From: an uncultured Verrucomicrobiota bacterium | Lineage (GTDB): Bacteria; Verrucomicrobiota; Verrucomicrobiia; Limisphaerales; CAIMTB01 | Direction of reading: 5' to 3' | DNA length: 64,000 nucleotides | NCBI GenBank assembly: GCA_964608505.1 | Contig: CAZSOV010000001.1 | Location: forward strand, 32,630-96,629 | Shown here: one piece after another, positions 1 through 64,000 of the stretch | How positions within the stretch are numbered: position 1 is the first letter of the stretch | Layout of the letters: each line of letters opens with the position of its first letter | Notes under the pieces: generated by a model | The model's database searches: none | Seen by the model: the letters and a program-made list of their open reading frames with translations, nothing else | What the model was told of the DNA's origin: nothing | Program-made: the position numbers and the translations under genes

Positions 1-2311
1 CGATGTCGAGGCCGGCCTGGAGACCGGCGCGGAGGTATTCGTCGAGGGAACGTTCGAGGAAATGGAGGTGGAGCGGGGCTTCGAGCGGGGCGAACACGCC
101 CATCTCGCGTCCGTTCTCGCCGCCCTCGGCGATGGCGGCGGGGCAGGTCGGGGCGAGCCGGGCGAAGGTGGCTTCGCGCGGGTCGTCGGAGGCGAACACG
201 GGGCGGGTGCGGACGCGGATGGCGTGGGCGGCGACGGGGTCGTTTTCGGCGCCGGCAAGGTGGATGGCCCAATCGGGCTGGCAGCGATAGCGCCGGGGCA
301 CGAGCGAACCGGCGGGAAGGTAGGAGAAGCGGACGCAGCCTTCCTGGCGGCGCTCGGCGATGACCGGCGCGGAGAAGAGGACTTCGGAGGCGTCGAATTG
401 CCGGCATTGGACGCCACCCCAGACGGTGGATTGATCGAGGCGCAGGACGGCGCCGGGGGCGGCCAGGGCGGGGGCGGCGGGTTGGTCGGGGAGACCGAGG
501 ATGGAGCGGGTCACGGTGACGATGGACACGGTGTCGGCGACGACGAGTCCGCCGACGATGGAATCGGTGACGGTGACGGCGAGTTCGGAGTTCGGGCGGG
601 CGAGGGTGGCGTCGATGCGCAGGCGGCGGTCGTGGACGGGCGGAAGCGAGACATGGGCGAGCTCGAGGGCACCGAGGTGACCGGGGAGCACGCGGAGCGG
701 GCCGTCGAGGAGCAGTCCGTGGAAGGTGATGGTGCCGGGATCGGGATGGTCGGTCGGGGCGGTGCCCTCGATTTCGAGGGCGCCGAGCAGATGGGGTTGG
801 AGGCGGTCGGCGGAGAGGGTGCCGACGGGGCGGACCCAAACGCCGGGTTCCTGTTCGAGGGCGGGCCAGTCGGCGGCGACGACGAGCAGGCGGCTGCGTT
901 CGGGGATGCGCAGGCGGAGGGCGCCGACGAGATCCGCCTCGTAACGCTGGCTGTCCATGAGGCAGAGGATGCCGATGGTGCCGGGGGGTTGGAGGTTCCA
1001 GTCCTCGACGGCATCAGCGAAGGAGGCGTGGAGGATGCCGGGTTCGGCGGGGAGCAGGCGGCTGACGCCGCGTTGCCAGGTGGCAGCGGCGACGAGGTCG
1101 GAGGGAATGGCTTCGCGCCGGTCGTAGGGGCCGGCGCCGAGGGGCGCGGAGAAGCCGCGGGCCCAGACGGCTCGCAGGCGGGCGGGGGCGCGTCCGGCGG
1201 CGAAGGCGACCTGACCGAGGACGGGATCGACGGCGACGCGGACGGGAAGGTCGACGGGGGCACCATCGGCGGCGCGGCGGTAGGTGCGCTGGGATTCGAC
1301 GGGGGTCCAGCCGCGGGAGAAATCGGCGATGACGATTTCGGCGGCGGGGATGGCGTTAGGTTCGTCGTCGGGGAAGAGCTGGAAGACGGGGCGTTGGGCG
1401 CCGAGGTGGAGGAGGTCGGCGGGGGGGAGGGCGTCGGCGAGGGACTGGCGGAGGGCCTCGAGTTCGCGGTGGAGGGGGAGGCGGCGGAGGGGATCGGGGA
1501 CGTCGCGGCGGGCGGCGAGGTCGGTGACGGTGGCGCCGGAGGCGGGGTCGAGGCCGAGGGGGCGGTTGAAGAGGCGGACGGGATGACCGAGGGGATGGAG
1601 GAACCAGCGTTCGACGGGGTCGCCGGGGTTGGCGGGCGGGAGGGCGGGGCGGGCTTCGAGGGCGAAGCGGGCGACGGGGGGCGGGGCGTCGAGGGTGGCC
1701 TCGGGCGGGGTGAAGACGCGCAGGGGCCAGAGGTGGATGCCGAGGTTGGGGAGATTGAAGCGGCCGCGGGAATGGGCGCCGGCGATGCGGCGGACCTCGG
1801 GGAGGTGGTGGATGGAGTTGAAGGGCGTGCCGAGGCGTTCGAGGGCGTCGAGGTCGCGGAGGTTGGGGACGAGCCAGGCGTCGGGGCGACGGTGGTTGGA
1901 GTGCTGGGTTTGGACGAGGTGCAGGAAGAACTCGACGACGTGGGCGTACCAGCCGGTGAGGTCGCGGGCCAGCTGTTCGAGCATGGCGGGGGTGCCCTTG
2001 CGACGGCGGTAGTCGAGGGTGTTGGCGACGAAGGCGCGCGGGGTGAAGACGGAGCCGGCGGTGGCGGGGAGTTCGTCGATGCCGAGGAGTTGGGCGAGGT
2101 AGGGCAGGACCCAGGCCTCGCAGGTTTCGACGAAGGCGTTGTCGTGGAGTTGGTCGAGCTGGCCTTCGACGCGCCCGATCTCGGCGGCCATGGCGGCGGC
2201 GAGGGCCCGGAGCGGTCCCTCCCGCTGGCCGAGGGCGAGCGCGATTTCCTCGTCCCGCTGGCGGTAGAGCTGCGGGAGGTGTTCCAGGAGATGGTCGGCG
2301 GTCCAAGGCAT
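1..2311 (-). CDS. eCIS distal baseplate/tail protein, P2 gpI-like (TIGR02242-type N-terminus); 3' end runs off the window
   Basis: Absent from the ORF track because there is no stop in the window. My own translation from the reverse ATG at 2309-2311 stays open down to position 2 (770 codons). It reads MPWTADHLLEHLPQLYRQRDEE..NAFVETCEAWVLPYLAQLLGI.. and later ..EGCVRFSYLPAGSLVPRRYRCQPDWAI... The overlapping + ORF 62..2335 is G/E/A/D-rich antisense junk. Confidence 0.8.
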   Translation of the reverse strand, partial: MPWTADHLLEHLPQLYRQRDEEIALALGQREGPLRALAAAMAAEIGRVEGQLDQLHDNAFVETCEAWVLPYLAQLLGIDELPATAGSVFTPRAFVANTLDYRRRKGTPAMLEQLARDLTGWYAHVVEFFLHLVQTQHSNHRRPDAWLVPNLRDLDALERLGTPFNSIHHLPEVRRIAGAHSRGRFNLPNLGIHLWPLRVFTPPEATLDAPPPVARFALEARPALPPANPGDPVERWFLHPLGHPVRLFNRPLGLDPASGATVTDLAARRDVPDPLRRLPLHRELEALRQSLADALPPADLLHLGAQRPVFQLFPDDEPNAIPAAEIVIADFSRGWTPVESQRTYRRAADGAPVDLPVRVAVDPVLGQVAFAAGRAPARLRAVWARGFSAPLGAGPYDRREAIPSDLVAAATWQRGVSRLLPAEPGILHASFADAVEDWNLQPPGTIGILCLMDSQRYEADLVGALRLRIPERSRLLVVAADWPALEQEPGVWVRPVGTLSADRLQPHLLGALEIEGTAPTDHPDPGTITFHGLLLDGPLRVLPGHLGALELAHVSLPPVHDRRLRIDATLARPNSELAVTVTDSIVGGLVVADTVSIVTVTRSILGLPDQPAAPALAAPGAVLRLDQSTVWGGVQCRQFDASEVLFSAPVIAERRQEGCVRFSYLPAGSLVPRRYRCQPDWAIHLAGAENDPVAAHAIRVRTRPVFASDDPREATFARLAPTCPAAIAEGGENGREMGVFAPLEAPLHLHFLERSLDEYLRAGLQAGLDI

Positions 2312-2374
2312 GGTGATGGCGATCCTGGTTTATGATTATGGCTGGAGGCGGACCCGCACGCGGGCGGACGGCAC

Positions 2375-2872
2375 GGCGCCGCGTGAGGGCACGCGGCCTA
2401 CAGGGGCGGCGTGGGCAATGCTGTAGGCCGGGTCCCCTGACCCGGCGTGACGCGGTCCCCATGGGCGGTGGTCGGGCGTCGCTCCGCGACGCGGTGAAAA
2501 AGAGGGGGCGAGACCGGGGCCTGAAGGCCCCGGCAACCATCGGTCGTCGCTCCGCGACCGCAGGGCGCCGCGTGGGGGCAGGCGGCCTACAACGGCGGAA
2601 TGGGCCATGCTGTAGGCCGGGGCCCCCGACCCGGCGTGATGCGGTCGCCATGGGCGTTGGTCGGTCGTCGCTCCGCGACGCGGTGAAGAAGAGGGGGCGA
2701 GACCGGGGCCTGAAGGCCCCGGCAACCGTCGGTCGTCGCTCCGCGACTGCATGGCGTCGCGTGGGGGCACGCGGCCTACAACGGCGGAATGGGCCATGCT
2801 GTAGGCCGGGTCCCCCGACCCGGCGTGGGTCCGCTGCACGGCGCCGCGTGAGGGCACGCGGCCTACAACGGC
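2375..2872. repeat. 189-bp tandem repeat array (2 full and 2 partial copies) made of short GC hairpins, REP/BIME-like
   Basis: Unit starts are at 2375, 2564, 2753 and 2840 (ggcgccgcgtg[a/g]gggca..). Each full unit contains the inverted repeats ggcctaca..tgtaggcc, ccgggtc-ccc-gacccgg, cgtcgc-tcc-gcgacg (twice) and ccggggcc-tgaa-ggccccgg. Confidence 0.9.
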
Positions 2873-2895
2873 ATGGTGGGGTTGCGGCGAAGGGT

Positions 2896-5800
2896 TCATG
2901 ACGGGGCGCCGAGGGTTTCGAGGCTCAGGGCGTCCGGGTCCACGGCCAGCAATTCGGCGGGAAGGATCTGGCCGGAGGGAAGGACCGAACCGGCGCGGGC
3001 GACAAGGCGGGCTTCGACGGTCGGGGCGGCGCCGACGAAATGGAAGGCGTCGAGATCGACGCCCTGGATTTCGGGCAGGGCGTGGAGGAGGGCGACGATG
3101 TCGCTCGAGGTGACGGCCTGGCCGAGTTCGCGTCGGGCGAAGGACAGGGCGTCGAGGAGGCGGGCGCGGGCGGCGGCGAGGATGGGTTCGGTTTCGACGC
3201 GCTCGTCGATGCGGAGTCGGGCGGCGATGGCGAAGGGACGGGCGAGGTAGGAAACGACCTGGAAGGGGACGCCGCGGTCGCGATGGCGTTCGATGGACGC
3301 GAGCAGGTTGATGAAGGTGGCGTCGTTCGGACCGACGGGGGCGCCGTCAGGGCCGGCCACGGTGAGGAGGATGCCTTGGTCCTGGCCGAACCAGGCCCAG
3401 GCGCTGCGGGCCTTGGCGATGCCGGCGAAGGCGCGGGCGTAGTCGGCGTAATCCGAGAGCGAGACGAGGCGGTCCAAGGTGCGGACGGCGAGGGGGGCGT
3501 TGATCCGGGCGTCGTCGAGGTGCTCGGGGTCCTCGCCGCCGGTGCCGGGGAACGGTTGGGCGACGCCGGTGAGGCCGAGGGGTCGGGAGGCGAGGTTGGA
3601 GAGGCGTCCGGCGGGGAGATTGCCGGGGGTGCCGAGACCGACGCGGAAGGTGGCGGTGACGTTGTTGAGACCGGTGGGCAGGCGACTGCCGGTGCGGCCA
3701 TCGCCGAAGCGCACGACGGAGGTGCCGTCGTCCTCGAGTCGGAGCGTGTAGACCTCGTCCTTGGATCCGCGTCCGTAGAACGAGTCGACGCGTTCCCAGG
3801 CAACGCCGTCGACGCGGACGAGGAGGGTGCTGTCGGCGCCGCCGGGGGCGGTGGGTGAGGAGACGTGGGTGAGGGGGGATTGAGGCAGGGCGAAGGCGGG
3901 GAAGCGGAGGCGGGCATCGCCATGGCCAAGGATCCGGGAGCGGGCGGCGCCGTGGGTCGCGTCAGCGAGATTGGCGCGGAGCACGACGGAGGCGCGTGCA
4001 TGGGCGAGGGACAGGGGTTGGGCGAGGACGATCCGGCGGGCGGCCTGTTCGGGGACGGGCGCGACGGCGTGGATTTCGAGGAGTTCGGCGACGGGGGCGC
4101 CGGTGGCGGGGTCGAGGCTTTCGAGGGCGAGTCGGTGGCCCGGGGCGAGTTCGGGTATGGAATCGGGGACGAGGAAGGCGTCGCCCTGGAGGGGGGTGGG
4201 ATCGAGTTCCTCGGCGAGGGGGAGTTCGCGGCTGCCGGCGAGGACGGCGAGGGTGCGGACGGCCTCGCGGAACGGGGCGAGGGTGGTGGCGTCGGCCTGG
4301 AGGACGGTGGATTTGCCGGAGAGCGCGAAGCTCGAGCGGGAGACCGTTTCGACGCCGGCGACGGGGAGGAGGGCGGTGCCGACGGGATCGTCGAGGTAGG
4401 CGAGGGAACCGGGGAGGACGTCCGGGTATTCCTGGTCGAGGGAGAGCGTGTTGGTGCGGGTGCCGTAGAGGGTGAAATCCTGGACGGCGTTGGCGGGGAG
4501 GGTGGCGACGCGTTCGACGGGGGCGGGGGCGCGGAGGGCCTGGAGAATCGTGTTCTGGAGTTCGAGGCTGGTTTGTTGGACGGCGGAGGAGGCGGTCGTG
4601 CCGTCGCCGGGCAGGGAGACGGGGAGGAGGCCGGAGTCGGAGAGGTTTTGGGCGAGGTTCTCGGTCTGCATGAGACCGGCGAGGGCGGCGAAGGAGAGGG
4701 CGATGCGCGGGTCGCCGCCGATGGCGAAGGCGGCGAGGGCGATCTCGGCGTCGGAGACGGCGAGGCCGTCGTCGCTGGCGAAGGCGTCGGGATCGAAGTC
4801 CTCGTAGAGATCGGGGTCGAGGTGGCGGTCGACGGTCTCGGGATCGGGGGTGCGGGAGAGGAAATCGCCGATGCCCGCGACGAGATTGGCGCCGGGGCCG
4901 AAGGTGGCGGGGTAGGCGACGACCTTGGAGAGGGAGGCGGCGACGAAGGTGAGGAAGCCGCGGCGGGTGCGGAATTGGGCGGGTTTGGGGGTGGCGAGGG
5001 CGGTCTGGAGGGCGGTGTCGACGATGGCCTGGGCCTGGCGGGCGAGGCCGATGCGGAGGGTGCCGAGGGCGAGTTGGCGGAATTCGCCGAGGCTGGCGAG
5101 GAAGGCGTCGGCGGTGGCGCGGGCGCGGGCGGAGAGGTCGGTGGAGGTCAGGAGGCGTTGGATTTCGCCGGCGACGCGGTTGAGGAGGGCGATGGGGTGG
5201 CCGCGTTGGAAGGCGAGGAGGAGATCGCGGGCCTGGGTGACGAAGGAGGAGGGATTGCCGGTGGAGGAAGGGTTGAAGGCGGTGATCCGGCCGGCGGAGA
5301 CGGTCATGCCGCGGAGGGAATCGACGAGGCCGCGGATGCCTTGGACGAAGCGAAGGAGCGAGGTGTCGACCTGGTTGGTGAGATCGACGCGGAGGGTGAG
5401 GAGTTGTTGGAGGCCCTGACCGAGCGTCTCGAGGACGCCGGCGAGCTGGGTGGCGGCGGCAATCGGGCCCGCGGCGACCTCGCCGGCGACGGTGCCGAGG
5501 ATGGCCTGGAGGGCCTGGGCGGTGGTGCGGAGGGAACCGCCGACGAGGTCGAGGCCGCGGACGCCGGTGCCGGCGGCGGAGAAGCCGGCGGTGGACACCT
5601 GGGTGCGGAACGCGGCATCGACGGTGTCGACGTAGCGGGCGACGTCGTCGCGGACGCGTTGGGCGATGGACTCGGCGGTGGAGGGTGGGGCGGACCGGAG
5701 GACGGCGACGGCGTCGGGGCTGGTGAAGCGGGAGGCGAAACTGCCGGGGAGATGGATGTTGAACCCGGGCCATTCGAGGCGTTCCCCGGGGGGGATATCG

Positions 5801-6696
5801 GCGTCTTCGTCGAGGCCGAGGATCTCGCGCTTGGAGGCGGCGGGGAGGGATTTCCAGTCGGGGGCGGCGGCGCCGAACACGGCGGCTTTGGCGGCGAAGG
5901 CGACGACTTTGGGGAAGCCGGCAGGGAGGGGGCCGGGGGCGGCGGCAAGGGGTTGGGCGAGGGAGACGAGGGTGACCTTGCGATCGTAGTCCTCGGCGAG
6001 GTTGGCGATGGTGGCGACCTGGTAGGTGCCGCCGAGGGGGGCAAACTGGAGGACGAGCCGAGAGGACACGCGCAGGCCGAGTCCGGTTCCGCGGAGGGTG
6101 ACGACGGTCTTGCCGGCCTCCCAGATCTGGGGGCGGGTGAGTTTGGGGGTGAATTTGTTCCAACCGGGACGCGCGACGACGGGGGCAAGGGTTTCGAAGG
6201 TCTGGGGCAGTTCCTGGCCGACGGGGAGGCTTTGGACCTGGGTGCCGGCGGGGACCTCCACCGTGTCGGGCAGGCCGGGGGCGGTCTGGACCTCGAAGGC
6301 GAGCGTGGTGGAGGCGGCGACGCCGGGTTTGAGTTCGTAACCGATGCTGCGGGCCAGCTCGAGGACGGAGCGGCGTTCGACGGCGGTGGGGAGGTAACCT
6401 TCGTTGGCCTGGACCTCGGCGTAGAAGGTCACGACGTCGAGCATGACGGCGCAGGTGTCGAGCAGGGCCACGGCGGCGCTCTCGTCGCCGCGCGCGGTAT
6501 GGGCGCGGAGTCCCTCGGAACGCGCCGCGGCGTCGAGCATGGACTCCTTGAACGTGCCGTGGACGCCCACGCGATAGCGGAGCCGGGTGCGGCCCGGGAT
6601 GTTGTTCGTGCCGACGGGGGACTCGGGCAGGTCGAGGCGGCCCGCGGGTGCGGAGCAGTCGTCGCAACAGGACGGGAGCCGGGTGGGATCGCTCAT
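2896..6696 (-). CDS. large baseplate wedge protein, second baseplate-J/gp6-like paralog (Afp11/12-like)
   Basis: 1266-aa ORF. The N-terminal segment ..AAVALLDTCAVMLDVVTFYAEVQANEGYLPTAVERRSVLELARSIGYELKPGVAAST.. carries the baseplate-J-type signature. There is an ATGA start/stop overlap with the upstream gene at 6693-6696. Confidence 0.85.
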   Translation of the reverse strand: MSDPTRLPSCCDDCSAPAGRLDLPESPVGTNNIPGRTRLRYRVGVHGTFKESMLDAAARSEGLRAHTARGDESAAVALLDTCAVMLDVVTFYAEVQANEGYLPTAVERRSVLELARSIGYELKPGVAASTTLAFEVQTAPGLPDTVEVPAGTQVQSLPVGQELPQTFETLAPVVARPGWNKFTPKLTRPQIWEAGKTVVTLRGTGLGLRVSSRLVLQFAPLGGTYQVATIANLAEDYDRKVTLVSLAQPLAAAPGPLPAGFPKVVAFAAKAAVFGAAAPDWKSLPAASKREILGLDEDADIPPGERLEWPGFNIHLPGSFASRFTSPDAVAVLRSAPPSTAESIAQRVRDDVARYVDTVDAAFRTQVSTAGFSAAGTGVRGLDLVGGSLRTTAQALQAILGTVAGEVAAGPIAAATQLAGVLETLGQGLQQLLTLRVDLTNQVDTSLLRFVQGIRGLVDSLRGMTVSAGRITAFNPSSTGNPSSFVTQARDLLLAFQRGHPIALLNRVAGEIQRLLTSTDLSARARATADAFLASLGEFRQLALGTLRIGLARQAQAIVDTALQTALATPKPAQFRTRRGFLTFVAASLSKVVAYPATFGPGANLVAGIGDFLSRTPDPETVDRHLDPDLYEDFDPDAFASDDGLAVSDAEIALAAFAIGGDPRIALSFAALAGLMQTENLAQNLSDSGLLPVSLPGDGTTASSAVQQTSLELQNTILQALRAPAPVERVATLPANAVQDFTLYGTRTNTLSLDQEYPDVLPGSLAYLDDPVGTALLPVAGVETVSRSSFALSGKSTVLQADATTLAPFREAVRTLAVLAGSRELPLAEELDPTPLQGDAFLVPDSIPELAPGHRLALESLDPATGAPVAELLEIHAVAPVPEQAARRIVLAQPLSLAHARASVVLRANLADATHGAARSRILGHGDARLRFPAFALPQSPLTHVSSPTAPGGADSTLLVRVDGVAWERVDSFYGRGSKDEVYTLRLEDDGTSVVRFGDGRTGSRLPTGLNNVTATFRVGLGTPGNLPAGRLSNLASRPLGLTGVAQPFPGTGGEDPEHLDDARINAPLAVRTLDRLVSLSDYADYARAFAGIAKARSAWAWFGQDQGILLTVAGPDGAPVGPNDATFINLLASIERHRDRGVPFQVVSYLARPFAIAARLRIDERVETEPILAAARARLLDALSFARRELGQAVTSSDIVALLHALPEIQGVDLDAFHFVGAAPTVEARLVARAGSVLPSGQILPAELLAVDPDALSLETLGAPS

Positions 6697-9140
6697 GGGT
6701 TGGTTTCTCCCGGGAAGACGAATTCGAGGCGCCCGTGCTCGGGGAACGAGGGGTCGTTGTCGAGGCGCAGGATTTCGCGGGGCGCGGCCTGGATGAAGCC
6801 GGCGTCGAGTTCACCGGCGGGGGAACGGGCGAAGCGCTGGAAGCGGGTGACGCGGGCGCTGGCGACGCCGGGGACGGCCATGGCGGTGGCGACGAGGCGG
6901 CTCAGCTGGATGCACTGGGCGAAGGTGAGGCGGTCGGGGTGGAACAGTCCGCGGGGCCCGGAGCCCAGGCGTTCGGCGAGTTGACGGACGGTTTCGGTGC
7001 GGTTCGCGCCGCGGGCGAGGCAGACGGCGAGTTGGACGTCGAGGGCGACGTGGATGGGATCGACGATTTCGAGGTCGTAGCCGGCGAGGCGATGGGTCTC
7101 GAGATGGCGGCGGAGACCGGCACGGAACTCATCGTCGAGGGGCAGGCCGCCGAGGCGGTCGACGGCGACGAAGACGGTGTACCAGCTGGCGAGGTGCCGG
7201 AAGACGGCGTGGGCGCGCTGGACGCCGGGATGGAGGGCGGCGACGGCGGCGTAGTCCTCGGCGGTGACGGCGCGTTTCTGGGTGCGAAAGGCGACGGGCG
7301 CGAACTGTTTGACCTCGGCGAGCGGTTCGGGGTCGGTGCCGCCGACGGCGGGAAGGGGGTTGCGGGCGCGGCGGATGCCGCCGTCGGGGAACACGACGGT
7401 TTGGAGGCTCTCGGGACCGACGTTGCCGGCGGTGCCGTTGCCCGCGCGAAGGCGGGCGGAGAAGACTTGGCCGACGGAGGGCCGGCGGCCGTGTTCGCCG
7501 TCGCCGAAGCGCAGGAACGACCGGCGCCGGTTGTCCGTTTCGACGACGAACCCGGCGGCGTTCTCGTCGCTGCCGAGGAGATCGGGCAGGGCGTTCCAGG
7601 CTTCGCCCTCGCTTTCGAGGGTGAGTTCGGGCCGGGCCAGGGCGGGCGTCTGGGCGAGGAGGGCGCGGGCGGAGGGAATGGCCTGGGTCTGGGCCTGCGT
7701 GTCGGCGACGGGGAGCGGCTGGCGCGCGGTGAGATCGGCGCGTTGGAGCCGGGGCCGGTACGATGCGGTGCCGGCGGGGACCTGGGCGGGTTCGAGTTCG
7801 CCGGGGCCGGCGAAGGTCAGGCCGTGATCGGCGAGGGCGACGTTGCCGCGGGCGAGGGTGATGTCGGGGACGAGCACGCCGCCGATCCGGCGCGAGAGCA
7901 CGAAGGCGAAGGGCGGGGCGTCGTCGGAGGACCACTCGACCTCGTACAGCGGCGTGTCGTCGAGGGGATCGAGGGTGGACTCGACGCGGGTGAGGCGGAC
8001 GGCGTGGCGTTGTTCGAGGCGGCCTTCGAGGAGGGTGTCGGGTCCGGCATCGGGGTCGCGGGCCTCCTCGAGGACGAGCACGTCGCCGGGGGCGAGCGTG
8101 GCGCCGGCGGGGCGGACGAGGGTGGCGGCGGTGGCGCCGGCGCAGAGGGTGCAATCGTCGTCGGACCAGGTATGGAAGCGGAAGGCGTTGTGCTGCGGAC
8201 GGAGGAGGAGGGGAAGCATCGTCTCGAAGACGACCGCGGCGCGGAGGTCGAGGCGTTCGAGTTCGCCGGCGGCGGCGAGCTGGCGCTGTTCGGCGCTGCC
8301 GGCGACGACGCGGGTGCCGACGGGAAGGATCGCGCCGTCGGCGCCGGAGCCGGGTTCGACGTCGAACTGGATCCAGGCGCGGGCATTGCAGCCCTCGTGG
8401 ACGCGGTAATCGAGGAGACGCGCGTGGCGTCGGACGGAGGGGCGATGGCGGGCGAGGCCGAGGTATTGCTCGGTGGCGGCGGCATCGAGGCGGTAATGGA
8501 GGTGATCGCCGATGTAGGAGAGCAGCTCGATGACGGCGACCGGGAAGTCGGCAGGGGAGGTTTCGGACCAATCGGGTTGGAGGATGCGGAAACGGTCGAG
8601 GAGGAGGCGCCGGTAGCTGGCGTAGTCGCGGGCCTGGTAATCGATGCGGGGCGGTTCGGGGACGGGCGGTTCGGCGGTGCAGGCCGGGCGGCAGTCGAAG
8701 TCGGAGGGGCAGGAGGCCTTGAAGGAGAAGGCGACGGCGGCCAGGCGCGGGTCGAAGCCAAGCGGGGGCCGGTCGTCGGTCGGGCCGCGGCGGAGGCGGA
8801 GGGTGTAGGGGGAGAAATCGCCGGCGGCATCGACGGTGACGACGAGGTCGGCGGCGGCGGGGGCGAGGGCAAGGGCGAGGACCTGGATGCGGGTGAGGCG
8901 GACGCCGCCTTCGATGACGATCTGGTCGGGGGTCAGGGCGGGGGCGGGATCGGGGACGCCGCCGGGTTGGCCGGGGAGTGGGTGGAGAAACCGGACGCGG
9001 AGGGTGCGTTGATCGGGGGAGGCGATTTCGAGGAAGTCGATGCCGTTGAGGAGCGGGTCGCCGAGGGGGTTGGTGGCGGTGCGGACGAGGGCGCGCCGGT
9101 TCTCGTTGCCGCAGTGGAAAGGGGAGGAGGCGGAGGGCAT
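6693..9140 (-). CDS. baseplate J-like wedge protein (Afp11 / P2 gpJ / T4 gp6-like)
   Basis: ORF 6693..9287 trimmed to the ATG at 9138-9140; the longer start would overlap the gp25 gene by 133 nt. Motifs: HCGNENRRALV..NGIDFLEI and IDYQARDYASYRRLLLDRFRILQPDWSETSPADFPVAVIELLSYIGDHLHYRLDAAATEQYLGLA. Confidence 0.85.
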   Translation of the reverse strand: MPSASSPFHCGNENRRALVRTATNPLGDPLLNGIDFLEIASPDQRTLRVRFLHPLPGQPGGVPDPAPALTPDQIVIEGGVRLTRIQVLALALAPAAADLVVTVDAAGDFSPYTLRLRRGPTDDRPPLGFDPRLAAVAFSFKASCPSDFDCRPACTAEPPVPEPPRIDYQARDYASYRRLLLDRFRILQPDWSETSPADFPVAVIELLSYIGDHLHYRLDAAATEQYLGLARHRPSVRRHARLLDYRVHEGCNARAWIQFDVEPGSGADGAILPVGTRVVAGSAEQRQLAAAGELERLDLRAAVVFETMLPLLLRPQHNAFRFHTWSDDDCTLCAGATAATLVRPAGATLAPGDVLVLEEARDPDAGPDTLLEGRLEQRHAVRLTRVESTLDPLDDTPLYEVEWSSDDAPPFAFVLSRRIGGVLVPDITLARGNVALADHGLTFAGPGELEPAQVPAGTASYRPRLQRADLTARQPLPVADTQAQTQAIPSARALLAQTPALARPELTLESEGEAWNALPDLLGSDENAAGFVVETDNRRRSFLRFGDGEHGRRPSVGQVFSARLRAGNGTAGNVGPESLQTVVFPDGGIRRARNPLPAVGGTDPEPLAEVKQFAPVAFRTQKRAVTAEDYAAVAALHPGVQRAHAVFRHLASWYTVFVAVDRLGGLPLDDEFRAGLRRHLETHRLAGYDLEIVDPIHVALDVQLAVCLARGANRTETVRQLAERLGSGPRGLFHPDRLTFAQCIQLSRLVATAMAVPGVASARVTRFQRFARSPAGELDAGFIQAAPREILRLDNDPSFPEHGRLEFVFPGETNP

Positions 9141-9154
9141 GGGAGGGGGCGGGG

Positions 9155-9547
9155 TCAGAACGCGCGTTCGAAGTGGGCGGTGGTGCGTTCGCGGGTGCGG
9201 CGGAGCAGGTAGCTGATGTCGATGCGGAGGACGTTGTCCTCGGCGGTGACCTGGAGGGCGGTGACCTCGATGAGATGGCCGAGCCACTGCTGGAGGGCGG
9301 CCTCGGCGGTGACGCGCGTGGTTTCGGCGAGCAGGGCGCTGTTGGGGCTGAACACGAGCTGGTGCAGGCCGCTGCCGAGCGAGGGCCGGTTGACGCGCTC
9401 GCCGGGGGCGGTGAAGAGGACCTGCTCGACCAGGTGCCGGACGTGGTCCTCGTGGGTGGCGCGGGCGGCGCGTCCGTCCCAGCCGACGCGGAAGGGGAAC
9501 TCGACGGCGCCGACGGTGGGGAAGTGGCGGTTGGCTTGTTCGGCCAT
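9155..9547 (-). CDS. GPW/gp25-family baseplate wedge protein (Afp9-like)
   Basis: The last 130 aa of ORF 9155..9844, starting at the ATG at 9545-9547. Sequence MAEQANRHFPTVGAVEFPFRV..HVRHLVEQVLFTAPGERVNRPSLGSGLHQLVF..LRIDISY is a typical gp25 lysozyme-like fold sequence. Confidence 0.9.
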   Translation of the reverse strand: MAEQANRHFPTVGAVEFPFRVGWDGRAARATHEDHVRHLVEQVLFTAPGERVNRPSLGSGLHQLVFSPNSALLAETTRVTAEAALQQWLGHLIEVTALQVTAEDNVLRIDISYLLRRTRERTTAHFERAF

Positions 9548-9549
9548 GG

Positions 9550-18600: not shown

Positions 18601-20614
18601 CGAGCAGGAACCCGAGATCGGCCCGCAGGAATTCCGCGGCATCGCGGTGGTGGGCGAAGACGGCACCCGGATGTCGCGTGGACGGGTCCGCGTCCTGCAC
18701 GGGGGCGACGCCGTCCTTGAAGTAGTCGGCGAGATGGTCGCGGAGGTCGGGGATGGTGTTGGCGACGGCCCTGGCCATCTGGTGGGCGTGCGCGGAGAAG
18801 AAGTACGGGCCGAGCGAGGCGTGTCCGGAATCGGCGAGGCGTTGGGCCAGCTCGGGATGGCGGGCGGGGTCGAACTCGGAACCGCCGAGTTCCCCGATGC
18901 GCTGCCAGAAGTCGAGGTGCGGTTGGACGGCCAGGCGGAGGGCGTCGGCGAGGGAGGCCTTGCCGGGGAGGTTGGATTTCTCGGCGGCGAGCATGGCGCG
19001 GCCGGCCAGCGCGTAGTCCCGTTGGTCGACGGGTTGGAGGGACGGGTCGGACGCCTGCTTGGCGGCGAGGAGTTGGGAGGAGCTTTGGGTGGCGCCGAGC
19101 ACCCGGGCGAAGTGGCCGACCTTGGCGACGGCGTCGTCCCAGAGGTGGAAGGGGCCTTTGCCGCTCGAGTCCGTCTCCCCCTTCAGGATGCTGCCGAGGA
19201 ACGCGCCCGCCAGGGTCCGGGTGAGCGTGAGGCCGTGGGTGGCGAGGGCGACGAGGAGGCTGTCCCTGGGTTCAAGGGAGGCGTCCAAAGCCCCGAAGGC
19301 GCTGGCGCTCAGTCTTCGCGCGGGCGGAACCGCGAGGCCGAGGGGTTGGTTCAGGCGGGCGGCGAGGGCCTGGCGTTTCTCGCGATGCTCGGGCAACGGG
19401 GGCAGGGCGAGGAACTCGTCGAAGACGGCGGCGATGTCCTCGTACCAATCCTCCTTCCACGTGCTGCCCGTCTTGGCGCCGGCGCGGGCGATCTTCCACT
19501 GGCCTTGGATCAGGGGCGCGAGGCGCGCTTCGAAGTCCTCGCGGGCGGCCAGCGCTTCGGCGGTCTCGAGGGTGTGGAGGGCGGTCCGGGCATACGGGAA
19601 CCGGACCAGAAACCCGGCGGCCTCGGCCGGCGCGTCGTTGAACTGGAGGTAATCGACGACGAGCCCGGCGAGGGCGTTCTGGACCTGGTTGGCCTCGCGT
19701 TGGACGGCGGCGTCCTTGGACGTCGAGGCGTGGGAGCGGATCCGCGTTTCGGCCGTCGCGAGCTGGGACGTCACGAGTTTCGCACGGGCCTTGGCATCGG
19801 CGGGCGCGCCGGAGGGGGTGGCCGGGGGTTCGAGGGCCGCGCGGAGATCGGCGAGCCAACTGCCGGACCGGGCGAGTTCGTCGCCGGCGTCCTTCAGTTT
19901 GCCGCCGCGATTGCGGAGGTGAAGGTCGAGGAGGATCGCGACCTTGGGGTCGAGGTCGGCGGAGGTGTGGTCGAAGGAAAGCTGGAGGTGGGGGGTGGGA
20001 GTGGGAGCAGGGATGGCGCGGTGATGGGAGGAATGGGAAGCGGGGGAAGAATGGGAGGGCTGGGTCTGCTGGATGGCGTGGACGATTTCGTGGGCCAGCA
20101 GGTGGCGTTGGTCGGCGACGGGGGCGCGGCTGGCGCCGGCGCCGAGGAAGACATGGGCGCCGGTGGTGAAGGCATGGGCCCGGGCCTCGGCGGCCAACCG
20201 GGCGGAGGTCGCGTCGCGATGCACGCGGACATGCGCGAGGTCGACGCCGAGGGCCGCTTCGAAATCGGCGCGCAGGCCCGGTTCCAGCGGGGTGCCGCCG
20301 GAGGCGCGGGCGGCGTTGACGCGCGCGGCGAGGTCGGGGGCGGGCGCGATGCCCCAGGTTCCGGCGCGGTCCCGGACGGAGGAGATGGACGGCGGGGCGT
20401 CGGCGGGTAGGGAGCCGCGGTCGCAGAGCCAGTCGGCGAGGGCCTCGGCCTCGTCCTCGAAGGGGTCCGTGCCGCGGCGGGCGGGGGCGAGGAGGCGGGC
20501 CTGGAGGAGCGGGCCGGCGAGGCGCGACGTTTCCGGGGACACGACGGACCGCGCGGGACCCCGGGCAGGGGCGGCGCGGCTTCGTGGCCGGAAAGGGGTC
20601 GCGTTGGTTTTCAT
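12662..20614 (-). CDS. giant (2650 aa) eCIS-associated protein with two DUF4157-like HExxH modules; putative cargo/effector or ruler-effector fusion
   Basis: Uninterrupted ORF. Module 1 is at aa ~105-183 (..VDLAHVRVHRD..AHAFTTGAHVFLG..HLLAHEIVHAIQQ), preceded by DPFEDEAEALADWL. Module 2 is at aa ~1909-1979 (..FGHDFSHVRLHRGS..ARALTSGSHIFLG..VLQHELAHVLQKQG). All overlapping + ORFs are G/E/A-rich antisense artefacts. Confidence 0.85.
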   Translation of the reverse strand: MKTNATPFRPRSRAAPARGPARSVVSPETSRLAGPLLQARLLAPARRGTDPFEDEAEALADWLCDRGSLPADAPPSISSVRDRAGTWGIAPAPDLAARVNAARASGGTPLEPGLRADFEAALGVDLAHVRVHRDATSARLAAEARAHAFTTGAHVFLGAGASRAPVADQRHLLAHEIVHAIQQTQPSHSSPASHSSHHRAIPAPTPTPHLQLSFDHTSADLDPKVAILLDLHLRNRGGKLKDAGDELARSGSWLADLRAALEPPATPSGAPADAKARAKLVTSQLATAETRIRSHASTSKDAAVQREANQVQNALAGLVVDYLQFNDAPAEAAGFLVRFPYARTALHTLETAEALAAREDFEARLAPLIQGQWKIARAGAKTGSTWKEDWYEDIAAVFDEFLALPPLPEHREKRQALAARLNQPLGLAVPPARRLSASAFGALDASLEPRDSLLVALATHGLTLTRTLAGAFLGSILKGETDSSGKGPFHLWDDAVAKVGHFARVLGATQSSSQLLAAKQASDPSLQPVDQRDYALAGRAMLAAEKSNLPGKASLADALRLAVQPHLDFWQRIGELGGSEFDPARHPELAQRLADSGHASLGPYFFSAHAHQMARAVANTIPDLRDHLADYFKDGVAPVQDADPSTRHPGAVFAHHRDAAEFLRADLGFLLEPIVRALALARAANDAELVDALGWFGVQLAAGQNLLGGIPANPSTGSEPAVLIAHIEGYGRVAQLFGHLARAALGRSPDDPATATATTSGSATPTPVPQQKTWQDIEALCIQAEQLEFVRTSLLVVTRPLEPSSDSKPDRLAKDAGGGVIQGLEPFTGRELSLFYQADYQRRLADQLAELSDAAEAAAEPRTTEDLWLVGKAVASVKEATGPDALPKRYESPDAYWVRYPGDPLGTLGVLFRASTPFLEWERGWSEQYDDDPRRKNLALRDSAELRPELNVWDLPMPGGLVEQLHSLPVLRGIVAMGPAEFEPHAAALRLPPASAPAAPSTAPSISPPDSAPLDAALLAEFLRVATAIGEQLPPETLADPWAWYLALRERLDHIRPGAAGGILGQESLRAFAADGAASDLRAQRARAMARTHQEMRRATTLDRGVIRRKNQELLEGAIDEHIAQMGNIGEAFDNIAAFHGAVSPRTEREQTLQTAALVLELLPLLLEIFGEDDPIGSYKDDAYYFLSLARNSLDELLARRPADEPDPATSPGDSSLEKHSEGIQWTYEYERIAHADARNTRDADIAALLDKLTAQLAPLQWELSISADASKGFLYSHLGDANWAVPTVPVIEERNKQHAADDEDPEPDFIDFGGFQVRILQILESFTFLPGIGDRERASNPKARGGARYVPAQLFVGQAFSSRSEFQGSSLAPRGTENPVKDPPATLDGPDVPLVRVQVNQGGQPISEPFDIMASDFGTTTSGLDWLAHLVHGRALQLNFEQLGKAVDAYGQLLLFAASFHPVGAAVITAAEIGLLVTDTQLKEQLKALADDPRETLERFATEFTRVFEPDALFDLALNGNFEAPAFARHTAGKAGRKAFGGKTVARILARVRRIAGAVALRLDAFQEAAQRPIRAAQGELAEHPRLAAVTHWAGEKIEASTDLEGLILRHPVAGPVYESYVRYRRLKDAGADGQAFSSLAEPVGQLATGIHEGLEAMKKVELPATLIPLPLALDALVELLLLAAKRGKGRLRIAAALADALKKGADASGISKYLYAHFSEWIQEVGADPNQLWQKTILPPLQDQLAATVGDAAERLESVVRRTPLLGDYLGEGRYAADARRQGQRVEMPATDGAGSTVTASEDHDGVFDHPILAEWAPETPAEDATSVPSYATISKMPDVFFDHLKKKPNPADGAAVPDAGGASQNAQPPEASPNPDPTAPDPADSDAGLPRPSTLSSRGDPLPRDLRSSAQSRFGHDFSHVRLHRGSAADTLTSQAGARALTSGSHIFLGRGLDPASGTGSRVLQHELAHVLQKQGPRPLGQPHPARPSLGAPHGGLRWSPSEERAADHMAGRAGSRSAGRAVPVPVLGAHRSGFSPSIKGELIGEFLERISSPGTGASLAKRAEQAHARAAVANLEDHVGAAASHLWGLLAQSLRNAKVSADAPFDTSKALILAHLDDRLATLRESGTPTQAQAQTQASIPAVSKVIDHLAAGRQIDDPSAPRKSTPGKATPKPQILDAKGFLVDLGLYLAARSGVVLDFDPPRNINGTLKNNASAQVAVDIRIRHLELHFVNSRSDNGRAIWTKAIQNSWPTAKNVDRHWDVIQRTLTRRFGAPPPAVANSSTPGAAPPSKEDRLASGGFQPIWDAGASELRFNKTFIQDIEVELNPPHVGPDLMAPWPIYVGRDRAKKYGADSVNQATADLRQDKHFKGTTPDRTARIGLHLATHGDFTNGDYDLKNNDRESHHVVQYLLPEYFSNAKDSFKPFPDLPSKKYPGVVAKGTGVQQIGTKADGSGEPIEIADTEGPGRGNPMPAILLSARAHQNSGLHVTPQPDDKGSASQGLAIHLKFEEFLHQEVKKVAPATPTPAAALAYVQARPTEDAAAQKVHAAVQRTAGWLWNVEMKNALLKTMPDVEASYYLGQFNLAPGTGAGTTGSGGKSPLLAQLHGGTEPDHATIQSALATRAQEAATWVIDQLTSTKGWKFPA

Positions 20615-20623
20615 GGGGTCGCG

Positions 20624-21019
20624 TCAGCGGGGCGGCGGCTCGGTCAGGGCCCGGAACACCGCGGAGGCAAGGCCGAGGCCGACGGCGTAGGACGACGGGG
20701 CGGCGGCGAGGGGGAGGTGGGTGGAAAGGGAGGCGCGGGGTTCGGGCGGCGCACCGGCGGGGGCGAGGTCCGAGAGGTTCGAGAGGTTCGAGAGGTCCGC
20801 GAGGCGGGCGCGCGGGAGGCGGGCGAGGCCGTCGCGGAGGCCGGCGGCGACGAGGGACGGGGTGAGCGGCCCGAGGCCGTGGATTTCGAGGTGATCGAGG
20901 TGGAGATGGAGTTCGGGACCGGCGGGGGAGGCCGGGGACGGGTCTGCGTCCGGGGCCGGGGCCGGGAGGGGCGCCGGGGGCCGGTGGGGATGGGGACGGG
21001 TGGGGACGGGCACGATCAT
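20624..21019 (-). CDS. hypothetical 131-aa protein (eCIS operon orphan)
   Basis: ORF with an ATGA overlap to the ATPase stop (21016-21019), ending 9 nt before the giant gene. It has a Pro-rich N-terminus and then ..LHLHLDHLEIHGLGPLTP..LSNLSNLSDL... I recognise no family. Confidence 0.55.
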   Translation of the reverse strand: MIVPVPTRPHPHRPPAPLPAPAPDADPSPASPAGPELHLHLDHLEIHGLGPLTPSLVAAGLRDGLARLPRARLADLSNLSNLSDLAPAGAPPEPRASLSTHLPLAAAPSSYAVGLGLASAVFRALTEPPPR

Positions 21020-23127
21020 GGGGGCGGGGGACAGGTGTCGCGGGGCGCGGGGTGGAGGGCGCGCAGGTCGAGTTGGGGGGTGGGTTTGTCGATCTTGGCG
21101 AACTCGGTCTCGGCGGCGCGCTGGAGATGGGCCATGGAGACGGGTTCGCCGGTTTCGGCGGCGAGGAAGGCGGCGTTGAGTGCGATGTTGCGGATGTTGC
21201 CGCCGGCGAGGCTGAGGCGGGCCAGGCGGTCGAGGTCGAGGTCGCGCACCGGGGTGCGGGGCGGGAAGGCGCGTTGCCAGATCAGGCGGCGGGTGGCCTG
21301 GTCGGGGAACGGGAACTCGACGAGGAACCGGATGCGGCGGAGGAAGGCGGGGTCGATGACCTCGCGGAAGTTGGTGGTGAGGATGGCGAGTCCGCGATAG
21401 GTCTCGAGGCGCTGGAGGAGGTAGGAGATCTCCATGTTGGCATGGCGATCGTGGCTGTCCTTGACCTCGCTGCGACGTCCGAAGAGCGCGTCGGATTCGT
21501 CAAAGAGCAGCACCGCGCCGCCGGCATCCGCGGCGTCGAAGATCTCGCGCAGGTTGGCCTCGGTCTCGCCGATGTACTTGCTGACCGTGGCGCTGAGGTC
21601 GACGCGGAGGAGGTCGAGGTCGAGGTCGTTGGCGATGACCTCGGCGGCGAGGGATTTGCCGGAGCCGCTGGGGCCGGAGAAGAGCGCGGTGATGTTGAGG
21701 CCGCGGCTGCCTTTCTCGGCGAACCCCCATTCCTGGTAGACGCGGGCGCGGTGCTTGACCTGGCGGGCGGCCTCGCGGAGCAGGTCGAGCTGGGGCGCGG
21801 GAAGGACGAGGTCGTCCCAGGAGACGCGGGATTCGACACGTTGGACGAGGGCGCCGAGGCGGGGTCGGGCCTCCTCGCGGCAGGCCTGCCAGAGGGCGTG
21901 TTCGAACGGGGGCGGCGTCTCGCCGGGGCCGCCGGGGCCGCGGGCGAGGGCGTTGCGGCAGGCGGCGAAGAGGGCGCCCGCGCCGAGTTCGAACTGCATG
22001 GCGACGCGGCTGGCGAAGGTGGCGGAACCCCGGGCGCGGACCTCGGTGAAGGCCTCGATGAGGTCGCGTTTCTCGGCGAAGTTCGGCGGGGGAATCTCGA
22101 CGGGAATCGCGAGGTCGAGAGGCGCGAACCGCGGGGCGCTGGCGAGGATCAGGCCGCCGGCGCTCAGGGAGATCCAGTGCCGGATCGCCTCGGGCAGGCA
22201 ACGGGTCGAGGCCGGCGTGCCGGAGGCCGGCTCGGCGCCGAGCGCGGTGGCGTCGAGGAACAGGATGGCGCGGGCGAGCAGGGCCTCGCGTTGCCAGAGC
22301 CGGGCGAGTTCGTGGCGTTCGGTGTGATCGGACGGCAGCGCGACGGCGGCGAGTTCCATGACGGCGAACCCGGCGCCGCGCGCGGCCTGCCACGCGAGGG
22401 CGCGGGCGGCCCCGGCGTCGGTGCCGCGCAGTTCGATGACCGGGAACTCGAGGAAATGGGGGGCGCCGGCCCAGAGTCCGACGATCCGCCCGGCCAGTGC
22501 GGCCTGGGACGGGGTGAGAGGGGCGGACGGGGACTCGGAACGGAGGAAGGGCAGCAGGCGCGCGTCGGGCGGGGCGGCGCGTCCGATCAGGAAGTACAGG
22601 ATGCGCTCGTCGAGGCGCCACGGTTGGGCGGCCTGGGTCAGGCCGGGGCCGGGCGCGGGCGCGAGTTCCAGGAGGCGCCAGTGGCGGAGGGGCGCGGACG
22701 GGGCGAGCAAATCCAGGGGCACGACCGCGGGCAGGAGATCCCGGAGGAGCGCGGCGTGGAGCCATGGACGTCCGGTGACGCGTGCGCCCAGTTCCTGAAG
22801 GGCCCGGGCGCAACCGGTGTCGAGTTCCTGGGCGACGAGCAGGGCGAGGGCCAGCCGTTCGCCGGTTCCGAGGCCAAACAGGCGCCCGAGTTGTTCGAGC
22901 GAGGGAAGACGCAGGTCGGGAAGGTCGCGTGCCGGGCCGTCGGGTTGCGCGATTTCCGCAAGCCAGGCTCGGAGGCCGTCCAGCCAGGCGGCCAGGTCCA
23001 CCGGCGGGGCCGACTCGACAGCGGGATCGTCCCGGAGCCCGGCTGCGCCCGCGGTGGCCGGCGGGGCCGGCGCGGGCGCGGGGTTCGGCCCGGGGACGGG
23101 CGACGCGGGTTCGACGGCGGCGCTCAT
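21016..23127 (-). CDS. AAA+ ATPase (Afp15-like eCIS assembly ATPase)
   Basis: 703 aa. The C-terminal AAA module has Walker A (LFSGPSGSGKSLAAEVIA) and Walker B (AVLLFDESDALFGRR), followed by ..LLQRLETYRGLAILTTNF... It has a ~430-aa N-terminal extension. Confidence 0.9.
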   Translation of the reverse strand: MSAAVEPASPVPGPNPAPAPAPPATAGAAGLRDDPAVESAPPVDLAAWLDGLRAWLAEIAQPDGPARDLPDLRLPSLEQLGRLFGLGTGERLALALLVAQELDTGCARALQELGARVTGRPWLHAALLRDLLPAVVPLDLLAPSAPLRHWRLLELAPAPGPGLTQAAQPWRLDERILYFLIGRAAPPDARLLPFLRSESPSAPLTPSQAALAGRIVGLWAGAPHFLEFPVIELRGTDAGAARALAWQAARGAGFAVMELAAVALPSDHTERHELARLWQREALLARAILFLDATALGAEPASGTPASTRCLPEAIRHWISLSAGGLILASAPRFAPLDLAIPVEIPPPNFAEKRDLIEAFTEVRARGSATFASRVAMQFELGAGALFAACRNALARGPGGPGETPPPFEHALWQACREEARPRLGALVQRVESRVSWDDLVLPAPQLDLLREAARQVKHRARVYQEWGFAEKGSRGLNITALFSGPSGSGKSLAAEVIANDLDLDLLRVDLSATVSKYIGETEANLREIFDAADAGGAVLLFDESDALFGRRSEVKDSHDRHANMEISYLLQRLETYRGLAILTTNFREVIDPAFLRRIRFLVEFPFPDQATRRLIWQRAFPPRTPVRDLDLDRLARLSLAGGNIRNIALNAAFLAAETGEPVSMAHLQRAAETEFAKIDKPTPQLDLRALHPAPRDTCPPPP

Positions 23128-24347
23128 GGGATGTCGACGAGGGCGGAGGGCAGGACGGACGGCGGGGTGGTGTCGCGGTTCAACCAGCGGCTTTCGGTGC
23201 GGTCGACGCGGAGGCGGACGACGGCGGGGCCGGGGGGAACGGTGAAGCCCTCGAAGCGCAGGTGCGTGGTTTCGGCGAGGATCTGGGGCCCGACGATTTC
23301 CTCGGAACCGACGACGAGGGAGACCTTCTGGGCCGGGCGCACGGGCGGGGCGACGTCGAGTTCGAGGGCCACGCGTCCGTCGGGGGCGGGGTCGCGTTCG
23401 ACGAGGGTGACGACGGGCGTGGGCAGGACGGAGAAGGGGATGGCGTTGGAGGGACGGGGGCTGGCGGCGTCGGGCGGGATGACGGCGAGGTGGAGGTCAT
23501 GGACGCCGCTGGGCCAGTGGGCGGGGACGTCGAAGCGGACCTGCGTGGCGCCGGCATCGGCGGGCGGGATGTCGAGGGGCGCGAGGACGACGGACCGATC
23601 CTGATACCGGGCGTGGACGCGCGGCAGGGTGCCGTCGAGGTGAAGTCCGGCGAGGGTCACGGACTCGCCGGAGAGCGCGGCGGCGGGGGTGGCGGAGGCG
23701 AGACAGGGGACGTGGGGGACGAGGGAGGCGTGGACATTCGGGAGGGGCCGCTGGAGGACGACCATGGGCACGCGGCGGGGTTCGTCGGCCTGAATGAACA
23801 CGACGGAGACCTGGTAGAAGGCGGAGGCGCGATAGGGGACATGGAACGCGGACCAGAGCCGGGCGAAGACGTCCTCGGTGAGGTTGCGATGGCGGATGCG
23901 GATGCGTTCGACCTGCTCGGCGAGACGGGAGCCGACGAGGCTGCGGGCGGCAGGATCGAGGCTGAGCACGTCGAGGATGAGGCTGCGGTCCAGGATGGGC
24001 GTCTGGTGCAGGGCCTGCATCGCGCAGCCGAGGAGCAGTTCGGACTGGAGATCGTCCTGGGCGTAGGCGGTGACGGCGTAGTGGAGCTCGAGGGCCAGGG
24101 GCGGATTGGAGAGGCGACGGCCGCCGGGATCGAAGGCGGGCTGGGCCTCGTTGCGCCACTGGCCGCTTTCGAGGGCCTGGTACATGAACAGGTTGACGCG
24201 CATCCGGGCGGGGTCCTCGCGCGGCGGTTCGGCGGTGACGAAGACGTCGCCCTGCAACAGGCCGTCGAGAGCGTTCTCGACGACGTTGGCTTCCACCAAC
24301 TGGCGCAGGACCCGGGAGACGGCGGCGATGGCAAGGGCGTTGGCCAT
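23124..24347 (-). CDS. DUF4255 tail terminator/cap protein (Afp16/Pvc16-like) with C-terminal extension
   Basis: 407 aa. The N-terminus MANALAIAAVSRVLRQLVE..RVNLFMYQ..NPPLALELHYAVTAY matches the DUF4255 pattern. There is an ATGA overlap with the ATPase gene at 23124-23127. Confidence 0.85.
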   Translation of the reverse strand: MANALAIAAVSRVLRQLVEANVVENALDGLLQGDVFVTAEPPREDPARMRVNLFMYQALESGQWRNEAQPAFDPGGRRLSNPPLALELHYAVTAYAQDDLQSELLLGCAMQALHQTPILDRSLILDVLSLDPAARSLVGSRLAEQVERIRIRHRNLTEDVFARLWSAFHVPYRASAFYQVSVVFIQADEPRRVPMVVLQRPLPNVHASLVPHVPCLASATPAAALSGESVTLAGLHLDGTLPRVHARYQDRSVVLAPLDIPPADAGATQVRFDVPAHWPSGVHDLHLAVIPPDAASPRPSNAIPFSVLPTPVVTLVERDPAPDGRVALELDVAPPVRPAQKVSLVVGSEEIVGPQILAETTHLRFEGFTVPPGPAVVRLRVDRTESRWLNRDTTPPSVLPSALVDIP

Positions 24348-24354
24348 GGTGGAT

Positions 24355-25188
24355 TCAGGCAGCGCCCCGGCTGCGGCGGGCGAGGTAGCGTTCGAGCGAG
24401 GCGGGCGCGGCTTCGTTGGCGTGCGCCGACGCGGGCGGTGTCGACGGACGCGGCGGCTGCGCGTGCACGACGATGCGACCGATGTGCACGTGCAGCACGG
24501 GGGACGGGGGTGTCGGCGCCGGGGCGGTCCGGGACATCGGGGAACCTTCGGGTTCGACGCGCGCCGGGCGCATCCCGCCCTCGCGCGCGGGCCGGGGTTC
24601 GCGGGAGTCGGAGTCGGGCGCCTCGAGTCCCAACGCGTCCAGCGCGGATTCCACGGCGGCCTCGAGGCGCGCGCGGCGTTCCGCGGGGTCCACCGTGATC
24701 GCGAGTGGTGACTCGGGCTGCCCGGTCTTCGGTGCTGGATCCAGCGGGTCGGAGCGTTGCGGCATCGCCGCGCGCGTCTCCGTTCGGGCCTCCCGGGGAA
24801 TCGCGTCCCGCGGGTCGGACGCCGCGGAGGGCCCCGGGTTTGAGGCGGGTTCGGATTCGGAGACGAACAGGGCGCGCTGGGCCGCGCGGTCCCGCGCTTC
24901 CCCCGCGTCGCCGCGCGGCTCGCGGGACGGCGCGACGGGAATCGGGCGCCCGACAGCGTCCGGTCGGGAGGTGGATGGATCGGAGGTCGAATCCTCGGGG
25001 GGGCGGGAGCGGGGAGGCAACGGGGCGGGAGACGGGACGGCGGGCGCCGGGGAGGATGCGTCGGCGACCGCGGGCGGGGATTCGGAATCCGCGCCCGGCA
25101 TGGGTTCGAAGCGGGACGGGAGGCGGGGTTCGATTCCCGACCGTCGTTCGAGGGCGAGCGCGCCGAGTCGTTGCAGGAAGGAACTCAT
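24355..25188 (-). CDS. Pro/Ser/Ala-rich protein with conserved-looking termini; candidate tape-measure/ruler (Afp14 position)
   Basis: The last 277 aa of the 949-aa ORF 24355..27204; the upstream part of that ORF overlaps the tube and sheath genes out of frame. It starts at the ATG at 25186-25188 (ATGA overlap). N-terminus MSSFLQRLGALALERRSGIEPRLPSRFEP; C-terminus ..VLHVHIGRIVVHAQPP..SLERYLARR. Confidence 0.7.
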   Translation of the reverse strand: MSSFLQRLGALALERRSGIEPRLPSRFEPMPGADSESPPAVADASSPAPAVPSPAPLPPRSRPPEDSTSDPSTSRPDAVGRPIPVAPSREPRGDAGEARDRAAQRALFVSESEPASNPGPSAASDPRDAIPREARTETRAAMPQRSDPLDPAPKTGQPESPLAITVDPAERRARLEAAVESALDALGLEAPDSDSREPRPAREGGMRPARVEPEGSPMSRTAPAPTPPSPVLHVHIGRIVVHAQPPRPSTPPASAHANEAAPASLERYLARRSRGAA

Positions 25189-25973
25189 TGGGGAACGGCT
25201 TCGACGAGATCGAGGTAGGCCCGGCGGCGTTCGGGCGCGAGGCCCAGGATGGCGTCCTGCGTCCAGCCGTAGGCGGTGGCGAGCTGGTGGATGTCGCGCA
25301 GCAGACGCCGGGCGGCGACGGAAAGTTCGCGCCAGAGGAACGCGCCGCAGTCGAGGTGCGATTCCCAACGCTGCCGGCAGCCGGGGCAGTCGAGTTGGAA
25401 CAGGATCTCGGACAGCGGATCGCGTTCGATCTGGGCGCGGGCAATGGCGTCGAGCAGGTCCGTGGGGAGCGCTTCGGCGGACACCGGGCTGCCGTGCCGG
25501 AGGGCCCGGGTCACGCAACGCCGGACGATGCGGGCACCGATCTCGTCCGGGCCGGCGTCGGGCGTCGCGGATTCGAGCAGGTCGCGGGGGGTGGCGGCGC
25601 GGAATCGGATCTGCCAGTCCGCGTGGTCCAGAGTTCCGTCGTCGGCGGACGGCACCGGGTCGGCGACGCCCGCGAGGAGGTCGCGAACGTCGATCCGGAA
25701 CTCGACCTCCTGGGAGCAGCGGGGGCAGCGGTCGAGGCCCCGGAGGTCGCTGCCGAACGTGGCGAGCCGCAGCCGGAGCAGCGTCGCGTCGCGCCGGCCC
25801 AGGGGCAGGTCGAGGGCCAGGTCCAGGGGGACGGTGCAGGTGGCGGCGACGAGGACGGACGGGCGGAGGGCGGACGAGGCGCGGAGTCCCTGTTCCCACG
25901 CCACGAGCAACCGCTCGCCCGCGAGGGGCGGGATCTCGAGGGGCGGCCGGGGCGGGGGAGGGGATTCGGTCAT
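25185..25973 (-). CDS. conserved eCIS accessory protein with two CxxC pairs (tail-assembly-chaperone position)
   Basis: ORF 25185..26054. The ATG at 25971-25973 gives MTESPPPP..; an alternative start at 26054 is possible. It contains ..LDRCPRCSQEVEF.. and ..LDCPGCRQRWES.. and ends ..WTQDAILGLAPERRRAYLDLV. Confidence 0.7.
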   Translation of the reverse strand: MTESPPPPRPPLEIPPLAGERLLVAWEQGLRASSALRPSVLVAATCTVPLDLALDLPLGRRDATLLRLRLATFGSDLRGLDRCPRCSQEVEFRIDVRDLLAGVADPVPSADDGTLDHADWQIRFRAATPRDLLESATPDAGPDEIGARIVRRCVTRALRHGSPVSAEALPTDLLDAIARAQIERDPLSEILFQLDCPGCRQRWESHLDCGAFLWRELSVAARRLLRDIHQLATAYGWTQDAILGLAPERRRAYLDLVEAVPQ

Positions 25974-26069
25974 GGGCCGGGAAGGCGGTAACGGAAACCG
26001 CGCGAGCCGGGACCGAACCCCGGGGTGACAGGGCGCGCGGTTCGGCCGGGGCATCGTTGCGGCACCGGG

Positions 26070-26594
26070 TCAGGCTGGAACGGTGAAGGAGGGTTCCTTG
26101 GGTTCCTTGACGTCGGGGTCCTCCTCCCAGCCTTCGTGGGTGATCTGGATGCTCTCGATGGCGACGGCCTCGCCGTTGGCATCGAGGTCGGGGACCTTGG
26201 TGATCTCGGAGACCCAGCAGCGGTAGACCTTGTAGGCCAGCGCGACCTGGCCGGCCTCGTTCATCACCTGGATGACGATGTCCTTGCGGAAGTCCTGGAG
26301 GGAGGCCTCCTTGCCGGACTTGGCACCGTAGTTCCAGACCTTGTTGGCCCAGCGCAGGAACTCCTTGTCGTGGGTGAGGCCGCGCTCGAGCGTGATGGTC
26401 TCGTACTCGGTGCGACCGGGCATCTTGCGGCTGGTGCTGGGGTCGCCGCCCTCGCGCCACTCCACGACCTTGGTGGAGCGCTTCAGGGCGGTGCACTTGC
26501 TCACGCCGCAGACGTCCCGTCCGTCCCAGCGGACGCGGAACTTGAAGTTGCGGTACGGGTCGAAGCGTTCGGGATTGACGACGAATTGGGCCAT
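26070..26594 (-). CDS. tail tube protein (T4 gp19-like, Afp1-like)
   Basis: 174 aa: MAQFVVNPERFDPYRNFKFRVRWDGRDVCGVSKCTALKRSTKVVEWREGGD..MPGRTEYETITLERG, the classic tube signature. Confidence 0.95.
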   Translation of the reverse strand: MAQFVVNPERFDPYRNFKFRVRWDGRDVCGVSKCTALKRSTKVVEWREGGDPSTSRKMPGRTEYETITLERGLTHDKEFLRWANKVWNYGAKSGKEASLQDFRKDIVIQVMNEAGQVALAYKVYRCWVSEITKVPDLDANGEAVAIESIQITHEGWEEDPDVKEPKEPSFTVPA

Positions 26595-26684
26595 GGCGGG
26601 AAGGGATGGAAGGTCGTGGGCGGGTTGCGGTGTCGGTGTGGTATGCGGGATGCAGCTTTCGCGAGTCGGGACGGCGGGAGGGGA

Positions 26685-28835
26685 TCAGCCGGCGACCTGG
26701 CCGGCCATCTGGCGGATGCGGATCAGGACGAACTCCGCGGGTTTGAGGGGCGCGAAGCCGACCTCGGCGTTGACGATGCCGAGGTCGATGTCGGCCTGGG
26801 TGGTGGTCTCGTCGTCGCACTTCACGTAGAAGGCGTCGGTGGGGCTCTGTCCCTGCAGGGCGCCGCGCCGGAACAGATTGTTCATGAAGGTGCCAATGCT
26901 CAGGCGCACCTGCTGCCACAGCACGAAGTCGTTCGGTTCGAACACGGCCCACTGGGTGCCCCGGTACAGGCTCTCCTCGATGTACAGCGTCAGGCGCCGG
27001 ACGGAGAGATACTTCCAGTCGGAGGCGAGCCGGTCGTCGCCGTGCAGCGTGCGGGCGCCCCACACCACGGGGCCGGCGGCGGGGCGCACTTGGAGGCAGT
27101 TGATGCCGAGCGGATTCAGCTGGCCCACCTCGCCGTCGATGAGGTTGTAGGCGAGCTCGCGCACGCCCACCAGGCCGGCGTCGAGGCCGGCGGGGGATTT
27201 CCACACGCCGCGTTCGGCGTCGGTGCGGCTGATGACGCCGGCCACGACGCCGCTCGGCGCGAAGGTCTCGAGCGCGTTGTCCCGGAGCGGGTCCGCGACG
27301 CGCACCCGCGGGAAGTACATCACGGAGTTCGGGTCGCGCAGGCCGGCCAGTTCCTCGATGCCCTCGATGGCCTGGTCGGGGCGGAGCCAGCCCGAGGGCG
27401 GATCGATGATCACCATCGCGCGTCGTTCGCGGGCGTATTGCAGCGCCTCGGTCCAGAGCGTGTCGGGCACGTCGACCTCGCGGCTGAGCGGCGGGATGAC
27501 GAGCAGGTTGAACAGATCCACATCCTGGAGCCGGAACAGGCCCTGCTTCGCCTCGCGCATGCCCACCCCGATGAAGTCCTGGTCCGTCAGTTCCCCGCCG
27601 TCGTCGCCGCCCGCCAGAGCGACGGGCGCCTCGGTCTCCAGCGGTGCGGCATCCGGAATTTCGCCCTCGAGCCGGACGAGCTGGGAGCCCTGGGCCAGGA
27701 CGGTCGGGGCAAAGCGCGGGGAGGCGGGATCGACCGACAGATTGCGGAGGACCTCGGTCGTCACGGCCCGGCCCTCCGCGTTGACCTCTTCGACGGTGAG
27801 ATTGAAGAGCGCGTCGTCGTTCGGATCGCGCGTGTTGTGGTCCACGCGGAGCCGGAGCTGGTTACCCCACGTCCCCTCGTTGGCGGCGACCACGGCCAGG
27901 CCCTGGACCGGCAGGTCGAGGGTCGCGGTCACCCCCTCCGCGCCGCCCCCGAGATGCACCCGGGTGGCCGGGAGCGGACGCAGGGTGACCAGGGAGGGAT
28001 CCCCGACGACCTGCACCTCGATGTTCGCGCCGTTCAGGCTGCCGTCCACGGTGTCGATGGTCTCCGATTCGAACGTGCCGAGAACGGTGTACGTGCCGTC
28101 GAGGTTGCGTTGCTCCACGACCAGGGCGAACAGGTCCTCGTTGGAGGCGCTGGGCAGGATGCTCACGGCCAGATCGTTTCCGTCGGTCCCCGCGGCGGTC
28201 GCCTCGAACGAGACGACGCCGCCGACGAGCGGCAGGAAACCCCGCGCGGCGCGCGCCTGCGGCGCGCCATCCGCGAGATCCTGCCAGTCCGTCACCACGG
28301 GCAGCGCCGAGAAATCCTCGACGGCGACCAGCGACGTCTCGGCATCGAAATCCCCGGCGAGCGTGGCGACGTCGGAACCCGAAAACCGCTGGCGCCGCAC
28401 GACGACCCATTGACCATCGGGTCCGGGGACGCGTTCCTCGACGTCCACGTGCCGCGTGCCGTCGTCCTCGACCCGCGCGCGCAGCGAGGAACCGCCGGTG
28501 CCCGGGATGGTTTCGGAGAGGATGAATCCCTCGGCCGTGCCGTTATCGAGGGCCACCTGGGCGGAGATGCCGGCCGTGTTGGCGAGCCGCACGATCACGG
28601 CGTCGGAGCCGCCGTTCTGGTAGAACTGGCGCACCGCGTAGCTCGCGGTGCTGTCGAGCCACAGCCCGCCGAAATGCTTCTCGAACGCGCCGTAGTTGGT
28701 GATGCGTACGGCGCGGTCCGTCGGTCCGCGCCGACAGCGTCCGACGAACGCGGTGATCGAGGTGGCGACTCCGGCGACGGTGCGGTTCCCGCTCGGAACC
28801 TCGACGAGATACACTCCAGGTGCGGTAGGATTCAT
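26685..28835 (-). CDS. contractile tail sheath protein (Afp2-4-like), 716 aa
   Basis: N-terminus MNPTAPGVYLVEVPSGNRTVAGVATSITAFVGRCRRGP. C-terminus ..GINCLQVRPAAGPVVWGARTL..WKYLSVRRLTLYIEESL..FYVKCDDETTT.. Confidence 0.95.
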   Translation of the reverse strand: MNPTAPGVYLVEVPSGNRTVAGVATSITAFVGRCRRGPTDRAVRITNYGAFEKHFGGLWLDSTASYAVRQFYQNGGSDAVIVRLANTAGISAQVALDNGTAEGFILSETIPGTGGSSLRARVEDDGTRHVDVEERVPGPDGQWVVVRRQRFSGSDVATLAGDFDAETSLVAVEDFSALPVVTDWQDLADGAPQARAARGFLPLVGGVVSFEATAAGTDGNDLAVSILPSASNEDLFALVVEQRNLDGTYTVLGTFESETIDTVDGSLNGANIEVQVVGDPSLVTLRPLPATRVHLGGGAEGVTATLDLPVQGLAVVAANEGTWGNQLRLRVDHNTRDPNDDALFNLTVEEVNAEGRAVTTEVLRNLSVDPASPRFAPTVLAQGSQLVRLEGEIPDAAPLETEAPVALAGGDDGGELTDQDFIGVGMREAKQGLFRLQDVDLFNLLVIPPLSREVDVPDTLWTEALQYARERRAMVIIDPPSGWLRPDQAIEGIEELAGLRDPNSVMYFPRVRVADPLRDNALETFAPSGVVAGVISRTDAERGVWKSPAGLDAGLVGVRELAYNLIDGEVGQLNPLGINCLQVRPAAGPVVWGARTLHGDDRLASDWKYLSVRRLTLYIEESLYRGTQWAVFEPNDFVLWQQVRLSIGTFMNNLFRRGALQGQSPTDAFYVKCDDETTTQADIDLGIVNAEVGFAPLKPAEFVLIRIRQMAGQVAG

Positions 28836-28937
28836 GGGAGGAGCGACAATTCCTTTAAACGACTCCCGTGGCTACGTCAGCGGACGCGGGGGCGTCAACA
28901 CCGAAGGCCGAACCGACCGCGAAATACGGAATTGTTC

Positions 28938-29002
28938 GCGGGCCGGGTCCCCCGACCGGGCGGGAGCTCGCGACGCCATCTCGGTGCGCGAGGGCACGCG
29001 GA
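28938..29002. repeat. partial copy of the GC-hairpin (REP-like) repeat family
   Basis: gcgggccgggtcccccgaccgggcg..gcgcgagggcacgcgg resembles the gtaggccgggtcccccgacccggcg..gcgtgagggcacgcgg part of the 2375-2872 units. Confidence 0.6.
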
Positions 29003-30700
29003 CTATCGTGAAGGGGCGGGGTCGCGTGCGCGGAGTTCGAAGCGGCGTCCGGCGACGGGGACGCTGCCGAGCCGGCGGGCCAGGGTGCCCCAGGCATCGC
29101 CGGGGTCAGCTTCCCACCGCACCAGGCCCGGGGTCGCGGGGATGCCGGCGGGCACGGGACCGAACCGGGTGCCGTCGGCGGCCCATTCCCAGTCCGCACC
29201 GTCGGCCCGGCGGCGGAGGGTCGGGAGGGGGGCGGTCGGGCGACCGGGACCGGGGGCAAGTTCGAGGATGGCGCCGGCGGCGTGGATTTGGAGGGGACCG
29301 GCGAGTTCCGGGGCGAGGTCGACGCAGGCGCGGGCGAGGTCGAGGAGCGCGCCGATGCGGGTGTCGTCGTGCGGACGGAGGATCACGGTGATTTCCCAGC
29401 CGAGATGCCGGCGCAGGGCGAGGAGTTCGCGGAGCTGGGCGTCCGGCGAGGGCAACGGGTCCAGCCTGGCCAGGGTGGCGCGGACCTCGGGACGGGCCCA
29501 GATCGGGGGGCCGGACGCGGGGACGTCGAGTTCGAGGTCGACGTGGCCGGGCTTGGGGCCCAGCGGACGCAGGGTGGCGGCCTGATCGAGGCGTCGGGCG
29601 AGGGCGAGTTCGGACGGGGCAAGGGCCGGGTGGGCCGGGTGGGCCAGCGCGGCGAGGAAGGGCGCGACGTCGGCGAGATGGACGCGGAGGAGTTTGAGCG
29701 GGGCGTTGCGGGCGCCGCTGCCGGCGCCGCGGGCGGCGGCGGCGAGGAGTTCGCGGACCTCGGCCTCGCCCAGTTGCCACGAGACCGGGATCGGGGGCGC
29801 GGGGACCCGCGGTTCGCCGGCGGGCGTGGCGGCGAGGTCGACGAAGAACCGGTAGGCGCCGGGTGATTCGCCTTCATAGGTCCCGGGGGGCAGGGCGAAC
29901 TCGCGTTCGACGGTCGTGCCGGGGGCGAGGGTCAGGGTCTCGGTGTCGCCGGCGATGACGGCGGCGGGGGCGACGCGGGTGCCCGCGGGATCGACGACCC
30001 ACAAGGCCACGTCGTCAGGCCAGGCGAGGGAACGGGGGGCCGGGCCACGATGGGCGAGCGCGACGCGGAACCGGGCCGGGGCGGTCACGGGCAGGACGGG
30101 CGGGCCCTCGAGCCGGAGGGTCAGACCGCGGCGCTGCTCGCGGTCGGGGCGTTGGGCGAGGTAGGCGTCGACGGCGAGAACCGAAACGGAGACGGGCGGG
30201 CTGGAGGCGGCATCGCGCCACAGGGCGAGGCCGCGCTGGAGCTGGGGGAACTGGGTGGGGAGCACGCCGCGGTAGGTGCCCCGCAGTTCGTAGGTGCCGG
30301 TGCCCGGCAGCGCGACCCAGTCGGCGACGCGCGTCTCGTATTCCTTCGGTTGTCGGGGTTCGAGGCGGTCCGCCTTGGCGAACATGTGGGCGAGGGCCTG
30401 GCCGGGGGGGGCGGTGGGCAGCGATCGGTCGCCCGCGGTGACGGCGAGCTGGCCGTTCAACCGGCAGCAACCCTCCCACATGAAGCCCAGGGCCTGGGTG
30501 GATTGGTTCACGAACCGCCAGTGGAGCGGGATGACGTCGCCGAGAACCCAGGTTTCAGCGGCGGGCACGCGCAACCGGAGTTCCACGGCGGCCCGGACGC
30601 GCGTCGATCCCGCCGCGAACCAGGCGAGGGCGAGGGCCAGAACGACGCGCCGGGTGAGGTCACTCACCGGGCGGCGAAGGGGTTGCGGTGGGCAGGGCAT
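29003..30700 (-). CDS. secreted hypothetical protein (565 aa)
   Basis: ORF 29003..30961 trimmed to the ATG at 30698-30700, which gives MPCPPQPLRRPVSDLTRRVVLALALAWFAAGSTRVRAAV (signal-peptide-like). The longer start would run through the repeat element. I recognise no family. Confidence 0.6.
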   Translation of the reverse strand: MPCPPQPLRRPVSDLTRRVVLALALAWFAAGSTRVRAAVELRLRVPAAETWVLGDVIPLHWRFVNQSTQALGFMWEGCCRLNGQLAVTAGDRSLPTAPPGQALAHMFAKADRLEPRQPKEYETRVADWVALPGTGTYELRGTYRGVLPTQFPQLQRGLALWRDAASSPPVSVSVLAVDAYLAQRPDREQRRGLTLRLEGPPVLPVTAPARFRVALAHRGPAPRSLAWPDDVALWVVDPAGTRVAPAAVIAGDTETLTLAPGTTVEREFALPPGTYEGESPGAYRFFVDLAATPAGEPRVPAPPIPVSWQLGEAEVRELLAAAARGAGSGARNAPLKLLRVHLADVAPFLAALAHPAHPALAPSELALARRLDQAATLRPLGPKPGHVDLELDVPASGPPIWARPEVRATLARLDPLPSPDAQLRELLALRRHLGWEITVILRPHDDTRIGALLDLARACVDLAPELAGPLQIHAAGAILELAPGPGRPTAPLPTLRRRADGADWEWAADGTRFGPVPAGIPATPGLVRWEADPGDAWGTLARRLGSVPVAGRRFELRARDPAPSR

Positions 30701-30735
30701 GGAGTGAAACGAGGTGTTCGTCCGGGGTCTTCCCG

Positions 30736-30880
30736 GTCGCGGAGCGACGTCCGAAGGATTCGGGCTCCCAGCTCCTTCCTCGCCGCCCAAGTCAAACGTC
30801 GCTCCGCGACGAGAAGAAAGGAAGGGGCGAAACCAGGGCCTGCAGGCCCCGGCAACCTGCGGGCGACGCTCCGCGGCGTC
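30736..30880. repeat. copy of the GC-hairpin (REP-like) repeat family
   Basis: gtcgcggagcgac (30736) and cgtcgctccgcgacgagaagaaaggaaggggcgaaaccagggcctgcaggccccggcaacc..gacgctccgcggcgtc parallel the second half of the 189-bp unit. Confidence 0.75.
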
Positions 30881-30957
30881 CTGGCGAGGGTCGGACGTGT
30901 GAATCGCGACGAGAACCTGCCGGCATCCCGTTGGCGACGCGCGTTCCATGCCCGAAT

Positions 30958-31656
30958 TCACTTTCCGGTTTCCAGCACCGCCAGGTCATCGAACCGGATG
31001 GGCGTTCCCGAGAAGGGCTTGCCCCACACCGCGGCCGGGCCGGGCACGGGGGCCTCGGTTTTCGTCCAGGCCACCATCCAGGCGTCGGGTTCGGGTGTGC
31101 CGTCCTTCCAGGCCTTGCCCTCGGCCTTCCAGCCGTCGCCGTCCTTGCGGAGCTGGACGCGGACCCAGGTCCAGATGCCGCTGGTCCATTCGTAGGGGAC
31201 GGAAGCGCGGACCTCGTCGCCCTCGAGCAGTTCGAGGGCCTTGCGAGCGGGCGAGACCTGCACGCGGTAGCCGCCCACGCCATTGATGCTGACTCCGAAG
31301 ACCGGGAAGCGCCGGCCCTGGCCCGTGCCGGAGATCCGGGCCCGGGCACCCCAGTTTTCCTGGCGCGCCTTGCCGAACATGATTCCGAACGTCTCCAGCG
31401 GGGCGCCGGGCAGTTCGAGACAGCGGTTGCCTTCGACGTCCTTCACGGCGAACTGGCCGTCGAGGATCAGGAAGGAATCCGGCGGCGTCCCGGGGGCGAG
31501 TTTCGCGAAATCCTCCTGGAACAGCGGTTCCGCGGCGCTCGCGGCCAGGCGGACCGCGAGGAAGGCCAGGGCCAGGGCCAGGGTCGCGGGCACGAGGCCG
31601 AAGGTCCGGGAACTGGAACGCGGGGCGGGTCGCGAAGGGCGGGATGAGGTCGGCAT
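30958..31656 (-). CDS. secreted hypothetical protein, possibly concanavalin/LamG-like fold
   Basis: 232-aa ORF with an N-terminal hydrophobic signal (LVPATLALALAFLAVRLAASAAEP). The body is beta-rich with W/G patterning. The fold assignment is a guess. Confidence 0.6.
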   Translation of the reverse strand: MPTSSRPSRPAPRSSSRTFGLVPATLALALAFLAVRLAASAAEPLFQEDFAKLAPGTPPDSFLILDGQFAVKDVEGNRCLELPGAPLETFGIMFGKARQENWGARARISGTGQGRRFPVFGVSINGVGGYRVQVSPARKALELLEGDEVRASVPYEWTSGIWTWVRVQLRKDGDGWKAEGKAWKDGTPEPDAWMVAWTKTEAPVPGPAAVWGKPFSGTPIRFDDLAVLETGK

Positions 31657-31742
31657 GGCTTACACTGGGTCGGACGTCGGGCCGGGGCGCGTATTCGGAA
31701 GGGATTCCGGGTGGCAGCGGTTTTTTCCGGTACTCCCGGAGG

Positions 31743-32054
31743 CTACTCGAGGTCGGCCAGCAGTTCGTCGAGCTCGGCCTGGGGTCCCTCGTGATGCTGC
31801 GCGACGGCCAGTTCGCGACCGCGGATGAAGGCGGCGCGCGCCTCGTCGCGGCGGCCGAGGGCGAGGTGCGTCTTCCCGACGAGAATCTGGACGACCATCC
31901 AGTCGGGTTTGCGCTGGAGCGCGTGTTCGAGGTGCGGGAGGGATTCGGCGAACCGCCCGTCATCGAACAGGGCCTTGGCGAGGCTGAACCGGGCCAGGTC
32001 GTTGTTCGGCTGCGCGGCCACCATCTGTTCCCAGCGGGCGATGGTCTTGGACAT
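31743..32054 (-). CDS. small TPR-like protein (103 aa)
   Basis: The last 103 aa of ORF 31743..32426, from the ATG at 32052-32054: MSKTIARWEQMVAAQPNNDLARFSLAKALFDDGRFAESLPHLEHALQRKPDW..GKTHLALGRRDEA. Confidence 0.6.
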   Translation of the reverse strand: MSKTIARWEQMVAAQPNNDLARFSLAKALFDDGRFAESLPHLEHALQRKPDWMVVQILVGKTHLALGRRDEARAAFIRGRELAVAQHHEGPQAELDELLADLE

Positions 32055-32065
32055 GGGAGAATGGA

Positions 32066-32791
32066 TCAGGAAGGGCGGAGGAGGAGTTCCTCGACGACGG
32101 CGCGGGCGGGCAGGTTCGCGACGAACAGGACGCAAGCCGCGACGTCCGCGGCCTGCAACATGCGGTCCCGGGCCTCGCGCGGCGGGGGGGCGGGGCGTTT
32201 GTCGAGCAGGGGGGTGTCGATGTCGCCGGGCATCAGCGCGCAGGCGCGGACGCCGCGGGGGCGTTCCTCGGCATTGATGGCCTGGGTGAGGCCGAGCAGG
32301 CCGAACTTGCTGGCGGAATACGCCGGACCCGCCTTCGGGCTGGCCTGGCGGGCGGCATCGGAGATGACGTTGACGATAGTGCCCTGGCCGCGGCGCCGCA
32401 TGGCGGGAAGGAACGCCTGCACGCACCAGTACGCGCCGTTGAGGTTGGTATCGAGCAGCAGGCGGTAGTCGGCGGAGGCCAGGACCTCGAGGCTGCGGCG
32501 GGGAATGTTGGTCCCGGCGGCGTTCACGAGGAGGTCGACCTCGCCGAGGCGTTCGAGGACCCCGCGGCCCATCGCGGCGACGGCGGTTTCGTCGGCAATG
32601 TCGCAGACCCAGGAGGACAGGCGGTCGGCGGCGGTGCCGGCGAGGGCGGAGGTTTCGTCGAGGTTCTCCGCCCGCCGCCCGACCAGGGCGACGCGCCAGC
32701 CCTCGCGGGCGAGGAGGAGGGCGGTGGCGCGTCCGACGCCGGAGCCGGCTCCGGTGACGACCGCGGTTCGGGATGCGTCTTGCGTGCTCAT
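32066..32791 (-). CDS. short-chain dehydrogenase/reductase (SDR)
   Basis: 241 aa with the TGAGSGVGRA cofactor motif, NAAG, and the catalytic Y..K motif (YSASKFG). Confidence 0.9.
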   Translation of the reverse strand: MSTQDASRTAVVTGAGSGVGRATALLLAREGWRVALVGRRAENLDETSALAGTAADRLSSWVCDIADETAVAAMGRGVLERLGEVDLLVNAAGTNIPRRSLEVLASADYRLLLDTNLNGAYWCVQAFLPAMRRRGQGTIVNVISDAARQASPKAGPAYSASKFGLLGLTQAINAEERPRGVRACALMPGDIDTPLLDKRPAPPPREARDRMLQAADVAACVLFVANLPARAVVEELLLRPS

Positions 32792-32894
32792 GGGGGTGAT
32801 CGCGGGGATCGGACGTGCCGCATTCCCCGCCGGGCTCGCCGGGCCGCGCCTTCGGGGGCGTCGGCCGGCGTCGCGGGCGGTGTGGTGTGGCGGG

Positions 32895-35147
32895 TTACTT
32901 GGCGGCCGCCGGGGCGTTGGTGGCCGCGCCCGCTCCGGAGGTGCCGGACGCGACGTTGTTGGTGTTCGCGCGTTCGGTCCGGGACTTGGAGCCCCAGCTG
33001 CCGCCCGTGAGCCGGCGGATGATTCCGAAATCGTCGGCGAGACTGAACACGAACCCGACGGCGACGACGAAGGCCAGCAGCTTCGGCCAGAAGACCGGCG
33101 CCTCGGCGAACTTGTCGTCGAGGGCGGGCAAGGTGCCGACGGGCAGCTTGGCGACGGAGGTGAGGGAGCGCCCGAGGGAGACGGGGACCTTGACGCGCCC
33201 GTTCACGGCCCAGCCGTTGGCGTCGAGGATGGGGCCGAGGTTGCGCTGACGCAGCTTGAGCCAGGCGATGAGCATCGAGGGGCCGGACACGATGAGGAGC
33301 AGTCCGGCCAGCGCGAGCACGACCTGCCAGAACGGCATCTTGAGGACGTCCGTGAAATAGCCGGCGACGGTGGCGAAGGCGGTGCCGATGGCGCCGAAGG
33401 CGACGCCCAGGGCGGCGACGGTGCCGACGTCGACCTTTTTGGCTTCCTTGGGCTTGGATTGGTCGACGTTGGCGACGGCGGTGGCGGTGGCGGCGACCTT
33501 GGCATCGGCGGCGGACTCGGCGGCGGCGGCGCGTTTGGCGACCTGTTCCTCGATCAACCGGACGAGCTTCTTGTAGGGCGCCCAGAACGCCTGGCGGATG
33601 CTGATCGGGTTCTCGATGATCTTGGTGATCGTGGCGTCCCAGTCCCGGCCCTTGCGGTCGTAGAACACGCCGTTGCGCCCCACCATCAGGTTGTCGCTGT
33701 CGCCGTCCGTGAACGCCGCCGCGATGATCATCTTCTCGCCCGGGACCCGCGTGCATTCGCAGTAGGCGAGATAGGTCTTGGCCAGACCCGCCAGCGCCGC
33801 GTGCTTGCCGGCATCATCCACGCGCACGCACAACTCGCAGGCCCGTCCGTCGAGGTACAAGGTCCCGACCTGGAAGCTCGGGATCTCCTCCGGATCGTAG
33901 AAATCCCCGAAACTCACAAAATTGGCCAGCAACCGGTGCAGGTCGCGGTAATAGCGAACCAACCGCTCCACCTGGCCGATGGCGGAGGCCTCGGCCTCCA
34001 GGGCCTTGTCCTGCACGATCAGCTTGCCGATCTCCGCCTGCGACGTGCCGGACAGGATGGCGCGGGCACGTTCCAGGCCAAGCGCCGCGGCGGGGTTGCC
34101 GGGCTTGGCGGCGGCCCAGGCCTCGTGCGGAGCGAGCCTGGCCTTGAGATCCGCCCATTCGGACTCCGTGAGCGCCTCCTTGTCCTTGCCCAGCAACGGC
34201 ACGATGGCCGCGGCTTCCAGGGCCGCCACGGCATCCGCCCACGCCGGATTCAACCCCGACCGCAGGGGCAGCGGACGTCCCGCCTCCACCCGCGCCAGCG
34301 GGAATCCAGCGACCTCCGGCGCCGTGATCGCCATGTCCTTCGCGGCGAGCAACAGGTACTCCTCCTCCTTCCGGTTCACGGCCATCAGCGCCCGGGGATC
34401 GAACGCCGCCAGCCGGCACCGCCCGAAATAGTCGTCGATCTTGCCCCGCACCGCCTTGAGGGCGTCCACCGCCGCCGCGGTCCCCGCCCCCAACGGCTGG
34501 ATTGCCGCCGCGCTGGCTTCCGACTGCTTCGCCCAGGCATCGAGCGCGCCCAGTTGCGCGAAGAACGCGTCGGTCTTTGCCTGGTTCACTCCGGGCTTGC
34601 CGCTCCGGTCCGTCTCCGCCCCCTGCGTCTTCAGGATCTCGCCGAGGACCTGTTGCACCCCGGGATCCTTCGCCGCCTCGACCGGCACGATCCCGTCGCC
34701 ATTGAACTGGGTCTGGCCGAAGATCCGCGTCGGGTCCGTGACGTCCGCCAGCGAGATGCCCGTCGCGTCCGCGCGCCCCAGGTTCTTCAGGATCTGCCGC
34801 GCCGATTTCAGGATCGCCTTGCCCGAGTCGGACGCGTCCTGGATCTGGTCCAGCGGCAGGGTGTCACTGCCCTCCTTCAGCCTGGCCGGATCCTTCAGGT
34901 GATCCACCGCCCATTTCACCGCCCCGATGATCTCCGGCACCCGCACCCGGCCATCCTTGTCCGCGTCCACCAGCGCCAGCGTCTTCTCGTCGAATTCGAG
35001 TCCCTTCACCGGACAGGCCAGGGCCACCCAGAGCTTCGGGTCCAGTTCCGCCAGGTGCCGGAAGTCCTCGGCGGAATCAAAGCGGGCCTGGTCGAGTCCG
35101 CCGGCGCGAAAGAACCGCCAACGATGCTGGGATGCCGATTGGGTCAT
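32895..35147 (-). CDS. conserved membrane protein with EF-hand-like loop (750 aa)
   Basis: ORF 32895..35291 trimmed to the ATG at 35145-35147 (MTQSASQHRWRFFRAGG). It has an EF loop DADKDGRVRVPE (34932-34967) and C-terminal hydrophobic helices (VGTVAALGVAFGAIGTAFATVAGYF, FWQVVLALAGLLLIVSGPSMLIAWL, VFWPKLLAFVVAVGFVF). Confidence 0.7.
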   Translation of the reverse strand: MTQSASQHRWRFFRAGGLDQARFDSAEDFRHLAELDPKLWVALACPVKGLEFDEKTLALVDADKDGRVRVPEIIGAVKWAVDHLKDPARLKEGSDTLPLDQIQDASDSGKAILKSARQILKNLGRADATGISLADVTDPTRIFGQTQFNGDGIVPVEAAKDPGVQQVLGEILKTQGAETDRSGKPGVNQAKTDAFFAQLGALDAWAKQSEASAAAIQPLGAGTAAAVDALKAVRGKIDDYFGRCRLAAFDPRALMAVNRKEEEYLLLAAKDMAITAPEVAGFPLARVEAGRPLPLRSGLNPAWADAVAALEAAAIVPLLGKDKEALTESEWADLKARLAPHEAWAAAKPGNPAAALGLERARAILSGTSQAEIGKLIVQDKALEAEASAIGQVERLVRYYRDLHRLLANFVSFGDFYDPEEIPSFQVGTLYLDGRACELCVRVDDAGKHAALAGLAKTYLAYCECTRVPGEKMIIAAAFTDGDSDNLMVGRNGVFYDRKGRDWDATITKIIENPISIRQAFWAPYKKLVRLIEEQVAKRAAAAESAADAKVAATATAVANVDQSKPKEAKKVDVGTVAALGVAFGAIGTAFATVAGYFTDVLKMPFWQVVLALAGLLLIVSGPSMLIAWLKLRQRNLGPILDANGWAVNGRVKVPVSLGRSLTSVAKLPVGTLPALDDKFAEAPVFWPKLLAFVVAVGFVFSLADDFGIIRRLTGGSWGSKSRTERANTNNVASGTSGAGAATNAPAAAK

Positions 35148-35309
35148 GGTCGTATGGAATTGCGGTAAGGCCGTCGCTTCAAGGCCGCGACGAGGCGCCG
35201 ACCGGTCCCGTGCCGTTTTCCCGTCCAGTGGGGGCCCGAATGCTGCCGCGGTCGACGCCGCACAAAATAGGGATCCGGGTCCGGCACGCAATCCCGGAGC
35301 CCGCGCCCC

Positions 35310-36869
<1,560 letters not shown>

Positions 36870-36930
36870 GACGGAGGGCGCGCGACGTCCGACACCGGCT
36901 CGGCGCGCCGGAGCTGGCCGGGCAAGGCGG

Positions 36931-37323
36931 TCATGGGACCCCGCCGGGCTCCGCCGACGGACGTGCCAGCAGCGCCTCCATCTTCTGCAGCAGCCGCGGC
37001 AGCTCCACGGGCTTGGTGTCGAAATCGTCGCAGCCCGCCTCGCGCGCCTTCTGCTCGTCGCTCGCCATGGCGTGGGCCGTCAACGCGATGATCGGGATGA
37101 CGCGCAGCCGCGCATCCGATTTCAGCCGCCGGGTGGCCTCCCACCCGTCGAGGACCGGCAGGCTCATGTCCATGAGGATCAGGTCCGGCTGCTCGCGGCC
37201 CGCCGCCGCGATGCCCTCCTGCCCATCGAGCGCGCAGACGATGGTGTACCCACGGCGCTCGAGCCGCCGCGTGAGCATGTCGCGGTTCATCTCGTTGTCC
37301 TCGACGAGCAGGATGCGGGGCAT
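36931..37323 (-). CDS. single-domain response regulator (CheY-like)
   Basis: 130 aa: MPRILLVEDNEMNRDML..PDLILMDMSLPVLDGWE..IPIIALTAHAM..AGCDDFDTKP. Confidence 0.9.
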   Translation of the reverse strand: MPRILLVEDNEMNRDMLTRRLERRGYTIVCALDGQEGIAAAGREQPDLILMDMSLPVLDGWEATRRLKSDARLRVIPIIALTAHAMASDEQKAREAGCDDFDTKPVELPRLLQKMEALLARPSAEPGGVP

Positions 37324-37368
37324 GAGGAGGCGGAAGGCGGGTGCGCGGCTCGGGGGGGCGGGAACGGC

Positions 37369-38694
37369 TCAGGCAATGAATCCCCAGTCGTACGGCTTGC
37401 GCATGGGCCGGGACAGCCAGCCCGCCGCCTCGTCGTCGCCCACGATGGTCTCGCGGTCCGGTTCCCAGCGAATCCGGCGCCCGAGCCGGACGCTGATGGC
37501 GCCGAGGTGGGCGATGCTGATGGAGCGGTGACCGGTCTCGACGTCGCAGATGGGCTCCTTCCGGGAGCGGATGCACTCGAAGAAATTGCCCATGTGGTTG
37601 TCCGAGGCGTAGAGGCGGACGGCGTCGGCGGGCAGGGGCGTTTCGAGCAGCTCCTGCCGGCTCGCCCGGATCTCGCCGCGGCTGACGTAGATCCAGCCGT
37701 CGGTACCCAGGAATTGGACGCCGTTCGGGGTGGTCTTGCCGCCGCCAACCACGCCCTGCTCGTGGGGCGTCGATTCGTCGAGGATGCTCATCGTGACGCC
37801 GTTGGCGTAGCGACACTCGATCCGGTACTTGGACGCCGCGTCGTACCCCCCGGGAATCATGTCGACGAGCGATTTGCCGTCGAACTCGACGGGGCCCGAG
37901 CGGTCGGTGCCGTTGCCCCATTGGGCGATGTCGTTGTGGTGCGCGCCCCAGTCGGTCATCTGGCCGCCGGAGAACTGGTACCACCAGCGGAAGTTCCCGT
38001 GGCAGTTGGTGCCGCGGTACTCCGTCACGGGCGTCTGGCCTAGATAGAAGTCCCAGTCGAGACCCGCCGGGACCGGGACGGGCGGGAACGGGCCCTGGCG
38101 GGGGCCGGTGGGGAGTCCGACGATGATGTGGCGGAGCTTGCCGAGGCGCCCGTTGCGGGCGAGTTCGCAGGCGAGACGGAACTTGCGATCGCTGCGCTGC
38201 TGGCTGCCGACCTGGAAGATCCGTTTGGCGTCGCGCACCTCCTTCACCAGCCGCCGGCCTTCCTCCACGGTGAGCGTGAGCGGCTTCTCGCCGTAGATGT
38301 CCTTGCCGGCGCGCGCGGCGGCGGCATTCACCAACGTGTGCCAGTGGTCGGGGGTGCCGTTCACGATGACGTGGATGTCGTCGCGCTCGAGCAGCTTCCG
38401 GAAATCCTTGTAGGCGCGCTCGGCCTTGAACTGGGTCCGGGCGCCCTCGGCCTGGCGATCGTCGACGTCGGCCACGGCGATGACCTGGCCGAAGTTCTTC
38501 GCCCAGTTCGTGTCGCCCCGGCCCTGACCACCGCAGCCGATCAGGCCGATCCCGGGCTTGTCATTGGCCGAGAGCGGGCGCGGGGTGGCGGCGAGCCCCT
38601 GGCATTCGTGATAGTACCACAGCGGCAGGCCGGCCGCCGCCGCGGCCGTTTGGAAGAAGCGCCGACGGCTGACATGGACATGAAAGGGCGACAT
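37369..38694 (-). CDS. Gfo/Idh/MocA-family oxidoreductase with Tat-like signal
   Basis: 441 aa with the N-terminus SRRRFFQTAAAAAGLPL, a Rossmann motif (GIGLIGCGGQGRGD), and ..DIHVIVNGTPDHWH... Confidence 0.85.
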   Translation of the reverse strand: MSPFHVHVSRRRFFQTAAAAAGLPLWYYHECQGLAATPRPLSANDKPGIGLIGCGGQGRGDTNWAKNFGQVIAVADVDDRQAEGARTQFKAERAYKDFRKLLERDDIHVIVNGTPDHWHTLVNAAAARAGKDIYGEKPLTLTVEEGRRLVKEVRDAKRIFQVGSQQRSDRKFRLACELARNGRLGKLRHIIVGLPTGPRQGPFPPVPVPAGLDWDFYLGQTPVTEYRGTNCHGNFRWWYQFSGGQMTDWGAHHNDIAQWGNGTDRSGPVEFDGKSLVDMIPGGYDAASKYRIECRYANGVTMSILDESTPHEQGVVGGGKTTPNGVQFLGTDGWIYVSRGEIRASRQELLETPLPADAVRLYASDNHMGNFFECIRSRKEPICDVETGHRSISIAHLGAISVRLGRRIRWEPDRETIVGDDEAAGWLSRPMRKPYDWGFIA

Positions 38695-38754
38695 AGGCTG
38701 TGGCCAACTTCAATCCCCGGCACCGCACCGCGTCAAATGCCATGTCGTAAGGAA

Positions 38755-38901
38755 GGGGTCAGTCCCACTTATTTATACCGAATCACGCCGGGGTCGGTCT
38801 CCACCCCGACTCGCCGCCGCCGCCGACCATCCGCGCGGGCCGGCGCGAGGAAGTATAAATAAGTGGGACTGACCCCTTTTTAAGTGGGACTGACCCCTTT
38901 T
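38755..38901. repeat. perfect 23-bp inverted repeat (38755-38777 / 38854-38876) plus 21-bp perfect tandem duplication (38860-38880, 38881-38901)
   Basis: ggggtcagtcccacttatttata .76 bp. tataaataagtgggactgacccc, followed by taagtgggactgacccctttt repeated twice. It lies in the divergent intergenic region. Confidence 0.9.
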
Positions 38902-39000
38902 CGTTCGTTCGTGTCGACGGTTCGGACGATTCCGCGGCGTGCGTCCGGGTCCCGGAATGCGTCTTTCCAGCGCCGGGGCCGGGGGGCAGCATGCGGGCAC

Positions 39001-39774
39001 GTGAAGGACGCGGAAGCGCCACCGCCCGGGGTGAGGGCCGGTCCCGGTTTTTGCACCACGCACTGGAGCGTCGTCCTGGCCGCCGGCAAGGGAGCGACCG
39101 GCGATCCCCGGGCCCAGGCCGCCCTGGAGATCCTGTGCCGGGATTACTGGTATCCGATCTACGCCTTCGTGCGGCGCAGCGGGCATGGGCCGCACGACGC
39201 CCAGGATCTCACGCAGGAGTACCTTTCCCGCCTCGTCGAGCGGCGTTGCCTGGAGGGCGTCGAGCCCGGCCCCGCGCGGTTCCGCTCGTTCCTGCTTGCG
39301 ACGCTGAAGCAGTTCCTGGTGGACGACTGGCGGCGGTCCCAGGCGCGGAAGCGCGGTGGCGGGGTGACGTTCCTGTCGTTGGACGGGGAGGCGGGGGAGG
39401 AGTGGTATCGGGCGGACCTCGCCGGGACCGCGAATCCGGAGACGGCCTACGAGCAGGCCTGGGCCAACGCGGTGCTGGCGCGGGTGCTGGAGCGACTGCG
39501 CGCGCGTTACGCGGCCAATCCCGGGCGCCGGGCGGTGTTCGAGGCGCTGTCCCCGGTGCTCGGCTGGGCCGACGCCGCGCGTTCGACCTACGACGCGCTG
39601 GGTGCCTCCCTGGGGTTGAGCGAGGGCGCGGTGAAGGTCGCGGTGCACCGCCTGCGCAAGGAATTCGGACGGCTTCTCCGCGAGGAAATCGCCGCCACCG
39701 TGTCGGACCCCGCCGAGGTGGACGCCGAGATCCGCCGCCTCATCGAGGTGAGTTCCGGGGTCCTGCCCCCCTGA
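39001..39774 (+). CDS. ECF-type RNA polymerase sigma factor (TIGR02999-like, kinase-associated type)
   Basis: Frame of ORF 38884..39774. The start is uncertain: GTG at 39001, or GTG at 38884 inside the repeat. Motifs: TTHWSVVLAA..ALEILCRDYWYPIYAFVRRSG..DAQDLTQEY..RFRSFLLATLKQFLVD..KRGGG and the C-terminal HTH GLSEGAVKVAVHRLR. Confidence 0.85.
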   Translation: MKDAEAPPPGVRAGPGFCTTHWSVVLAAGKGATGDPRAQAALEILCRDYWYPIYAFVRRSGHGPHDAQDLTQEYLSRLVERRCLEGVEPGPARFRSFLLATLKQFLVDDWRRSQARKRGGGVTFLSLDGEAGEEWYRADLAGTANPETAYEQAWANAVLARVLERLRARYAANPGRRAVFEALSPVLGWADAARSTYDALGASLGLSEGAVKVAVHRLRKEFGRLLREEIAATVSDPAEVDAEIRRLIEVSSGVLPP

Positions 39775-39814
39775 ACGGCGTCCGTAACCTTCGGCCCCCG
39801 AATCCGTGTCCGTC

Positions 39815-42800
39815 ATGGAACCGTCCATGTCCAACCCCGCCCGGTGCCCCTCGTGCCAGGGGCCGCTGCGCCACGGGCAATCCGGTGGCGTCTGCCTGCC
39901 GTGCCTGCTCCAGCTCGGGCTGCCGGAGGCGTCCGGGACCGGGACCGAGGGCGAGGGCGAGGGCGAAGGGGAGGCCGGGGGCGGGGACGGTGAACCGGTG
40001 CCGGGGTGCCCGCCGGGTCCCGGGGCGGACGGTCATCCACTCCGTCGCTTCGGCAACTACGAGCTCCTGGAGGAGGTGGCCCGCGGCGGCATGGGCGTCG
40101 TGTTTCGCGCGCGCCAGACGGGCCTGAACCGGATCGTGGCGGTGAAGATGGTGCTCCAGGCCCGCTTCGCCGGGCGCGAACGCGAGCTCCGTTTCCAGTC
40201 CGAGGCCGAATCCGCGGCACGACTCCGTCACCCGAACATTGTCCGCATCCACGAAATCGGGGAGCACGAGGGCCAGCCGTACTTCTCGATGGACTTCGTC
40301 GGGGGCGGGGACCTGGCCGGGCTTCTTCGCAAGGGGGTCCCGCCGTTCGCCCGGAGCGCGTCGCTGACGCGCACCCTGGCAGGGGCGGTGGAGTCGGCGC
40401 ACCGGCAGGGCGTGCTGCACCGCGATCTCAAGCCATCGAACATCCTGCTCGACGAGGCCGGGGAACCAGTGATCACGGATTTCGGACTGGCGCGCCGTCT
40501 GGAGAGCCGCGACCACCTGACGTTGACCGGCGAGATTCTGGGTTCGCCGGGATACCTTGCTCCCGAACAGGCGGGCGGTTCCCCCGCGAACCTCGGTCCG
40601 GCCGTCGACGTCTACGGCCTGGGCGGGATTCTCTATGCCCTCGTCACGGGACGGGCGCCGTTCGTGGCCGAGACGGTGGGGGCCACGTTGCGGCTCGTGC
40701 TGGGCGGCGATCCCGTCTCCCCGCGCGTCCTGAATCCGCTGGTCCCGCTGGATCTCGCGACCATCGCGCTGAAATGCCTGCAGCGGGACCCCGCGCACCG
40801 CTACGGTTCGGCGGCGGACCTCGGGGCGGACCTGGATCGGTTCCTCTCGGGACGCCCCATCCATGCCCGCCCGGTCGGGCCGTGGGGACGGCTGGTGCGT
40901 CTGGCGGCGCGGCACCCGGTGGCCGGCACCCTGGCCGCCAGCACGCTCCTGCTCCTGCTGGTCGTGGGCATCGGTTCGCCCATCGCCGCGCTCCGGCTGC
41001 GGGAGAGCCGCCGGGTGCTGGCCACCCACGCCTACGCCGCCGACATGAAGCTCGCCCGCCTGGCACTCGACGAGGGTGATGCCGGGAAGGCCCGGCGTTA
41101 TCTCGCCCAGCAGCCGGACGGGGAGGGCACCGACCCGCGCGGCTTCGAGTGGGCGCTCTACCGCGAACTTGCCCGCGACCCGGCCCTCGCCACGGTCCAG
41201 GCGCACTCCAACGCCGTGGACGGTCTCGTCTTTCTTCCGGACGGACGGACCCTGGTCACCTGCGGACTGGGGGATCGGGTGCGCTTCTGGGACTTCCCCT
41301 CGCTGCGGCCGAGGTCGGAGTTCCGGATCGACGGCGAGCACCTGACCTCCCTCGCGGTGTCCGCCGACGGGCGCTGGCTGGCGATTGCGGCCGACGAACC
41401 GAGGGTCCATCTGCGGGAACTGCCCGCCGGTCGCCCCGCCGGGGTGCTGCCCGGTCTGGCGGCCGGCCTCGCGTTCTCGCCCGCCCGCCCCGTGCTCGCC
41501 CGCACCGCGGGAACCCGCGTGACCGGCATGGGCCCGGGCACGGTCACGCTCCACGACGTCGCCGCCGGACGCGACCTCGCCACCTGGACCAACGCCGGCG
41601 CCCGGGCCTGCTGGTCGCCGCGCGGAGACCGGATCTACACGGGGACCTTCGACGGCCGCATCACGGCTCGCGATCCCGACACCGGCGCGATCCTGGAGAC
41701 GTTCGAGGACGGCGATTTCCTGCTGGCCCTCGCCGTTTCGCCGGATGGCCGGACGCTGGCCTCGGCCAATCTTGGGGGCACGGTGCGCCTGTGGGAACCG
41801 GGCCAGCCACGGACCTCCCGAAGGCTCGAGGGACATCGGGCCAAGGTATGGTCCGTCGCGTTCTCTCCCGATTCGCGCCGGGTTGCCACCGCGAGTTCCG
41901 ACCGCACGACGCGGCTTTGGGAGACCGCCTCCGGCCGCCTGTTGCAGACGCTCTCCGGCCACGATTCCGAGGTGTGGACGGTCGCGTTCAGCTGCGACGG
42001 ACGCTGGCTGGTCAGCGGCGACAAGGACGGGGTTCTGCGTCTCTGGGACGCGGCGGCGGCGGACGCCGATGCCGCGGGCGAGGAACCCGGGGCCGTTCGC
42101 GGGTTGCCCGTATGGTCGCCCGACGGACGGTTCGCGGCGTTCGGCAGCGGGCAGGGGATCGTGACCGTGCTCGAAGCGGAACGCCTCGTCCGGCGGTTTG
42201 CCATCCCCGACGCCGAGATCGCCCTGGGTTTTGGTCCCGCCGGCGAATGGCTCGCGGTGCTGGGATCGAAGGGATACGCCCGCCGGTCGTTGCCCGGCCT
42301 GGAGCTTCTGGAATCGCGCCCCGTCGTCCCGCCGCCCACGAACTACCTCGTCTCGTCCGCGTCCCGGGACGGACGCTGGTTCGCGTGCGAGGACGCACCC
42401 GGCACCGTCTCCGTCTGGGACCTGCGCGGCGGCGCGTTGCGGACCCGCCTGGCACTCGGTCCCGGCGAACCGGTCAGCCAGCTGGCGTTCTCCCCGGACG
42501 GCGAATCCCTGGCCCTGGCCCGCGACGGTTTCCTTCCGGTGCAGGTCCACGGGCGCGGCCTGACGCGGCGGATTCTGCTCTCCGGTCATCGCATGGCGGT
42601 CTGGCAGATCGCCTGGACGGCGGACGGACGACGGCTCGCCACCGCCGGCATGGATGACGCGGTGAAGATCTGGGAGGCGGACACGGGCCGGGAGATCGCG
42701 AGTCTGCCGGACCATCGGGAGGGCGCGTTCGGCGTGGCCTTCTCCGCCGACGACCGCACGCTGGCGGTGCTCATGGGCACGCGGGCGATCCGGCTCTGGA

Positions 42801-42967
42801 ACTGCGCGGCGTGGCGGGAGATGGGCGACCTGGAACTGCGGAGGCCCGCGCTCTACCTGGGATTCTCGGGCGATGGGCGGACATTGGCGGCCTGGCATCC
42901 CTGGGCTCCCTGGTCGCATCTCGAATTCTGGCCGGCGCGCCCCGGCATCGATTCAAAAAGACCGTAA
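39815..42967 (+). CDS. Ser/Thr protein kinase with C-terminal WD40 repeat propeller(s)
   Basis: ORF 39806..42967; first ATG at 39815. It has an N-terminal CPSC..CLPC segment. Kinase motifs: FGNYELLEEVARGGMGVVFRA..VAVKM, HRDLKPSNILL, DFGLA, GSPGYLAPE. These are followed by a hydrophobic helix and repeated ..H...V..L.F.PDG..L.. WD40-like units. Confidence 0.9.
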   Translation: MEPSMSNPARCPSCQGPLRHGQSGGVCLPCLLQLGLPEASGTGTEGEGEGEGEAGGGDGEPVPGCPPGPGADGHPLRRFGNYELLEEVARGGMGVVFRARQTGLNRIVAVKMVLQARFAGRERELRFQSEAESAARLRHPNIVRIHEIGEHEGQPYFSMDFVGGGDLAGLLRKGVPPFARSASLTRTLAGAVESAHRQGVLHRDLKPSNILLDEAGEPVITDFGLARRLESRDHLTLTGEILGSPGYLAPEQAGGSPANLGPAVDVYGLGGILYALVTGRAPFVAETVGATLRLVLGGDPVSPRVLNPLVPLDLATIALKCLQRDPAHRYGSAADLGADLDRFLSGRPIHARPVGPWGRLVRLAARHPVAGTLAASTLLLLLVVGIGSPIAALRLRESRRVLATHAYAADMKLARLALDEGDAGKARRYLAQQPDGEGTDPRGFEWALYRELARDPALATVQAHSNAVDGLVFLPDGRTLVTCGLGDRVRFWDFPSLRPRSEFRIDGEHLTSLAVSADGRWLAIAADEPRVHLRELPAGRPAGVLPGLAAGLAFSPARPVLARTAGTRVTGMGPGTVTLHDVAAGRDLATWTNAGARACWSPRGDRIYTGTFDGRITARDPDTGAILETFEDGDFLLALAVSPDGRTLASANLGGTVRLWEPGQPRTSRRLEGHRAKVWSVAFSPDSRRVATASSDRTTRLWETASGRLLQTLSGHDSEVWTVAFSCDGRWLVSGDKDGVLRLWDAAAADADAAGEEPGAVRGLPVWSPDGRFAAFGSGQGIVTVLEAERLVRRFAIPDAEIALGFGPAGEWLAVLGSKGYARRSLPGLELLESRPVVPPPTNYLVSSASRDGRWFACEDAPGTVSVWDLRGGALRTRLALGPGEPVSQLAFSPDGESLALARDGFLPVQVHGRGLTRRILLSGHRMAVWQIAWTADGRRLATAGMDDAVKIWEADTGREIASLPDHREGAFGVAFSADDRTLAVLMGTRAIRLWNCAAWREMGDLELRRPALYLGFSGDGRTLAAWHPWAPWSHLEFWPARPGIDSKRP

Positions 42968-43017
42968 CCTTCTTCGGGGATTTGCGGGGCAGGGGATGGA
43001 CACGTTCCCAGCCAACC

Positions 43018-46000
43018 ATGAAATCCCTGTTCCGCTTCGTGGCCCGCGCGGCCCTCCTCCTCGCCCTTGCGCCGGCCCTCCCGCCCCTCGCCCACGCCGC
43101 CCCGCTGCAATATCTCCCGGTCTACGACGGCACCACGCACGACGCCTGGATCGCCGACCTGTGGGACCGCAGCCCGCCCACCCCGATCGAGGTCGACTTT
43201 GCGGCGCCCGCCCCCGGACGCGCCGGCCAGGCCATCGAGGTGCGCTTCTCGCCGCCCGGTACCTACGGTGCGTTCGGGCTGGCCGACCGCGAAGTCGGCT
43301 GGATCCAGCGCTTCCACTATCTCAACGAGATTCGGACGGTGGAGTTCGACCTCTACTTCGACGCCGATTCCACGGGCGAGGACGGGATGCGCTTCATCCT
43401 GGAGGACGGCGGCCTCGCCGATTCGGTCGGGTTTGCCGAACTCGTTCCCGGATGGCCGCTCATGAACGACGCCCAGCGCCGCGGCCAATGGCACCACATC
43501 CAGGTCCACCTTCCCGATCTCCACCCGGCCATCCCCCGCTTCCATCGCTTCCTGCTCTTCAACGACGGCGACGGTCTGGGCCACCCGCATTTCCGTCTCG
43601 CCGACGTCCGCCTCGGCTGGGAACCCGACCTCGCGCCGCCCGTGATCCAGATCGGGTCCACGGTTCCGAACGACACCTACGACGGGCTCGACCTTGCCTT
43701 CACGACCGACGAACCCACGACGTTCCGGATCGAGTACGGGATCGGCGCCTACGACCACGTGCTCGAGGGCGCGGTCGACGACTGGGCCACCGTGCGACAC
43801 GCGACGCTCGCCGGGTTGAGTCCCGGCCAGACCGTGCAATACCGCATCACCGCCTCGGACCACCGGATCGGGGCCGGGGTCCCGCCCAACGCCGCCACCG
43901 TGTCGGGAACCTTCGCGATGCCGGATGCCCCGACCGCTCCGCCGGACATTCCGGTGTTCGAGGTGGCGGGCGTCACCGGCAACCGCGCCGACCTCCATTG
44001 GACGGTCACGCGCGCGTCCCGCGCCGTCCTGGCCTACCGAAAGTCCGGCGGGGCCGAACTCGTCCGGGCCACGACGGAGTACGCGACCGACGCGAGTTTC
44101 ACGCTGGACCTGCTCGAGCCGGCGAGCACCTACACCGTGACCCTGACCACGACGGATGCCTTCGGATGGGAGGCCGTCCGGAACCTGACCCTGACCACCG
44201 GCAGCATCGTCGCTCCGACCGTGACCATCACGATCCATCCGGACCAGGCCCGCCCGATCTCGCCGTGGATTTACGGGGTCAACTTCGCCGAGGAGATGCC
44301 CGCACCCGCCCAGAACCTCACCTTCAGCCGTCTCGGCGGGAACCGCTGGACGGCCTACAACTGGGAAAGCAACGACTCCAACGCCGGCAACGACTGGGGC
44401 CCCTATTCGAACGACCGGTGGATCCACGAGAGCCTCCAGTTCTACAACAACGGCATCCTGCCCGTCAGCCTCGGCTCCGCCGACCTGCCCGCCGAGGCCG
44501 TGCGCGCCCGTGTCGCCGCCCACCGCGCCGCCGGCCTCGCCAGCCTGATCACCGTCCAGATGCAGGGGTACGCCGCCGCCGATCACGAGGGCAGCGTCGA
44601 CATCCTCCAACCCGGCTACCTCGAGCAGCGGTTCCATCCCGTCGTGTACCGCAAGAACGCGCCGTTCGCCGACCCGCCCGACCTCGCCGATGACACCGTG
44701 TACATCGACGAATTCGTCTGGGCGCTGCGCCGGAGGTTTCCCGCAGACATCTATGCCGATCCCGCGGCCCCGACCTTCATCAGCCTCGATAACGAGCCGG
44801 AGATCTGGTTCAGCACGCACCGCGAGATCCAGCCCCTGCCCATGCCGATGGCGGAATATCTCCAACGCACCATCGACCTCGCCTCCGCCATCAAGGACGT
44901 CGCCCCGTCCGCCACCCTGTTCGGCCCCGCCAGCTACGGGTTCAACGGACTCGTCAACTGGCAGAGCGAACCGGGCTTCGACGACCCGTCCTACTGGGCT
45001 GTCGACCGCTACCTCGATGCCGTCCGGACCGCCTCCGAACAGGCGGGACGGCGCCTGGTCGACGTGTACGACTTCCACTTCTACTCGGCGGTCAATGCCT
45101 CCCAGGGTGTCCAGGGTCCCGAGGTCACCCCCGAGCAGGTGCAGGCCATCGTCCAGTCGCCGCGCAGCCTTTGGGACCCGACCTACCGCGAGGATTCGTG
45201 GATCGACGCCTACCTCGGCGAACCGGTGCGCATGCTGGACCGGATCCAGGACCGGATCGCCGCCCGGATGCCCGGCATGGAGGTCGCCGTCACGGAATAC
45301 AATTTCATGGGCAACGCCCACATCGCCGGCGGCATCGCCCAGGCCGACACCCTCGGCATCTTCGGCCAGCGCGGCGTGTTCGCCGCCAATTTCTGGCCGC
45401 TCACTTTCAACGCCTCCTACGCCTACGTCATGGCGGGCTTCCGGATGTACCGCGACTTCGACGGCGCCCGCGGCTCGTTCGGCGACGTCTCCCTCCCCAC
45501 CGAGTCCCAGGACACCGCCAAGGTGGCCGCCTATGTCAGCCGCGATTCCACCCGCCCCGGGCGCCACGTCATCGTGGCTCTGAACCGTTCCGGCCAGAAC
45601 CAGGAGGTCGCCTTCCAAGGGCTCGCCGCCGGCGGACAGGCGCGCGTCTACCGCCTCGACGGCCAGGTCGCCGCCCCGGTGTTCGTCGGCGAGGTCTCGG
45701 TCCAGCTCGAGGCCTGGGTCATCACGCTCCCGCCCCTCAGCGTCTCCACCATCGAGATCACGCCGGCCGCGGCCAACGCCACCCCGACCGCGGCGCCCGA
45801 TCACGCCCTCCGACCCTCCAGTTCGGTCGTGCTCAAGATCCCCCTGCGGTCGTTGCTGGCCAATGACTCCGACCCGGACGGCGATCCGCTGTCCGTGGTC
45901 GGCGTCCTCAACCCCGAACCCGCCGGCGCCCGCGTCGAGGTCCGCGGCCCGTTCGTCGTCTACACGGCTCCCGCGCCGAACGCCGGGCCCGGGGGATTCG

Positions 46001-46320
46001 ACTACCGCCTCGCCGACGGTCCCGGGGGCCACGAGGTGCCGGGGCACGTCACCATCGCCGAATCCGCGCCCCCGTCGCCGAACACCCGGCCCAACGCCGT
46101 GGCCATCGTCCGCGTCGGGACCGAGGCGGAGATCGTGTTCCTCGGCCTGCCGGGGGCGACCTATCGCGTGCAATACACGACGGAGGCCGGGCCCGACCCC
46201 GCGTGGCTCGACTTCGCCCCGGTGGCGCTCCACGTGACTCCGGACAACGGCGTGTTCCGCCACCGGGACACCGAGGCCACGGGTCCGGCACGTTTCTACC
46301 GCGCCATTCCCGCTCCCTGA
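43018..46320 (+). CDS. secreted glycoside hydrolase family 44-like enzyme with FN3-like and cadherin-like domains
   Basis: ORF 42811..46320 trimmed to the ATG at 43018 (MKSLFRFVARAALLLALAPALPPLAHA). GH44-type core: ISPWIYGVNFAE..LTFSRLGGNRWTAYNWESNDSNAGNDWGP. The C-terminal segment LLANDSDPDGDPLSVV is cadherin-like. Confidence 0.8.
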   Translation: MKSLFRFVARAALLLALAPALPPLAHAAPLQYLPVYDGTTHDAWIADLWDRSPPTPIEVDFAAPAPGRAGQAIEVRFSPPGTYGAFGLADREVGWIQRFHYLNEIRTVEFDLYFDADSTGEDGMRFILEDGGLADSVGFAELVPGWPLMNDAQRRGQWHHIQVHLPDLHPAIPRFHRFLLFNDGDGLGHPHFRLADVRLGWEPDLAPPVIQIGSTVPNDTYDGLDLAFTTDEPTTFRIEYGIGAYDHVLEGAVDDWATVRHATLAGLSPGQTVQYRITASDHRIGAGVPPNAATVSGTFAMPDAPTAPPDIPVFEVAGVTGNRADLHWTVTRASRAVLAYRKSGGAELVRATTEYATDASFTLDLLEPASTYTVTLTTTDAFGWEAVRNLTLTTGSIVAPTVTITIHPDQARPISPWIYGVNFAEEMPAPAQNLTFSRLGGNRWTAYNWESNDSNAGNDWGPYSNDRWIHESLQFYNNGILPVSLGSADLPAEAVRARVAAHRAAGLASLITVQMQGYAAADHEGSVDILQPGYLEQRFHPVVYRKNAPFADPPDLADDTVYIDEFVWALRRRFPADIYADPAAPTFISLDNEPEIWFSTHREIQPLPMPMAEYLQRTIDLASAIKDVAPSATLFGPASYGFNGLVNWQSEPGFDDPSYWAVDRYLDAVRTASEQAGRRLVDVYDFHFYSAVNASQGVQGPEVTPEQVQAIVQSPRSLWDPTYREDSWIDAYLGEPVRMLDRIQDRIAARMPGMEVAVTEYNFMGNAHIAGGIAQADTLGIFGQRGVFAANFWPLTFNASYAYVMAGFRMYRDFDGARGSFGDVSLPTESQDTAKVAAYVSRDSTRPGRHVIVALNRSGQNQEVAFQGLAAGGQARVYRLDGQVAAPVFVGEVSVQLEAWVITLPPLSVSTIEITPAAANATPTAAPDHALRPSSSVVLKIPLRSLLANDSDPDGDPLSVVGVLNPEPAGARVEVRGPFVVYTAPAPNAGPGGFDYRLADGPGGHEVPGHVTIAESAPPSPNTRPNAVAIVRVGTEAEIVFLGLPGATYRVQYTTEAGPDPAWLDFAPVALHVTPDNGVFRHRDTEATGPARFYRAIPAP

Positions 46321-46427
46321 CCCATCCCTCCACCCGCACGCACACACGGGCGGGCCGGCCCCGACCGCGGATCCGGTCCGCCCACCCCTGTTCTCCCTTC
46401 GAACCCACCCTTCCCACGAACTCTGCC

Positions 46428-47153
46428 ATGAATCCCACCCCTGCCCGCCTCCGCCTGTTCGCCGCCACCCTCCTCGCTCTCGCCGCCTCGGCGGTTCCCT
46501 CCGCCGTCGGTTTCGAAACGACGGTTTCCTACGACTTCATCCCGGACGGCGTGCCGCGCGCCATTCCCGACGCCCAACTCGCGCCCACCGTGCTCGAACT
46601 CGACCTCGCCGCTTCCGGGCTGGCGGCCATCCAGTCGGTGGAGCTCGACCTGCGGTTGGCCGGCACCCCGGACGCGCCCGGATTCGCCGGCGACATGATC
46701 GTGTACCTCGTCCATGACCTCGAACAAACCGCGTTCCTCCTGAACCGCGTGGGGGTCGGGGTCGGAATCGGCGACGGGGCCGCAACCGGCTTCTTCTACT
46801 CCGGCTGGAACGTCACCTTCTCGGACGAGGCGTCCGGACCGGGCATCCACGACACGGAACCGGGCTCCGATCTCATGATAGGTTCGTGGGCGCCCGATGC
46901 CCGGGCGCAGGCCGGCGACCCGACCGATCTCGCTCACTTCGGCCTGGGGATCTTCGCGGGGGCGCCCGCGGACGGCACCTGGCACCTCGCCCTCGTCGAT
47001 GCCAGCCCCGGGGGCACGATGTGGCTGGAGGGGGCGACCCTGCGCCTCGCGGGCGAAACGACTCCCGTCGTTCCGGAAACCGGCGCCGGGGGCGTGGCCG
47101 CCGCCGCGGTCCTGGCGGGGGCGATCCTGGCTCGGCGGGCGGGCGGGAAGTGA
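46428..47153 (+). CDS. secreted protein with proprotein-convertase P-domain-like region and PEP-CTERM-like anchor
   Basis: ATG at 46428 gives [26 protein letters not shown] (signal). The C-terminus [28 protein letters not shown] follows the motif, helix, basic-tail pattern of a PEP-CTERM anchor. The P-domain call is tentative. Confidence 0.65.
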
Positions 47154-47289
47154 CGCACGGGCACACGCCTGCCCCGGGGTGAAGACCCCATGGCCGGGGC
47201 GGCGGGCGGGGGCCAGGCTAGGTTCGATGCAACAGTCCGCGGGGACCGGGGCAGGGCAGGCGGAGAAGGCACTGAATCACAACGATTCT

Positions 47290-49248
47290 ATGGCAAAGAT
47301 ACTCGGCATCGATCTGGGAACGACGAACTCGTGCATGGCGGTCATCGACGGCGGAGAGACCGTCGTCCTCGAGAACTCCGAGGGACGGCGCACCACCCCC
47401 TCCGTGGTGGCGTTCGCCAAGACGGGCGAGCGCCTGGTGGGGGAGGCCGCCAAACGCCAGGCCGTCACCAATGCCACCAACACGATCTATTCCATCAAGC
47501 GGTTCATGGGACGAAAGTTCGAGGAAGTGCAGGAGGAGGCCAGCCGGGTGCCGTTCAAGATCGTCCGGGCCGCCAACGGCGACGCCGTCGTCGAAGTGCT
47601 GATCGACGGCCAGCCGAGGCAATTCAGTCCGCCCGAGATCTCGGCCATGGTGCTCGGCAAGCTCAAGGCGGATGCCGAGACGCGCCTGGGCGAGACGATC
47701 ACGCAGGCCGTCATCACCACCCCGGCCTACTTCAACGACTCGCAGCGCCAGGCGACCCGCGACGCCGGACGCATCGCCGGGCTGGAGGTGCTCCGCATCA
47801 TCAACGAGCCCACCGCCGCCGCCCTGGCCTACGGCCTCGACAAACGGAAGGACGAGAAAATTGCCGTCTACGATCTCGGCGGCGGCACGTTCGACATCTC
47901 GGTGCTCGAACTCGGCGACGGCGTCTTCCACGTCAAGGCCACCAACGGGGACACGCACCTGGGCGGGGACGACTGGGACAACCGGCTCATGGACTGGATG
48001 CTCGACGAGTTCAAGCGGGACCACGGGATCGACCTCCGCCGGCAACCCGACGCCCTCCAGCGCATCAAGGAGGAGGGCGAGAAGGCCAAGATCGCCCTCT
48101 CCAGTTCGCTCCACTACGAGATCAGCCTGCCCTTCATCACCGCCGACGCCGGCGGCCCCAAGCACCTCGGCCTGAAATTGTCCCGCGCCAAACTCGAGCA
48201 GCTCTGCGAACCCCTCTTCGAACGCACCGTCGCCCCCGTGGTCGCCTGTCTCAAGGATGCCGGACTCGACGCGGATCGGATCGACGAACTGGTGCTCGTG
48301 GGTGGCATGACGCGGATGCCGCGCGTGGTCGAGACCGCCCGCCGGCTGGTCCACAAACCACCTCATCAGGGCGTCAACCCCGACGAGGTCGTGGCCATCG
48401 GTGCCGCGATCCAGGCCGGGGTCCTCAAGGGCGAGGTCAAGGACGTGCTCCTGCTCGACGTGACCCCGCTTTCCCTCGGCATCGAGACGCTCGGCGGGGT
48501 GTTCACCCGGCTCATCGAGCGCAACACCACCATCCCGAGCCGCAAATCCGAAACCTTCTCCACCGCGGCCGACAACCAGCCCGGCGTCGAGATCCACGTC
48601 CTCCAGGGCGAACGCGCCTTCGCCCGCGACAACAAGTCGGTCGGACGGTTCACCCTCGACGCCATTCCGCCCGCGCCGCGCGGGGTTCCGAAGATCGAGG
48701 TCAGCTTCGACATCGATGCCAGCGGGATCCTCCATGTCAGCGCCAAGGATCTCGGCACCGGCAAGGAACAGAAGATCACCATCACCGCCAGCAGCGGCCT
48801 CGCGAAGGCGGAGATCGAACGGATGCGCCGCGACGCCGAAGTCCACGCCGCGGAGGATCAGAAGCGCAAGGAGGAGCTGGAGGCGTCCAACGAGGCGGAG
48901 CACGCGGTGCATCGCACGGAGACCTTCCTGAAGCAGAGCGGTACCAGGCTTTCCTCCCCCAGCCGGACCCGGCTCGAAGCGGACCTTGCCGCCGTCAAGG
49001 ATGCCTTGCAGGGCCGGAACGCCGCGGCGATCCGCATTGCCGGCGAGAAATTGAATGCAACGTGGCAGGTCGCCTCCGCCGAGCTTTACCAGGCGGCTCC
49101 CGACCGCGCCGCGGACCCGGACGCCGGCAAGGCCGACGGCAGCCGGCCCGACCCCGGCGCCGATCCCGCCGCCCCGTCTCCGGACGGCAAGGTCCACGAG
49201 GACCCGGTCATCGATGCCGAGGTCGTGGAGGAACGGAAGGCGGCCTAG
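47290..49248 (+). CDS. dnaK: molecular chaperone DnaK (Hsp70)
   Basis: ORF 46897..49248 trimmed to the ATG at 47290: [45 protein letters not shown].. Confidence 0.97.
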
Positions 49249-49294
49249 TTCCGCGCTCCGCCCGGGGCGCGCGACCGGACGAAGGCCCCGCGTG

Positions 49295-49325
49295 GGCCGC
49301 CGGGGGGAAAGGGTCCCCGGCGGCC
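49295..49325 (+). terminator. strong GC stem-loop downstream of dnaK (candidate intrinsic terminator, no U-tract)
   Basis: ggccgccgggg-ggaaagggt-ccccggcggcc is a perfect 11-bp stem with a 9-nt loop. It starts 47 nt after the dnaK stop. Confidence 0.4.
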
Positions 49326-49374
49326 TCCGACCCAGCCGGGCGTCGTCCCTCGATCGGACCGAACGGCCCAGCCC

Positions 49375-52131
49375 ATGAGCACCGTCACCCGCGCCCTCCC
49401 CGGCGCCGCCACCGAAATCCTCTGGCACCGCCTGCCCGCGGCCGCCGTGCTGGACACGTTCGCCTCGACCGAGGCCGGACTCTCGACCGCGGAGGCGGCC
49501 CGGCGCCTCGCCCTTCACGGCCCCAACGCGCTCCGGGAGGTCGCCCGGACCGGCTCCCTCCGGATCTTCCTCCGGCAATTCAGGAGTCTTCTCGTCGGGA
49601 TCCTGGTCGTGGCCGGCATCGTCTCGGGAATCCTGGGCGAGTTCGTCGACTGCGTCGCCATTCTCGCCATCGTCCTGCTCAACGCGGGCATCGGGTTCTA
49701 CCAGGAGTACAGCGCCGAACGGTCCATCGCCGCCCTCCGGCAACTCACCGCTCCCCGCGCGACGGTCCGGCGCGATGGAACCCCCCGCGCCATCCCCGCC
49801 GTCGACCTCGTGGTCGGGGACGTCCTCGCCCTCCAGGCCGGGGACCTGGTCGCCGCGGATGCCCGCCTCCTGAACGCGGCCTCCCTGCTCTGCATCGAGT
49901 CCGCCCTCACCGGCGAATCCGAGGCCGTCACCAAGAACCCCGATCCGCTCCCGGCCCCCGATCTGCCGCTCGGCGACCGCGAGAACATGGTGTTCATGGG
50001 AACGAGCATCGCCGGCGGCACCGCCCATGCCGTGGTGGTGGCGACCGGCATGGCAACGGAACTCGGTCGCATCGCCGAACTCATGGAGGTCACCGGGGCC
50101 CATGACGCGACCCCGTTGCAGCGGAAACTCGCCGTCTTCGGACGCCTCCTCGTCTGGGTGACGCTCGCCGCGGTCGGCTTGCTGTTCGGCCTCGGCCTGC
50201 TCCGCGGCACGAGACCCCTCGAGCTGTTCATGACCTCCGTCAGCCTCGCCGTCGCCGCCGTGCCCGAGGGCCTGCCCGCCGTCGTCACCGTGGCGCTCGC
50301 CCTCGGCGTCTCCCGGATGGCCCGCCGCGGGGCGCTCGTCCGCCGCCTGCCCGCCGTCGAAACGCTCGGCTCCACCACCGTCATCTGCACGGACAAAACC
50401 GGCACCCTCACCCTGGGCCAGATGACCGTGCGCGCCTTTCAGATCGCCGACCAGCGCTACGCCGTCACCGGCGAGGGCTACGGCCCCGAAGGCCAGGTGC
50501 TCGTCCAGGACCATCCGGCGGATGCCCCGCAACGGGCGGCGCTCCGGCCCCTCGCCGTCGCCATCACCGCCTGCAACAACGCCCACCTCGTCCACGAGGC
50601 CGGAACCTGGGGCGTCCTCGGCGATCCCACCGAAGGCGCCTTGCTCGCCGCCGGCGCCAAGGCCGGCGCCGACCGGGAACTCCTCGACCGCGAACTCCCC
50701 CGGCACCACGCCCTTCCCTTCGACTCCGATCGCAAGCGCGGCACCGTCATTCGCAGGACCCCGGAGGGCACCCTCCGCGCCTTCGTCAACGGCGCCCCCG
50801 GCCCCCTCCTGCTCGGCTGCTCGCACCACCTCGCCGCGTCCGGCGTCCAACCCCTGACCGAGGCCGATCGCGCGCGCATCCTCGCCGACACCGTCGCCCT
50901 CGCGCGCGAGTCGTTGCGCGTCCTCGCCTCCGCCTACCGCGATCTCCCCGGAACGACCCCCGTGGCCGAACTCACCCCCGACCGCGTCGAGCGCGACCTG
51001 GTCTTCGTCGGCCTGACCGGCATGTGGGACCCGCCGCGTCCCACCGCGCGGGACGCCGTGGCCCGCTGCCAGGCCGCCGGAATCCGCGTGGTCATGATCA
51101 CGGGCGACCACCCGGAAACCGCGACCGCCATCGCCCGTGACATCGGCATCGCTTCCGACCGCGACGGGACGGTCACGGGCGCCGAACTCGACCGCCTCTC
51201 CGAGGAGGAGTTGCGCGGGCGCGTCCCCGCCATCGCCGTCTACGCCCGCGTCACCGCGGAACACAAACTGCGCGTCGTCCGCGCCTGGAAGGCGAACGAG
51301 GCGGTGGTGGCCATGACGGGCGACGGCGTCAACGACGCCCCCGCCATCCGGGGCGCGGACATCGGCATCGCCATGGGGCGCAGCGGCACGGAAGTCACCC
51401 GCCAGGCCTCCGACATGATCCTCACCGACGACAATTTCGCCACCATCGTGGCCGCCGTCGAGGAAGGGCGCGGCATCTACGACAACATCCGGAAGACCCT
51501 GCAGTACCTGCTGGCGGGCAACACCGGGGAGATCCTGCTGCTCACCTTCTGTGTCGTCCCCGGCCTCCCCCCGGCCCTCGTGCCCATCCATCTGCTCTGG
51601 ATCAACCTGGTCACCGACGGACTGCCCGCCCTCTGCCTCGCCGTCGATCCCATCGATCCCGAGGTGATGAAGCGCCCGCCGCGCGGACGGTCCGAGCGGC
51701 TCACCGACGGCGCCTTCCTCCGGGCCATGGGCCTCACCGGGTTGCTCACGGCGGCGGTCGCGTTCGCCGTCTACCTGTGGGTCCTCCGCACCGGGTCGCT
51801 CGAACTCGCCCGCACCGAGGCCTTCGCCGTGCTCGTGTATTCCGAGCTGTTCCGGGCCTTCGGCAGCCGCAGCGCCACGACCCCGGTCTGGCGCATCCCG
51901 ATCCTTTCCAATCCATTGCTCGCCGCCGTCGTGGCGGTTTCCTGCGGGCTCCAGGTCTGGAGTCATCACAGCTCCCTCCTCGGCGGGTTTCTCAAGACGG
52001 TCCACGTGCCGCTCCTCGACGAGGCGATCCTGTTCGCGCTGGGAACCCTCCCGCTTCTGGCCCTCGAGGGAATCAAATGGTTGCGCAACCGCCGGGTGCC
52101 CGGTGCCGCGCCCGCGACGGGACAGGGGTGA
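49375..52131 (+). CDS. cation-transporting P-type ATPase (P2-type, Ca2+/Mg2+-ATPase-like)
   Basis: 918 aa with TGESEAV, PEGLPAV, ICTDKTGTLT, MITGDHPETA and TGDGVNDAPA motifs. Confidence 0.9.
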   Translation: MSTVTRALPGAATEILWHRLPAAAVLDTFASTEAGLSTAEAARRLALHGPNALREVARTGSLRIFLRQFRSLLVGILVVAGIVSGILGEFVDCVAILAIVLLNAGIGFYQEYSAERSIAALRQLTAPRATVRRDGTPRAIPAVDLVVGDVLALQAGDLVAADARLLNAASLLCIESALTGESEAVTKNPDPLPAPDLPLGDRENMVFMGTSIAGGTAHAVVVATGMATELGRIAELMEVTGAHDATPLQRKLAVFGRLLVWVTLAAVGLLFGLGLLRGTRPLELFMTSVSLAVAAVPEGLPAVVTVALALGVSRMARRGALVRRLPAVETLGSTTVICTDKTGTLTLGQMTVRAFQIADQRYAVTGEGYGPEGQVLVQDHPADAPQRAALRPLAVAITACNNAHLVHEAGTWGVLGDPTEGALLAAGAKAGADRELLDRELPRHHALPFDSDRKRGTVIRRTPEGTLRAFVNGAPGPLLLGCSHHLAASGVQPLTEADRARILADTVALARESLRVLASAYRDLPGTTPVAELTPDRVERDLVFVGLTGMWDPPRPTARDAVARCQAAGIRVVMITGDHPETATAIARDIGIASDRDGTVTGAELDRLSEEELRGRVPAIAVYARVTAEHKLRVVRAWKANEAVVAMTGDGVNDAPAIRGADIGIAMGRSGTEVTRQASDMILTDDNFATIVAAVEEGRGIYDNIRKTLQYLLAGNTGEILLLTFCVVPGLPPALVPIHLLWINLVTDGLPALCLAVDPIDPEVMKRPPRGRSERLTDGAFLRAMGLTGLLTAAVAFAVYLWVLRTGSLELARTEAFAVLVYSELFRAFGSRSATTPVWRIPILSNPLLAAVVAVSCGLQVWSHHSSLLGGFLKTVHVPLLDEAILFALGTLPLLALEGIKWLRNRRVPGAAPATGQG

Positions 52132-52175
52132 ACACCCCATGGACGGCCGCCGCCGCGCGGGCGCATACTCGCGGT

Positions 52176-52331
52176 ATGAAGGCACCTTCCATGAGCTGGG
52201 TCCGACGCCTTGTCCCCTCCCTCCTAGTCACCCTCCTGCTGGCCCTGTCGGGTTGGGGTTGTCGTACCGCCCACGGCTTCGGCGAGGACATGGAGAAGGC
52301 GGGCGAGAAGATTCAGGACGGGACGAAGTGA
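52176..52331 (+). CDS. entericidin-like small lipoprotein (51 aa)
   Basis: Tail of ORF 51777..52331 from the ATG at 52176: [51 protein letters not shown]. This gives a signal, a Cys, and a G.G.D.E.AGE.IQ pattern. Confidence 0.6.
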
Positions 52332-52605
52332 CGGTGCTGCCCCACTCCCGGGGCCTCCCCGCCCGCGGGGACCCGGGAAACACCGCCGGGCCCGTTCCCG
52401 TGCCTGGAGTGACACCGGTCGTCGCGGAGCACGGGTGCGGGCTCGCGAGCGACGGGCGCGACGGGCGACGGTCCCGGATTTCGGGACGCACCGGCCCGAC
52501 CCGCCACCCCGCCGGAACCGTGGTTCCGGAATCCCGCCATCCCCGCCCGCGACGGCCGCTCGCCGTCGGTCGCGCCACGATGCCCATCGGTGCCGACACC
52601 TTCCC

Positions 52606-54585
52606 ATGACGCCCGCCCCATCCATTCATCCGCCGGAGACGCCCGGGCAGCGCGACCCCCGATCCGGCCTCCCCGCGCCGCCGGCCGGGATGCCGACGCC
52701 GATCCTCCCCGCGCCCCGCGGGCAGGGGCGGTTCTGGGACCGTCTCTGGCAACGCCGGACCACCCTGATCGCGGTGTTCGCCGCCACGGCCATCGTGCTC
52801 CACCTCGGACTCCGCTTCGGCGTGGGCGTGACCCCGCGCACGGCCGCCGTGCCGCTCCTGGCGACGCTGGTTCTCGGAGGTCTTCCCCTGCTTGTCCAGT
52901 TGCTCCGCAAACTCTGGAAGGGCGAGTTCGGCTCCGACCTCCTGGGCGGCATCTCCATCGTCGCCTCGGCATTTCTCGGCGAATACCTGGCGGGCTCGAT
53001 CATCGTGCTGATGCTCGCCGGGGGCGAGGCGCTCGAGAGCCGCGCCCTGCGCAGCGCGTCCTCCATCCTCGCCGCCCTGGCCAGGCGCGTCCCCTCCGTC
53101 GCCCATCGCCGGCAGGGGACCGGGATCGCCGATGTGGCCCTCGACCAGGTCCTCGTGGACGACGTGCTCGTGCTCTATCCGCACGAAACCTGCCCGGTGG
53201 ACGGGATCGTGCTCGAGGGCCACGGCGTGATGGACGAGTCCTATCTGACCGGCGAGCCCTTCCGCATCAACAAGACCTCCGGCTCGACGGTGATCTCCGG
53301 TGCCATCAACGGGGAATCGGCCCTGACCATCCGCACCCGCCGGCGGGCAGTCGATTCCCGCTACGCGAAGATCATGGAGGTGATGCGGGAGTCGGAGGCG
53401 ACCCGGCCCGGCCTGAGACGGCTGGGGGACCGCCTCGGAGCGGTCTACACCCCGGTCGCCCTGACGGTCGCCCTCGTCGCCTGGGGGTTCAGCGGCGATC
53501 CGATCCGGTTCCTCGCGGTGCTCGTGATCGCCACGCCCTGCCCGCTGCTCCTCGCCATCCCCATCGCCATCATCGGCTCGATCTCCCTGTGTGCCCGGAG
53601 ATCCATCATCGTGAAGAGTCCCGTCGTGCTCGAACGAATCGCCGGGTGTCGCACGGCCATCTTCGACAAAACAGGAACGCTCACCTACGGCGCTCCGCAG
53701 GTCACGGAGCAGGTCGCCGCGCCGGAGTTCGTGCCCGCCGAGGTGCTGACCCTGGCCGCCAGCCTCGAACGGTATTCCAAGCATCCGCTGGCCCGCGCCA
53801 TCCTCGACGCCGCCACGAAGGCCGGTGCCGTCCTCCGCGAGGCCACGGACGTCGGCGAGGCGCCCGGACAGGGGCTGCGCGGCACCGTTTCCGGACGGAC
53901 GGTGCAGATCACCAGCCGTCAACAGCTCGCTACCCTGCCCTCCGAAGGCGGCTCGCAGCCTCCCCCCGCGCAGGAGGGCCTCGAATGCGTGGTGGCCATC
54001 GACGGGCGCTACGCCGGGATCTTTCGCTTCCGGGACGCGCCCCGGGCCGAAAGCCGTTCCTTCGTCGCCCATCTCGGCCCCAAGCACCAGTTCCAGCGCG
54101 TCATGATCGTCTCCGGCGACCGCGAATCCGAGGTGCGCTACCTTGCCGCGGCCGTCGGCATCACCGAAATCCACGCCGGCGCCAGTCCCGAGGAGAAACT
54201 CGCCATCGTCCGCCGCGAGGTCGCCGCGGCGAACACGCTCTACGTCGGGGACGGCATCAACGACGCCCCAGCCATGCTGGCCGCCACCGTGGGCATGGCC
54301 ATCGGCCAGAACAGCGACGTCACCACCGAGGCCGCCGGAGTCGTGATCATGGACAACTCGCTCCGGCGGGTCGACGAGTTCATGCACATCAGCCGGCGAA
54401 TGCGGCGCATCGCGCTGCAAAGCGCCGTCGGCGGCATGGGCCTGAGCCTGATCGGCATGATCGTCGCCGCCACCGGTCACCTCTCTCCCGTCACCGGGGC
54501 GGTCAGCCAGGAGGTCATCGACGTCCTGGCCGTCCTGAACGCGCTGCGCGCGGCCGTGCCGCCCAAAATCCTCTCCGATCTCTGA
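52606..54585 (+). CDS. heavy-metal P1B-type ATPase with TPCP membrane motif, no N-terminal metal-binding domain
   Basis: ORF 52435..54585 trimmed to the ATG at 52606. Motifs: [19 protein letters not shown] (53533-53544), [26 protein letters not shown]. Confidence 0.85.
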
Positions 54586-54617
54586 CTCACGACCACGCCC
54601 CCCCGGGAAGCACCTCC

Positions 54618-55811
54618 ATGAAGAATCCCCTGCACCTCGCTGCGGCCCGCGGCCAATCCATCTGGCTCGATGCTCTCGACCATCGCCTCGTCAGCGGGGG
54701 CGAACTCCAACGCCTGATCGGGGCGGATGGCCTGTCCGGCCTGACCTCGAATCCGTCCATCCTCGAACAGGCCATCGCCAGGACGGACGAGTACCGGGAT
54801 CTGCTCGAAGCCCCGGAATCCCGGGGCCTCGATGCCAAGGCCATGTACGAACGCCTCGCGGCACGCGACCTGCGCGACGCCGCGGACATCCTGCGGCCGG
54901 TGTTCCACGACACGCAGCGCCGGGATGGCTATGTCAGCTGGGAGGTCTCCCCGCACCTCGCCCACGACACCGAGGGCACCCTGGCGGAGGCGCGGCGCCT
55001 GTGGGCCATGGTGGATCGCGAAAACCTCATGATCAAGGTGCCCGCCACCCGCGAGGGCATTCCGGCCCTGCGTCAACTCGTCGGCGAGGGCCTCAACGTC
55101 AACGTCACCCTCCTCTTCGCCGCCGACGTCTACGAACAGGCGGCCTCTGCCTACCTGGACGGGCTCGACGACCTGCTCCGCCAGGGCGGCGATCCCACCC
55201 GCGTCGCCAGCGTCGCCAGCTTCTTCGTCAGCCGCATCGACACGGCCGTGGATCAGTGCATCGGCAGGCGGATCGAAGCTTCCCGCGACCCGGAGGAGCA
55301 GGCCGGGCTCCGCTCCCTCCTCGGCAGGGTGGCCTGCGCCAGCGCTCGGATCGCGTACCAGCGGTATCTTGCCCTGGTCCGCGGCCAACGCTGGCAGGAC
55401 CTGAGCCGGCTCGGCGCCCGGAGCCAGCGGCTCCTGTGGGCCAGCACCGCCAACCGCAACCCGGATCGTCCCGACGCCCGCTACGTCGAGGAACTCATCG
55501 GCCCCGACACCGTCACCACCCTCCCCCCCGGCACCCTCGACGCCTTCCGCGACCATGGCCGGGTCCGGGATTCGCTGACCGAGGATCCCGCCGAGGCCAC
55601 CCGCGTCATGCAGCTGGTCCTCGACGCCGGCATCCCCCTCCAGGACATCACCGACCAGCTCCTGACCGACGGTCTCCGGCAGTTCGCCGCCGCCTTCGAC
55701 CGGCTCCTGCGGGGAACCCGACGCGACGTACGGGTGCCGGCGGGCGATCCCATCGAGCACCTTCGCATCCGGCTCTTCAAGGAACTGTACACCGGCCGAT
55801 GGTCGCCCTGA
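54618..55811 (+). CDS. tal: transaldolase
   Basis: The last 397 aa of ORF 52590..55811, from the ATG at 54618: MKNPLHLAAARGQSIWLDAL..LTSNPSILEQA..GYVSWEVSP..LMIKVPAT.EG..NVNVTLLF..SFFVSRID. Confidence 0.9.
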   Translation: MKNPLHLAAARGQSIWLDALDHRLVSGGELQRLIGADGLSGLTSNPSILEQAIARTDEYRDLLEAPESRGLDAKAMYERLAARDLRDAADILRPVFHDTQRRDGYVSWEVSPHLAHDTEGTLAEARRLWAMVDRENLMIKVPATREGIPALRQLVGEGLNVNVTLLFAADVYEQAASAYLDGLDDLLRQGGDPTRVASVASFFVSRIDTAVDQCIGRRIEASRDPEEQAGLRSLLGRVACASARIAYQRYLALVRGQRWQDLSRLGARSQRLLWASTANRNPDRPDARYVEELIGPDTVTTLPPGTLDAFRDHGRVRDSLTEDPAEATRVMQLVLDAGIPLQDITDQLLTDGLRQFAAAFDRLLRGTRRDVRVPAGDPIEHLRIRLFKELYTGRWSP

Positions 55812-55957
55812 TGCCGCCACCCCCCGCGCCGGGTAGGGTTTCACCCCATGGCGCCCGGGGGCCGTTCCCGGCCTAGGCTCCTCCGCGGACCCGTGTCCGC
55901 ACCCGCCCGCTCCACCGGCGCCTGGCACCGAAGTCGTATCGTATCGAGGAACATGGG

Positions 55958-56977
55958 ATGTCCGTTCCCTTCAAAAACTACTACCAGACTCTCGGGGTCT
56001 CCCCCGATGCGACGGGCGAGGAGATCCGGAAGGGCTTTCGCAATCTCGCTCGCAAATACCATCCCGACGTCGCCAAGGACAAGGCCACCGCGGAGGAGCG
56101 ATTCAAGGAACTCAACGAGGCCCACGAGGTCCTGAGCGATCCCGAGAGCCGCCGGAAGTACGACCACTTGCGGGCCGTCGGGCCGAACGCCGCGGGCAAC
56201 CCTCCCGGCTCGCCCGACGGAGACACTGCCGCCGGACCGGGTCCCGGCGAACCGGACGGGGCGTTCGAATTCCATTTCCAGGGCACGGGCTTCAGCGACT
56301 TCTTCGAGCGCTATTTCGGCGGACGCGCCGCCGCGGCTCGCGACGCCTCGCCGTCCCGACCGGACGCGGCGTGGGCCGACGGCGGTCCGGGCGATCCCGA
56401 GGACCGCGCTCCTGACCGCCCGCTGCGCGGGAACGATATCGAGGGCGACATCCTCATCACCCTCGACGAGGTGTTGCACGGGGCCGTGCGCGAGATCGTG
56501 GTTCGACGCGTCGATCCCCGCACGCGTCAGGATGAAACCGCCACCTCCGTCGTCCGGATTCCCGCGGGGGTGCGGGCCGGCCAGTCCGTTCGGGTGTCGG
56601 GCAGGGGCGGCGAAGGCTCCGGCGGTGGCCGTGCCGGCGATATCTACCTGCGGGTCCGCTACGCGGAACATCCCGACTGGAAGGTTCACCGCGCGGATCT
56701 CCTGGGCGAACTCAAGCTCGCCCCCTGGGAGGCCGTCCTTGGGGCGACCGTTCCGGTTCGCACGCTCGACGCCACCCTGTTCGTCAAGGTCCCGCCCGGC
56801 ACCCGGCAGGGGAATCGGCTGCGCATCCGTGGCCGGGGTCTGCCCGCCGGCGCCGGCGGGCGAGGCGACGTCACCGTCGAGGTTTCCATCCAGGTGCCGG
56901 CCCGGGTCGGGCCGGAGGACACGCTCCTGTGGCAACAGTTGGCCGCGCGATCCACCTTCGATCCACGCCAGGCTTGA
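55958..56977 (+). CDS. J-domain co-chaperone, CbpA/DnaJ-like without zinc finger
   Basis: 339 aa. J-domain: NYYQTLGVSPDATGEEIRKGFRNLARKYHPDVAKD..EERFKELNEAHEVLSDPESRRKYD. The DnaJ C-terminal domains follow (..GNDIEGDILITLDEVLHGA..). Confidence 0.9.
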   Translation: MSVPFKNYYQTLGVSPDATGEEIRKGFRNLARKYHPDVAKDKATAEERFKELNEAHEVLSDPESRRKYDHLRAVGPNAAGNPPGSPDGDTAAGPGPGEPDGAFEFHFQGTGFSDFFERYFGGRAAAARDASPSRPDAAWADGGPGDPEDRAPDRPLRGNDIEGDILITLDEVLHGAVREIVVRRVDPRTRQDETATSVVRIPAGVRAGQSVRVSGRGGEGSGGGRAGDIYLRVRYAEHPDWKVHRADLLGELKLAPWEAVLGATVPVRTLDATLFVKVPPGTRQGNRLRIRGRGLPAGAGGRGDVTVEVSIQVPARVGPEDTLLWQQLAARSTFDPRQA

Positions 56978-57124
56978 GGCCCGGGCCTGGCCTCCCCGGA
57001 GGTGGCCGCGGGTGCTCTCCGAGGCGCGGAGCGGATGCCGCCCCTCGCCTCGTGGTCCCACCCGGCGGCTCGCGCGGCACCCGGAGATGGGCCCTCCCCT
57101 CCGGCCTGTCGAACGCGGAGGCCA

Positions 57125-57149
57125 GTATCAATAAGTGGGACTGACCCCT
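57125..57149 (+). repeat. solo copy of the 25-mer repeat seen at 38853-38877
   Basis: gtatcaataagtgggactgacccct versus gtataaataagtgggactgacccct, with 1 mismatch in 25. Confidence 0.85.
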
Positions 57150-57248
57150 CACCTCGCGCGCGTCAGGCGCGGACCTTGGGACCGCCGACGGGCGCTGCCT
57201 CGAGCCGATTCCACGCGTCGCGGGTGGCCGGACGGGCCTTGTCCCACT

Positions 57249-57860
57249 TCAGGGACGACGTTCCCTTCGACTTCTCGTAGGCGCGTTGCAGGTCGGACTC
57301 GGCTTCGTCGAAGGTCTTTCCGGGATACTGGCTGCGACCTTCGTAACCGGTCCGATACGCTGGGCCTTGCCGGGTTCGCCCAACGCCTCCCGATTGCTGC
57401 TGGAGCGGGCCAGCTGCGTGAGCGCCTCGTCCGCGGCCTTCTCCTCGCCGAGAATGTCGCCCAACAGAACCGCGGCCTTCCGGTTCCCCAGGAGTTCCGC
57501 CCAGGCGTGGAGACATCCGTACGAGGCCACCTCGTAGAGCTCGACCTTCTGCGCGGCGGAAATCAAAGCCGCGTCGATGGCCGGAGAATTCTTGAAGGCC
57601 GCCGCGATCTCGTCGCCCTCCTCCAGGAGGCCGATGGTGGCCTTGCAGGCCTTGCCTTTGGGCTTCTGCTCGAAGCAGCGAAAGACCTGGTCGAGTTTTG
57701 CCAGGTGTCCTGCGGTTTCCCTTCCGTGCGATTGGAGCGCGCCTCGAAGCTCGGCACCGGCGGCTGCCTTGGCCATCTTCGGCAGCGCCTTCAGAATCCG
57801 GCGCTCCGCGTCGTACATGTCCGCGAGTTCGTTCAGGAACAGGGTCTCTAGGGTTTTCAT
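57249..57860 (-). CDS. DUF892 / YciE-YciF-type ferritin-like stress protein (3' end possibly frameshifted)
   Basis: 203-aa ORF: MKTLETLFLNELADMYDAERRILKALPKMAKAA..HLAKLDQVF..EVASYGCLHAWAELLG... The last ~40 aa are low-complexity, while an alternative frame carries a cleaner C-terminal sequence (see findings). Confidence 0.8.
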   Translation of the reverse strand: MKTLETLFLNELADMYDAERRILKALPKMAKAAAGAELRGALQSHGRETAGHLAKLDQVFRCFEQKPKGKACKATIGLLEEGDEIAAAFKNSPAIDAALISAAQKVELYEVASYGCLHAWAELLGNRKAAVLLGDILGEEKAADEALTQLARSSSNREALGEPGKAQRIGPVTKVAASIPERPSTKPSPTCNAPTRSRRERRP

Positions 57861-58215
57861 GGCTGATTGGGAGTGAGTCTCTGGTTGGCGGCCCCGGCGA
57901 GGAGACCGCCTTGGATGAGGCTCGAAGGTGCGTGAGATGCCTCCGGAGCGTAATGGGGTGTAACCCTACTCCGACCATGGCCAGGGCCAGGGCCGGCACG
58001 TCGTCTCGAGCGTCACGGATCACGAGCGGGGTCGAGGGGCGGCCCGCCTGCCCGCAAGGATGCGCCGCGGCCAGGACCCGATCCGCACCATCCTTCGCGG
58101 CGGATGGGATCGCTGGCCCCAGTTATCCCCCTGCCCTCGGGACCGGGCCCCGGAGTCGCGCATTGAAAATCGCGAGGCAACGGACAGATTGGCGGTCGCC
58201 CCGGCGTATTGCCGC

Positions 58216-59616
58216 ATGAACCTCGTCAACACCGTCACCACGGGTCTGAAGGAGATCCTGGCCCACAAGGCCCGGTCGATCCTGACCATGTTCGGCATCA
58301 TCCTGGGCGTTTCGAGCCTGGTCGCGATGTCGGCGCTGGTCCGGGGGATGGAGAACGGGATGAAGGAGGCGCTGGTGGCGATGGGCGGGCTCGAGAAGAT
58401 CCGGCTCGAACAACAGACCGAACTGCCGGTGTGGCAGCGGCATCTGGCCGACCAGGCGCAGGGCCTCACCCTGAACGACGTGCAGGCGCTGCGGGCGGGG
58501 GCGCCGCTGGTCGGCGACATCGTCCCCGCCTACGAGGTCACGCGCTGGGGCGGCACCTCGGCACTGCTGGGGCACCGCGGTCGCAACACCCGCGCCAGCA
58601 TCTTCGCGGGCACCTGGCCCAACTACCTCGACGTCAACGAGCACGTGATCGAGCACGGACGCATGTTCACGGATCTCGACAACGAGCTGGCCCGCCCCGT
58701 CTGCGTGATCGGCACCGGCATCCGCGACGAGCTGTTCGGCAGTCCGGAGGAATCCGGGCGCGAGATCATTCCCGTCGGCGAGCGGATCACGATCAACGGA
58801 CAGGCGTTCACCGTCGTGGGCCTGCTCCAGCACTACGAGAGCGAGCTGGCGCGGCGCGAACGCGAGTACCGGAAGCAGCAGCAGCAGCAGCAGGGTGCCA
58901 CCAACTCCCCGGGGACGGGCCCCACGCGCAGCCGCGGTTGGGGCGGGCGCGGCGGGGGGGGCGGGTTCATCTTCCGGCTCAAGAACTACACCGTGATGAT
59001 CCCGTTGCAGACGATGTTCATCAAATTCCGGAGCGGCGTCGGAACCAACGAGGTGCCCGATTTCCGGCTCACCACCGTCCATTTCAGAATCCCCTCGGTC
59101 GAGAAGCTCGAGCCGGCCCTCCAGCAGGCCCGGAACGTGCTGATGTTCACGCACCGGGGCATCGAGGATTTCACCTTCCGGACCCAGGAGGACTGGGCCT
59201 CGGAGATCAACAACTTCATCCGCAACGCCCGCATGAGCGGGACCATCATCGCGGCCATCAGCCTCGTCGTGGGCGGGATCGGCATCATGAACATCATGCT
59301 GGCCTCCATCTCCGAGCGCGTCCGGGAAATCGGCATCCGAAAGGCCGTCGGCGCCTCGACCGGCGCCATCTTCACCCAGATCCTGATCGAGTCGGTGGTG
59401 CTTTCCGTGGTCGGGGGGGTGGCAGGCCTCGGATTCTCCTGGCTGGTGGTCCAGTTGATCGGTTCGTTCACCCCGACCGACAACGCGCCGGAAATCACCG
59501 CCGCCTCCCTCGCGCTGGCCTTCGCGTTCAGCGTGCTCGTCGGCGTCGTGGCCGGGCTTTACCCGGCCATCCGCGCCTCCCGGTTCCATCCGATCCAGGC
59601 GCTGCGCTACGAATAG
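58216..59616 (+). CDS. ABC-transporter permease, MacB/FtsX family
   Basis: ORF 58060..59616 trimmed to the ATG at 58216: MNLVNTVTTGLKEILAHKARSILTMFGIILGVSSLVAM... The C-terminal FtsX region contains GGIGIMNIMLASISERVREIGIRKAVGA. Confidence 0.9.
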   Translation: MNLVNTVTTGLKEILAHKARSILTMFGIILGVSSLVAMSALVRGMENGMKEALVAMGGLEKIRLEQQTELPVWQRHLADQAQGLTLNDVQALRAGAPLVGDIVPAYEVTRWGGTSALLGHRGRNTRASIFAGTWPNYLDVNEHVIEHGRMFTDLDNELARPVCVIGTGIRDELFGSPEESGREIIPVGERITINGQAFTVVGLLQHYESELARREREYRKQQQQQQGATNSPGTGPTRSRGWGGRGGGGGFIFRLKNYTVMIPLQTMFIKFRSGVGTNEVPDFRLTTVHFRIPSVEKLEPALQQARNVLMFTHRGIEDFTFRTQEDWASEINNFIRNARMSGTIIAAISLVVGGIGIMNIMLASISERVREIGIRKAVGASTGAIFTQILIESVVLSVVGGVAGLGFSWLVVQLIGSFTPTDNAPEITAASLALAFAFSVLVGVVAGLYPAIRASRFHPIQALRYE

Positions 59617-59635
59617 CCTGGCACCCCATCCCCCC

Positions 59636-61006
59636 GTGACCGTCTACATCGCGCTGCTCATCGGATTGAAGGAGGTCTGGACCCACAAGTTCCGGTCCGC
59701 GCTGACCATGCTCGGCATCGTCCTGGGCGTCTCGAGTCTCGTTGCCATGGCGGCCATCGTGAAGGGCATGGAAAACGGGATGAAGGAAGCCATGATCGCC
59801 ATGGGCGGACTCAACAAGGTCCTGATCCGGGAACAGGAGGTGCCCGCCGAACAGGAGCACCTGCGCGATCTGGCCCCGGGCCGCACCCTGCGCGACGTGC
59901 TCGCGCTCCGCAGTTCCGCCCCCCTCCTCACCGTCGTCTCCCCCGAGATGTCCATCTACGGCACCCTCGTCTCCCGCAAGGGCAAGGACCATTACCCCTC
60001 CGAAATCGTCGGCGCCTGGCCGTCCGTCCTCGACATGAACCTGTACGAGGTCGAGCACGGGCGGTTCGTCTCCGATCTCGACGAGGAATACGCGAACAGC
60101 GTGTGCGTGATCGGGACCGGGATCCGGGACGAGCTCTTCGGCACGCCGAAGGACACGGGGCGCGAGATCATTCCCCTGGGCGAGCAAATCCTCATCGGCA
60201 GCCAGCCGTTCACCATCGTGGGGATGATGCGCCACTACGAGAGCGAGCAGACCGCCCGCCAGCGCGAGGCGGCGAAGCAGGCGGGGGCGGGCGCGAACCA
60301 GAACTCCAACCCGGGCGGCGTCACCCGCCAGCGCGGCTTCCGCAGCAAGCATTGGGACGCGTTCTGGCGGAAGAACAACGTCGTCTACATCCCCCTCAAC
60401 ACCGCCTGGGTCAAGTTCCGGGCCTCCTCCGGCCGCGGCGGCGTGCCGGAGCCGAGGCTCTCCGACATCGACGTGAAGGTGAAGGACCTGGAACACCTCG
60501 AAGCCGCGCTGCAACAGGCCCGGAACGTGATGCTCATGACCCACAACGGGATCGAGGATTTCACCTTCGAAACGCAGGAGAACCGCCTGGAAGACATCAA
60601 TCTCCGGATCAAGAACGCCCGGATCAGCGGCGGAATCATCGCCGGCCTCAGCCTGCTCGTCGGCGGGATCGGCATCATGAACATCATGCTCGCCAGCATC
60701 ACCGAGCGGATCCGCGAGATCGGCACCTGCAAGGCCATCGGCGCCTCCCCCGCCGCCATCTTCCTCCAGGTGCTCGTCGAGGGCGTGGTGCTCGCCGGCC
60801 TCGGCGGCCTGCTCGGCGTCGCGGCGTCGTTCGGTCTGGTCCAGCTCATCGACCACCTCTCCCCCGGCGCCAATGCCCCGGTGATCACCTTCCTGCCGGT
60901 CGCCGCGGCCGTGGTCTTCAGCCTCACCGTCGGCGTCGTCGCCAGCTTCATCCCCGCCTTCAAGGCCGCCCGTCTCGCGCCCATCCAGGCGCTCCGCTAC
61001 GGCTAG
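59636..61006 (+). CDS. ABC-transporter permease, MacB/FtsX family (paralog)
   Basis: 456 aa, GTG start at 59636. Sequence ..LKEVWTHKFRSALTMLGIVLGVSSLVAM..GGIGIMNIMLASITERIREIGTCKAIGA.. is clearly paralogous to the upstream gene. Confidence 0.9.
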   Translation: MTVYIALLIGLKEVWTHKFRSALTMLGIVLGVSSLVAMAAIVKGMENGMKEAMIAMGGLNKVLIREQEVPAEQEHLRDLAPGRTLRDVLALRSSAPLLTVVSPEMSIYGTLVSRKGKDHYPSEIVGAWPSVLDMNLYEVEHGRFVSDLDEEYANSVCVIGTGIRDELFGTPKDTGREIIPLGEQILIGSQPFTIVGMMRHYESEQTARQREAAKQAGAGANQNSNPGGVTRQRGFRSKHWDAFWRKNNVVYIPLNTAWVKFRASSGRGGVPEPRLSDIDVKVKDLEHLEAALQQARNVMLMTHNGIEDFTFETQENRLEDINLRIKNARISGGIIAGLSLLVGGIGIMNIMLASITERIREIGTCKAIGASPAAIFLQVLVEGVVLAGLGGLLGVAASFGLVQLIDHLSPGANAPVITFLPVAAAVVFSLTVGVVASFIPAFKAARLAPIQALRYG

Positions 61007-61085
61007 TCAGGTTCGAAGCTCCAAGGTTCCAAGTTCAAAGCTCCAAACTCAGGGCTCGGATCGAGGCTCCGGGAGCCGGGTTCGG

Positions 61086-63137
61086 TTACCGGGCCGACAC
61101 GCGGAAGAACTGACTTCCCGACCCGGCGGGCCCCAGGAAGGTCGCCTGATACCGACCGACGCCGAGATCCTCCACGGTGGCTCCGTCGAGGTTGCTCCAG
61201 GGACCCGAGGCCTCGGTCGCCGACTGGACCTGGAGCACGCCCGCAGTCCCCTGCTCGATCCCGAAGGCGAGATGCCATTGGCCCGCCACCGCGACCGAAG
61301 GTGTCAGGGCGCCCAGCCGAACGACCGCCGGAACCGGTTCTCCGGGCTGCGCGGTCCCCGCCAGCGCCGCGCCCCACGGATGCTGCCGATCCCCGACCAG
61401 CGCCCGGACCTGCAACAGGAAATCCCCGACCGTCTCGGGAACGAAATCGAAGCCGTGTCCGGCGGCAACCGTACCGATCTTCTCGCCGGAGAGTTCCTCC
61501 GCATCGGTGACGATGATTTCGTCGAGGCACCAGCCCGCCGTGGCCACCGTCTGGGGGAAATAGCTGCCCGACGAAAAGGTGTAAGCGAACCGGACCCGCA
61601 CCGTTTTTCCCGCATGGGCCGCGAGGGACAGCGTCCGGGTCGTGAAGCTCAACTCGCCCGAGGTCCCGGTCCCCGCCTGCGACCAGAGATCGGTCCAGCT
61701 TTGGCCGTCATCGGTCGAGATCTGGGCCCGGGCCACCTGGGCCACGGAGGCGAGGCCGAGGCGGCTGCCGAACCGAAGTTCGCTGGCGGCCCCCAGTCGG
61801 ATGGGAAAGGTGGTCCCGAGGTATTGAGCCTCGGGTTTGGGCATCGCGAGGTGAAACGACCAATTCCCGACCTGCCGGACGCCGGCAGTGATGGCGTTGT
61901 ACCCGGCCGAGGTGATCGGGCTCAAACGACCGAATCCGGATTCCGCCCCCTCGGTCGTCGTCCAGGCCATGCGCCCCAGGGAACGCCACTGATATCCGGT
62001 CGCGCCGCCGACCGGGGAGAAGACATACGGATTGGCCCGCCCGACGTAGGCGACCGAGGAACCACCCAGAACGGGCGCCGAATACACCGGGACATGGTCG
62101 ACCTTGACGTTGGTGTTGGCGGCGACGACGGCGGTCTTCCCCACCGGGGCCATGCCGGGCACCTCGAAGGTCACGGTGTACGTGCCGTTGCCGGCGACGG
62201 GCACCGAATACCCCCCGGACCGCGCGGTGACGGCTTGTTGGGCGGCGCCGATGACCCGGACCGCCACGCCGCCAAGGCCCTCCCCGACGTCATAGAACTG
62301 GTTGCCGTTGAGATCGTAGTAAACCACGCCGGTGACGAACGGTTTGGGGCCCGGCGCCGCCGAGAAATCCTGGGTGACCAACTGCGGTCCGACCCGTCCC
62401 TTGGTGCCCAGCACCACCCCGACCCCGATCTCGCGGAAGACCCCGTTGTGGAGCGAATTCCGGTGGCCCGGGGGGTTCTGGACTCCACCCGGCCCGGGGC
62501 CCCAGTCGACCTCGAAACCCACGTGCCCGTACCAGACGGATTTGGCGTACGAATACACGTTCTCGCCGTACGTCTGCCAGGTGTACCCCGCCCGGGTGAT
62601 GCGCTGCCCCGGGTCCGTGCCATCCGTGCCGTCGTGGCCCTGGAACTCGTTGGTGAACAGATCCAGGGAATGCGTCCGCGCCGCGGCCGTCAGTTGCGCG
62701 TTGATGGACAAGGGCCCCACCGGACTGATGGCCTGGTAGTCGCTGACGACCTTGTCCAAATCCACGCCGTAGAAGCGGTACGCCGAGAGGATCTCGGCGT
62801 CCGTGGTGGCGATCATGCGCTGCGCCTCGGCCGGGGGATCGGCCCGGGACCGGTTGATGAACTCGACGTACAACTGTTCCTCGTCGGTCGGTTCGCCGAT
62901 GGAATACAGCGCCGGCCCCGCCAGGCCGAGGCCCCGGCGCGATTCCGCGCCTTCACCGGTGTCGGTGCGGACGACGAACGGGGGATTCGGTGTCGGATGG
63001 AGGTGAACGTGGGCGGGCTCGGGCACCGGGGCGGGGACGACGGGGAAAGGCGAGGGATCGCCGAATACGACGCGGCTGCAATCGAGGGTCGCGACGGCAA
63101 TCCACGCCGCGGCGCCGGCAAGTCGGGTCTTGGCCAT
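61086..63137 (-). CDS. secreted CAP/SCP (PR-1-like) domain protein with large C-terminal beta-rich region
   Basis: ORF 61086..63290 trimmed to the ATG at 63135-63137 (MAKTRLAGAAAWIAVATL..). CAP region: FINRSRADP..LTAAARTHSLDLF..FQGHDG..GENVY..GHRNSLHNGVFREIGVGV. Confidence 0.8.
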   Translation of the reverse strand: MAKTRLAGAAAWIAVATLDCSRVVFGDPSPFPVVPAPVPEPAHVHLHPTPNPPFVVRTDTGEGAESRRGLGLAGPALYSIGEPTDEEQLYVEFINRSRADPPAEAQRMIATTDAEILSAYRFYGVDLDKVVSDYQAISPVGPLSINAQLTAAARTHSLDLFTNEFQGHDGTDGTDPGQRITRAGYTWQTYGENVYSYAKSVWYGHVGFEVDWGPGPGGVQNPPGHRNSLHNGVFREIGVGVVLGTKGRVGPQLVTQDFSAAPGPKPFVTGVVYYDLNGNQFYDVGEGLGGVAVRVIGAAQQAVTARSGGYSVPVAGNGTYTVTFEVPGMAPVGKTAVVAANTNVKVDHVPVYSAPVLGGSSVAYVGRANPYVFSPVGGATGYQWRSLGRMAWTTTEGAESGFGRLSPITSAGYNAITAGVRQVGNWSFHLAMPKPEAQYLGTTFPIRLGAASELRFGSRLGLASVAQVARAQISTDDGQSWTDLWSQAGTGTSGELSFTTRTLSLAAHAGKTVRVRFAYTFSSGSYFPQTVATAGWCLDEIIVTDAEELSGEKIGTVAAGHGFDFVPETVGDFLLQVRALVGDRQHPWGAALAGTAQPGEPVPAVVRLGALTPSVAVAGQWHLAFGIEQGTAGVLQVQSATEASGPWSNLDGATVEDLGVGRYQATFLGPAGSGSQFFRVSAR

Positions 63138-63609
63138 GACGGGGTGCAGGTTATCGCACCCCGCGAAAAAACGCCAACGCCGGGCGGGCCCCCACCCAGG
63201 GAGGACACCTGTTCCGCCCCTTTTGACCCCTTCCCGGGCGAGTCGAGGAGGCGGAGGGTATGGTGTGGACGAAAGGGTCCGCCTCTTCACCTCGACGACC
63301 TCCTCCCGGGCGCAGGCGTCCCGTCGTTGGAAGCGCGGCGCGGGGCCTCCGCCGCAGGGACGAGCCGGAGCGGGGCATTTCCGGATGCCTGCGGGCGACG
63401 GGCGGTGATCCTCCGTTGAATTCCCGGACCGGGCGGAACAGCGGACCCCGGCCAGCGATCGCGCCCGGGAGGCACAGAAAAGCGGTTACCTCCCGCGATC
63501 TTTCGTTCTTGGAGGGATGGAGCCTCCGGATGAACACCCGGCAGCGGAGCGCCGCCGTGCGTTCACCAGGATCCCGTCCGCTTACAGGCCAACACAGTCC
63601 CTGCCATCC

Positions 63610-64000
63610 ATGAGAATCCCCATCGTCCTCCTCGCCGCCGCGGCCGCTGCGTCGTCCGTCCAAGCCCAGACCATCTATTCCGAGACCTTCTCCGGCGCGG
63701 TCGGGGGTGAATGGTCGCACACCACGACCTCGATCACCCCGACTGGAGCAAGGCCGTTCCTCGGTCAGTTCGGTGCCACCACCGTGACGCTGTCGCTCTC
63801 CGGGTTGCCTGCGCACTCCGACGTGACCGTGTCGTTGGACCTCTTTGTGATCCGGACATGGGACGGCAACGGCCTCGGCCCAGGCGATGAGGACCGCTTC
63901 AGGGTGTCGCTGGGGGATGGTGGAACCCAGACCGTCGTGTCGGACAAGAGCCTCTCGAACACCCATCTTTCCCAATCACATCCGGATTCCCTCACCTCCG
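63610..64000 (+). CDS. secreted hypothetical protein, 5' part only (runs off the right edge)
   Basis: Absent from the ORF track because there is no stop in the window. The ATG at 63610 gives MRIPIVLLAAAAAASSVQAQTIYSETFSGAVGGEWSHTTTSITP..VTVSLDLFVIRTWDGNG.., open to the window end. The N-terminus is signal-peptide-like. Confidence 0.6.
   Translation, partial: MRIPIVLLAAAAAASSVQAQTIYSETFSGAVGGEWSHTTTSITPTGARPFLGQFGATTVTLSLSGLPAHSDVTVSLDLFVIRTWDGNGLGPGDEDRFRVSLGDGGTQTVVSDKSLSNTHLSQSHPDSLTS

Follow-up and report, generated by a model that had tools for sequence, protein, structure and literature searches.

Positions 1-28835 of the window (the whole 64-kb stretch of DNA that was analysed) very probably hold the main body of a chromosomal contractile injection system (CIS) operon of the Afp/PVC superfamily, which appears to belong to lineage II and to be most like subtype IIa. 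We found all of the parts that make up the core backbone of Chen et al. 2019, namely the Afp1/5 tubes, the Afp2/3/4 sheath, Afp7/8, Afp9, Afp11, Afp15, and Afp16, as well as the operon-encoded DUF4157 (eCIS_core) protein that serves as the criterion of Geller et al. 2021, here with two copies of the domain in one protein. GC3 frame analysis together with ORF and start mapping gave 17 credible genes, all on the minus strand (Table 1), with overlaps of 4-8 nt at six junctions (PF12322 protein (g3)/g4, cap/ATPase, ATPase/g7, g10/hub (8 nt), hub/gpV, and J1/J2), in agreement with a preliminary description of this DNA. The parts named in that description were all recovered by Pfam and NCBIfam scans, the hub and the PAAR-like tip through orthologue profiles only. 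The operon was also described as complete, which it is not within the window, as gpI is cut 12 codons short (770 of its 782 aa lie inside, and the full length is known from the 100% identical protein P0121) and a fibre gene lies past the left edge. This next gene, of at least 720 aa, is co-oriented, begins 11 nt downstream of gpI (sequence L084), and matches DUF6519 (8.5e-44), a domain described in the literature as the eBAP5 fibre anchor; the C terminus of this tail-fibre gene is variable. In two relatives (L085 and L086), the DUF6519 fibre is the final gene before housekeeping genes. The host genome has a GC content of 72%, and the host is probably diderm.

Table 1. Features of the CIS operon and ORFs of the window that have no Pfam family
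Feature	Size (aa)	Position	Strand	Basis or content
Sheath (Cis2/Afp2-4 equivalent)	716	26685..28835	-	PF17482 2.8e-12, PF04984
Inner tube protein (Cis1/Afp1)	174	26070..26594	-	PF06841 Phage_T4_gp19, 2.5e-45
Conserved PF12322 (T4_baseplate family) protein	289	25185..26054	-	orthologue matches; two CxxC pairs
g4	277	24355..25188	-	no family match; Pro/Ala/Arg/Ser-rich
Tube/sheath terminator cap (Cis16/Afp16)	407	23124..24347	-	PF14065 Pvc16_N (DUF4255), 1.3e-40
AAA+ ATPase (Cis15/Afp15)	703	21016..23127	-	PF00004 1.3e-23, PF22977 2.4e-11
g7	131	20624..21019	-	no family match; Pro/Ala/Leu-rich
Giant putative cargo/effector	2,650	12662..20614	-	PF13699 7.6e-46 (two stretches), PF15522 1e-13
DUF4157/eCIS_core no. 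1 (HEIVH)	residues ~105-185	20060..20302	-	tblastn matches to DUF4157 genes, 30+ loci
DUF4157/eCIS_core no. 2 (HELAH)	residues ~1897-1980	14675..14926	-	best Pfam stretch 1904-1980
Ntox14 toxin domain	residues 2403-2494	13133..13408	-	PF15522, 1e-13
Tube initiator (Cis5/Afp5-like), second tube-fold protein	216	11980..12630	-	PF19266 CIS_tube, 1.7e-9
Small baseplate protein g10	124	11585..11959	-	phrog_7145 'baseplate wedge subunit', 6.6e-6
gp27/gpD-like spike hub, first half of split VgrG	378	10456..11592	-	orthologue profile only
gpV/gp5 OB-fold spike	188	9893..10459	-	PF04717, 3.1e-19
PAAR-like spike tip (DUF4280 type)	110	9550..9882	-	via orthologues
gp25/gpW wedge protein	130	9155..9547	-	PF04965, 2e-15
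gpJ/gp6-like copy 1 (J1, Cis11a)	815	6693..9140	-	PF04865 3.2e-7, TIGR02243 4.4e-79
gpJ/gp6-like copy 2 (J2)	1,266	2896..6696	-	PF04865 5.8e-7, TIGR02243 4.4e-59, phrog_219 1.5e-24
Intergenic repeat block (not a gene)		2312..2895	none	2.4 copies of 189-bp unit, short hairpins
gpI-like protein (Tail_P2_I N terminus)		1..2311	-	PF09684 8e-7
ORF		29003-30700		no Pfam family
ORF		30958-31656		no Pfam family
ORF		32895-35291		no Pfam family

One line of evidence for the class of the machine is the sheath, here one phage-type protein. In searches of the PDB, it matched CIS sheaths at about 2e-72 to 3e-27, that of the R-pyocin at 3e-9, and T4 gp18 at 1e-5, the best solved relatives being those of H. 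borinquense (9ezm, 2e-72) and S. coelicolor (8bky, 1.6e-70); the bit scores were 231-248 for lineage II structures, 99-141 for lineage I, and 39 for the pyocin. An AF2 model of the sheath (pLDDT 76) had 9ezm as its top Foldseek match (3.6e-24), and neither the PDB sequence search nor the Foldseek search of the model gave a match to TssC or TssB/C. By PDB match scores and Foldseek, the sheath groups with CIS sheaths rather than with TssBC or phage sheaths. We note that the sheath is ~200 aa above the lineage norm of ~515 aa. The structural genes are also homologous to P2 and T4 tail genes, and their arrangement resembles that of P2 and the R-pyocin (sheath, tube, chaperone, tape measure, terminator, hub), so that a prophage tail that has become defective, or an R-type tailocin that carries no cargo and kills only by puncturing, has to be considered. 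We regard this as very improbable, and it looks already refuted: the Pvc16_N cap, Afp15-type AAA+ ATPase, and DUF4157 are CIS hallmarks not found in tailocins, and the sheath is far nearer to CIS sheaths than to that of the pyocin. Further, a Pfam scan of the ORFs passing the GC3 filter detected no capsid, portal, terminase, integrase, or lysis genes in the 64 kb, and no head, lysis, or integrase genes follow the fibre gene in L085 and L086. The remaining 29-64 kb of the window contains housekeeping genes (SDR, cyclase response regulator, sigma factor, Ser/Thr kinase-WD40, GH44, DnaK, DnaJ, P-type ATPases, and FtsX permeases), save the three ORFs without a Pfam family.

A classical T6SS (i-iii), which has the sheath, tube, VgrG-like, PAAR, and gp25 (TssE) folds and an AAA+ ATPase in common with the locus, is a possibility to which we give next to no weight and which likewise looks already refuted. 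The same Pfam scan detected none of the TssJ, TssL, TssM, TssA, TssF, TssG, and TssK families in the window, the locus encodes gpJ-like and Pvc16_N proteins, which a classical T6SS is without, and its sheath is a single protein lacking any TssB/C match. The preliminary description had thus correctly reported that head, integrase, lysis, and T6SS membrane genes are absent from the window. Its reading of the locus as an extracellular CIS rather than a prophage or T6SS is upheld as to the Afp/PVC class (by the cap, the ATPase, DUF4157, and the sheath matches), but the term "extracellular" is unproven because those lineage II systems that have been characterised work within the cell or at its membrane.

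Several of the smaller proteins could be placed through their orthologues. The PF12322 match of the window protein itself (1.9e-4) is under the Pfam cutoff, but 23 of 24 orthologues match the family (best 2.7e-21), and Cys-110, Cys-113, Cys-223, and Cys-226 are invariant in the orthologue alignment; no relative was found in the PDB. We term this conserved protein a putative zinc-ribbon protein. The composition of g4 suggests that it is mostly disordered, and only its C-terminal motif aligns to the positional orthologue in the relative L002; it occupies the place that the tape-measure gene has in P2-like phages, from which its role may be surmised. The ATPase carries a winged-helix domain at its N terminus and a single AAA module, with the Walker A motif GPSGSGKS at residue 485 and the Walker B motif VLLFDE at 539. 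The position of g7 is kept in L002 by a gene of similar size (118 aa), and g10 is found at the same position in 15 loci. The hub and gpV are separate genes with a 4-nt overlap; a profile of 10 hub orthologues matches the N-terminal region of the VgrG chain 9rce_F (1.7e-7) and, weakly, AlgoCIS and tCIS Cis8 chains. The PAAR-like window protein has no Pfam match of its own, but four of six aligned orthologues match DUF4280 (1.7e-6) and PAAR_motif (2.8e-4), three of five are 42-46% identical to it, and Cys/His residues are conserved; its top match in the PDB, the phiKZ PAAR tip, is weak (0.067). J1 and J2 are paralogous (2.6e-17). In J2, residues 326-746 stand where relatives have a linker of ~25-55 aa, a net gain of ~350-380 aa (the orthologues are 882 aa in L085 and 919 aa in L086). 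The intergenic repeat block between J2 and gpI (TRF, 91% identity over 2367-2827; motif counts far above those of shuffles) is missing from these relatives, in which the J2-gpI spacing is 3 nt (L085) and 14 nt (L086). A 187-aa ORF at 2336-2899 was rejected as a gene, as it is made of the 189-bp tandem repeat and has no GC3 periodicity.

The genes are ordered sheath, tube, PF12322 protein, g4, cap, ATPase, g7, and giant DUF4157/Ntox14 protein, followed by the baseplate genes. The preliminary description was right that the cap, ATPase, and putative cargo lie between the tube and baseplate modules, but it took this order for a notable departure, which it is not. The comparison took in 49 related genome loci with enough flank, drawn from over 10 phyla of bacteria and archaea, and 47 of them have the order sheath, tube, PF12322 protein, cap, ATPase; DUF4157 genes come after the ATPase in 33 of 44 loci and, where the flank reaches, the second tube gene and the baseplate genes come next. 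The same order is seen in L002, a 60%-identical relative, and its downstream half in L085 and L086. Six eCIS subtypes with distinct gene organisation have already been defined, with IIa and IIc characterised by two afp11 genes, an afp8 split into gp27 and gp5 ORFs, the presence of afp10, and the absence of afp14 (Chen et al. 2019, PMC6899500), and the haloarchaeal IIa layout has also been published. All of these traits are seen here: gpJ is present twice, the hub and spike are encoded separately, a PAAR-like protein is recognised via its orthologues, and no operon protein matches a tape-measure family in Pfam, PHROGs, and NCBIfam. Most IIc loci lack divergent afp12/afp13 (Chen et al. 2019, PMC6899500); here, the candidates for these are the gpI-like protein and the DUF6519 fibre, and the best solved sheath relative is IIa. 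Judged from published traits and PDB similarity, the locus therefore appears to be of lineage II and most like subtype IIa. We conclude that an order running from sheath and tube through two small genes, cap, ATPase, and cargo to the baseplate is standard for the lineage, that its difference from Afp/PVC is a hallmark of the lineage and not an anomaly, and that the locus is an ordinary member of a known family because its gene order is the published normal layout of its subtype.

The giant ORF is the largest of the cluster, with a 31-nt gap to the tube initiator gene, and an identical gene model is recorded at NCBI (P0250). Its product has a basic Pro/Ala/Arg-rich N terminus (~1-104) that is probably disordered, followed by the first DUF4157 domain, a conserved region of ~1,700 aa, the second DUF4157 domain, and Ntox14. 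Both HExxH motifs, at 175 and 1969, are invariant in 13 aligned members (His-175, Glu-176, and His-179 in domain 1; His-1969, Glu-1970, and His-1973 in domain 2), and a Kyte-Doolittle window marks hydrophobic segments at 1152-1171, 1454-1472, and 1664-1687. The family is rare and of fixed architecture, with only 32 representatives among 1.84 billion proteins; the architecture is kept in the scanned members P0256, P0262, and P0265, and P0255 is without the Ntox14 match. Ntox14 has been described as a toxin exported by a PVC-type system and linked to the PVC-metallopeptidase, a releasing peptidase (Zhang et al. 2012), a cargo arrangement in which a long linker joins DUF4157 to a toxin has been described (Geller 2021), and the loading region of cargo is a disordered N-terminal domain plus DUF4157, loading being ATPase-dependent (PROCIS preprint). 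We consider the giant protein a putative cargo because its basic, probably disordered N terminus followed by DUF4157 fits this known layout. We also considered whether, in a diderm subtype IIa-like clade, it might double as cargo and missing tape measure, and we think this joint reading unlikely; searches of PHROGs, Pfam, and NCBIfam and a profile search of the PDB, all at HMMER-level sensitivity, gave no match to tape-measure proteins, and the AF2 model of residues 1000-1800, mostly helical, has a pLDDT of 35 and is unusable. On that doubtful reading, the polypeptide would thread the tube lumen, set the length of the particle, and enter the target membrane at ejection, and self-cutting by the two metallopeptidase-like domains would free the toxin. 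If true, it would extend to Gram-negative hosts the Tme idea, which has so far been demonstrated in only a single Streptomyces species, and would account for lineage II having no Afp14.

By analogy with characterised relatives, the baseplate would nucleate polymerisation of the tube and extended sheath, which the cap would end, and the AAA+ ATPase would do what Alg15 of AlgoCIS has been shown to do, loading the tube lumen with cargo, here presumably the 2,650-aa protein. Fibre binding would then rearrange the baseplate and lead to sheath contraction, driving the spike and tube through the target envelope and expelling the cargo, whose DUF4157 Zn-metallopeptidase-like domains may free the C-terminal Ntox14 toxin. 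Counting against this picture, the window showed neither genes for lysis or release nor the immunity gene Imm22, and no protein was recognised as a tape measure. We lean, with modest confidence, towards release of the particles and action on other cells, given the fibre gene and the lack of any recognised gene for a membrane anchor. The same machine could instead stay unreleased, either membrane-anchored and T6SS-like, as in H. borinquense (PMC11566945), or cytoplasmic and mediating regulated cell death or DNA release, as in the Streptomyces systems (S. coelicolor and S. davawensis), and we hold this to be a real but tentative possibility. The closest solved sheaths come from exactly such systems, the giant ORF, with DUF4157 near its N terminus and the baseplate genes directly downstream, fits the S. 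davawensis Tme-type group, and no lysis cassette was seen. Against an unreleased mode, the DUF6519 fibre gene with its variable C terminus after gpI suggests external target binding, no multi-pass membrane protein like Hbor_38620 adjoins the cluster, and the upstream u2 protein, which relatives do not conserve, contains a single hydrophobic segment. A fibre does not settle the mode, however, because H. borinquense also has Cis12/13.

Overall, the locus adds a well-preserved lineage II (IIa-like) CIS from an uncultured high-GC bacterium, and the literature cited here yielded no characterised lineage II member from a diderm bacterium. It is a reasonable candidate for studying how particles are measured, loaded, and deployed, as well as the roles of the PF12322 protein and of the giant double-DUF4157/Ntox14 protein, and by itself does not challenge current understanding. 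Compared with known systems, P2 and the R-type pyocin share with it the logic of the order (sheath, tube, small genes, terminator, hub; then V, W, J, I, fibre) and separate gpD hub and gpV spike genes but are without the AAA+ ATPase, DUF4157 cargo, and Pvc16_N cap, and their tape-measure gene is clear. Afp (Serratia entomophila) and PVC (Photorhabdus), of subtype Ia, are of the same superfamily, have eight core parts in common with it (Afp1/5, 2-4, 7, 8, 9, 11, 15, and 16), and carry cargo inside the tube, for the loading of which the ATPase is needed. They differ in order (tube/sheath, baseplate, Afp14, Afp15, Afp16, toxins), in having three sheath paralogues, a fused VgrG, one Afp11, the Afp14 tape measure, and adenovirus-like Afp13 fibres, and in a much lower sheath similarity (about 1e-35). 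AlgoCIS (Algoriphagus machipongonensis), which by sheath similarity (about 1e-35) sits with lineage I, has in Cgo1 and Cgo2 a similar cargo layout (disordered N-terminal domain, DUF4157, variable C-terminal domain) and Alg15-dependent loading; its two cargoes (498 and 1,228 aa), however, each contain a single DUF4157, and Alg14 is recognised as its tape measure.

CIS-Sc of S. coelicolor (IId; 8bky, 8bl4, and 9gtp), the second-best sheath match (1.6e-70), is like the locus in its lineage, cap, ATPase, and DUF4157-linked effectors, but it is cytoplasmic and mediates cell death, and IId has one afp11 and an unsplit afp8 (Chen 2019), whereas there are two copies and a split gene here. The Tme CIS of S. 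davawensis (Nagakubo et al., Nat Commun 2024, PMC11126660) belongs to a group found across distant phyla, whose defining feature is a giant ORF with an N-terminal DUF4157; the ORF described here is likewise the largest in its cluster, has an N-terminal DUF4157 and hydrophobic segments, and sits directly upstream of the genes for the tube initiator and the baseplate. The Tme group also has predicted TM helices, coiled coils, and remote tape-measure homology; three hydrophobic segments and no tape-measure match with HMMER were found here. The S. davawensis Tme ends in an EndA-like nuclease rather than in a second DUF4157 and Ntox14, and its host is a monoderm actinomycete in which the system has a developmental function. 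The H. borinquense CIS, or "archaeal T6SS" (clade IIa; Sci Adv 2024, PMC11566945; 9ezm), is the top sheath match in both sequence (2e-72) and structure (3.6e-24). This archaeal system is carried on a plasmid and has several small toxin-immunity pairs with DUF4157 where the present locus has one 2,650-aa protein and no immunity gene was seen, its sheath is ~200 residues shorter, and it acts bound to the membrane through the conserved 6-TM anchor Hbor_38620, the like of which was not seen here. It has no recognisable cis6 or cis14, and its two structural subclusters are parted by a DUF4157/toxin region, as they are in the locus described here.

We conclude that the locus is a genuine, largely intact contractile injection system (CIS) and a further member of an already published subtype; at the level of parts, the list of CIS components read from the sequence in the preliminary description is correct. 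Between the left edge of the window (72% GC) and position 28835, a GC3 frame plot, ORF lists, and start-codon mapping delimit 17 credible minus-strand genes, with overlaps of 4-8 nt at six junctions. A promoter scan of the window found none, terminator-like sites occur at chance level, and Rfam gave no match in the window. Direct Pfam matches were obtained for ten proteins (sheath, tube, Pvc16_N, AAA+, CIS_tube, Phage_base_V, gp25, two Baseplate_J, and Tail_P2_I). The cap is Pvc16_N (1.3e-40), the AAA+ part of the ATPase is preceded by a winged-helix N-terminus, and NCBIfam TIGR02243 spans the two gpJ-like proteins J1 and J2, both over its cutoff.

Features of the CIS locus and of its giant protein (window coordinates unless residues are stated)
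Feature	Position	Strand	Remarks
sheath	26685-28835	-	first in transcription order
tube	26070-26594	-	
g3	25185-26054	-	PF12322 protein
g4	24355-25188	-	
cap	23124-24347	-	
AAA+ ATPase	21016-23127	-	
g7	20624-21019	-	
giant ORF	12662-20614	-	2,650 aa
tube2	11980-12630	-	tube initiator
g10	11585-11959	-	small baseplate protein
hub	10456-11592	-	
gpV	9893-10459	-	
PAAR-like protein	9550-9882	-	
gp25	9155-9547	-	
J1	6693-9140	-	
J2	2896-6696	-	
gpI	<1-2311	-	last in transcription order inside window
upstream ORF 1	29003-30700	-	~565 aa; start uncertain, longest ORF to 30961; no family
upstream ORF 2 (u2)	30958-31656	-	232 aa; one N-terminal hydrophobic segment; no family
giant protein, DUF4157 no. 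1	residue 175		HEIVH
giant protein, middle	~1,700 residues		Ala/Leu-rich; three hydrophobic segments
giant protein, DUF4157 no. 2	residue 1969		HELAH
giant protein, Ntox14	residues 2403-2494		Pfam 1e-13

The assignments of g3, the hub, and the PAAR-like protein rest on orthologue alignments from related loci. PF12322 (T4_baseplate) is matched by 23 of the 24 members of the g3 alignment (best 2.7e-21), and two CxxC pairs are invariant in the g3 orthologues. The orthologue profile of the 378-aa hub matched 9rce_F (1.7e-7), which makes the hub gp27/VgrG-N-like, and DUF4280 and PAAR_motif were matched in four of six orthologues of the 110-aa PAAR-like protein. Single-sequence PDB searches with these three proteins gave nothing useful; with family profiles, the hub was recovered and the PAAR-like protein was recovered weakly, and the PF12322 protein still had no PDB match. 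The small protein g10 matched a PHROG baseplate-wedge family (6.6e-6). The small proteins g4 and g7, which matched no family, consist mainly of Pro and Ala, with Arg and Ser in g4 and Leu in g7, and g4 can be aligned with its positional orthologue in a C-terminal motif only. We note that a strand-like motif in which His and hydrophobic residues alternate is present in both (g4, LHVHIGRIVVH; g7, LHLHLDHLEIH). The tape-measure gene of P2-like tails occupies the position held here by g4. Further, J2 has 1,266 aa, compared with 882-919 aa in the closest relatives: between its conserved N-terminal and C-terminal parts, residues 326-746 (window 4459-5721) form a ~420-aa segment in place of a linker of ~25-55 aa, a net gain of ~350-380 aa. 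This segment matched no family and may be an additional peripheral baseplate domain.

The preliminary description had taken the operon to be complete in the window, which does not hold at the left edge, where gpI is cut 12 codons short (the identical full-length protein has 782 aa) and a further gene lies beyond. We read this gene in a short assembly from the same organism; look-ups with gpI and the sheath gave only short Logan contigs of SRR13608703, and an exact-protein look-up with J2 gave no match. The gene starts 11 nt past gpI, and its product (at least 720 aa) carries DUF6519 (8.5e-44) and a hint of a beta-helix. A 2026 catalogue lists DUF6519 under the name eBAP5, as a domain by which eCIS tail fibres attach to the baseplate. 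In two relatives ~50-55% identical (loci L085 and L086), the cluster ends with the DUF6519 protein (930 or 1,400 aa), after which come unrelated genes: GST and ThrRS in one relative, a sensor kinase and a TonB receptor in the second. Because a fibre gene comes next here and unrelated genes follow in the relatives, the phage genes left of the window or T6SS genes by which the preliminary description would have recognised a prophage tail or a T6SS are not what is found; matches within the window likewise include no head, portal, terminase, integrase, lysis, or T6SS membrane-complex families. On the other side of the operon, nothing corresponding to the two upstream ORFs precedes the sheath in the metagenomic relative L002, and they have no match in related loci outside the same organism; they could encode a regulator or an anchor or be unrelated. 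The sequence from 32 to 64 kb is ordinary chromosome, encoding an SDR, a histidine-kinase/cyclase response regulator, an ECF-type sigma factor, a Ser/Thr kinase with WD40 repeats, GH44, DnaK, DnaJ, two P-type ATPases, FtsX/MacB permeases, a CAP-domain protein, and a 798-aa ORF (32895-35291) with no Pfam family.

Inside the operon, J2 and gpI are separated by a non-coding block of 584 bp (2312-2895), compared with only 3-14 nt from J2 stop to gpI start in relatives. Its repeat core (2367-2827) is made up of a 189-bp unit present in 2.4 copies (91% identity), and an 18th ORF drawn across these copies (2336-2899, 187 aa) was rejected as a gene because it is this repeat and codon periodicity is absent. 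Short hairpins crowd the block (e.g. GTCGCGGAGCGAC and GCCGGGGCCTTCAGGCCCCGG), and all four occurrences of a 27-nt motif, GTAGGCCGCGTGCCCCCACGCGGCGCC, lie within it. The GTCGCGGAGCGACG hairpin is found again at 30736-30811, between upstream ORFs 1 and 2, and resembles a terminator there. The block, which has no Rfam match, has the appearance of a REP- or MITE-like insertion. Separately, we observed a strong codon and strand asymmetry that is limited to the CIS operon (1-28835 versus 32000-64000). On the coding strand, (G-C)/(G+C) is -0.04 at the sheath and drops to about -0.33 at the hub, J1, J2, and gpI, and C3/(C3+G3) climbs along the operon from 0.61 to 0.86, as against 0.44-0.74 in 15 flanking genes and 0.52-0.63 in the orthologous genes of relatives.

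The solved sheaths nearest by sequence are those of H. borinquense (9ezm, 2.2e-72) and S. coelicolor (8bky/8bl4, ~1e-70), followed by Afp, PVC, AlgoCIS, and tCIS (~1e-35), R-pyocin (3e-9), and T4 gp18 (1e-5), and no TssC match appeared in the PDB search; an AF2 model (pLDDT 76) compared by Foldseek gave the same ranking. The sheath is ~200 aa above the ~515-aa norm of the lineage, and shorter relatives cover only 56-59% of it. The extra part (residues ~85-300, window 27936-28583), which AF2 models confidently as beta-sandwich domains (pLDDT ~90), is common only to a clade of ~720-aa sheaths known from metagenomes. The closest relatives (96%, 77%, then ~60% identity) were found only in metagenome assemblies, and the nearest with a name comes from an Opitutales MAG (GCA_020831525.1, 54% identity). 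We note that the MAG locus is decayed, with the sheath and an 84-aa tube fragment remaining next to unrelated opposite-strand genes. A genome scan with gpI alone recovered no relative; scanning with the sheath alignment did.

The giant protein, called as the same 2,650-aa product in the NCBI annotation, begins with ~104 basic residues rich in Pro, Ala, and Arg, which are probably disordered, and contains two stretches of eCIS_core (DUF4157; Pfam, 7.6e-46). A word-indexed homologue search returned only five proteins. When 1.84 billion proteins were searched exhaustively with residues 600-1799, no more than 32 representatives came up; most of these are 2,100-2,600 aa giants in which the match lies at the same relative position. 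Residues 87-1564 are 31% identical to the L002 orthologue. A one-off fusion of two cargo genes was considered and rejected because Pfam found the double DUF4157 in each of the four family members scanned (Ntox14 in three of the four) and both HExxH motifs are invariant in a 13-member alignment; the layout is thus a fixed architecture of the family and not an accident of one genome. In close relatives, the putative cargo gene encodes 2,535 aa (L086) or exists as a separate 866-aa DUF4157-Ntox14 gene (L085), so the family has long and short, possibly split, forms. Cargo generally follows a pattern of DUF4157, long linker, and toxin (Geller 2021), and a disordered N-terminal domain with DUF4157 has been described whose loading needs the ATPase (PROCIS preprint). 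Judged by its sequence, the giant protein matches both. In the S. davawensis CIS group, tme-like genes are defined as the largest ORF, carrying DUF4157 at its N-terminus and lying immediately before the genes for the tube initiator and the baseplate, and tape-measure homology has been claimed for them (PMC11126660). The giant gene fits this positional definition; searches with PHROGs, Pfam, NCBIfam, and PDB profiles found no tape-measure homology, and outside DUF4157 and Ntox14 the protein had no PHROGs, NCBIfam, or PDB-profile match. An AF2 model of residues 1000-1800 from a two-sequence alignment (pLDDT 35) was too poor for a fold search.

Reading the parts from the genes and the steps from characterised relatives, we propose that assembly would start at the baseplate, with tube and sheath polymerising until terminated by the cap, and that the DUF4157 cargo would be loaded by the ATPase. 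Fibre binding would then trigger contraction, expelling spike, tube, and cargo, and Ntox14 may be freed through proteolysis by the DUF4157 domains (Zhang et al. 2012). We lean slightly towards release of the particles from the cell, in view of the fibre gene and because no membrane anchor was recognised, although no lysis genes were found and the characterised lineage II systems all act from inside the producer (Streptomyces; H. borinquense, PMC11566945; S. davawensis, PMC11126660). The questions on which the locus bears are lineage-wide and not particular to it: what serves as length ruler, what the PF12322 protein and the giant effector do, and how lineage II systems of diderm bacteria act.

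To compare gene order, we scanned with the sheath alignment, taking one genome per species, and mapped the window proteins by tblastn onto the resulting 79 loci (from Chloroflexota, Cyanobacteria, Acidobacteriota, Pseudomonadota, Bacteroidota, Planctomycetota, Nitrospirota, Actinomycetota, Thermoplasmata, and others). Of the 49 loci whose sequence extends at least 6 kb downstream from the sheath, 47 keep the order tube, g3, cap, ATPase; DUF4157 genes follow the ATPase in 33 of 44, and tube2, g10, hub, gpV, PAAR, gp25, and J come next wherever the 10-kb flank is long enough; in L002 (60% identical), the first half of the operon is exactly alike. We note that five loci (L013, L024, L035, L057, and L064) have baseplate genes that directly precede the sheath and are not at the far end, the genes moved being J2 and gpI in four and gpI alone in L035. 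As judged from the gene maps, this arrangement is a circular permutation of two modules, and it resembles the order in phage P2. The module order in the window, which had been presented as non-canonical, is unusual only against Afp/PVC, and the traits of the subtype are published. According to Chen et al. 2019 (PMC6899500), two afp11 copies are a trait of IIa and IIc, afp8 is split into gp27 and gp5 ORFs in IIa, IIb, and IIc, afp12/13 are divergent in IIa and IIb, afp10 is missing from IIb only, and afp14 is generally absent from lineage II; the window locus appears to carry each IIa trait. The conserved neighbourhoods drawn earlier by Zhang et al. 2012 already combined PVC-metallopeptidase toxins with the PVC AAA+ ATPase and phage-derived genes, and the haloarchaeal IIa cluster of H. 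borinquense likewise has two structural subclusters with DUF4157 proteins and toxins between them (PMC11566945). Overall, the organisation of the locus is the published norm of its subtype.
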